A stretch of DNA of 63,419 bases, filler included, from Reclinomonas americana ATCC 50394 (GCA_048213135.1; 17 parts of 17 records of this genome joined end to end with filler, not necessarily neighbours in it); one strand, 5' to 3'. Numbered from the whole stretch's first letter, positions 1-63,419 are shown. Made by a program: numbers and translations. The notes: generated by a model not told the origin, from the letters alone.

Positions 1-596
1 CTTCTTCTTCCTCCTCCGTCTCTCTCTCCTTTCCTCTCTCCCCCTCTTCCCTTGGTCACCCAGTTCTCATGTGTCTATTCTTCCTGTTACTGTCCTCGGT
101 TCGCTCTTCCCTTGTTCTTCTCCTCTCTCGGTCTTTCTCTCTCTCTCTCACACGCACACTCCGTTCCTCTCTCTTCCTCTGCCCTTGCTCACCTCACTGC
201 CTTCTGTCTATTCTTCTTCTCACTCTCTTCCATTCGCTCCTCCCTTCTTCTTCTCCGTCACTGCCTTCCTGTTCCCGTGCTCACCTCACTCTCCTCTCTA
301 TTCTTCCTCACACTCTCGTCTCTTTTGTCGTTCTTCTCGTCTCAATCTCTCTCTCTTCCTTCTCCGTTCCCTTCTCCTCGCACTCTCCCCCTCCTCTCTA
401 TCTCTCTCGTACACACACGCTCCTGTTGTCTTGCTTCCTCTTCCCTTGCTCACCTCACTGCCTTCTGTCTATTCTTCCTCTTAATATCCCTTCTCCTCCG
501 CTTCCTTCTCTCAGTCTCCCTTCTTCTCTCTTCTCCTCTCTTCTCCTCCTCTCCTCCCTTCTCCTCCTCCCCTCTCACTCACCTTCCCCCCCGCAG

Positions 597-3500
597 ACGA
601 CAAGGCGCTCCGCGCGGCATCTCTTGCCTCTGATCGGCGGCACACCACTGCGCTCTCGGGACCGCCTCCGATAGCGTTTGATGTCGCGCCACTGCCTGGC
701 AGTGCCTCGTCGGTGACCGACGCGGCCTCGTCGACGCTCGCAGCTGGAGCAGCAGGTCATCTGCAAGAGGGAACACCGCCAGTGGGCAAGGTGGAAGAAG
801 AAGAAGAAGAAGAGGAACAGGAGGAGGAGGAGGAGGAGGAGGAAGAAGAAGAGGAAGAGGCACCGGCATCGTCGAGTGTCTTGTCGTCGTCGCTGTCGTC
901 GTTGACGACGCACCTGTCGAGTCCACTGGCGCACACGCGGAATGGGAGCGGGAGTCTGCCATCTACGGAGGAGGACGGGTCGTGGGAGCGGGAAAAGGAT
1001 CGGGGTGCACCGGCAGTGGCGGTGGCGGCGGTGCGGCCGCCGCTGAGTCCTTCCATGGGCGCCGCCAAGCCACCACGGCCTCCGTCAGTGCGCAGTCCGT
1101 CGTCGTTGTTGTCGTCGCCGCCGTCGTCGCCGCCGCCGGTGTTGGGTGCGGTGTCGTCACCGGGAAGCGCCGGTGTGCTGTCCCCCATGGCGTCGCCGCC
1201 GGCCCCCTCATACACGCCGTCGCCGCTCAGCAGTGCCGCCGAGGGGCATGTGAGTCCCGGAGCGGTGTCGATCCAGGTGGTGTCCACGGGCACTGCCACA
1301 ATGCCGGTGAGCGGTGGTGCTGGTGCTGGTTCCGCCGTTGGCGGCGGTGGCGAGAGCAGTGGCACGACAGCCACTGTCCCACACGTGAAGATTTCGCTCG
1401 GTGGCTCTGCGCGCGGTACGGTGCAGCGATCGAACTCGATCAGCGCCTTCCCCGCCGGCATGTCGCTGGCGGAGCTGTTCCGCAAGCAAAAGGAGGAAGA
1501 AGATATCAAGAAGAAGATTGCCGACGCACCAAACTCGACGCTGGCGAAGAAGGCCGAGGTGGCCAAGGTCGACGCCATTCCCGGCTCACTATTGCTGTCG
1601 GATCGAGTGCCAGACATGCATGTTCCGCCGGTACGTGAGAGAGAGGGGAAGGGGGGAAAATCCCATGTTCCCTCTTGTTTTTTTTTGCTCATGGTGGTCG
1701 TGTCGTGACAGGTCACCCGCCGTGCCCGCTCTGCATCGCTGACCTCGTTCAATGGCATTCCGACGATTGACCCGAAGGTGGCTGATGGTTGGCGCGCCGA
1801 AGTTGGTCGGTCGTCGCCCGTGGTGCCTGTTGTCGAGAGTGGCACGGCCCCACCTTCGCCACCCATGTTGTCAGCCAGCACCTTCACCTCCGGTTCTTCT
1901 CTCGGTGGCTCACTACCGGCCTCACTAGCCTCACCGCCGACGGCGGAGGGGGCCAGCGGCAGCGCACCACCACGGCCACGCGGACGCACACGAAGTCGCT
2001 CTGTTGGGCCCGTGCTGCAGAACTTGCTGTTCCCACCATCGCAGCCGCCGCCCACCATTGAGCAGCTGGAGGAGATGGAGGGTTCGTCTATTCAGCAGCT
2101 GTCTTCTTTTCCCCGCTCTCTTTTTTCTTACTTGATCGTGTGCCTGCGTGTGTGTGCAGCGGAATCGGAGGAAGACGAGGCCTCCGAGTACACCAATTCG
2201 GAGGAGGCGGAGCGGCATCACGTGAGCATGATGGAGCAGATTACACGCGATTTGGGAGTGGTGGATGCCACAGAGGGCGCCCTCGAGGAAGACGCGTCTG
2301 CAGAGGAGGATTTGCAGACGACCGCCGAGAGCCTGTGGATGGAAAACGACTCGTTCTCCAACCAAATGTTTGGCATCTTGATTCCGCAGTGGATGGCCAG
2401 GGATCGATTTGGTTGCGTATGCCTCATCTTCCTCTCTTCCATGTGTATGCACGTGATTCTTACCGATGCTTGTGTGGGGCGCAGCGGGCGAGGAGGACGA
2501 GACAATCAAGGACGCCGAGGACATTGACCTGTGGACTGAACTCGAAGACAACGAAATTGTGCACGTGGTGTACGACGGACCTCAACTAAAGGCCGCCTCG
2601 ATCAACCGGCTCATCGAAATGTTTACGCCGGCGTCGGCGTGGCCGGACGCCAAGTTTATCAAGATTTTCCTGCAGACCTTCAAGTCGTTCCTCTCACCCG
2701 AGAAGCTGCTGCGGAAGCTGGTGCAAAGATATGTGGTGGTTGTGTTTTGTGTGTCATTGCCTCTCCAGTCGGGGTGCTGACTCCTTTTTTTCTTTCCCGT
2801 TCGAGCACATATGACGTGCCGCAGAATGACGATTTCCTCACACCGACCGGCGACCCGATTTGCATGTCCACGTCGGCCATTCAGCTGCGCGTCTGCAACA
2901 TGATTCGCCAATGGATGGAGGTCGACTTTTCGTCGTTCGACAAGCCGCTGCTGCAGACTCTGGAGGATTTCATCCGCACGAGACTCTCCACCGAGAAGAT
3001 CATGCAGCCGTACTCCCGCTTGCTGCGTGGTATTATTCATCGCAAGGTCTGGTGTTTTTGTTTCACTCCACACCATATTTCGTGTCTTGTTCTCACTTCT
3101 ATTGGGGGGCGGCAGTTGACGGGCGATGACGACAGTGCGGTGCCGGCCGGTGAGCCACCACTGCCGTTGGTACCCACGGAGATTGGAGCGGTGATCTCGT
3201 GGGAGAATGTGTGCGAGGAGGAACTGGCGCGCCAGCTCACGCTCATTGATTACGAGCTGTACAGAGTGATTTATGTGCGTCGAGGGTACAGGGGAAGGGT
3301 AGAAGGGGAAGGGGAAGAGAGAGTAAGGAGAAAGCGAATAGAGGAAGGTGGGAGGGAACGGGAAGAGAGAGGAAGGAGAAAGTGAATAGAGGAAGGTGGG
3401 AGGGAACGGGAAAGGGCATAGGTGAGAGAGAAAGAGGAGGGGGATTGAGAGAGGAAAAGGAGAGCGAGAAGAGGGAGGCCGTCAGCTCACTGGTAAATTC

Positions 3501-5928
3501 CTCACCCTCGGAGGGAGAGGGAGAGAGAGAGAGAGACAGGGTAAGGAGAACGGTGGAGTGGAGTGCAGTGGAATGGAATGGATTGAGACACAGAGAACAT
3601 GGGAGAGGACAGGGGCAAGGAGAGACGGAAGGGCGAGGAGGTGAAGGAGTAAGAGTGTGAAAGAGCAACGCAATTGTCTGGGAATTGGCTCGCGCCCTTG
3701 GGGAGAGAGAGCGATAGAGGCAGGGTGAGGAGAACGGTGGAGTGGAGTGCAGTGGAATGGAATGGATTGAGACGCAGAGAACATGGGAGAGGAGAGGGGC
3801 AAGGAGAGACGCAAGGGCGGTAAAGGAGTAAGAGAGTGTGGAAGAGAAACACAATTGTCTCGGAATGGCTAGCGCCCTTGGGGAGAGAGAGAGAGACTGA
3901 GAAGGAGATAGAGAGACTGAGAGAGACTGAAAGAAAGAAAGAGAGAGAGAGAGAGAGGAAGGGAAACGGGAAGCAAGAGAGGGTGAGAGACAACGAGAGA
4001 GATGTGAGAAAGAGACTATTTCAGTCGTGGCTCACTCGCTGGGAGGAAGGAGAGGGAAAGGGGAAGACAGAACTATGGAGAGGGATGAGAGAGTGTGTGA
4101 GTGGAGGGGGAAGAGAGAGAGAGAGAGAGACTGCATTAAGAGACTGAAGGGGAAGGAGAGAACAGGAATTGAGGATAACTAGGAGAGCGTGCATGAGGGA
4201 GTGAATGGAGGGGGAGTAAGAAATTGTCGGAGAGGGGAACTGGCACTGGGAGGAAGAGAGGAAGAATTGAGGGATTGTGTGAGTGTGTGAGTGGAGGGGG
4301 AAGGGAGAAAGACCACATTAAGAGATAGAAGGGGAAGGAGAGAAAAAGAATGGAGGGTAACTAGGAGAGCGTGCTGAGGGAGTGATAGCATTGAGGGGAA
4401 GTAAGAAATCGTCGGAGAGAGGAACTGTCACTGGGAGGGAGAGAGGAAGAAGTGAGGGACTGCGTGAGTATGTGAGGAGGAGGCCACTAGTGGGGTTAAT
4501 TGCTCTCACTCTGGGAGTGTGGGAGGAGTGAGAAAAGAGAGCGTGCGAGAGAGAAATTGTTTGAGATTGTGGCTCACACTCTCCCTCTTCTTTTATGCAG
4601 CCGTCCGAATATCTCGGTCAGGCGTGGAGCAAGCCAAAACTGCGACACAAGTGCCCGAACTTGATGAGTTGCGTCTCGAGTGTATTTCACACGCACACTG
4701 TCGTCTTTATGTGCTGACGCCTGTGTATCTCTGCGCCAGACATGATTCAACGCTTCAACAAGATTGGGTGCGTACCACCTCCCGCTCCCCCTACCTCTCT
4801 GTGTCGCTTCCCCCGCTCACTCCTCCGCACAGTCACTGGGTCGCCTCGCAAATCCTGCTGCCAACTTCGGTGTCAAGGAGAACGCACATGATTTGCAGAT
4901 TTATCCGGCTGGCGGTGGAGCTGAGGAAAATCAACAACTTCTCGTCGGTGGTCGCCGTGCTCTCCGGTCTGGACATGGATGGTGAGTCGCTGTGGTGGAT
5001 ATATCGATGCGCACACGGAGATTCTCACCACCCCGCCACAGGTGTCTTCCGTCTCAAGTGCTCGTTTGAGAACGTACCGAAGGAGCTGTTGGACGAGAAG
5101 GACAAGATGCGCGCGGAGATGGCGTCGGAGCGCAAGTACAGCAAGTATCGTGCCGCTCTTCGTGACTGCAAGCCGCCGGTCATTCCGTTCATGTTGCGTG
5201 TGTGATGATCTTGTTCCCCCTACATGTTTTGACTGTTGTTTTTTTCTGTTGCAGGGCGCCGTTCCAGAACGATTTGGTCGGAGTCGAGGATAACAACTGG
5301 AATACGATGTTGGTGGAGGGTGTGCGCATGATTAACTGGGAGAGGCGTCGGTTTACGTCGGAGGTGCGATAAGAGGGAAAGGAGGGGGATAAGAGGGGAA
5401 GGGAGAAGGGGGAAGAGGGAAGCAGTGAATTAGTTTGCAGTTTCTGAGGTTTCTGCACCTTAGAGTATCAGAGTTTGTACGTGTGTAAATGTGCAGAGGA
5501 ACGAAGAGGATGAGAGTGATTGTGTCTCTATTCTCTCCCTGTGAGCGCATTACGCTTGGTGCAAGACGGAGAGTGTGTGCTATCGTGAATCGTTTGGTTT
5601 CCTTACTTCATCACCTCTATGTCAGTTATTTGGACGTGCAAGCATTGTATATGATTCTCACCACCACTCTCTCCCCGCACCAGGTCATCCAGTACATGCT
5701 CTTTGGTCAGCAACATCCGTACAATTTCCGCGTCGTGCCTCAACTCAAGCAACAATTGGTCAAGATGGAGGGCACGATGACGGAGGTTTGCGCTCTCTTT
5801 TCGTGTGTGTGAATTATATTTGCGTGTCACCTCACTCTCGTACTCGCCTCTCCGACCAGAACGAGTCGTACAAGCTAAGTATGGTGCGCGAACCTCGCGG
5901 TGTAACAAAAGCCGAGCTGGAGCCATGA
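597..5928 (+). CDS. Ras guanine-nucleotide exchange factor (REM + CDC25 domains, long low-complexity N-terminus); multi-exon, 5'-incomplete
   Basis: The spliced product contains REM (LKAASINRLIEMFT...FIKIFLQTFKSFLSPEKLLRKLVQRYDVP...RVCNMIRQWME). It also contains CDC25 motifs (EEELARQLTLIDYELY, MIQRFNKIGHWVASQIL, INNFSSVVAVLSGL, PVIPFMAPFQNDL, MINWERRR, YKLSMVREPR). An acceptor lies at 596 after a pyrimidine-rich intron, and the stop is TGA at 5926-5928. Confidence 0.93.
3275..4600 (+). repeat. 1.3-kb purine-rich low-complexity intron of the RasGEF gene with internal duplications
   Basis: GTGCGT...ATGCAG boundaries restore VIY|PSEYLG. The sequence is GA-rich, with duplicated blocks such as GGAGAACGGTGGAGTGGAGTGCAGTGGAATGGAATGGATTGAGAC at ~3545 and ~3730. 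Confidence 0.8.
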
Positions 5929-6295
5929 GGTGGTGCCTGGAGAAAAACACGACCCTCTCGACAGTGATTACGATGCACAGGAGCAATGTAAAACTACAAT
6001 GTGTCTTGTTGTTGCAGGGGAAAGGGGGAAGGTAGGATGGAGGTGGAGGGGAAGGCAACTGGCGTGGTGGAGGGGAAGGAGACTGAGGGGAAGGAGTGTG
6101 GTTGAGAAAATAGAGGCTGGTGAGGTGGTGGGGATGGAGACGGAGGTGCACCACTTGTCAAGGGCACGTCACGTGCTCGCACCAGTGGCTGACTTATGAA
6201 AGCGTGTCTGTTTCACGACGGTCTCTGTGGAGTCTCGGTTGCAGCGCTGCGGTGACAGACTTTTGACTGCTATCTGGTCATTGCCATACGATAGC

Positions 6296-6704
6296 GCGAT
6301 TCGTTGTGACTGTCTCCGTCGTGTGGGATACACATGCAGTCCGTCGTCATGCAAAGACGACAATTTCAACTGTAAACGCGTTGTCTGCTTGCTTTCTGTC
6401 GCTGTCGGCTGCAGGTCAGTCAACGCGCACACTTTCTGAGTCACTTTCCACCGTGTGAGAACTCTAGCGCCGAGGGAAACCACAACCAGCTTGTGTAATA
6501 TCAAGCGATTCGTTGTGGCTGCTCTTCGTTGTTTGGCATACACATGCAGTCCACAGCATGCAAATATTAATGAATGGTCCCGTCATACAAAGACGACAGA
6601 TTCAACTGGAAATGCGTTCGCTGCTTGCTTCCTGTCGGTGACGGCTGCAGCCTACAAACGTGCTCATCTTCTGCATCATTCTCCATCGTGTGAGAACTCT
6701 AGCG
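6296..6704. repeat. Diverged tandem direct repeat (2 x ~175-200 bp), intergenic
   Basis: GCGATTCGTTGTG...ACACATGCAGTCC...CAAAGACGACA...TGTGAGAACTCTAGCGC occurs at 6296-6470 and again at 6506-6704. Confidence 0.8.
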
Positions 6705-6995
6705 CACACGAAACTACAAACATCTTGTGTAATCACATCTTATGTACACCAAAAAACGACCGCGACTCTTCCGTATCTCCGCGTGCGGATGGCGCGCACG
6801 CTGTTCAGCAGCAGCACACATGCGCCCACTCGCACCGTCACCATGTTCCCCAGCGTTCACCGCAACACCGCAGCAAAAACCGATGGCGAAGGCGGGAACT
6901 GCCACCACTACGATTTCTATCCGCAATCACCACAACCGCACCTCACATCATCATTGCCTTCTGTGTCGTCGCTGTCTCCTCCACCTGGCTTTTCC

Positions 6996-7124
6996 ATGTC
7001 GGCGGCCTCTATGAGGAGGTCGCCAGTGTCGACTGTGGCGCAGGTGGTGGGCGCGGCGAGGCAGGAGATTGTGATGCGTGTGAAGCAGTTGGTGTATGAG
7101 GATGGGTCGTCGTATAATGGGCAG
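6996..7124 (+). CDS. First exon of a MORN-repeat protein (remainder lost in gap)
   Basis: MSAASMRRSP...VKQLVYEDGSSYNGQ is followed by a GTGAGG donor. YxDGSxYxG is the MORN consensus. Confidence 0.6.
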
Positions 7125-7227
7125 GTGAGGGTGGGGAGAAGGGGAGGGCAGAAGGGGGGAGGGAGGGAGGGAGAGAGGGAGGGAGAGATCGATGAAGATC
7201 TGGTGGCAAGAGAGAGAGAGAGAGAGA

Positions 7228-7327
7228 NNNNNNNNNNNNNNNNNNNNNNNNNNNNNNNNNNNNNNNNNNNNTTAATTAATTAANNNNNNNNNNNNNNNNN
7301 NNNNNNNNNNNNNNNNNNNNNNNNNNN
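7228..7327. other. Artificial contig linker N44-TTAATTAATTAA-N44 (16 copies in window)
   Basis: An identical 100-nt spacer with stops in all six frames starts at about 7228, 8775, 11929, 14368, 19722, 23676, 25181, 26978, 32205, 38062, 40940, 43083, 53452, 54936, 57960 and 60885. Confidence 0.99.
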
Positions 7328-7650
7328 GTAGAAACGGCAGGAAACGTGGTACAAATTCGAAGCGGCTGCCTTTTTGTGCCTAGCATGAACGTGTTGGGGG
7401 ACCTGACGCAGCAGCTACGTAGGTGACCAGATTCTACAAGCGCCCGCTGTCCGAGGACAGTCGACAAGTTAGTGTGGACATTTCGCTCGATGACTCACGT
7501 CTCGATTTGTCACACACTCTCAATCACAGTGGCGCGTGCGTGCGTGCAGAGAGGCGCGTCTCCACTACTGGCTGCTCTTACAACACACACACACACACGC
7601 TCACTTTTTCCATTTTGTGAGTAGACCACTTTTATCCACACAACACACAA

Positions 7651-8007
7651 ATGTCGTATCACTATTACGGCCCCGAGAATGCGCTCAAGCGTGCAGGCGG
7701 TGAGTGGAGAAACAGAGAGAGAGCGAGAGCGAGACAAAAGTAGGGCCATGTTGTCTGCACATGGTGTTCATGTCATGCGCACACACCCTCTCTCTGCTCT
7801 GCTCTCTCTCACACGCGTTTGCCCCCCATTGCAGAGCTCATTCGTGTGGGACACCGCGGAGAGGCACTTCAAGCACTTCACGATGTGCTGGCGCTCAATC
7901 GCCGAAAGTTCCTCTGGCAAAAGGCCTATGAGGACCTCATGATGTTGTACATTGAGCTGTGCGTGGAGCTGCGTCGTGGTCGCCTGGCCAAGGATGGTCT
8001 CATTCAG
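7651..8007 (+). CDS. EIF3A: Translation initiation factor 3 subunit A, exons 1-2 (3'-incomplete)
   Basis: Exons 7651-7699 + 7835-8007 give [35 protein letters not shown]...[31 protein letters not shown], the conserved eIF3a/TIF32 N-terminus. Confidence 0.95.
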
Positions 8008-8774
8008 GTTGGAAACGAGGGGGAATGAGGAAGGGGGAAAGGGGGAAGAGCTGTCTGTGATTGCATCTCTCCTCTCACTGTCTCTTGTGTGTGTGTCTCT
8101 GTCTCTTTACATACCTGGTTGTCTCTTGTGTCACTCTGCATGCCGATCTCTCTGTCTCTCGTAAGTCTGCCTAACTGTCTCTCCGTGTGCGCGTTGTCTC
8201 TCTCTCTCTCTGCATCTCTGTGTTGATGTCTCTCTGTCTGTGTTGCTGTCCCTCTGTCTGTCTTTGTGTCTCCCTGAATCTCTGCGTGCTTGTGCATTCG
8301 TCTGTGTCTCTCTGTCTCTTGCATGTCTGCTTGTCTCAGTATCACTCTGCATGCCGATCTCTCTGTCTCTCGTAAGTCTGCCTCACTGTCTCTCCGTGTG
8401 CGCGTTGTCTCTCTCTCTCTCTGCATCTCTGTGTTGATGTCTCTCTGTCTGTCTTTGTGTCTCCCTGAATCTCTGCGTGCTTGTGCATTCGTGCGTGACA
8501 CTCTGCGTCTCTTTGTTGCTGTCTCTCTGTCTCTTTGCATGCCTGCTTGTCTCAGTGACTCTGCATGCCGATCTCGCTGTCTCTCGTGTCTCCCTGAGTC
8601 TCTTCGTGCTTGTGCATTCGTGCGTGACACTCTGCGTCTCTTTGTTGCTGTCTCTCTGTCTCTCTGCATGCCTATCTCTATGTCTGTGTATCTTACTCAT
8701 TCTCTATGTCTTTCTGAGTCTCTGCGTGCTTGTACATTCTTCTGTGTGTCTCTCTATGTTGCCGTCTCTTTGCA
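8008..8774 (+). repeat. Degenerate CT/TG-rich tandem repeats inside an eIF3a intron
   Basis: Recurring units such as CTCTGCATGCCGATCTC and CCCTGAATCTCTGCGTGCTTGTGCATTCG. Confidence 0.8.
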
Positions 8775-10047
8775 NNNNNNNNNNNNNNNNNNNNNNNNNN
8801 NNNNNNNNNNNNNNNNNNTTAATTAATTAANNNNNNNNNNNNNNNNNNNNNNNNNNNNNNNNNNNNNNNNNNNNCGCTACCCTTATCAGACAGTCCCGCC
8901 AGAGGCCTCTGGAATCCGCCGCCAGATCGAGTCGATGGTTCGTGATACTGGTGATTTCGATATCCGTGTTGTTCTTGAACTTCACACTCACCTGCATGTG
9001 TGTACACAGAACTTGCACACGACGACGACCCAGGTCGACGAACACCTGATGCAGGCTCTTCGCGAAGGTACCGTGTTGTCGGCATATGCTTGATTTTGCG
9101 CATGCAGTCGTTTTTGCTCACTCTTCTTGTATATGTACCCACTCAGTGTACATTGATCGACGCCACCACACGCGTGCCCCAGGCCGCTCCAAGTCGTCAT
9201 CACCTGTGCCGGCGGTCAACGTTGTGTCGCACGTGATGATGTACGCATCGCTGCCGGCGGCCGACATTGATGACTCTCGCAAGCTGCTGCTGCAGCACAT
9301 GTGCCAAGCACACAACACAGCGCCGTCGCCGGCGTGGTATTAGAGAGAGAGAGAGAGAGAGAGGTGCAGGCAAGAAGAAGATCGCTCGATTGTGACAGCG
9401 TGTCGTGATCGATGCAGAAAAAAGGAGAGTGAGTGTGAGAAAAAGTAGAGATCTAGAATGTACAGCATGAAACTTTATTGCAGTGCAGGTCTTGCGGATG
9501 AAGCCCCAAGAGCGAACACACACACACACACACACACACAAGAAACCTGCTGCTGCCTTCAAGACTGGTGTTTGTGTTGATGTTCTGGAATCATGGTTGG
9601 ACTTGAGATTGATCATGATCATCAGCAGTTTTCTGGTTGTTGGTGAATGAATTGTTGTTACGCCTCCTGACCATGCAAACGCAAACAGTGATCAGATGAG
9701 TGGCAGCCAGTGAGCACCATCAGGCCACACATACTGCACATGCGCGATCACCAACTGTTGACAATGAAGTTCCTTCCGAGACACAAACAAACATGCATGA
9801 CGAGTTGATATCAATCGATGTCTCGTCACCACAGCGTGCATGCTGCTTGCGTTTATGGTGCGAGCATATGACCACCCAAGGCGACCATCGATGGTGTGGA
9901 CACAAGGTTGCATGCGTTGTCATCAGTTCATTCGTGATCATGATATCGGAATCATTACATCAATACCGGCAGCGAATGACAGAGAAAGCATGGCACCGTC
10001 ATAAAGAATCACTGCTAAAAGAAGAGAGAAGTGCCCGCTGACGCTGT

Positions 10048-10881
10048 TCAGGCAGAGATGCCGCACGACGTCCACGCGATGCGTCCAGTGGCTGGTCCGA
10101 ACACGCCCATCCACCTGAACACACGCACAATCACTCTCATCAGACACTCTTTGTCTACGTGCACAGCACACTGCAAGTACACCCACCAGTTGAACGTGGC
10201 CTGGTCAAGCGTGTCCGAGCGAGCCTCCGATCCGAAGCACTGTTCACCGTCATGAGGGATCCGGCAGAGAAACGCAATGCGAACAATCGAACACCACAAA
10301 CGCAACGTTGTGAGTGTGCTCGTGCGCCATCAGTGCTGCGATGCATGCACGGCGGTTCTTGCGTGTGTTGGTGGCATCGCCGCCAGCTGCGCTCGAAGCC
10401 GCAGACTGTATATCGATCACCAACGATGAGTGAGACTCTGCACAACACCGCGAGCTGCATGCAACCACACTTCCGCTCACCTGCACAGAGTCGAGCCAGC
10501 CCTCGTCGATGTAGCAGGTGCTGAATCCCGGGTACGACAGGCCAGCGACGCCAGGCGACAGCGTGGTGCACACGGTATCACCAGAACTGCAAGAAGCGCA
10601 ACACAGTTGAGCACAAACAAAAAATGCGCAGCAGCTGCATTCTTGTTGCGTCCGTCACGCAACGTGGAGAACTTGTCGTGCAGGCACGAGTGAACGTCGA
10701 GGCCAGTGGCACGCTCGACTGTGGACTCGTAGTCGCTCCATCGATCGGCGATGTTGAAGTAGATGGCGGAGATGTCGGTGTCGAACGGCGCCTCGCAGCT
10801 GGTGATGGTGTGCGTCGCCGAAGCGAGTTGCACAATGGCGCAGAGGGCGAGAGCAACGAGAAGGAGGTTGCGGTGGATCAT
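10048..10881 (-). CDS. Secreted 180-aa HExxH zincin-like protein, copy 1 (5 exons)
   Basis: Exons 10881-10664, 10586-10481, 10405-10307, 10239-10187 and 10114-10048 total 543 nt in frame. Signal peptide MIHRNLLLVALALCAIVQLASA; motif ALMAHEHTHNCFGSE. Confidence 0.75.
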
Positions 10882-12230
10882 GTTGAGAGGGGTGTGGTGT
10901 GTTTTGTTGTGGGACTGAGAGTTGTTGTTGCCTTGGCTCACAGGAGAGAGAGAGAAGAGGGGGTTGAATACTGCGGCTCATCGCTCCAATTATTATCATG
11001 AAATGATCAACCGCGCGAGATGGCAGGAACAGCGGTTGCGCGCAAGCTGCGGTTGACCAATGCATGCTGCGCCGTCTTGTCGTAGTGGGCGGGATCGCAG
11101 GGCACACCCCACATCACTCTTGAGTGAGGCAACAAAAGGTGTTGCAGGAGGGAGAAGCCAAAATGTCAACCAGTTCGGGTGTTTTCGATATTCCGATCGT
11201 TGCGAACGCAAGGTGTGCATGATGCTCCGTCGCTTCACCGACAGCACTCGCCGCCGGAATATGTGTCAGAGTGGATGGAGTGTGGGAGAGCGAAGCAGCC
11301 TGGCTGTGAGAGTGAGTTGTCTGGGTGGTTTCAGTCGTGTGTCCGGATGTGTATTCTTGCACTTCAAAATCGTCGGAAATCTGCATGCACGCAGCGACGC
11401 GACAAGGAGACGGCTCAGTCATGCAACAGGCAGTTACTCTCGGAATTGGCAAGGTGGGAGCACGATCGCTGCACTGCAGGGAGCGCTGCGCGCGCACGCA
11501 TGCAGCTCGCACGAAAAGCTGCGCGCGCACATCTGCGCAGCGATTATCATTGTTAGCGAAACGCCAGCGTGTTGAGAGCTTGCTGTGAGTCCAGCACATC
11601 ATACTTGAGAAGCAATGTGCATCATCCTCTGAGTGGAGCACAGACAGCGTTTGTGCATAAGTGAGAGTGATCATGATCTGCTGTTTTGTTCGCAATCAGC
11701 AGCTGCTAACCACTCCTGACCAGCACACGCAACAGCGATCAGATGAGTGGCAGCCAGTGATCAACAACAGGCCACGCGTACTGCACATGTGCGATCACCA
11801 ACTGTTGAGATCTGACAATGAAATGCCTTCCGAGACACAAACAAACAACATGCGATGCACTGATGATATCGATCGCTGCGATATCCCTGGATCAGTTCGT
11901 CACCGATTCAGTGCCATCCGTGTATGTCNNNNNNNNNNNNNNNNNNNNNNNNNNNNNNNNNNNNNNNNNNNNTTAATTAATTAANNNNNNNNNNNNNNNN
12001 NNNNNNNNNNNNNNNNNNNNNNNNNNNNGTGTGACATATGACCGCCTAGGCGACCACTGATGGTGCGTGTTGGTGGACGTGGACACAAGGTTGCATGCGT
12101 TGTCATCAGTTCATTCGTGATCATAATATCGGAATCATTACATCAATACCGGCAGCGAATGACAGAGAACGCATGGCACCGTCATAAAGAATCACTGCTA
12201 AAAGAAGAGAGAAGTGCCCGCTGACGCTAT

Positions 12231-13075
12231 TCAGGCAGAGATGCCGCACGACGTCCACGCGATGCGTCCAGTGGCTGGTCCGAACACGCCCATCCACCTG
12301 AACACACGCACAATCACTCTCATCAGACACACACACACGTCCATGTGCGCAGCACCGTGAACACATACACACGCACCAGTTGAACGTGGCCTGGTCAAGC
12401 GTATCCGAGCGAGCCTCCGATCCGAAGCACTGTTCACCGTCATGAGGGATCCGGCAGAGAAACGCAATGCGAACAATCGAACACCACAAACGCAACGTTG
12501 TGAGTGTGCTCGTGCGCCATCAGTGCTGCGATGCATGCACGGCGATTCTTGCGTGTGTTGGTGGCATCGCCGCCAGCTGCGCTCGAAGCCGCAGACTGCA
12601 TACCGATCACCAACGATGAGTGAGACTCTGCACCACACCGCACGCGAGCTGCATGCATGCGCAACCACACTTCCGCTCACCTGCACAGAGTCGAGCCAGC
12701 CCTCGTCGATGTAGCAGGTGCTGAATCCCGGGTACGACAGGCCAGCGACGCCAGGCGACAGCGTGGTGCACACGGTATCACCAGAACTGCAAGCAGCGCA
12801 ACACAGTTGAGAACAAACAAAAAATGCGCAGCTGCATTCTTGCATCCGTCACGCAACGTGGAGAACTTGTCGTGCAGACACGAGTGAACGTCGAGGCCAG
12901 TGGCACGCTCGACTGTGGACTCGTAGTCGCTCCACCGATCGGCGATGTTGAAGTAGATGGCTGAGATGTCGGTGTCGAACGGCGCCTCGCAGCTGGTGAT
13001 GGTGTGCGTCGCCGAAGCGAGTTGCACAATGGCGCAGAGGGCGAGAGCAACGAGAATGAGGTTGCGGTGGATCAT
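12231..13075 (-). CDS. Secreted HExxH zincin-like protein, copy 2
   Basis: Near-identical exons and the same intron positions as copy 1; introns and flanks are more diverged. Confidence 0.75.
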
Positions 13076-25323: not shown

Positions 25324-28300
25324 TTGTCATGTTTGAGAACTTGGAGTCTTTGCGCCGGTCGCGACAGCAGGAGCTTGAAAAGCTTAAGAGCACTGCGAAG
25401 GCGATGGTGTCAGCAACTGATGTGCATTCGCATGTCGAGATCGACGGCATTGCGATCGCTCGTGCTGCTCGACACATGGTTGCTGCCATACGTGGCGTGC
25501 AAGAGGCGACGAATCGTTTCTCATTTGCACGGTACTGTTGTTTCGCTTGTCACAGCTGGTTTCGCAATGGTACTCACTCATCTGTCACTGCATATGTGTA
25601 CTATGCATGTGTGCAGACGCGACAAGTACTCGGACGACACTATGCTGACGCAGCGAATGTTCCGCCGCGAGTGCATGGAAGCAGGGTGTGTTTTCGAGAT
25701 ATTTGTTGTTGTTATTCTGCATACGTGCACGTTGCAGTCGCTGTACACAGTGCGCGCAGCGGCATTTGTCGCTTATGCATATGTGTACATGTATCGCAGT
25801 CAACCGGCCAAGTCCGTACCGGTAGCGGATTCGGAGGCGCCGGACGAATGGGTTCATGTAACGCCCTGGGACAGAGCGCCACGATCAAAGGCTGCAGCCA
25901 TGCAGAAACACCGCAGCGGAGCTGTGAAGCGCACACACAGTGCCATCTGTGGCCATGGGTCGAGCTTGCGCATGCTGTCTCGAGTTCCGATGGGACTCAT
26001 CAAAGAAGAAGTCGACACCGCCGATGGCCACAGTCGACAGTCTCTCAGTGGGTGAGTCGTTTGGCCGTACACGTGTCGTTTGCAGTCAATTAATTCATAC
26101 ATGCATGTACACATGTTCACAGCCTCGGTTGCCATCGTGGTGGCCATTTGCATGATGGCTCGGACCGCTATATGCGGCCCTCGTTCGAGGTTCTGCATGA
26201 TGTGCAAAGCGCCATTCAAGAGTCCAACGACGCCGCCGCCTTGCCCGTGGAGCGGTACCGGGATTCTGATATGTACCGAGATCCACAGGTACGTCTGTAC
26301 ACTCGAACTCGTATTTACAGTATGTGTATGTGTGTGTGTGAAACAAAACATCCATGTGCGTGTCGATGACGCACGCTGCTCCGCTGGCCGTCTCACTTGT
26401 CGTGCATGATTGCAGAAGCGAGCCAAGGCGAACAAGCGCAACAAGAAGAAGGTGAGAAGTCGAAGAACGGTATTTACTTGCCCGTGCATCTCTTTCACGA
26501 TCATGTGCATGCACAGTCCGGCAAGACCAAACAAGTACGTGCGGGTGGCGATCGTCCTCAATTGCAGTCGACATCTGCGGCTGCTCCCCCATCTTGGCCA
26601 GATGCTGTAAACAAATCGACGTCCGACAAGCATCCTAGGTCGCGATCGACGAGGAAGTCAAAGAAGCATGACAATCCGGATACGGAAGTGGATGCGGAAG
26701 ACGACGACATTGATGATGAAGTGGCGACAGACGACGAGGGCGGCGACGGAGAGGATGAATCTGGAGAAGATGGTGCCTCTCTCGTTTTATCGGTACGCAG
26801 TATGTCCGTCATGGTCAGTCGTCACTTTCCATCTTCACACAATGTCATCGTTCTGCAGAATCCACCATTATCCACGGGCAAGATTGCGAACGACGAGCCG
26901 CTTGTGCTGCTCGCAGAAGTGCACAACCTCATCGGAATTGTGGCACGCTGCGCAGAGTGCTTCATGCCCCCAGCACTNNNNNNNNNNNNNNNNNNNNNNN
27001 NNNNNNNNNNNNNNNNNNNNNTTAATTAATTAANNNNNNNNNNNNNNNNNNNNNNNNNNNNNNNNNNNNNNNNNNNNTCTGCTCACTGTCGACATGTGCA
27101 CAGTGAGGATATCGATCACCGCGAGAAACGGTGTAGATTGCACTTCACACCATCTGAGCTGTCAGACATCCTCAGACAGCGATCGGTCGAGAGGGTTGCG
27201 GCAGCAAAAGGAGCAGGCACTCGCGCTCGTCGAAGAAAATCAGCTTCTGCGGGGGCGAAGAATAGGTACGCATCTACATGTGTACAGCCAGTTGCAGTTG
27301 CACCATTCGATATGTAGCCACTGCGCATACAGACACTGTTCATCGGAGAGAACCGGCCGCGGCATGCGTGTGCCGGCACGAAATTTAAAGAAAGAGCACG
27401 AGATTTGTTACAGTAGAAGTCTTCTCCCTGGCCTGGAGGCCGTGTGTCCTGAATAGGGCTTTATTCTCAACACCGACAACACACTTAGAACACGTTTTAG
27501 TTGTAGAAGAAAGCACATGTACACGAGACTTGTTGGCGATCACTGGTAGATGCTCATTGTTGTATAGATCAGTGAAGTCTCTAGTATTATAGATCTATGT
27601 GTACATCTGTGCCCAGTGGCCGTGCGCTTACGAGATTGACAACTCACTGAATGCCTATGTCTCTACTCCGACCTTATGATCAGCACGCAAAAGGGCGCGG
27701 CCTGTGGACTCTCAACATTCAGCAACTCGGAGAAGCGACGCATCAGGATACCTGTTCCTGCACAAGCCATCAAGTTCCATCCAGATGGGGGGTTGAAAGT
27801 CGAGAAGAATAAGTTCGACAAGACAGTGCGCGTATCGTTGCGTCACTTCTGCAATAGCTATCGTGTTTGTGTTAGGTACATGTTTGTGATATGCAGCGAT
27901 GCTATTGCAAACGCTCGTATACGCTTACACGTTCCTGTAATACTCACACACATGCATGCATGGATTTTTGCAGGGTGAAAATCGGAAGCGACGTTACACT
28001 ACAGGGAAGTGAAGATGCGGCCACTGTGCTGTCGCGCAACCGGTTGGGCCGGCACGTATCCTTGCTGCTGGAGGAGCGTGAAGGCAGGCTCAGGTCCGTC
28101 TGTCATGATCAGGATAGACCACAGCGTGCACGCACTTATTCGCGTTCGATCACACACAGACTGGCCGACGCGAAGGCTCATGGCGCTCGTCGATTCTCGT
28201 TTGCCCACAACCAGTACTCGACGCAGTTGTGCCACGCAAGAAAGCGAAAGATGACAAGGGAGCAGAAGGCAACCGGCGACTCCCACTTCAAGGTGAAAAC

Positions 28301-31300
28301 GACGTTCAAACTGAAGGAGAACGTTAACAAGCCGAGTGTGGAGAAGGAGGCCGAGATCACATCAGCAGCTGCTTCCGCGCGATCTGGATTCGGATCTGCA
28401 TCTGGATCTGGTGCCACTGCTGCTGCCAATGACGATGCTGGTGCACGTTCGAAAAAGTCACGGAGGAAGTCGAAGAAGTCACACGTGCACGCGCGTGCCG
28501 CGACGCACATTACTATTCAGTTTGGCGACGAGCAACTGACGCATATTCACAGTGACCTGATGGTGAGTGTGGCAATGGGAGAGGATGAGAAGGCTCGAGA
28601 AAGAGAGAAAGAGCTGCAGAAGAGAGAGAGAAAGGAAAGGGAGTGAGCTTGGGGACGCTTAGAGAGATAACAGTTTTAGTTGTAGAAGGAAAGCACACGA
28701 GACTTGTTGGCGATCACTTGTAGATGCTCACTGTTGTGTATGGATCAGTGACGTTTTTTCTATTATTATTGTTAACACTCACCATTGCGCGCACCACTTC
28801 TTGCATGCAGAATCTCGTGTGTCCACTACTGGCGACCTACAGCACCGTGATGCGGGCACCGACAGAGATGATGACACATCTGTCGCGACTCACAATCCGT
28901 CGTCGAAATCAGCTTGCACCAGGCCAAGATGGTGCCGGAGGATTGCTGTCCTCCGATGACTATCTACAAGAGCTTGAGCATCTCCGCCGTGCGTTCCTTG
29001 TCGCGACGCCTGCAGCACCAGCCGTGCATGCGCACACAGCGGCGGCGCCACCGGCTGAGAGGCTCGAACCAGCTGGTGCGGGTAGTGGTGCACATCCGGC
29101 CGGCGCCGTCGACGACCCTCTTCTGCAGTCCGCATTGCTCGCCTGCAGCAGCTGGCTACCCCTCCGTGGAGCTGTGTCAACTGTGATGCATGCCGTTCAC
29201 GGGTTGCTGAGCACGCCACCAACACGCGAGGCAACTGATGCACGGATTCGACACGAGGCGCAGCTGTCGGGTGAGTGTTAACGTTGCACACGAATAAGTC
29301 GTAGTTATGGTGAGGAATTCACTGATTATCACTCCATGATGCCTGTGCAGACGAGGCCCAGGTCAAGAACCGACAACTGCACGCCTTTGACGTTGCTGTC
29401 TGCGAGGCGATCGTCAACGAGGACTATGCAGCTGGCGAACATACATTTGGGACAGTTGCGCACAAGCTGCTCACCACATGGCATGCTCGCGACGACCCGG
29501 CGGTACAGGACGCAGTGCATTGTGTGATGCACGCTCTGGAGGAAGTGCGGGAGTCATTTGTGACGTGCGTACAGCGGTATGCATACTCGGCGTATGTGCT
29601 GAGCGGTGAGTTGTTTGTGCGTGAGCGTGACGTGAGACGTCAGATCTAATCGTGTCGATCTGTTGCTCACAATTCTTGGTGGTGTTCCTGCGCAGCGATC
29701 CGGAGTTCATCCACGGCGATCGCATCCACTCAGCTTCTTGCCCGATGGCTTAAACCTGCCTCGCACCTATTGACAAGCGCATTTGACTCTTTCAGTGCGT
29801 CATTTGCAATATTGTGTGTGGGTCTTTGTGAGTCATGATCACTACGGGCACTCACTATATATTGCTACCACTTCCATTGCAATAGAGTCCAAGGTTGCCA
29901 CTGCCAAGAACAAGACGAAGCTCAATGACAAGAAGTCAATAGTCGACGTGGAGCGTGAAGATGAAGATGGTGGCGACGATGAAGACGAAGACAACAAGCG
30001 CGGTGGCGAGCGCACGGACAAGACGGAAGATATGGAACTGGAGGTGATGGAGCTTTTGCAACACATGGCAATCGCTCCTCTTGATGGTGCCGATGACGAG
30101 GAGGTGGACGAGGGTAAGTGCAAGCTGGTGCCACTCAAATGCATTGCTCATACATATTCATCACGAGCTGACTTCCGGTTGCACGCAGCGGCTGATCTTG
30201 ATAACAAATCACTCGCCGACGTCGACGGCACGCATATGTTGTATGCGAAGGAGAGAGAAGAACTGCGCATCGCTGCTGCATTGCGACATGCGTTGCGACA
30301 CCCAGTCGGTCTGCTGTGTGAGCAGATTGCCGAAAACCTCGCGGTGTACACGCCTGGCACCCGCAGCAAGCCGACGACGCCGCGTGCATCGACATGTACG
30401 AAGGTGATCTGCGACACCGTGACAAGGGTGACGGATGGCTTAGACGAGGCCGTGAGGCTGATTGTTTGCACTACTGCTGGTACCTACTCCGCGCAAGTTG
30501 CGGTGGCGGATTTGGGAACGCCGCCGGAGGAGCTGGCGTACATTGTCGTGGCACAGCTGTGCAACGCTTTGTATCAACAGCACCGGCACAACGATGTCGG
30601 GTCCGAGGGCACAGCCGATGGTGCCGATGGCGACTCGGCGATGGAGTGTGACGGATCTGGAGACGGCGACGGCGACGGCTCAGACTCAGATTTCGTTTTG
30701 GAAAGCGATGCAGCACACTCACTTGGCATGGCCAGCAGCAGCAGCGCAGCCGGGAGCGAGTGTGAGAGTGCTTCTTCAGCTGCAGGTGACGGTGCCGCGG
30801 TGCCGGTCGCGTTGGCGCCGGCGTCGGTTCCAGCAGCAGTCGACGGCGAGACCAGACTGGAAGTGGCTATCAGGAAGGCAAAGGAACGATGTGCGTACAC
30901 GCAATAACTATCCTATCATCTAGATCTGGTAGTGAGATTGAGAAACGAGTGACAGGTGCACACTTTGATAGCTGTAGGAGAGAGGGTGCGGCACTCTCTG
31001 GGGCGATAGTATGCATACTATGAGCTTTCAGCTAAAATCGTGCTTGTTTGGTGGAAGGGATTGGGTGACACATAGTGCGCGATGGAGGTGCACTGGTGGA
31101 GATCTAGAGAGAGATGTGGTAACTGCTGACTTGTCGACACTTGATGTGATTGTCGCAGTGAAACGAGCGCTTACATCGGCAGTCACGGCCTTTCTTGCGA
31201 TGGGGCGTGCTGCTCGTGCGTGTGCCAAGCACGGAAGTGCTGCAGGCCTCATGCGTGCATGTGCAACGGCAAGTTCGAACTCAGCTGGCGAGGAGAGCGT

Positions 31301-32203
31301 CGTCATGCGAGGCCCCATTCACGCCGCACTCGCAAGTGCATATACAGCACCAGCGCCGACTGCGCCTCAACGAGCGCCTGCTGTATGGGCTACGGATGAT
31401 ATCGCTCCACACCGCAGGTGAGCTCGAGTGTTGGTGCAATGTCAATGTGTTGCGAATTCGAAATGACACATGGTTTGCTAAATGATCTTTTCTCTTGCAT
31501 GCGCAGGGCTGAATTCTCTTCAGAAATCGAGCGCTCCTCGTACTCTGTGGCGTGTGATTTGGCACAGTCAACTGTGAGCGATCGTGAAACGTTTGATAAC
31601 GTGCATTTGGAGTATCACACGGCGCTCGCTGCCGCGATCACGGAGGTCATCTCTGTTTGCAAGCATGTTGCCGTGCACGCACTTGCCGACGAACAAGTAC
31701 AACCTCAACAGCGTTCTGACGAATCCGGAGGCGGCGATGATCGTGCAAGTGAGGAGCACGACGAGGAGGAGGGGGATCTGGATGTACGAATGCTGGGGTC
31801 GGTGTCGACATCGGCATCAGCAGATGGATCTGGATCTAGATCTGGATCTGAGGCCGAATCAGAGTGGGACATCGCCCGCGCTCTCGCGGCTCTCCCTCTC
31901 ACACGTTTGCGCTCTTCACATGCGCATCACACTCCCGAGGGCTTTGTCGATGGCATCCTTCTGCATGCGCATCGACGCAACGCGAGCGATCTCACGCTTG
32001 TGTCCGGCGTCAGCATGGATGTGGATTCAGATGCCGCCGGATCCGATTCTGCAGCCGGCCGCGGGCAGGAAGCGACTCCGGTGGTGGATACCGATCCGAG
32101 CGTCGACGTGGAGGCGAGAACAAGAGTGGTGCTACTCGAGGCCACACGCTGGCAGCACCTACACCGCCGTATTTTGCCAGGTGGGCCGGCAGCAGCGGCG
32201 CGT
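25324..32203 (+). CDS. Large multi-exon orphan protein with basic and acidic low-complexity tracts (spans gaps; may begin near 24076)
   Basis: About 15 GT-AG introns can be removed while keeping one open frame within each contig (e.g. donors GTACTG ~25532, GTGAGT 26052, GTACGT 26289, GTGAGT 28563, 29271, 29606). No family recognised. Confidence 0.55.
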
Positions 32204-32304
32204 ANNNNNNNNNNNNNNNNNNNNNNNNNNNNNNNNNNNNNNNNNNNNTTAATTAATTAANNNNNNNNNNNNNNNNNNNNNNNNNNNNNNNNNNNNNNNN
32301 NNNN

Positions 32305-35300
32305 TGGAGAGGCGCAAACGGCAGTGGATGAGGGCACGGTGGCCGCCGAGGAGGCGGAACGAGAGCGCGTACGACAAAAGGAACTGCGCGCTCAGCACTT
32401 GGCCGCGTGCGAGGAGTCGCAGAGAATACGTGCCGAACTGGGTGTGTGGGCTGTGTGTCTGCCGTGCACATCACGCTGTCCATTGTCGCTTGCTGACCTC
32501 GGCGTCGTCTCTCACGCAGTCGGCAAGGCGTGGTTGTACGAGAACAATCTGGTGAATGACGAGCAGGTGTTTTACGGTCGCCGCACTCTGGCCGAGTTTG
32601 AGGATGCGAGTTGCGTTGACGACAGTTTTTCTTTCCGGCACTGATGCTGGTCGATGGTGCCTCTGACATTGCTGGCAGTTTTGAGCATCTTTGTCGACAA
32701 GGCTGACGCGCTACCGCTGACGTCGTACGTGGTGCACCCGGTGGTTCGCGTCACCATTTTTGGTGCGTCACGATGGCAGTTGTGCCTACCATCTCTTGTC
32801 TGCGAGCTGCTCATGTGTGATGGATTCAGACGAGGCCACTGGCATGGTGCTGACAAAGAGAACACCGGAGAGACCGGCGGTGACACCATTCGAGACGCTG
32901 ACCCGTGGAACCGAATCGCTGCCCGTTGATTTTCTCCTCCCCGTCATGACACAGGTGCGTGCGTGTGCTTTCCTCTGCGTGAGCATTTCCGTTTCCACGT
33001 CCCACTGAACGCGTCTGTCATTGCAGGCATACGATGTACGGAAACACTACGATTTGGCACCTGTGTGGAGGGAAGATCTGCTGCTGGATGTGGAGTACTT
33101 GCATATTCTGAAACCCAGTGTGGTGTTTCTGTTTGAGATATTAGAATTTGGCCGTGATCTGCCGCTGGGTCGGTGAGCTGTCCGCGCCTCCTTTGTTTGT
33201 ACGCTCGCCCGTTCCCCCTATCCACTCAACAACATATGCAGCGACATTACCACACGCGACGGATTTCAAGGAATCGCGTGGGGTTTCCTGAAGCTTGTGG
33301 GTCGACACGGACGCGCCAACACTGAAAAGGACCTCAGAATACAGTTGTACGAGTATCCATCGTGGTATGGCCACCGGAATGCCTACGACGAGCTGCAGAA
33401 AACCCTGCCGCTCCACTTACGACCACATGTGCGACGGAGAGCTTGGGGTGCGGAGTCGTCGCCGTTTGTGCCATCGCCGCTGCAGGCGCAACTGGCTGCT
33501 GGTGACCCAGACCGAGCACAAGACAGTGCAGCCGACGATGGTGACGAGAGACCACTCAGAGCACGACCGTCGGCGCGCGCGCGACTGCCATCGCCGGCGA
33601 TTGCCGTCAACGGGAGACCCATCTCGCGTCGTGACCCGTCGGGCGCCACCGACCAGACAGCCGACGACTTTGCCGACGAAAGCCTGGTGAGTCTGCGTAT
33701 CCTCCAGCTCGTTGTCGTTACCGCGACGCGGTTGACTGACTGACTGTGGCTCACCTGCAGGGCGGTGGTTCTTCGGCATTGGTGGTGCGAGGTATGCCGT
33801 CGAGCGCTGCTGGTCTGCGCGATCCGCAAACTCTGCGGCGGTCGCTCGGTACAGAGCTCGACGAAGGAACGGAGGTGTTTGATGAGGAGTCTGGTGGTCT
33901 TCCCGCTGCGGCTGCTGCCGTCGGCCGACCGAGACCACCCATGGTGGCTCGCATGGCAGATGATGATGATGATGCTGATGAAGACGACGAGGACGACGAA
34001 GATGAGGAGGCCGACAATGGCGACGACGACGATGGTGCTGGTGGAGATGAGCAGCACGAGGAGGGTGAAGGCGAGGATGATTACGAGGATGTCACTGAGG
34101 TTTGTGTTACTCGCGGGATGGCCTTTTTTTCATCTACGCACTCACTCTGCTTCTTCTGCAGGAGGAGGAGGAGTGTGAGGAGCCGCCCGGAGGCCCTGCT
34201 CCCGAGTACGACGACTACTATGACGACGATTACTACGACGAAGACTGGTCATATGGTGCTCAGAGAAGAGGTGCACGTCCGCGTGGTGGCCGTCGTGCTG
34301 GAGGCGGTGGTGGTGGAGGTGGAGGTGGTGGTGGAGGTGGCGGTGGAGGTGGCGGTGGTGGCAGAGGAGGAGGTGGCGGTGGTGGTGGTGGTGGAGGTGG
34401 TGGCGGTGGTGGTGGAGAGTATGATGTGCCACTGTTGCTTCCGTGCCCGTGCTTGCCTCCAGAGTGCGCCTGTTTGCGAGCGTGTGCTTGCAGCAGAACG
34501 TGCTGCACCGACGAGTCGTGCACGGAGTGCTGTGCGGAGGGCGGTTCCTGCCGGCCCAGTTGCAGCTGCGATTGTGCTCGGTGCGCCGGAGGTGGTTGCC
34601 CCACGCTCTGCTCCTCATGCGGTGACGGCAACTGCTGTCCGTGCTGCAATCGCCCGTCACAACCGTGCTGCGGCTCATGTTGCGGCGACGATGCATGCCG
34701 TAGCTGCAAGGTGAGACGCACTTTCCTGTATGGCACTTACACATGCATGCCGTGTTGCGCTCACTTTTTTTGTGTGCAGACGTGCTGCATGAGTTTGCGT
34801 GTCAAGTGTTCGGTGTGCTGCGCCAAGTGCGGCGAGTGCCTGCCTTGCAGTCGAGAGTGTTTCAGCCAGTGCTTCTCGTGTGGAAGCTGCGCTGGAGGCG
34901 GCTGTACGGACTGTTGCGGTGGCCCCGGACCCGGGTTGTGCGATCGCTGCTCCACGTGCTGCACCAAGTTCCGCCTCTGGTGCGTCTCGTGTCAGTGCCC
35001 GCGGTGCGATTGCTCCTGCAAGTGCGACTGCGGAGGACCAGGGCCCGGCATGTGCGATCGGTGCATCGCCAACTGCGCGCACGTGTGTCAGTGCAACTGG
35101 GCCGCTTGCTGCGCTGGCTGCTTCGATTTCGGCAAAACTCGCGGATGCGGCGACTGCGACGTGCGCAATCCGACGTGTTTCGAGTTTGCCTGCTGCCCCG
35201 ACATTGCGACCTGTGACGAGGAGGACGTGCGCGTACCGCAAATTCTCGCACTCTACTGCAATGCTGCCCTGCGCAACAAGTACCCAAGCACGTTGCATGT

Positions 35301-38061
35301 GTGTGTCAGCGGGAAGCCGCGACCCGAGGGCCGCGTGGTCAAGGGCAAGCGCACCATGTTTGCGCGTGATGTGGAGCAAGGTTGGTTCTGTGTTTCTCCT
35401 CTTCCTCTAGTATTCACGCCATTGTTGCTCATCATTCGGCGGCATGCATGCAGGAGCACACGGCGTCATCCGACTGCAGATGCGCGACGGCGAGTTGGTG
35501 CCGGTGCGCGAGTTGCTAGAGGAAGAGGGCGACGCAGTCGGCACGAAAGCGGAATCGGATTCGTTTGAGGAGGAGTCGCGACTGATAGATTTGGTGCGTG
35601 ACGATAGCACATGTGTTTGATTGTGGTCACGTTCTCACTCCCGCCCGGTCTGCAGCCTGTTGTACAAAAGCAGCGGCTGCCAAACGACCCGTGTGTACCA
35701 CCCAATGCCTCGCTGTTTACTTTCGACGCCGGTGATCGGTGCGTCGCCCAGCGCATGGCTGCTGTGTGATGTAGTTTTCCACGTTGCTGACTTACACACA
35801 CATGCAGCGGCTCTCTCTGCTGCGACATTAGCAACAGTGGTCGGTACCTGGCGTTTGGGGCCTCGGAAGGAGTCGTTCATGGCGTGGCAGTTCGCTCGAC
35901 GCAGAGCGGACGAGTCGTCGCCAACCACGCCGCACACTTGTCCGTGGTTTACGACGTGCAGTTTTCGAGTGACGATGAACTGGTGGTCAGTGCCTCTGCC
36001 GACCGCAGCGCACGCATTTTCAACCTGCACGGATACTTGCAGTGGCACGCTGGTGCCAAGTTGCGTTCCACTACTTGAGTGACAAGCACCAAAGAAAAAG
36101 AAGCGCACGCTGCTTACACGCAACACATTTCCTGGCAATGCAGGCAGCGAGCCGAGGACCGAGCGCGTGCCGCCGCACACTCTCCACCGCTGCGTGAGAG
36201 AGACTCGGCGCACTCGACCAGTCGCGCACACTCGCCTCCGGTCAACGAGGCGCCCGTTCCGGCAGCCGACGGCACTGCGGCTGTTGGTGCGGAGAATGTG
36301 CCCGGCCCCGGCACGAGTGAGGCGGCGTTGAGTGATGGAACAGGGGCGCCGACCGAGGTATCAGAGGAGATGTCAGATGAGGACTTTGTGGTGACCTTGC
36401 ACCATCCATGCTTTGTGTACACGGCACGCTTCCACCCGGATCCGCGCATGCGGTGAGTACCCATCTTCTTGAGTACCTCCACACACATTTGTTCTCACCG
36501 GATTGTTTGGAGCAGCATGGTGGCCACCGGTGGACTGGACAAGCGCGTGCGACTGTGGAATGCGCGCACCGGCACTCTTCTTCGAGTGCTCGAGCCGCCC
36601 CATCTCGGTCACATTAATGCTTTGTGTTTCGATTCGGTGAGTGTGCATGACTGCGCTGTCGGTGGTGTCGCCCATGACTGACGGTGATCGTCTCTCTATC
36701 TGTGTGCAGTTGGGCCGACGTCTCTACTCGGCCGACTCGTCGGGTTCTGTGTGCTTGTGGCGCGTGGCCAACTTTGGTCCCGGCGAGCAGCAACTTGGTG
36801 CGCCACTCTTTGTATCCCCCACCAGCAGAACGAAACTCTTGCGCGCACTCGTTCTCACGTCGCAAACGAAATGCATGACGCCGCAGGTGATCCACAGCTG
36901 CTTGCCGACTCGTACTCGTTGGCGCGCTCGGCGCACAACCGCGAGTACGCTGCCGTGTCGGTGACCTCGATCAGCGTGCATCCACGCGGTAAACACGTGG
37001 TGATTCAGACCAAGGACAACCTCCTGCGACGCCTCAACGCCGATCTGTTGACTGTGGAGACTCGCTACTACGGCTGTCTGTCATCGCGGCTCTGTCTGCG
37101 GTCGTGCATCTCTCCGGATGGACAGTACGTGGCCGCGGCCTCGGAAGACGGCCGACTCTACGTGTGGGAGTTTCTCTCTGCGCGGCTCGTCAACGAAGCC
37201 ACGTTGCCGGTCGTCCTCTTTCCGCCATACACGGCCATTGAGCAAGCGGCTCTAGCGGTGGCGGCGGCGCCGCCAGGGGGCGGCTCGCACACCGTTGATG
37301 CACAAGTGGAGGCGGCACTGCACCCGATCGACAACACTCGACGGGTGTATCCGTCGCTCACCTTTGTCACGTGGAGTCGCACAGAGCACGCACTGGCCGT
37401 GGCCTCACTGGCCGCTCACGAGTCGGTTCATTTGCTGTACTACGAGCCGCGTCTCGACCAGCTGCGTGGACGTGTGACGCAGCAAGTAGACGAGGTGCGT
37501 GTTGCTCTCGATGGCAACGCCGCGCATGCGCCGGGGGCGTTTGGCGGCGATCATGATGCCGACGACGACGGCGGGCTCGACTCGACCATGGTGGACTTTG
37601 AGGTGGAGGCCGACACAGATGCGCTGCAAGAGCGTTCGCAGTCGCGTATGCCGGCCTCGCTTCTCAGTCACTTGCCGCGCCGTGCAATGCCGGCGCTGAC
37701 GGTCACGAGTGGCCTGCTGTCTGCGTCGCAACCACCGGCGGCACCGGCGAGCCCACAGGCGGATCGCAAGTCGGCCATGCACGATGTGGTGGCTCGCGCC
37801 CTGCAGTCGATCCACGGCCACCAACCGGTCGACATGCCGAGTGCCCCCGACGCCGAAGAGACGTACAACCGAATGATTGAGCACTTCCTGGCCTCGTACT
37901 CGACTCTGCGTACCATTGAGCTGCCGGGCGACTCAGACTCGGAGGCGTCGGGCGCCCTTCGCCGCGATGCTCCACTTCGCGATGCCACGCCACCACAGTC
38001 GCCCTCGGTGGTGTTGCCCCCCATACCTGGTCAAATCGGCACACCGTCGTTCGGCGACGAC
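32305..38061 (+). CDS. AHI1: AHI1/jouberin orthologue (C2-like domain + WD40 propeller), both ends in gaps
   Basis: Spliced motifs occur in AHI1 order: VVHPVVRV, D..TG, DFLLPVMTQAYD, PVWREDL, VFLFEILEF, IAWGFLKLVG..G.AN....RIQLY, RNKYPSTLHV, RLPNDPCVPPN..LFTFDAGDRG. WD40 repeats follow (VYDVQFS...SASADRSARIF, LHHPCFVYTARFHP, ATGGLDKRVRLW, SPDGQYVAAASEDGRLYVW). Confidence 0.9.
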
Positions 38062-38161
38062 NNNNNNNNNNNNNNNNNNNNNNNNNNNNNNNNNNNNNNN
38101 NNNNNTTAATTAATTAANNNNNNNNNNNNNNNNNNNNNNNNNNNNNNNNNNNNNNNNNNNN

Positions 38162-40939
38162 ACCAATCGTACCGATCATCACTCCATCGCTGTCGCCTCA
38201 TCGACGACCGATATCACCGTCGGCGCACGATCGTGCCACGCTCACCGATGGCGATGCACGACGGGCACTCCGCGAGCAGCCGCCGTCCAACTCGCTCCCG
38301 CTGTCCTCCTCCTCGTTGTCAGCTGCAATGTTGTTGTCGTCGTCGTCGTCGTCGATGCCAGCGGGCGCTGCACCTGTGGCGGCGGTGGCGACGGCGGGGA
38401 CGGCAAAGTCGACGACGCGAAGCTTGTCGCCAATGTTGGGAACCGCATCGACGGCCTTTCCCGAGTACTCTGCCAAGTTTCAGCAGCAGCAGCAGCGATT
38501 GCATGCAGCGGAGGAGCGTGCTCGACAACGACGGCAAGTGCAGGAGGAGCTGCAGACATTGCGCAACCAGAATGCGCAGCTGCGACAGGAGAACAGCACG
38601 CTGCGCACACAGGTGGCCGTGGCCACCGAGTCGGTCACCGATTCCGAGTCGCGCATGCATGCGCTGGCCGGCGAGACGGAACGTGCGCAGAATGCCACCG
38701 AGGCCGCGGAGAGTGCCTACAAGAAGCAGACGGCGACGCTTATCGCCGCCGAAGATCGAGCGCGGGTACTGGAGGATACGGTCACACAGTTGGAGGAGGA
38801 GCAGATGGTCAGCGGTCTGGAGTTGGTCGATTTGCGAGAGCGCGTGCAACGGATGGACGAGGAGCGCGTGGAGAGCGAAGCGCTGCTGAAGCGACTCTCG
38901 GCGCTTGCGAACGATGCGCAGAAGCAAGCCGAGAGTCTGGAACAGGAGAAGAGTGCACTGCGCGAGCGAGTGGACGCACTGCAAGATGGCCTCGGCGAGT
39001 GCCAGCTGGAGCGAGGTACGTCAATCGCACAAGGGAGGAGGTGGTGACCTTGAGCGGTTGCACTGATGCTTTCTCTTTATCGTTGCAGGGGCGTTGCAAG
39101 CGCAGCTCGATGCGTGTCGTGCAGAGTACAAGCAGGCGCAAATGGAGTTGGACGATTTGCGCCGGGCTCACTCGGCGACGCTCGATGACAAGCGACAGGC
39201 AGAAGAACTGTTGGAGCGTGAGCGCTTGCGCGCCACCGATCTGTCCACTCGCCTGAGCGAGGTGTCGGTGGAGAAGGCACGACTCGGTGCAGACATGCGT
39301 GCCCTCCAGTCGGAACTCCAGCTGCTCCGCCAGCTAAAGCAAGAAACAGAGTCGTCAGCCGACCGACAGCAGCGCACTTTTGATGATCTTGCCGAGCAGC
39401 TGCGTGCTGCGTCGGCTGATCGCAGTTGCGTGCACACTACCTGTGAATGCGTTGCTTTGCGAAGCAGCACACATCTCACCTCTTTTTGGCTCGCAGTTCG
39501 TGCCGAGGGACAACTCTCTGCACTGCGACTGGCGCACGATCGCGCGATGGAGACGAAGCACTCTAGTGAGCGGGCGCTGGAGGAGGAGCAGAAACGCACG
39601 TCGTCGTTGCAGAAAGAAGTGGCTGAGCTATTGACGAGAAACGTGCAACTGGAGGCGGAGCTGGCGGACTCGACGGCCTTGGCCACACGTCGTCAGAATG
39701 CCGTGGGCGAACACTTGGCAGAGCTCGACAGACTGCGCGAGCAGTTGGCCGCTGTGCGCGCCGATCGACAGCGGCTCATTGACGAGCTGTTCACGTCGCA
39801 GAACTCGCTGGAGGAAGAGAGTAGACGGCGATCGCAGTGTGAAGAGCAGGTGCGCAATCTGCGTGCCGACGCTGAGAAGCAAGCGCGCGATGTGCACGAG
39901 GCACGACAGCTGGCCGAACAGCGGGCACAGCGGGCCAGTGCATCGGCGGCTGAATTGTCTGAGGCGCGCAATCGACTGGCTGAGATGACGGCTCAGCTCG
40001 AGTCGGTCAGAAGCGAGTTGGCAGTGGAGTGCGAGGCGCATCAGCGCGACGTGGCGCTGGCCAGCACCCGGGCGCAGGGTTTGGAGGCTGACTGCCAGCG
40101 ACTTCGAAAGCAGGTGCAGGAGCTGCTGGAAGACAAGGCACGAATCGCCAGCGCGCTGCACGAGAGGTCCATGGAGTTGGAGCAGAACCGAGGCAGACTG
40201 AGCTCACTACAAGTGGAGAGTGCGACGCTGGGCGACCACGTCGGGCGACTGAACGATGAGGTATTGTCGGTGGACGCAGTGCATTTTTCGTTTGTTTTTT
40301 TGGCTTGCATTCTGACACCCCGCTGGCACAGCTCGCCAAGGAACGTGGTGACCGGTTACGCGAGGTTGGCTCAAGTGAATCGCGGCTGCAGTCGCTGCAA
40401 GTGGAGTTGGAGCGCGCCAAAGCTGAGTTGCGCCAGGTATGGTCGCTGAACGAGCAGACCTCGGCACAGCTGGACAAGGTCACACGAGAGGCGGAGAGCA
40501 GCCGAGCGCAGACGGCCGAGTTGACGCGCTCGTTGCAGAGCATCACTGGCGAGAACCGTTGAGTTTTTTTGGTTTTGTCTCCGATTTTGCAATGGTCTCG
40601 TTCTCACCACACAAGCATGTCCGCAGGCGAGCTGCTGGAGCGACTGGAGACGCAGCACTCTGCTGCAACCGGTGACAGCAGCCGACTGACAGAGGAGCAG
40701 CGCACGCTGACAGCGCAGGTTGAATCGCTGCGCATCAAAGTCTCGCGGAGTGTGGACGAGGAGGCCCGACATGCTGCCGAGCTGGAGAGATTACGAAGCG
40801 CTGCCGCTCGACTTGAGAATCAGCTGGCAGGCCTCAAGGCCACCAACGGACGCCTGGAACGCCAAGTGGAAGAAGAGAAGGCAGCACGGCAAGCCGAGAG
40901 CTTGCAGGCGGAGGAGCGCATTCGGGCACTGCGCACGCT
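38162..40939 (+). CDS. Long coiled-coil protein (Ser-rich region followed by an extended heptad-rich rod), partial
   Basis: Continuous E/Q/R/L/A heptad-rich frames joined by four GT-AG introns (from ~39016, 39425, 40261 and 40558). Confidence 0.8.
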
Positions 40940-41039
40940 NNNNNNNNNNNNNNNNNNNNNNNNNNNNNNNNNNNNNNNNNNNNTTAATTAATTAANNNNN
41001 NNNNNNNNNNNNNNNNNNNNNNNNNNNNNNNNNNNNNNN

Positions 41040-43082
41040 GCCTGCTCATTGCGCATGTACACCAAGAACGAGGCCGCTGGTCGGTTGCGTCCAGTCGACT
41101 CCTGTCGCATGAACCGCTCGGTGGCCTGCATGCAAAACGTGAGGAACGAGAGACGGGATCGCTCACCGCAATCTCTGTTGCACTCAACTCGCTGGCCATC
41201 GGCGCCATCCAGAGTGATCCATGTGTTGTCGCGTGTGTCGAGCGCAAACGTACACTGGCCGACCACCAAGCGCAACGAGTACTCGTCGCCGAGGATGGTC
41301 GAAAAGACACTGTCCAACTGTGCCATGAGCTCCGCCTTTTCCGCGTCGCACTCTGCACACGCGTACAAGTGAGAACAACGCCACTCTCTGCTTGAGGCAA
41401 CCAACCGCAGGCCACCACGTAACTTGCAATTTGCTGCTGCACATTATCGAGTTCGCAGTCCACCAGCTGGGCAGTCACTTGCAGGTCAGCGTTGCCTTGG
41501 AAGCCACCGCTCTCGCAATACTGCTTCACTCCCTCCAAGAAGACTTGACGCTGGAGCAGCTTGCTTGATGGCGGCACACCAGCATGAATTCTCTGCATCT
41601 CGAAGTGAGGCAAAAAATTTCAATATATAGGGCCGCTGCTTCAGCTTTTTTCACACACCTCACATGCCATCGGCAAACGCAACACCCTTGTCTTGCGATC
41701 CTCGCACGCTTGTATCCTACTGTAGATGGAGGCGGCCTCCAGGAAGCATGCCTCCACGTCGCCCACAGCGTCGGCCGTGTAGCGGCGCATGTGAAGCAGC
41801 TGCTCAAACGCAAACTCGCGGATGGCTTCACCCTTGCCACACTGCCGATCGATCAGCAGTCAGTCAGTCAGGCAACTCGAGACACATGCATCCCAACAGT
41901 GCGACTCACATGCAACGAGACCACCAGCATCGGCGGCAGTCTCGTGATGGCGCGCGAGCCGATCGGCATCGGCGACGGTGAGCCCGTGTGATCCATGGTC
42001 AACGGCAACAACTGGCGATCGAGCGCAGCCTGCACGCAAGCACAGTTCTTCACGTCGACGCCCAACTGTGCAAGAGTCTGCGCCAGGCAATCCAGCAACG
42101 GTCAGAGTCAGCGCGTGACAACGGCCAGCACGGCCTGCTCGCTCACTCACCGTGGACTCGCCGGTGTCGAGCCGGGTGGACCGAATGTTGACAGTACTGA
42201 ATACACAAATATCTGTGAGAAACTGAACCATGCAGACATGGACACAAGCACACGGCGCGTACTCTTCCACTGCCGCCGCCACCGGCACGCTGCTGCATTG
42301 TTGCAGAGTGTGCAACAGAACCTCGTACAAACGCTCCCACACAAGCGCCACGTCTGTCAGGCAAGTGCAGAACGTGAGAGACCACATGGAGAACTTCAAG
42401 ACGAGTCACAAAGAGACAACACACCAGACTGTCGCTCTGCTGCGATCCGGCTCACGGTGATGAAGCTGTCCAACAGCGCCTCGCTTGTAAGCTCCACGAC
42501 CTCACCGGTGCACATCAGATTGGCAAACAGATTCTGCACGAGAAGCACAACTGCAACACCCCCAGCTCAGCACAGCGACAGTGTTCACCGCACACCACAA
42601 CAACGCACACTCAATGCGCTGGAAATCGCGAAGCACAGCGTTGCTGTCGGCACGCTCGTCGACAGCCTTCACGGAATCTGCAGATGCCACAAAGACGCAG
42701 TGAGTAATGCGCGCAGCAGTCAGTGCATGGACACACCGCAGTCGCCGCACCACGAATGTGCAGTGGGGTCGATGTCACCGGACGTGCCGGCACAAAAGCA
42801 AAAATGGCACGTCGCATCGGCAGAATCCAGAACGCCATCAACAAGCACGCATTCAGTGCCGCGTGTCCTCTCTTGGTCGGTTGCGACACGAGATGATGCA
42901 GAGTGGAGGGATAGTATTGCTGGGTGGCGTCGGAGTCCAGGGAGAATTTTTCGAGCTCGAGTACTGTCCAACAGATGCAACTAGTAAGTTAGGCAGTTGA
43001 TACCAGAGCGCAAAGTACTCGGTTTTTCTCACACCATCCACACAGCGCATCAACTCCTCGGATCCACGGGCCTCCGCAATGA
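41040..43082 (-). CDS. Ubiquitin-specific protease (C19) fold, predicted catalytically inactive, USP25/Ubp2-like
   Basis: Cys-box-like RGHAALNACLLMAFWILPMRRAIF, ITRLPPMLVVSL, a helical insert, EYSLRLVV...W and AASFLVYMR occur in USP order. Confidence 0.6.
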
Positions 43083-43182
43083 NNNNNNNNNNNNNNNNNN
43101 NNNNNNNNNNNNNNNNNNNNNNNNNNTTAATTAATTAANNNNNNNNNNNNNNNNNNNNNNNNNNNNNNNNNNNNNNNNNNNN

Positions 43183-45167
43183 CTGACAGACAGATCAACA
43201 GGCGTTCGGCCTGATCCGGGAAGAGCGACAGTCTGTTTTTACCCAGGAATGCAACCGGCGTGGGAAGCGAGTAACAGAGGACCACATGCACAAAAGTGTC
43301 TCTGCACTTCATACCGATTACGTGCAGCCAGCAGCACCGCAGTGTCGCTGCTGGACGACAGCGCACCGAGGATAGTGAAAGCAGTTTCCACTTCCGGCAC
43401 ATCGTCCACCTCTGCAATTCACATGCATGCGCTCAGCACCGTGACATGGGCAGCAGATGGACACGACACAACAAAGAACCTTCCACCATGGCGGCAACAT
43501 CAGCACTCAAACCGAGCATGCGTCTGAGGTACGAGACGAGCCGTTCGGGGCGCGTCGGTGATCTAGAACCTGAGGGCGAGACTGTGCCGGACTGGAAGCG
43601 GAGCGGCTCAGCACATCCGCGATCCACATCTGTACACCCGGCGTCGGGCATAGGCAACACGATTATTGAGCCCCGTGAGCGCCTTTTTTTTTTTCGTTTC
43701 CACATAACACGCACCTCGCTGACGCAAAACTCCAGTGATGAGTGGCATGACCGGGTCCCACTTGCTCTCGCCACTCAGACATCCGCTCGGAGTTCCGACA
43801 TCCTTGCTGTCGAGGTGCGCCAGGAGAGAGTCGACAAACTCGAACAGATCGGGAGAAAGACTCTGGCGGAACACGTGGCTGCACTTGTGCACAACTGCGT
43901 GCACCTCGTCAAGAATGCGACAGACGATGCTCGTGGGACGGACGACTTCTTCCGGCTTGCCATCAGACGTCTCCTTCGGCAGGTAATACGCCATACCCAC
44001 ACCCGGCCGTTCCACTCGACGGAAGCCAGTCAACTGCGAGAATACAGCTCGTGAGTGTCCACTTTCCACATTCGTGGCTAGCACGCAACCGCGCACCTCG
44101 AGTGCCTTGGCCAGACGCGGCAGCGACCGAATGTCTGGTGACGACAAAGGAACCCATCGCAACCTACATTCGGCACGCAAGCAAGCGCATGAGACACACA
44201 GCACCAGGCGAGTGAGCTGTAGAGGGGATGACGAAACTCGTCGGCGTCAGGGTTCTCCACGATGGCGGTGAGAATGTGATGCATGGCTCTGGACAGTCGC
44301 ACCAGCATCTGCATGCACTCGTGTGAGAAGACGTGTGACGGTGGGAGTCGCGTTGCAGCGCACACAACATCATACTGCATGTCCTCAAACAGCGGCACAA
44401 GAATGTGCGAGATCAGCAAGGCAGCCTTGGTCTGCGCGTGGATCTCGACATGCGAGTTGTCGCAGCGGAAAATCTTGCGTCGCTCTGACGACGCGCTCAG
44501 CACTCGCCACGAATGCCCCTGCACTCCGCACTCTGCATGGTGAGAAGCTGCAAAGAAGAAGAAGAAGAAGAACCACAAGCAACATCACGCACCGTGTTCG
44601 CCTTGAGCTCCACCACCTCGTCGTGCGGCACTCGCACCTCGACAGTCAAATTCTCGAAATACTTGGTACTCACAAACACATGCAAGGTGGTGGTGTACTT
44701 GCGCGAGTACGGCACAGGCGACTCGGGCAAATAGTCGACCATGATGGTCTGCACGGTATACAGTGAGTCGATGCATCGTCTAGTCTATTTGCGACACTTG
44801 GTGTGCCTCACCTCCACAGACGAGTACCCATCCACAGGGCTCACACGCACATACAGCAAGTCGTTGGCACAATGGAACGCCGTTCGCTGACAACACAAAG
44901 TTGTGTGTAAGCGCACACGCACACACACACGCAGCAACAGAGCGAGAAGAGAGCAGGCAAGCACCAGTGTATGATAGAGACCAGAGGGCGTGTAGTGTCC
45001 ACTGCGACTGGACGATGCAGCTGGGAGGCACGAGAGACGAGGATGAGTTGTTGCGCGTGACAAATATAGCTGCACAGGCATTCAAGAGTGATACCTCCCA
45101 GGCCGCCCATGCCGCCCATGCCACCCATGCCAAGCAACGCTTGCAGGTCTGACAACCGGATTGTCAT
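43183..45167 (-). CDS. Multi-exon unknown protein region, probably the N-terminal part of the USP-like gene
   Basis: Same-strand exon-like frames (QTIMVDYLPESPVPYSRKY..., AALLISHILVPLFEDMQY..., SIVCRILDEVHAVV...) run into the gap; the start codon is uncertain. Confidence 0.45.
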
Positions 45168-45358
45168 CGAGAGGGGACAGCAACAACACACACGCGCGAA
45201 CACGAGGACGGAAACTAAACGCGACAAGACTTGTCCGTCGCATCGATGGAATCACGCACCCTCCACATCACACACAAACGTGAGTGCGTTGCCAAGCACA
45301 CACGCTCTGCCGTGCGCGATCTGCATTTCCCACTCCCCCTTCCCTTCTCTTCAGAGAC

Positions 45359-46113
45359 ATGTTCTTGCTTGGACGAGTGCGCTCCACAGCAGGATCCTTG
45401 TTGTCGCATCTGCGACGCCGCACCTTGGCTGCAGAAGCCGCCACGGTTTGTCTGTCAACAGCTAGTCGACGATATGTGTGTGTGAAGAGAGAAAGAGACT
45501 GAGATGCGGCGCGTGTGTGGCGAGGGAGAGCGAGAGAGACAAGTGGCCATGTGCACGCAATGTGCTGACCGCACCCCTCTGCTGCAGCCGGCACCCAAGC
45601 CAGCGCCTGCTCCTGCTGCGCCTGCTGCTCCATCGTCTTCTTCTTCATCATCATCATCCTCATCGTCATCGTCCAAGCCACTGCTGCGACCACTGCGCAC
45701 ATGGTTGCTGGGAGCGGTGGTCGGTGGCTCGCTGGCGGCGGTGGCCTACAACCGCGAGCAGTCGCTGCTGTATCGCGAATGGTGTGTGCATCTCTGTGTG
45801 TGGAGTCGCGAGCGGACTCGCATTCGTGAGCTGATGATGATGCATTGCAGGTACAAGGTGGCGGAGCAGCTGGTGCCGACACTCGCGACCGTGGAGCCCG
45901 TCAAGGTGTGTGTGTCCACACAAGGACGTGCTGATGTGGCTGGCGATTCACACCCTTGCACCACAGAGAATAGACTGGGAGGATCCCGTGTTCAGCGAGC
46001 GCTTTAATGACTTCTTGCGTGAGGCGTGGAACTACCCGTGGCTGCAGGTGCACGAGTGGGTGGTGCAGCGGCAAGAGAGCCGCAAGGCCGGCTCCGAGCA
46101 GCAGCAACAGTGA
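45359..46113 (+). CDS. 160-aa single-TM mitochondrial protein, MIC13/QIL1/Mic12-like candidate
   Basis: Exons 45359-45445, 45588-45781, 45851-45905 and 45967-46113 total 483 nt. Arg-rich presequence-like N-terminus, TM WLLGAVVGGSLAAVAY (GxxxG), and C-terminal REAWN. Confidence 0.55.
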
Positions 46114-46215
46114 GCTGTTGTTGTTGGTGGCGTTTTGCGCTGCAAAGCATGCGGCAGCAGGGATTGAAACGCTAAAATTTGCATTGCTTTAATGATGGAC
46201 ATTCTTCTCTCTGTC

Positions 46216-49200
46216 TCACGAGTCGAGCATGCCGACGTAGAAGGGTTCTTTGGCGCTGTTGGCCAGTCGGCGGATGTGGGTGCCGGCGAGCTCTTGGTTG
46301 AGGAAGCGGAGCATGTGGGAGTACTCGCGGTCGGTGGTCGGCGGCACCGAGCGCACGTACCACTCGAGCGCCTGGATCATGCGCACGCCTTCTTCCGTGC
46401 GATCACTCTGCGATTTGACATCCACGCGCGAGTTGTACAGCAACTGGTACAGAATGCCTGCGTGCGCAGCGAGAGAGAGAGAGAATGAGTTGTCTGTAGC
46501 GATACGTTTTTACCGTCGCGTGGCACACGTACCGAGATTCTTCATCAGCGGCGGCACGTTTTCCCTTTCGCCGTACCGTGCAATCGGCAGCATCTCTAGT
46601 ACTCGTTGAGCGGCATCTTCCAGGAAGTTCATGTACCGAACGGGATCGGCTGAGGAGCAAGCACGTCAGCACTCGTCTCCCAATCCATGTTAGTTGCGTG
46701 GCTCTCGCACTCACCAGCATACATCTCCTGCGCCCGAGTGATCCAGTAGGCCACGCGATTGACCGTGGCCGTGATGTACGTGGTTACCATCACAAACTCC
46801 CACATATCGCGCCCGTACAGACGCAAGTCCGGCAGCCAGCGATACTCGCTGATGGGTCTCACCGCCGGCCACGTCTGGTCCAGCCACTCGAACACTGGAA
46901 TGCGCGACACGTGGCCCTTCGCCACCGCCTGCTTCGACAGGCCAAAGTCGACCACATCGTAGTGCATCTCCACCTCCAGCTTGTCTGCCGGTCGCACGGT
47001 GGTGGCAAAGAAGATCTTGTGGCCCTTCTTGATGTTGGCGTCGACAAATCCAATCAGCGACGTTCGGCTCCACTGCGGATCATTGTTGTAGCGCTTGCCC
47101 GAGGACTCCAGCGGCCACAGGACATCGGGCATGTGCGACTTGCGCAGCGCCGTGTACCACTTGTACGACATGAGCTCCTGGTCCACTACATGCACATCGG
47201 TGCGATACTGTTCCGAGTATTGTACGTAGCGCACACTGTTGCTGACAATGTCGCCAGTTGTCATGAGGATGGCGTTGGGTGGCAGTGGTCGCAACACCTC
47301 CTCCGCCAGTCGACTGAGGATATCGTTCTCGCTCTGGTCCGCCAACGGGTACGTCTGCACCAGCAACAAAACGGCGGCCAGCACAATGATGAAGCGCCAT
47401 CCCCACGTCCACTGTCGACTCCACGGTCCGAGCATCACCAATGACGAGGGGGCGTTGACGAGCGCATGCATCCCCACCGCCACAAGCGCGCACAGCAGCA
47501 CGTTTGGCTGCATCCAGAAGCGAGCACTGACTCCGAAATCTGTCGCGCACGAGCAAAAACAGCCAAAGCGTCAGCGATCACGCACAGTTCGCAGAAGTAG
47601 GGAGAGAGAAACACGCAACAGATCTCCTTGCTCAAGTCGAGATTGGCGCGACTGTGGAAGAACACGAGGTAGCCGATGAGCGAGCTGAAAAATGGCGTCG
47701 CCACGCGCGTCAGGAACGAGCGGTACGCCGCCGTTGGCGTGACAAAGGAGGCGGTCGATGCGTCGGCTGCCGAGGTCGCCGCCGCCGCCTTGTTCGAGTT
47801 GACAGCGATTGGTGGATCATGCTTCTTCGACGAGTCGCGGAGCCACGGTAGTAGTCGGCGACTCAACAGCTGTGTGCGCCGGATGAGAATGCAAGAAACA
47901 AGTGGACTGCTGCATACATGATCACGTATGTACTCCACCTTTGGCCACACGTACGGTACCGACAACAGCAGCAGTGGCAGGCCCAGGTGGTACGTGTACA
48001 GACTGACGTGCGTCGCGTAGTGCATGAGTCCGCCCAGCAGGTCAGGTTCGTCGTCACTGGCTGCAAGCCGGAACGTGCCGTACTCGGAGCGCAGCAAGTG
48101 TCGCAGGAAACCCTCGATCGTTCGCTGGTCGCCTGTGTTGTATGTGCGATGCGTCAGAAGGCAAGGAGATCGTCACGCACAGCACGAGTCTCCGTACCCC
48201 ACGTGTGAGCCGGCCCCATCATGGTGGCAATCGGCATTTGCGCGTACGGCAGCAAGCCGAGGAAGAAGAGGAAGAGCCAGTCGAGAACTCGCAGAAGAGT
48301 AAAGTGTGAACGCAGGCTCCACAACACCCACAGAATGATCGGTATCTCGAAGAGGATGATGGTGTGCTGGTTGCACAGGAAGAAGCCGCAGGCGAATGCA
48401 CCCCATCGAGAGAGGGACAGCGCACGGCTTTGATCGCCCTCCTCCAACGCCCGTGCAAACGAGGCACACAGCAGCAGCAACAAGGCCGTGAAGAGATTGT
48501 TGAGCGAGAACACCTCCGAGGTCACCGCATGAAGCCACGTCAACTGGCTACACAAGGGGGAACGCATAGACACTCTCGTCAGCAAGCGAAGGGGCGCACG
48601 AAGAGAAGTGGGGGAAGGAAAACCGCGCTCAACTTGAACGTGTAGAATCCCGCGGCCGCAGCCGACACCATCACATCGTGCTGCGTCAGCTGCAAGCACA
48701 ACACAAACAGGCACACACTGGCTGCAGTGGCCACAAGCGCATTGACAAAGTTGGCGCGCTACAACCCCGTCGTCGTCGTCAGCATCGTAGGGAAATCACC
48801 CGACAAGACAGAGACAACAGGCATACCCACGCCGCAGTTGGCCCAAACGGAATCCAATCCAGCGCCGCCTTGGTGATCATGCAGTACAGCGGGTACCCCG
48901 GAGGATGCGCCACACCACCCGAATGCGCTGCCACAAACGCAAGCATATCAATGCATTGCATGCATTCTCTCATCACTCTCTCTCTCTCTCTCTCTCTCTC
49001 TCCGTCACTCACCAGCCGCAATCAACTCTCCGCTATCGCCTCCCGCCAAGCCCAGCTGCAACGTGCACATGTACACCACGCCCACCACCATCATCCACAT
49101 CACCGCCAGCAGCAGCGTGCGACGCGACACGCAGGCGCCTGCCGCCGACAAGGCCGCGCCCACTGGCATGCATGCCTCGCGATCGACAACACCACCAGCC

Positions 49201-49298
49201 GCCGATGCACGAGACGCCGTCGGAGCTGCAACTCCGGCAGAGACAGTAGCAGAGGGTGGCGGCGATGCCGAGACTGCTGTGCGCTGCCCTCGTCGCAT
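46216..49298 (-). CDS. TMEM260: TMEM260/DUF2723-family GT-C protein O-mannosyltransferase-like, paralogue 1
   Basis: GGDSGELIAA..GGVAHPPGYPLY, EVFSLNNLF, CNQHTIIL, LGLLPY, TWGDQRT..GFLRHLLRSEYGTFRL, RFWMQPN, LPPNAILMTTGD..NSVRYVQ and VDQELMSYKWY. Confidence 0.92.
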
Positions 49299-49398
49299 TT
49301 ATGGTGAGTGGGACAGACGGAGTTGTCCTCCTTCGCGTTTTTCCTTTCTCTCTCTCGCTTCGTCCGTCGTGGCAGTCTGGCATATAGAGTGCGTCGTG

Positions 49399-50530
49399 AT
49401 GCGGTACTTGGTGTGCAGTGATGGTGCGTGTGCTTGCTGCGTGTCTGTGTGTGTGTGGAACCGCGCTAATGTTTCCTTTCCGTCGAATATAGGTTCAAAG
49501 TTCGCCAAGCGCGGTGAGTGTGTCTCTTTCGATCTCACACACACACGCATTGTGAGCATGTGTTTGTGTGCGTCTTGTGAGAGGAGAGCGTGAGAGAGGA
49601 AAGGGGGTGGAAAAAAGATGCGTCGCTCACAAAAAGATTCCGAACACCGCAGCGGTGGAGAAGGTTGCCACATTGGTCGCCCCCGGTGCGTCTCTCCTTC
49701 TGTGCGTGTGTGTGCTCTAGGAGTGTGTATCTGACTTGTGTTTATACAGGTGACGAGGTGGTGCTGGTCGCGGTGATTGATCAGGTGTGTTTGTGTGCTC
49801 ATTGCTTGGCGGATCGTTGCTCACATGATTGTTTGCAGGCCATCATGCCACCAGCGGTGCGTGTGAATGAGAATGAGAAAAGAAAGAAAGAGAGACTTGT
49901 ATGTGCTTAACAGCATGGTTTGCAGGTCGGACCTGCGGCTGTCATGCTGGTCGATGCGATCGCACCGCCACCAACGTCGGAGGAGCTCACCGCCGCGGCT
50001 GGTTGGTTGTCGGAGGAGGCGCTGCTGTTGGACGGCTTGCTTCCGCACGACGAGGCTGGGGCGCCGACGGTGTCGATTGTGGAGCGCGTGCAGGCAGGAG
50101 ACGTGCGCGAAATCATTCCGCACCTGGCTGCTGTTGCGTTGTCGTCGGTGGTTGCTGGTCTCGCCCTGCGTTCACAACTCACTGACACGTGGCTGGCTGC
50201 GCAGGAGCTCAAGAGCGATGTCATTGTGGTGGGATCGCGCGGTCACGGCAAGTTCCGTGTCGATCCGCCCTCGTCTCTTGTTCTCGAGTGTTTCATGCTT
50301 ATCGTTTGTGGTGTGCACGCAGGGTCAAGCGACTGCTTCTCGGTAGTGTGGCCGACTACCTCTTGCACCACTCAGTTGCGCAGCACTTGTGTAGTGCTCT
50401 TTTCTCCCTTTTCGCCTCTCACGTGTCTCCACACCAGCCGTGCTCGGTGCTGGTGGTGCGACCCGGCGATCCGAGTGTGGCCGCCGTCGAGCGGCAGCTG
50501 GCCAGCTCGAGCGGAATGGGACCGGTATGA
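49399..50530 (+). CDS. Universal stress protein (UspA family), 176 aa, 9 exons
   Basis: Exons of 25, 21, 33, 35, 18, 207, 47, 52 and 93 nt total 531 nt: MRYLVCSDGSKFAKRAV...GDVREII...DVIVVGSRGHGKVKRLLLGSVADYLLHHSPCSVLVVRP. Confidence 0.92.
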
Positions 50531-50615
50531 GGTGCCAGCGTAGTCACAGTGTAGATGGTTGTCGAGCAGAGAGTGAAACACAGCTGCTGCGGTCGTGATA
50601 TTATTATTTTCATTT

Positions 50616-53386
50616 TCATTCGATGAGGGGCAGTCCGCGGTGCTGCCGCTCTAATACGGTTTCCACGGCGGCCAGCACATCTCCGGCACCATACTCCTTC
50701 TCCCACCTTTCGAGTCGTCGCACGTGTGCCGCCGGCTTCTTCTTCGCCGTGTGGGAGGCGACAAACTGTTGCACATCGGCGCCTGTCAGCGTCTCCGTTC
50801 CCGGCTGACCGAGCAGCGCAAGGTACGCGCGGTAGGCCAACAGCATGTGCGCGCCGTCTTCGATGTGCTCCTCGTCGCTGCGTTCCTCCTCAAGTGCCCA
50901 CAGATTCTGGTACGCCAATGCGAGCTGCATGGCATGTGATGAGTGAGACGGGAAGGAAGTGGCGAGGCAGGTTGGGCGGCACGCACATTCTTGTAAATGG
51001 TGCTGCGGTGGTAGGCCGTGCCGTGGCGGAAAATGTGCGCCAATCCGCGCAGGCGCGTCAGGACCATGTTGCCCACCAGCACCTTGTCGCGCGGCGACAC
51101 CAATTGCGGCAGCAGTGTCAGCAGCTTGCTGGCAAAGTTGTAGTCCTTGGTGGCGTACGAGTCGGCCATCTCATACTCAAACGTCTCCGGTCCGTAGCGC
51201 TGAATGTTGGGCCACGCACTGGACACTTGCAGGCACGGCAACAGGCGCTGAAGGAGGAGCGGGTATGTCAGTTTTTAAAACTCGCCGACCTTGTCAGCAA
51301 TACACACCTCGTTGGCCAGCGGCAGCCACTCGCCAAGCTCCAGGTCCTTCTCGCCGGCCGTCAGCACGCGTTCGGCCACGCCGTAGGCGCCAAAGGGTGT
51401 GGCCAGGTGAAGTCCTTTGGAGGTGAAATCCCTCTCTTGCAGGTTCAGTTGGGGCAACAGGAAAACGCCGTCGGTGAACAAATGCGGGTTGTCGTCGAGG
51501 AACGAGCGCACGGTGCGCCCTTCGTCGTTGCGAATCACATTGACGCCCGGCACAGCGGCCGGCATGGTCAAGTCGGGCATGTACGGTGCGAGTGACTTGC
51601 CGTACCATTCGTAGGTGAGCAGCGACTGATCAATGAGGCGCACATCCGGTCGCACGCCCTCGGAGAATTGCACATCTGTGTCCTTGCGCGGTGAGATCAA
51701 TGATGCAAGGCATGATGTGCGACAGCCACACGCAACATCGCACGGCATTGGTCCACTGATCGCCAAACAAGAACACGGTGGCTTTTGGCGGCAACGACTC
51801 CAGCGCCTGTCGCGACACGTCGCGCAAGAACGTGTTGCGCGACTCGTTGCAGTGCTGCGAGTTGTGCGCCACCAGCGCGACAAGGGCCACCACACACGCC
51901 ACACGCACGGCAATGCGCACCGGCGACGGCAGAGCACACCGTCGACTCCTTCGCTGCTGCGTTTGCGATCCCACATCGTGAGCCGCACAGTGTTTGCCAC
52001 CGCTCGGCGGTGGCTGAGGAGCGAGAGCGGATGCAGTGAAGTGTCCAGTCAGTTCATGCAGTCCGACCGCAGCCAGCGCACACACGACCATGTTTGGCTG
52101 CATGGAGAAACGATCGGCAATCGCTGGTATACCAGAAACAGGAACGATCAGCGTCGCTCTCTCTCTCTCTCTTTCGCTCAAACTGCAAGTGCATACGCAC
52201 CACGAAAGAGCGGCTCGTGGACGCGCAAGTTGGCGAGAGAATGGAACGCCAGCAGGTAGAATCCGAGCGACGCCAACAGCGGAGTCGCCGACGGACAGCG
52301 GGAGCGCAGCAGACGGAAGCCACCGAAGATGGCCAGCAGCAGCGAAACGCCAAACGTCGACACCGTCACATCGCGCACGTAGCGGAACACGCCTGTGCAT
52401 GCAACGCAGGGGTGTAAGGAAGATCACAGATGATGGTAGGGAGAGAGAGAGAGAGAGGCGTACCACCAATGAGATCGGCGCCACCACCAATCTGCTCACT
52501 GCCGAGCGCAAATGTGCCGTACTCGCGTCGCAGCAGGTGTGTCAGGAAGCCGCTGACGGTCGTGAAATCACCCCACGTGTGCATCGGCTGGCTGTGCGCA
52601 GTCCACGGCAGGTACGCGTACGGCAGCAGCCCAAGCACGAACAAGGCTGCGAGTTGCACCAACGGCAGCTGCCGCAGCTGCCGTCGCAGCGTCCACAGCA
52701 CCCACACGGCAATCGGAATCACGAAAAACACCAGCGTGTGCTGATTGGCGAGCCCGAGACCACACAGCAAGGCGCCGAGTCGCGCCCGATTCACCGTCGG
52801 CTGCCGAGCAAACGACACTCCCACCAGAAAGATCGCCGCGACAAACACATTATTCAGCGGGAACACCTCCAACGACGTGGCCTGCCACCACGTGAGCCGA
52901 TCAAACGCAAAGAAGCCGGCACCGACCACCGACGCCACCGCATCGCCGTCGGTGAGTCGCCAACACAACAGCAGCAGCAGCGTGGCAGCCGCAGCAGCCA
53001 GCAGCGCCGACATGACATTGAGCAGATAGGCCGCATTACCAGCGCCACCGCCAAGGCACCACAACCACACACGACCCGTGATCACCAAGAGCGGATAGCC
53101 GGGCGGATGCGCGACACCGCCTGCATCAATCGTCACCGCCAATTCACCACTGTCGCCTACACACGCACAATGAATGATTAGCGATGCTTCATTCACCTCT
53201 CTGCTCTTCTCTCTCCTCACCTGGGCCGACACTCGGATACACATGCGTCACATACACCACTGCGCAGACAACTCCAAATGTCACTGCAATCACCCACTGA
53301 GTGAGCGCGCTGCTCTTCTCCCCGCTCTCCGCAGGCGCCTGCGAGGAGGAGGCCGCAGCAGCAGCCACGGCGGCAGGTCGGCGCAT
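50616..53386 (-). CDS. TMEM260: TMEM260/DUF2723-family protein, paralogue 2
   Basis: PGGDSGELAV...GGVAHPPGYPL, EVFPLNNVF, ANQHTLV, LGLLPYAYLP, TWGDFTT..GFLTHLLRREYGTFAL, RFSMQPN, LPPKATVFLFGDQWTNAVRYVQ and IDQSLLTYEWY. Confidence 0.92.
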
Positions 53387-54530
53387 CGCCGGCACTTGAA
53401 CACAAAAGTGACGTCATCCGCGTGCATTTTCCACTCCCACTTCGGGGGCTANNNNNNNNNNNNNNNNNNNNNNNNNNNNNNNNNNNNNNNNNNNNTTAAT
53501 TAATTAANNNNNNNNNNNNNNNNNNNNNNNNNNNNNNNNNNNNNNNNNNNNGTGCATGGTGGGATGCGGGAGTCCGTCAGTGAGACAGAGCAGATGTCTC
53601 TCCACCCTCCATTCTTTGCTCACATTGCACCGACATGCAGACACCATGGAAATATGTGCTTGCCGTTGGCCGTGACAATGAACGGTGTTCTGTGCATTGC
53701 CCATGGCCGGCTTACACCCACTCACTCGGCTCCCCACCACCGAGCAGCACCTGATCAACACGCGTTTCGTCAAGATGCAAGCCAAGGGATGCTTCTGTAC
53801 ACACTACCATCCTGGCAAGGGAGAGAGAGAGAGGAGAGTCAGCATGCAGGCACGCCACCTCACACACTCCGTTATATATCGGGGTGCTCACCAAGATGGG
53901 CTGGCAGGATGGCAGTCGGAACACGGTGAGCGGACCAGCATGTTCGGCCTTCAGCGTGTGCGGCAAGGAGGCGGATTACTGGGGAATCAGATGAGCGCAC
54001 AAAGGCAGGGAGACGGTGGAGAAAGAGAAAGAGAGAGATTCAGCACGGGACAGAGAAGAAGAGAGCAGAATGACATGCATTCTTCAGAGCCGGAAAGAGA
54101 ATGTCCGCGGCGCACAGGCACAATGGGAGGAAGAAAAGTGGCACCAAGAAGGTGAATCAAGATGCGAGAAAACAATCATCGGTGACTCGCTCTACTGAGG
54201 CACGTACATGGGCGACGAAAGATGCACGCACAACAGACATCACGAAAAGACAAATTGACACACCAGATTGCCAAGCAATCCATCGCGCTAGCACACACAA
54301 ACTGAGGTGAAAAAGAGACACACACACAGAGGGAGACATGCTTCACGCCCACACTCACGTTCGCATGACAGGGCAACAAGCACGGTGAGCAATACTGCAT
54401 CATCAACGACCTCTGTCTTCCTCTCTTCCTCCACCTGCATCCCGCATGATTCACCCACTCTCCCTCGCAAGACACGAAAAAACAACTCACAATCACCAGC
54501 AGCCACCTTCCCTTCCTCCGACTTACCAAC

Positions 54531-55394
54531 TCAGCATCGGAAAAGGACGACCTCGGCATCCTCGACGATGAAACAGCGCAGAACCAGCTCGGGAAGGCAT
54601 CGTGAGTCTACCTCTTCCTCCTGCATCTCCTGCACGGCATGCATGGCCGAGCGTGCGGCGTCGAGTTCGAAGTGAGCAAGCCCACGCGGCGTGGACCACA
54701 CTCGCACCGTCTTGTCTTTGCCACCCGCGCTTACAATGTGCTGGCCATCGGGAGAGATGGCCACAGACGACACCCATCCAGTGTGCCCATCCAACCGTCG
54801 CACTTCTTCGCCACTTGCCAGAGACCATACCCGCACGGTGCTGTCCTCGCTCCCACTCACGACATGCTGGCCATTGGAGGTGATGGTGACAGACGACACC
54901 CATCCAGTGTGTCCTTCTAGTCGTCGCACCTCCTTNNNNNNNNNNNNNNNNNNNNNNNNNNNNNNNNNNNNNNNNNNNNTTAATTAATTAANNNNNNNNN
55001 NNNNNNNNNNNNNNNNNNNNNNNNNNNNNNNNNNNTGACCACACACGTGCGGTGCAGTCTCCACTTCCACTCACGATGTGCTGGCCATCAGGGGTGACGG
55101 CGACAGAGAACACCGAACCAGTGTGTCCATCCAGTCGTCGCACTTCTTCTCCGCTCGCCAGAGACCACACCCGGATAGTGCCGTCGTCACATCCACCAAC
55201 AATGTGCTTGCCACTGGGAGTGACGGCGACGGATCGCACCGCAGTCGCGAGACTAATGATCTGTGTCGATCACTCGCAGTGAGACGCACACGCTCAGCAA
55301 CACAAACAACAACCGCACACACGCACGAGCACACGAATGCATGCACAGACACCAACCACGCAAAGTGCGCAGACATTCACACCTTTGTTGCCAT
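54531..55394 (-). CDS. WD40-repeat protein, array copy A (gap in repeats)
   Basis: Micro-exon MATK (55394-55383), GTGTGA...CACAG intron, exon 2 from 55260 (IISLATAVRSVAVTPSG...), tail ...LPELVLRCFIVEDAEVVLFRC*. Confidence 0.88.
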
Positions 55395-57751
55395 TCTCCG
55401 TGTGTGTATTTGTGTGTGCCTTGTGTTGCTCGCTCACCATTGTCACCATTTCCCGCCTTTCTTCTCCCACCTTGCTCTGAGACGTCGTTCATCCCTCGCC
55501 AGGCTACAGCCAGTACTAGTACGCTACACAACATACAGCAGTTTGAGAGCAATGTGGCTTCGTTGATGCGTGCGGGCTTTCGAAGACCGACACTGGACTC
55601 GTCGATGAGAAATCGACAGAATGGACATGCAGGCGGTGGTGGCTCGAGGTGGCGCTCCACTGCATCGCGCTGCTGTCCAGCGACACTCTCTTTCGACTGA
55701 CCTGCATCATTTCTCAACGAGGACTGGCATGTCGGATTGCTTGTATACGCAGTTGTGGCCCTGGTGTGCTGATGCCACGGCACACCCGAGAATCCATGGG
55801 TCTTCGAAACCTCAAGCCTCCTTGGATCGGCCCACAGCGAAGCTGACGAGGTGCACGTCATGATGGTACGACGAAGAGGGAGAGTCACAAGGAACAAGAG
55901 AGGAACGACCAGCACAGCAGCACAGCGATGGAAGTGGCAGCTGTGTCGTGAGACTCGCCTCCTCCCACCCAAATCACAATCAATGCTTCGCGCCTTCAAT
56001 CACACTCACAATCGGTCGGTGCATTGTCTCATGCATGCACTGTGTGGCACGGAACCACGTGTCTTCGCATGCCAGTGACGAGTCATGATCACTTGCCAGC
56101 GTAGCTATAGCTAGCACGCCTGTCACACAGAATTGAGTTAGTCAATCTCCAAGTCTCACCAACTTGCTCCTCAACGCACGTGTAGAACACACACGCACCA
56201 GGCCACGCGCGCGTCTGCAGTCTCCCATGGCCATCACCATCATTATTGGCGGCGACAGCAGCAACCAAGAAGCGCACATCATCGATCCGCTCTGACTTGC
56301 CAACCGGGATCGAGAACGATCCACCGACCAGGCCACCCATCGGGAAACACGACACGCATGTGTCCAGCCATGAGTAGATTGCCGAGCACGCGTCTGCAGT
56401 CTTCCATGGCCACCACCATCGTCACTCGGCAGAGACGGCGGCAGCCAAGGTGCGCACATCATCGATCCACTCCGACTCGAGAGCCGGGATTGAAAACGAT
56501 CCACCGACCAGGCCATCCATCGCACATCACGGCACGCAAAGATAACAAAACACTTCATTCACCACATTCCAATAATGCGATAAACGCCCACAAATCCCTT
56601 GCCGACAATGACCTTGGCACACCAACAATAAACAAACACATAATTGCGTACATCCACCCAGCCACGCTCTCCATGACTTGCACGGCCTGCATGAATGAAG
56701 TGAGTGGGAGAGAAGGAAGAGAGAGAGATCACGAAGAACATGGCCACACAACTGCTGAGTGCATGGTGGGATGCGAGTGGGGAGCCGAGTGAGTGAGGTG
56801 ACAGCCGGTAGCGGGCGATGCACAGCACGCCTGCAATCATTACGGAACAACGAGGGGGACCTGCCCCTAATTGTCTGCATGTCGGTACACTGTGAGCGAA
56901 GAATGGAGGAAGGAGAGAGAAATCGATATCTGCTCTGTCTCACCAGACAAACACACCGATCAGCACCTGTAACCAATACGCGTTTGATAAGAGGCAAGCC
57001 AAGGGATGCTCTATACACAGAAACCATCTCGGCAAGGGAGAGAGAGAGAGAGAGAGAGAGATTAGAGTCAGCATGCAGTCAGGCCATCTCACACACTTCG
57101 GTATCGGGATGCTCACCATGATGGACTGGCAGGATGGCAATCGGAACACGGTGAGCGGACCAGCAGCTCGACCTCGAGCGTGCGGCAAGGAGGGGCGGAT
57201 TTCTGGGAAATCAGATGAGCGCACAAAGGAGGGAGACGGTGGAGAAAGAGATAGACTCTGCAGGAGGCAGGAAAAAGAGAGCTGAAAGACAGGCATTCTT
57301 CGCAGTCGGAAGGAGAATGTCCGCAGCGCACAGGCACACCGGGAAGCAGAGTATGGCGGTGCCAAGGTGGTGCGAAAAACAAGACGCGAGGGAAACAGAC
57401 AACGGTGACTCGCTCTCATGAGGCACGTATATCATGATCAGCGACGAAAGATGCACGCACAACAGACTTTACGACGAGACGAAAAAGAAATCACAGACTC
57501 CAAGTGATTCATCGCACACACACAAATTGAGGTGAGAAAGAGACACGCATGCAGAGGGAGACATGTTTCACGCCCGCACAATCACATTCATACGGCAGCG
57601 CAACAAACACAGAGAACAATTCTGCATCATCCACGTCGACTTCTCTTTCCCCTGTCGTCCTTCTATTCCCCCACCCGCACCCCCGCGCAAGACACGAAAA
57701 AACAACTCACAATCACCAGCAGCCATATCTCTCTCCCTTCGACTCACCTTC

Positions 57752-58223
57752 TCAGCACCGGAAAGAGACGACCTCGGCATCCTCGACGATAAAGCAGCGC
57801 AGAACCAGCTCGGGAAGGCATCGTGAATTTCCCTTCTCCTCTTGCATCTCCTGCACGGCATGCATGGCCGACCGCGCGGAGTCGAGTTCGAAGTGAGCAA
57901 GACCACGCGGCGTGGACCACACTCGCACGGTCTCGTCGTGGCCACCCGCACTCACAATGNNNNNNNNNNNNNNNNNNNNNNNNNNNNNNNNNNNNNNNNN
58001 NNNTTAATTAATTAANNNNNNNNNNNNNNNNNNNNNNNNNNNNNNNNNNNNNNNNNNNNCGTCGATCATTCGCGGTGAGACGCACGTGCAGAGGCATTCA
58101 AAGACACGCACAACAACACAAAGAACAACAACTGCACATGTACACGATGCACAAGCACACGAATGCACGCACAGACACCAAACGCGCAAAAGCGCGCACA
58201 CACATTCCCACCTTTGTTGTCAT
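57752..58223 (-). CDS. WD40-repeat protein, array copy B (repeats almost entirely in gap)
   Basis: Micro-exon MTTK (58223-58212); last repeat half and conserved tail at 57959-57752. Confidence 0.8.
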
Positions 58224-60218
58224 TCTCCGTGTGTGTTGTGTGTGAGTAGAGTGTGTGATTTGCTCGCTCAGGATTGTCACCGTTCTTCTCCCGCCTTGCT
58301 CTGAGACGTCGTTCATCCCTCGCCAGGCTGTAGCCAGCACCTCACGCATCATGCGGTAGTGTGAGAGCAATGAGGCTCCGATGATGCGTGTGGGCTTTTG
58401 AAGACCGTGGGACTCGTCGATGCGAAATCGGCAGAATGGACATGCAAGGTGGTGGTGGTGACACGAGGTTGGCGCTCCATTGCATCGAGACCGGCCAGCA
58501 TTCTCTGTCAACGAGGACAGGAATGTCGGGCTGCTTGGATACGCAGCTGTGGCCCTGTTGTGCTGATGCCACGGCACACCCGAGAACCCATTGAGCGCCG
58601 AGTCATCGAAACCTCACACCTCCTTGAACCAGCCCACGGCAAGGTTGATGATGGTACAAGGAAGAAAGAGAGCCACGCGGAGCAATAGAGGAGCGACCAG
58701 CACAGCAGCTCAGCGATGGACGAGGCAGCTGTGTCGTGAGACTCGCCTCCTCTCACCCAAGTCACAATCAATGCCTCGTGCGCGCGTGCCTTCAATCACA
58801 CTCACAGTCTGTCGGTGAATCGTCTCGCGCATGCACTGTGAGGCATGGAACCACGTGTCATCGAATGCCAGTCACTTGCCAGCACGCCTGTGCTACGATC
58901 ACCACACAGAACTGCGTCAGTAAATCTTCAAGTCTCACCAACTTGTTCCTCAATGCAGATACAGAACACGCACGCACCTTGTGTTGCAGGCCAAGCACAT
59001 GCCTGCAGTCTCCTGTGGCCACCACCATGGTCACTCGGCAGTGAGAGCGACATGTACAACCGAGGTGCGCACACCATCGATCTGCTCCGACTCGCCAGCC
59101 GGGATTGAAAACGATCAACCGACCAGGCCACAATCGCACATCACATCACGACACACATGTGTACACCCACTAATCCACGAACTCCATAACCTGCACGGCC
59201 TGCATGAATGAGGTGAGTGGGAGGGAAAGAGGAAAGAAAGATCACGCCGAACAAGGTCACACACCTGCTTCGTGCATTGGTGGGATGCGAGTAGGGAGCC
59301 GAGTGAGTGGGGTGACAGCCGGTAGCGGGCGATGCACAGCACGCCTGTCATCGTCACGGCCGATGAAGAACACGTGTTTCCAAGGTGTCTGCATGTCGGT
59401 GCGCAGTGAGCAAAAGGAATGGAGGAAGGAGAGAGAAATCTGCTGCTCTGTCTCAATGACGAACACACCGATCAGCACCTGATACCAACACGCGTTTGGG
59501 CAAGAAGCAAGGCGAGGGATGCTCACACATCCATCCTGCAAAGGAGAGGGAGAGAAGAATCAGCATGCAGTCAGGCAATCTCACACACTTCGGCATCGGG
59601 AAGCTCACCATGATAGACTGGCAGGACGGCAGTCGGTGCATCTTGAGCAGACCAGAATGCTCGGCGTTGAGCGAGTGCGGAAAACAGGGGTGGATGGCTG
59701 GGGAAGCAGATAAGCGCACGAAGGAGGGAGACGGCGGAGAAAGAGAGAGGTTTGGCACGGGACAGAGAAAGGGGGGACGGAATGACATGCATTCTTCAGA
59801 ACTGGAATGATAATGTCCGCGGCGTGCGTGCACTATCGGACTCAGAGTGGTGGAGCAAAACAAGACGCGAGAAAACAAACATCGGTGACCCGCTCTCCTG
59901 AGGCACATATATGCACGACTGAAGATGCACGCACAACAAACACAAAATAGACACAACAGACTACCAAGTGATTCATCGCACTTGCACACACAAACTGAGG
60001 TGAGAAAGAGACACGCACACAGAGGGAGACTTGCTTCACGCCCGCACAATCACATTCACGTGTACATGACAGGGCAACAAGCACGGGAGAACAATTCTTC
60101 ATCAACGACCTCTCTCTCTTCCCCCACCTGCATCCCACACGATCACCCACTCTCTCTCGTGCGACACGAAAACAACTCACATTCTCCAGCAGCCACCTTC
60201 TCCCTTCGACTCACCGAC

Positions 60219-60884
60219 TCAGCACCGGAAAGAGACGACCTCGGCATCTTCGACGATGAAACAGCGCAGAACCAGCTCGGGAAGACAGCGCGAATCTTCT
60301 TCCTCCTGCATTTCCTGCACAACCTGCATGGCCAAGCGCGCAGCGTCGAGTTCGAGACGAGCAAGGCCACGCGGTGTAGACCACACTCTCACGGTCTTGT
60401 CGTAGCCACCCGCACTGACAATGTGCTGACCATCGCGAGAGACGGCAACAGATATCACCAGGTGCGTGTGTCCCTCCAACCGCCGCACCTCCTCGCCACT
60501 CTCCAGAGACCATACCCGCACGCTGCTGTCCTCGCTCCCACTCACGACATGCTGGCCATTGGAGGTGATGGTGACGCAATACACCAATCCAGTGTGTCCT
60601 TCTAGTCGTCGCACTTCTTCTCCACTCGTCAATGACCACACTCTCACCGTTTTGTCCCTACTGCCACTCACGACGTGTTGACCGTCTGGAGTAACAGCGA
60701 CTGAAATCACCCAGTCACTGTGTCCCTCCAACCGCCGCACTTCTTCGCCGCTCGCCAGTGAAAACACCCGCACGGTGCGATCCGCACTTCCACTAACAAC
60801 GTGCTGACCATCAGGGGTGACGGTGACAGAGTATACCCAGTTAGTGTGTCCTTCCATCCGTCGCACCTCCTCGCCACTCTCCAG
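60219..60884 (-). CDS. WD40-repeat protein, array copy C (last 4 repeats + tail)
   Basis: Four 42-43-aa GH...W repeats and the same C-terminal tail. Confidence 0.9.
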   Translation of the reverse strand: MESGEEVRRMEGHTNWVYSVTVTPDGQHVVSGSADRTVRVFSLASGEEVRRLEGHSDWVISVAVTPDGQHVVSGSRDKTVRVWSLTSGEEVRRLEGHTGLVYCVTITSNGQHVVSGSEDSSVRVWSLESGEEVRRLEGHTHLVISVAVSRDGQHIVSAGGYDKTVRVWSTPRGLARLELDAARLAMQVVQEMQEEEDSRCLPELVLRCFIVEDAEVVSFRC

Positions 60885-61397
60885 NNNNNNNNNNNNNNNN
60901 NNNNNNNNNNNNNNNNNNNNNNNNNNNNTTAATTAATTAANNNNNNNNNNNNNNNNNNNNNNNNNNNNNNNNNNNNNNNNNNNNAAGCAGAGCAGTGATG
61001 CCAAAGTGGTGCGCAAAAGAAGACGCGAAAAAATAGACAACGGCGACTCGCTCTCCTGAGGCACATTCATGGGCGACGGAAGATGCACGCACAACACAAC
61101 GAGACAAAAAGACACAACAGCCTCCCAAGTGATTCATAGCGCTCGCACACACAAACAGAGGTGAGAAAGAGACACGCACACAGAGAGAGACATGCTTCAC
61201 GACCGTACACTCCCATTCACATGACAGGGCAACAAGCACGAGAGAACAATTCATCATCAACAACGAACTCTCCTCCTCTGTCATCCTCTCGTCCCCCACC
61301 TGCAATTCACGATCACCCACTCCAGATCTCCCTCGCAAGACACGAACCAACTCACATTCTCCAGCAGCCACCTTCTCCCTCCCCTCGACTCACCACC

Positions 61398-62552
61398 TCA
61401 GCACCGGAAAAGGACAACCTCGGCATCCTCGACGATGAAGCAGCGCAGAACCAGCTCGGGAAGACATCGTGAATCTTCCTCTTCCTCCTGCATCTCCTGC
61501 ACAGCTTGCATGGCCAAGCGCGCGGCGTCGAGTTCGAAACGAGCAAGGCCACGCGGTGTGGACCACACTCGCACGGTCTCGTCGTAGCCACCCGCGCTTA
61601 CTATGTGGAGACCATCGGGAGAGACGGCGACAGACCGCACCGTGTCGGTGTGTCCCTCCAACCGTCGCACCTCCTCTCCACTCGCCAGAGACCATACCCG
61701 CACGGTGCGGTCTCCACTCCCGCTCACGATATGCTGACAATCCGGAGTGACGGTGACGCAATACACCAATCCAGTGTGTCCCTCCAACCGTCGCACTTCT
61801 TCTCCACTCGTCAGTGACCACACCCGCACGGTGCGATCCGCACTTCCACTAACAACGTGCTGACCATCAGGGGTGACGACGACAGAGTATACCCAGTCAG
61901 CGTGTCCTTCCAGCCGTCGCACTTCCTCCCCGCTCGCCAGCAACCATACCCGCACGGTGTTGTCGAAACTGCCGCTCACAATGTGGTGACCATCGGGGGT
62001 GACTGCGACAGACCGCACCATGTCGGTGTGTCCCTCCAGCCGTCGCAGCTCTTCCCCACTTGCCAGAGACCACACTCGCACTGTGTTGTCTCCATCCCCA
62101 CACACAACGTGCTGACCATCGGGAGTGACAGCAACAGACATCACCCATCCAGTGTGTCCCTCCAGCCGCAGCACCTCCTCGCCACTCTCCAGCGACCACA
62201 CACGCACGTTACAGTCTCCATCCCCACTCACAATGTGCAGGCCATCGGGAGTGACGGCGACAGACCACACCTCGCTAGCGCGTCCCCCCAGCCGTCGCAC
62301 TTCTTCTCCACTCGCCAAAGACCACACTCGAACGGAGCTGTCCAAGCACCCACCGACAATGTGCTTGCCGTCGGGAGTGACAGCGACGGACCGCACCGAA
62401 GAAGCGAGACTCTGAATGATCTGTGCCGATCACTCGCGATGAGGCACACAAACACACAAACGACAACCACACACATGCACAAGCACACCAATGAACACAC
62501 AGACACCAACCACGCAAAAGTGCGCATACATTCACACCTTCTTGGTTGTCAT
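61398..62552 (-). CDS. WD40-repeat protein, array copy D (complete, 345 aa, 7 blades + tail)
   Basis: Exon 1 is 62552-62538 (MTTKK) and exon 2 is 62420-61398. Seven repeats follow the consensus EEVRRLEGHTxxVxSVAVTPDGQHVVSGSxDxTVRVWSLASG. Confidence 0.93.
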
Positions 62553-63419
62553 TCTCTACTCCGTGGTGTGAGTGTAGTGAGTGTGTGATTTTGCTCGCTC
62601 GGGATTGTCACTGCAGCTGGTTCCCGCCTTTCTTCTCCCGCCTTGGTCTGAGACGTCGTCCATCTCTCGCCAGGCTGCAGCCAGCAATCAACAGCAACCG
62701 GCAGTGTGAGCGACGTGGCTTCTTTGATGCGTGTGGGCTTTCGAAGACCGACATGGGACTCGTCGGTGAGATATCGGCAGAATGGACATGCTGGCGACAC
62801 AAGGTGGCGCTCCACTGCACCGAGCTGCTGTCCAGCGACACTCTCTTTCTACTGCCCTGCATTCTCTCTCAACAAGGATTGGAATGTCGGGCTGCTTGGA
62901 TGTGCCCTGTTGTGCAGATGCCACGGCATTTTCCCGAGAACCAATTGAGCGGCGAGTCTGCGAATCCTCAAGCCTCCTTGGATCGGCCCACAGCGAGGTT
63001 GATGATGGTACGACGAAGAAGGAGAGTCACAGGGGACAGGAGAGGAGCGACCAGTACAGTAGCACGTACACATCGATGGACGAGGCAGCTGCGTCGTGAG
63101 GCTCGTCTCCTCTCACCCAATCACAATCAATGCCGCGCGCCTTCAATCTCACTCACAGTCGGTCGGTGCATTATCTTATGCATGCATTGTGTGGCACGGA
63201 ACCACGTGTCTTCGCACGCCAGTCACTTGCCAACACGCCTGTGCTCAGATCACACACAGAACTGAGTTAGTCAATCTCCAAGTCTCACCAACTTACTCCT
63301 CAACGCAGATGCAGAACACACACGTACGCACCAGGCCACGTGCGCGTCTGCAGTCTTCCATGGCCAACACCATTATTACTTGGCGGCGACAGCAGCAATC
63401 AAGAAGCGCACATCATCGA

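What the first reader, a model, noticed from the sequence alone, without database searches (positions are those of the whole stretch)
2412..51736. Abundant 5' splice-site class with an extra U at +3 (GT-T-GCGT / GT-T-GAGT / GT-T-ACGT)
Seen: the ordinary donors here are GTGCGT, GTGAGT, GTACGT and GTGTGT, but about 20 traced introns start with such a hexamer carrying one inserted T. GTTGCGT occurs at +2412, +4668, +5193, +32610, +36060, +39425, +50133, -10663, -10306, -12857, -12496, -47619 and -51736. GTTGAGT occurs at +17433, +40558 and -41188. Single cases are GTTGAGC -48633, GTTGCGC +50375, GTTACGT -41423, GTTACGC -20835 and GTTCCGT +50252. Most are needed to restore conserved protein motifs (RasGEF, AHI1, TMEM260, UspA). 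At -41188 the shifted site keeps the FLVY frame, whereas a textbook GTGAGC about 22 nt away does not. Established: bulged U1/5'SS registers exist but are a minority in model organisms. Inference: this lineage uses a +1-shifted donor consensus as a major class (very roughly a fifth of the introns I traced by hand), perhaps through variant U1/U6 snRNAs or a tolerant spliceosome.
Basis: partly seen in the sequence, partly recalled or inferred. Interest (0 to 1): 0.8.

Follow-up and report, generated by a model that had tools for sequence, protein, structure and literature searches.

The report
Splice donors shifted by one base
In this stretch of an unidentified intron-rich protist, roughly one intron in six starts with GTTGCGT-type sequence, whose recognition signal sits one base later than usual, a layout that is very rare in humans.

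Summary
All 21 heptamers are at the stated places.

**The sites behave as introns.**
- A gene parser that knew only "GT" chose GTT[GA][CA]G[TC] donors for 9 of 68 short introns, against 0.58 expected (p 7e-9).
- Decoy heptamers with A, C or G inserted instead of T were not preferred.

Donors with T at +3 carry G/T at +6/+7 in 10 of 23 cases and at +5/+6 in 2 of 23. Other donors show the reverse.

**Junction checks.** Three junctions in two TMEM260 paralogues align without gaps to homologues and to the paralogue lacking that intron. They outscore variants one residue longer or shorter.

**Strength of the 21 sites.** Fourteen independent sites are frame-forced. Four stay open if the intron is retained, one is non-coding, and two are copies of others.

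**New point.** The last exon base is G in 24 of 28 canonical donors but in 1 of 17 of this class. The class is therefore the usual GGTGCGTG with its second G changed to T, cut one base earlier. That fits a +1-shifted U1 register better than a bulged U.

**Limits.** No RNA data, no whole genome and no U1 gene could be obtained, so splicing and mechanism are inferred. I found no report of such a major class. I rate it a new variant of a known kind.

The parts
2412..2484 (+). 73-nt intron, donor ttg|GTTGCGTA, in the RasGEF gene upstream of the RasGEF_N motif
   Evidence: Chosen by the donor-blind parse. Length is not divisible by 3. Strong branch motif and CAG. It is the only site of the class with G at -1.
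4668..4739 (+). 72-nt intron, donor tga|GTTGCGTC, inside the RasGEF domain
   Evidence: Chosen by the blind parse. Retention meets a stop after 48 nt. The 32 residues between Pfam RasGEF profile positions 18 and 51 match the 32 profile positions when this intron and its neighbours are removed.
5193..5254 (+). 62-nt intron, donor cat|GTTGCGTG, inside the RasGEF domain
   Evidence: Chosen. The strictly blind parse took a same-phase GT 9 nt downstream. Retention meets a stop after 12 nt. The upstream exon aligns end to end with RasGRF1 and SOS1 up to PPCVPY/PPCVPF.
32610..32678 (+). 69-nt intron, donor cga|GTTGCGTT
   Evidence: Chosen in the decoy parse. Retention meets a stop after 33 nt. Branch CTCTGAC and CAG are present.
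36060..36143 (+).
   Evidence: Chosen by the blind parse. Retention meets a stop after 18 nt. Strong branch motif.
39425..39496 (+). 72-nt intron, donor gca|GTTGCGTG, in a coiled-coil gene
   Evidence: Chosen by the blind parse, with a strong branch motif. Retention would keep the reading frame, so it is supported by signals and coding score only.
50133..50204 (+). candidate 72-nt intron, donor gct|GTTGCGTT, in the putative Usp gene
   Evidence: Carries CTCACTGAC and GCGCAG signals. It is in frame without a stop, and my parser read it as exon. Uncertain.
10587..10663 (-). 77-nt intron, donor cac|GTTGCGTG, in a small secreted HEHTH-motif protein gene
   Evidence: Sequence read and chosen. Length is not divisible by 3. 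The 96%-identical second copy differs here by a 6-nt indel and clustered substitutions.
10240..10306 (-). 67-nt intron, donor aac|GTTGCGTT, same gene
   Evidence: Sequence read. Length is not divisible by 3, with an in-frame stop at 54 nt and a strong branch motif. The parser took a same-phase GT 9 nt downstream.
12787..12857 (-). copy of the 10587-10663 intron in the second contig
   Evidence: Alignment. Not independent.
12430..12496 (-). copy of the 10240-10306 intron in the second contig
   Evidence: Alignment, identical sequence. Not independent.
47540..47619 (-). 80-nt intron, donor tct|GTTGCGTG, TMEM260 paralogue 1
   Evidence: Chosen by the blind parse. Gap-free alignment to homologues. 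The predicted form scores 497.2 bits on a homologue HMM, against 491.8 (+3 nt) and 489.3 (-3 nt).
51676..51736 (-). 61-nt intron, donor gat|GTTGCGTG, TMEM260 paralogue 2
   Evidence: Chosen by the blind parse. Paralogue 1 has no intron here and aligns without a gap. Scores are 448.5 bits against 441.5 (+3 nt) and 433.3 (-3 nt).
17433..17545 (+). candidate 5'-UTR intron, donor aca|GTTGAGTA
   Evidence: Lies upstream of an ATG at about 17555 that opens a His-rich ORF. The context is non-coding, the acceptor is ambiguous (17514 or 17545), and it was not testable.
40558..40626 (+). 69-nt intron, donor acc|GTTGAGTT
   Evidence: Chosen by the blind parse. Retention meets a stop after 3 nt. Strong branch motif.
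41126..41188 (-). 63-nt intron, donor cga|GTTGAGTG
   Evidence: Chosen, with a strong branch motif. GTGAGC 22 nt downstream is out of phase. Retention would keep the frame.
48548..48633 (-). 86-nt intron, donor caa|GTTGAGCG, TMEM260 paralogue 1
   Evidence: Chosen by the blind parse. Paralogue 2 has no intron here and aligns without a gap. Scores are 497.2 bits against 489.7 and 489.8 for +/-3 nt.
50375..50437 (+). 63-nt intron, donor tca|GTTGCGCA, putative Usp gene
   Evidence: Chosen by the blind parse, with a strong branch motif. Retention would keep the frame. The Usp C-terminal motif spacing fits only from recall.
41353..41423 (-). 71-nt intron, donor caa|GTTACGTG
   Evidence: Chosen. Length is not divisible by 3. 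Strong branch motif.
20772..20835 (-). 64-nt intron, donor tct|GTTACGCA, thioredoxin-domain gene
   Evidence: Chosen. The blind parse took a same-phase GT 24 nt upstream. Length is not divisible by 3. Strong branch motif.
50252..50322 (+). 71-nt intron, donor caa|GTTCCGTG, putative Usp gene
   Evidence: Chosen by the blind parse, and without any donor bonus in the decoy parse. Length is not divisible by 3.

Best explanation
**What they are.** These are ordinary short GT-AG spliceosomal introns, median 69 nt, with a CTNAY branch site and a YAG end. Their 5' splice site belongs to a second, sharply defined class: N|GUUG(C/A)GU(G).

**How the class relates to the main one.** It is the main donor of this organism, G|GUG(C/A)GU(G), with its second G replaced by U. 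The only GU left lies one base further 5', so the cut falls one base earlier relative to the conserved block.

**Proposed mechanism (inferred).**
- U1 snRNA pairs with both classes through the same block UG(C/A)GU.
- The flanking G is the last exon base in canonical donors and the first intron base here.
- For this class the U1 helix is therefore shifted by +1 relative to the cut, with U+2 as a single mismatch.
- The exact cut site is then fixed at the GU by later spliceosome steps.

**Shown:** the sequence class, its excess over chance, its intron-like context, the shifted G6/U7 consensus, the loss of G at -1, and exact junctions at three sites.

**Not shown:** that RNA is spliced there, the U1 register, and the role of later steps.
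For: **Enrichment in a donor-blind parse.** The parser saw only 'GT'. Of 94 predicted introns, 68 were kept (38-200 nt, no N) and 26 were dropped. GTT[GA][CA]G[TC] was used 9 times against 0.58 expected (p 7e-9). Strict canonical donors were used 14 times against 3.9 expected. Decoy heptamers were used 2 times against 1.9 expected.

**Decoy test with equal bonus for any inserted base.** T-inserted sites were used 18 of 114 times, A 0 of 37, C 4 of 150, G 8 of 208. T against the rest gives p 4.8e-6.

**Register.** +3=T donors have G6T7 in 10 of 23 and G5T6 in 2 of 23. +3 not T donors have G5T6 in 16 of 45 and G6T7 in 5 of 45.

**Shift rather than bulge.**
- G at -1 occurs in 24 of 28 strict canonical donors but in 1 of 17 of the class (p 1.1e-7). 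A at -1 occurs in 9 of 17.
- G at +8 occurs in 9 of 17 of the class, mirroring canonical G at +7 in 16 of 28.
- The blind set shows the same direction: G at -1 in 25 of 45 against 5 of 23.

**Intron context.** 15 of 17 have a strong branch motif and 17 of 17 end in YAG. 14 of 17 are frame-forced. No same-phase canonical GT donor lies nearby, except a GTATGC at +33 of site 2412, which would leave only a 40-nt intron.

**Exact junctions.** The three TMEM260 junctions are gap-free against homologues and against the intron-less paralogue. They score 5.4-15.2 bits above the +/-3-nt alternatives.

**Indels.** All indels between the two 96%-identical gene copies fall inside predicted introns.

**Energy model.** The shifted helix is 2.1 kcal/mol better than the bulged one for a model site, with either a standard or an ACGUAC-type U1 5' end. 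This is illustrative only.

**Precedent.** Shifted and bulge +2/+3 registers are described as proven in human cells in Tan et al. 2016 (PMC4856993, passages read).
Against: **Missing data.** No RNA evidence of any kind: no run was listed. The organism's U1 and U6 are unknown. Everything rests on 63 kb made of about 17 linked contigs, so genome-wide frequency is unknown.

**Weak sites.** Four of the 21 sites stay open if retained and one is non-coding.

**Selection of the -1 comparison sets.** The canonical set comes from my own parse, which gave a bonus to consensus donors.

**Imperfect fit to a simple shifted helix.**
- The preference for A at -1 in the class (9 of 17) is not mirrored by A at -2 in canonical donors (5 of 28).
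- With a standard U1 5' end, the free-energy optimum leaves G+1 unpaired at 11 of 17 sites, and energies are weak at +0.7 to -5.2 kcal/mol.
- From general knowledge of the spliceosome, the class has C or A at +5 where U6 normally meets G, so the later steps must also tolerate the shift.

**Weak control.** The model-free test is weak. The class scores 15 of 70 against 695 of 7956 (p 0.001), but canonical hexamers are not enriched by it (39 of 372, p 0.26).
Confidence: 0.6

Rival explanations
1. Bulged-U register. The same U1 pairs with G+1 and U+2 as usual, one of the two U's at +2/+3 loops out, and pairing resumes at +4.
For: Bulge at +2/+3 is an experimentally validated human register (Tan et al. 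2016, PMC4856993, Table 3 and Figure 1C legend read). The intronic consensus G4-(C/A)5-G6-U7 fits it as well as it fits the shifted model. At the one site with G at -1 (+2412), the energy optimum pairs G+1 with C8.
Against: A bulged helix would gain from G at -1 at least as much as a canonical one, yet G at -1 is present in only 1 of 17. For a model site the bulged pairing is 2.1 kcal/mol worse than the shifted one (illustrative).
Confidence: 0.2
2. A dedicated second U1 (or U1-like) snRNA with a 5' end complementary to GUUGCGU recognises this class, as U11 does for U12-type introns.
For: The class is sharply defined: GTTGCGT makes up 8 of 15 in the filtered parse. Changes in the U1 5' end that match the donor consensus are reported for Entamoeba (ACAAAC with GUUUGU) and Mastigamoeba (ACGUAC with GUGCGC) in a preprint (10.1101/2022.06.08.495308, passages read).
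Against: No snRNA gene is in the window, which says little for 63 kb. The class differs from the main consensus 8-mer at one base only, so one U1 suffices. Branch sites, ends and lengths do not differ between classes (median 69 against 68.5 nt).
Confidence: 0.12
3. Not a real class: mis-traced introns, use of a GC donor three bases further in (GTT|GCGT), or a sequencing artefact that adds a T.
For: In GTTGCGT a GC lies at +4/+5 in the same phase, so the frame cannot exclude it. Four sites stay open if retained. No RNA data exist.
Against: - The seven sites with GTTGAG, GTTACG or GTTCCG have no GC or GT at +4.
- The +3-nt forms score 5.4 and 7.0 bits worse at -47619 and -51736.
- Decoy insertions are not used.
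- An added-T artefact would not remove G from -1 and would also break the long exons.
- Both gene copies carry the same donors.
Confidence: 0.06
4. The cut falls after the G, giving an intron that starts UU and ends one base past the AG. U1 would then sit in the canonical register.
For: It would restore G at -1 and the usual register.
Against: It needs a non-G first intron base and an end with no consensus. The base after the AG is C, A, G or T among the sites. No such spliceosomal class is known to me.
Confidence: 0.02

Closest known systems
Shifted-register 5' splice sites of human (Roca and Krainer 2009; seen only as cited and summarised in Tan et al. 2016, PMC4856993)
   Same: GU at the cut, with all U1 base pairs displaced by one position. 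The model oligonucleotide ACA/GUCAAGUAUA in PMC4856993 has G at +6 and U at +7 and no G at -1, like the class here.
   Different: A rare exception in human. Here the class is 13-18% of parsed introns, with U fixed at +3. The register has not been tested by suppressor U1 here.
Bulge +2/+3 register of human 5' splice sites (Roca et al. 2012, not held; numbers from Tan et al. 2016, PMC4856993, Table 3)
   Same: Donors of the form GUU + consensus, with either U looped out.
   Different: 68 predicted sites (54 after curation) among 201,541 human 5' splice sites, about 0.03%. Here G at -1 is lost, which a bulged helix does not predict.
Entamoeba GUUUGU donors with a co-evolved U1 (Roy and Bowser preprint, 10.1101/2022.06.08.495308)
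   Same: U at +3 is normal for a whole lineage.
   Different: G and U stay at +5/+6 (canonical register) and nearly all introns share the motif. Here G/U move to +6/+7 and the class coexists with a canonical majority.
Donors with C at +4: Mastigamoeba GUGCGC, Thecamonas, Mamiellales GYGCGY (same preprint)
   Same: The main donor class here, GTGCGT/GTGAGT/GTACGT, resembles these.
   Different: In the passages I read, that preprint mentions no shifted class in those taxa. The window's TMEM260 proteins are at most 48% identical to anything in the database, so the organism is not one of the sequenced ones.
U12-type (minor) introns
   Same: A second intron class with its own donor consensus, living beside the major class.
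   Different: The U12 consensus, recalled as /RTATCCTT with a TCCTTRAY branch, is absent. The branch and 3' end here are those of the major class.

Membership tests
U2-type GT-AG spliceosomal intron | GT at the 5' end and AG at the 3' end | tested here: met
   21 of 21 start with GT. 17 of 17 firm sites end in YAG.
U2-type GT-AG spliceosomal intron | Branch-site motif a short distance upstream of the AG | tested here: met
   CT[CGT]A[CT] lies 10-45 nt upstream in 15 of 17, and a weaker form in 1 more.
U2-type GT-AG spliceosomal intron | Removal restores the reading frame and the protein alignment | tested here: met
   14 of 17 are frame-forced. Three TMEM260 junctions are exact by homology. 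The RasGEF profile spacing fits at +4668.
U2-type GT-AG spliceosomal intron | Spliced RNA observed | not testable with these tools
   No RNA run was listed and no transcript-derived protein closer than 48% identity exists.
Shifted-register (+1) 5' splice site | Poor match in the canonical register, good match when the consensus is moved one base 3' | tested here: met
   +3=T donors have G6T7 in 10 of 23 and G5T6 in 2 of 23. Background GTT sites have 97 and 118 of 1414.
Shifted-register (+1) 5' splice site | The first intron G takes the place of the last exon G, so G at -1 is not needed | tested here: met
   G at -1 in 1 of 17, against 24 of 28 in canonical donors.
Shifted-register (+1) 5' splice site | Rescue by U1 mutants that fit the shifted but not the canonical register | not testable with these tools
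   Needs experiments. The organism and its U1 are unknown.
Bulge +2/+3 register | Canonical pairing of -1, +1 and +2 is kept, with one U looped out | tested here: inconclusive
   The intronic consensus fits. The loss of G at -1 (1 of 17) and a 2.1 kcal/mol penalty speak against it, but neither is decisive.
U12-type intron | Donor /RTATCCTT and branch TCCTTRAY (recalled consensus) | tested here: not met
   None of the 21 donors has ATCC after the GT. The branch motifs are CTNAY.

The most novel reading that the evidence does not exclude
This protist splices about one intron in six through a 5' splice site whose U1 helix is displaced by one base from the cut. The position of U1 binding and the position of cleavage would then be routinely uncoupled in a natural system, with one U1 reading two registers or with a second U1 paralogue. 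It would be the first organism in which a non-canonical register is a major, consensus-defined intron class rather than a rare exception.
Probability: 0.5. Interest if true: 0.78.

Novelty: new variant of a known kind. Interest (0 to 1): 0.66.

Why it matters
**Background.** How the spliceosome passes the 5' splice site from U1 to U6 and fixes the exact cut is studied mostly with rare human sites and artificial minigenes. In human, noncanonical registers validated so far cover about 1.5% of sites, and the bulge +2/+3 form about 0.03% (PMC4856993).

**What this would add:**
- Dozens to thousands of natural substrates, if an organism uses a one-base-shifted donor at 13-18% of its introns.
- A clean contrast between two classes that differ at one base.
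- A direct test of whether U1 register and cleavage site can be uncoupled at scale.

**Practical consequence.** Gene finders trained on six intronic bases would mis-annotate a sixth of the introns in such a genome.

Tried and rejected
**Data that could not be obtained**
- Whole genome: none held, so there are no genome-wide logos and no U1/U6 search.
- RNA runs: no RNA holder listed.
- Rfam on the window: no match.
- Earlier findings of the scan: nothing on this genome, on look-alikes or on the topic. One search was a format error.

**Homologue searches**
- TMEM260 exon: nothing closer than 48% identity at near or longer lengths, so no transcript-derived protein could check junctions.
- RasGEF read-through ORF against longer proteins: no hit.
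- Usp exon against the representative library: 0 hits.
- PDB with the Usp piece: only a chance hit.
- PDB with the exon after +5193: no hit.
- Pfam on single Usp exons: no family. The UspA assignment is therefore untested.
- Metagenome scan: 4 loci at 41-46% identity, not the same lineage, and not used.

**Ideas considered and dropped**
- GC donor at +4.
- An added-T sequencing artefact.
- A cut after the G. See the rival explanations.
- Introner-like repeats: the introns share no sequence beyond the signals (by eye).
- A hairpin of the donor with a downstream ACGCAAC at -10663: it is not conserved in the second copy.
- -41683 GTTGCGT as a donor: it gives a stop in the downstream exon (worked out by hand).

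**Literature**
- Searches for GUUGCGU, shifted register, Mastigamoeba and atypical donors found no report of a major shifted class.
- Searches were format errors.
- Roca and Krainer 2009 and Roca et al. 2012 are not held and are cited only through PMC4856993 and PMC9311317.
- Supplements were not consulted.

Full report
**What the window is.** The window is 55.5% G+C and is not one contiguous piece. Sixteen identical linkers (44 N, TTAATTAATTAA, 44 N) join about 17 contigs of 1.3-10.3 kb. It carries eukaryotic genes with many short introns:
- a RasGEF gene at 2-6 kb on the + strand
- a thioredoxin-domain gene at 18-21 kb on the - strand
- a WD40 gene at 35-38 kb on the + strand
- two TMEM260 paralogues at 46.2-49.2 and 50.6-53.4 kb on the - strand
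- WD40-repeat genes at 54-62 kb on the - strand

No whole genome is held, no RNA run was listed, and Rfam finds no RNA gene. The TMEM260 exon has no relative above 48% identity. The organism therefore stays unidentified, and no transcript-derived protein is available to check junctions.

**Is the observation in the sequence?** Yes. All 21 of 21 heptamers stand at the stated coordinate and strand. GTTGCGT occurs 25 times on both strands, against 11.4-13.4 expected from Markov models of order 1-3. Two corrections apply:
- -12857 and -12496 are the same introns as -10663 and -10306, in a second, 96%-identical copy of a small gene on another contig. This leaves 19 independent sites.
- The remaining 12 GTTGCGT occurrences lie mostly antisense, inside introns or outside the parsed genes; -41683 and -44089 fall in sense exons.

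**Are they introns? A test that cannot see the donor.** I wrote a small Viterbi gene parser. It uses 3-periodic coding statistics trained on the window itself, introns of 35-2500 nt, and a crude acceptor score (a branch-like CTNAY motif plus YAG). The donor is scored as 'GT' only, and the first 12 intron bases are excluded from the intron composition model.

It predicted 94 introns. I kept the 68 that are 38-200 nt long and free of N, and dropped 26.
- **The class:** 9 of the 68 start with GTT[GA][CA]G[TC], against 0.58 expected from the share of that pattern among all 8223 GT sites (p 7e-9).
- **Strict canonical donors GT[GA][CA]G[TC]:** 14, against 3.9 expected (p 2e-5).
- **Decoys with A, C or G inserted instead of T:** 2, against 1.9 expected.

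The blind parser often lands on a same-phase GT a few codons away. For example it chose 5202 instead of 5193, and -52203 instead of -52200. The absolute shares are therefore lower bounds.

In a second run every heptamer of the form GT-N-[AG][ACT]G[TC] received the same bonus as a canonical hexamer. T-inserted sites were then used 18 of 114 times, A 0 of 37, C 4 of 150 and G 8 of 208 (p 4.8e-6 for T against the rest).

After filtering that run (40-200 nt, branch motif, YAG, no N; 84 of 126 kept), 46 donors are canonical in the broad sense and 15 belong to the T class (18%). Another 13 are 'other', 7 are G-inserted and 3 are C-inserted. Median lengths are 68.5 and 69 nt for the two main classes.

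A model-free check asks only for a branch motif plus YAG 45-120 nt downstream with pyrimidine excess. It gives 15 of 70 for the class against 695 of 7956 for all GT sites (p 0.001). It does not enrich canonical hexamers (39 of 372), so it is a weak test.

**Site-by-site strength.** I took 17 firm independent sites: the 19 minus +17433 and +50133.
- 15 have a strong branch motif and all 17 end in YAG.
- 14 are frame-forced, meaning the length is not divisible by 3 or retention meets a stop.
- +39425, +50375 and -41188 are 72, 63 and 63 nt, in frame and without a stop. They rest on signals and coding score. The same holds for +50133, which my parser left as exon.
- +17433 sits upstream of a candidate start codon and could not be tested.
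- No same-phase canonical GT donor lies nearby. The one exception is a GTATGC 33 nt into the +2412 intron, which would leave a 40-nt intron.

**Exact junctions by homology.** The two TMEM260 paralogues differ in intron positions.
- At -48633 (paralogue 1) paralogue 2 has no intron.
- At -51736 (paralogue 2) paralogue 1 has none.
- At -47619 the intron of paralogue 2 lies two codons away.

In all three places the predicted products align without a gap to each other and to 12 homologues. I built a profile from 60 full-length homologues.
- Paralogue 1 scores 497.2 bits as predicted, and 489.3-491.8 when either junction is moved by +3 or -3 nt.
- Paralogue 2 scores 448.5 bits as predicted, against 441.5 and 433.3.

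This also argues against the one same-phase alternative that the frame cannot exclude, a GC donor at +4 of GTTGCGT. That alternative is in any case impossible at the seven sites with GTTGAG, GTTACG or GTTCCG.

In the RasGEF gene, Pfam places exon 3116-3274 up to profile position 17 at its residue 52, and exon 4834-4980 from position 51. The 32 residues that the spliced model puts between them match the 32 profile positions. The exon ending at +5193 aligns end to end with RasGRF1 and SOS1 up to PPCVPY/PPCVPF.

In the duplicated small gene, all indels between the two copies (6 nt; 6 and 4 nt; 4 and 3 nt) fall inside three of the four predicted introns. One of those three has a GTTGCGT donor. The exons differ by substitutions only. 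The Usp family call could not be confirmed with tools.

**The register.**
- Donors with T at +3 have G at +6 and T at +7 in 10 of 23, and G5/T6 in 2 of 23. Background GTT sites have 97 and 118 of 1414. The odds ratio for G6T7 is 10.4 (p 1.7e-6), and G5T6 is not enriched.
- Donors with another base at +3 have G5/T6 in 16 of 45 and G6/T7 in 5 of 45.

A further feature was not in the finding.
- The last exon base is G in 24 of 28 strict canonical donors but in 1 of 17 donors of the class (p 1.1e-7).
- A is the commonest base at -1 in the class (9 of 17).
- G at +8 in the class (9 of 17) mirrors canonical G at +7 (16 of 28).
- The blind set shows the same direction: G at -1 in 25 of 45 against 5 of 23.

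Written from the base before the canonical cut, the two classes are the same eight letters, GGTGCGTG and GTTGCGTG, differing at the second. The cut falls before whichever GT is present.

**How it most likely works.** U1 is known to tolerate helices that are shifted by one position or that carry a one-base bulge. The cut is then set later (Tan et al. 2016, PMC4856993, introduction and discussion read).
- **Shifted helix:** the first intron G pairs where the last exon G normally pairs, U+2 is a single mismatch, and U+3 to U+7 pair as +2 to +6 normally do. G at -1 is then not needed, and A at -1 could add a pair.
- **Bulged helix:** G at -1 would still be useful, yet it is nearly absent.
- **Energy model:** with nearest-neighbour energies, the shifted pairing of a model site is 2.1 kcal/mol better than the bulged one, for both a standard and an ACGUAC-type U1 5' end. 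Where the optimum pairs G+1 at all, it pairs it with C9 at 5 of 6 sites (standard) and 8 of 10 sites (ACGUAC type).

That calculation is only illustrative. The organism's U1 is unknown, the energies are weak, and G+1 stays unpaired at 11 of 17 sites with the standard sequence.

Two points do not fit neatly. Canonical donors do not prefer A at -2 (5 of 28). The class also has C or A at +5, where U6 usually meets G, so the later steps must tolerate the shift too.

I put about 0.6 on real introns read in a shifted register, 0.2 on a bulged U, 0.12 on a dedicated U1 paralogue, and under 0.1 on artefact or mis-tracing.

**Comparison with what is known.**
- **Human:** the bulge +2/+3 register was predicted for 68 of 201,541 5' splice sites (54 after curation). 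All validated noncanonical registers together cover 1.5% (PMC4856993, Table 3 and discussion).
- **Entamoeba:** U at +3 is the rule (GUUUGU), with G/U still at +5/+6 and a U1 changed to match.
- **Mastigamoeba, Thecamonas and Mamiellales:** these prefer C at +4, like the main class here (preprint 10.1101/2022.06.08.495308, passages read).

Five text searches found no report of a lineage in which a one-base-shifted donor is a major class. The library lacks most subscription journals, and I could not read Roca and Krainer 2009 or Roca et al. 2012. The mechanism is therefore of a known kind, and its scale and sharp consensus would be new.

**Verdict.** The claim is limited to 63 kb and to sequence inference. 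RNA evidence and the snRNA genes are the missing pieces.

Noticed in passing
16 places, e.g. 7228-7327, 11929-12028, 43083-43182: Every N run is the same linker: 44 N, TTAATTAATTAA (stops in all six frames), 44 N. The window is therefore about 17 contigs strung together. Neighbouring pieces need not be adjacent in the genome, and any gene model crossing a linker is unsafe.
   Followed up: yes
10048-10881 (-) and about 12230-13100 (-): Two 96%-identical copies of a four-intron gene lie on different contigs. The gene encodes a small protein with a signal-peptide-like start and an HEHTH motif. All indels lie in introns. The last intron has GTGGGT in one copy and GTGCGT in the other. The copies may be alleles or recent duplicates.
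   Followed up: partly
47540-47619 (-) and 52124-52200 (-): The two TMEM260 paralogues have an intron in the same phase but two codons (6 nt) apart. One has a GTTGCGT donor and the other GTGCGT. Both products are gap-free against homologues, so the offset looks real.
   Followed up: partly
2082 (+), 5786 (+), 44237 (-): Other parsed donors have T at +3 and do not fit the shifted class. agg|GTTCGT keeps G/T at +5/+6 and G at -1. gag|GTTTGCGC looks like a two-U version. cga|GTTTCGT is a third form.
   Followed up: no
10645-10663: The donor at -10663 forms a perfect 7-bp hairpin with the following bases (GTTGCGT GACGG ACGCAAC). The second arm is mutated in the other copy, so this is probably chance.
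   Followed up: partly
3275-4600 (+): The RasGEF gene has one long intron of about 1.3 kb, filled with purine-rich, internally repeated sequence (GGAGTGGAGTGCAGTGGAATGGAATGGATTGAGAC... occurs twice). This contrasts with the 60-90-nt introns elsewhere.
   Followed up: no
53712-62531 (-): A series of very similar WD40-repeat gene pieces, each followed by the same C-terminal segment (...QEMQEEE..SRCLPELVLRCFIVEDAEVV), is spread over several contigs. This may be a multi-copy family or collapsed haplotypes.
   Followed up: no
21951-23253 (+): A long ORF with a weak zf-RVT match (E 7.5e-5 on the ORF, below Pfam's cut-off) and no introns. It may be a retroelement remnant.
   Followed up: no
7837-8007 (+): An exon matching the eIF3a PCI/TPR-like region (E 3e-14). 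It is the most conserved protein piece in the window and could help place the organism.
   Followed up: no
whole window: In the filtered parse, 35 of 84 introns have a length divisible by 3, and 18 of 84 would keep the reading frame open if retained. This is more than the expected third and may hint at tolerated retention or at parser bias.
   Followed up: no
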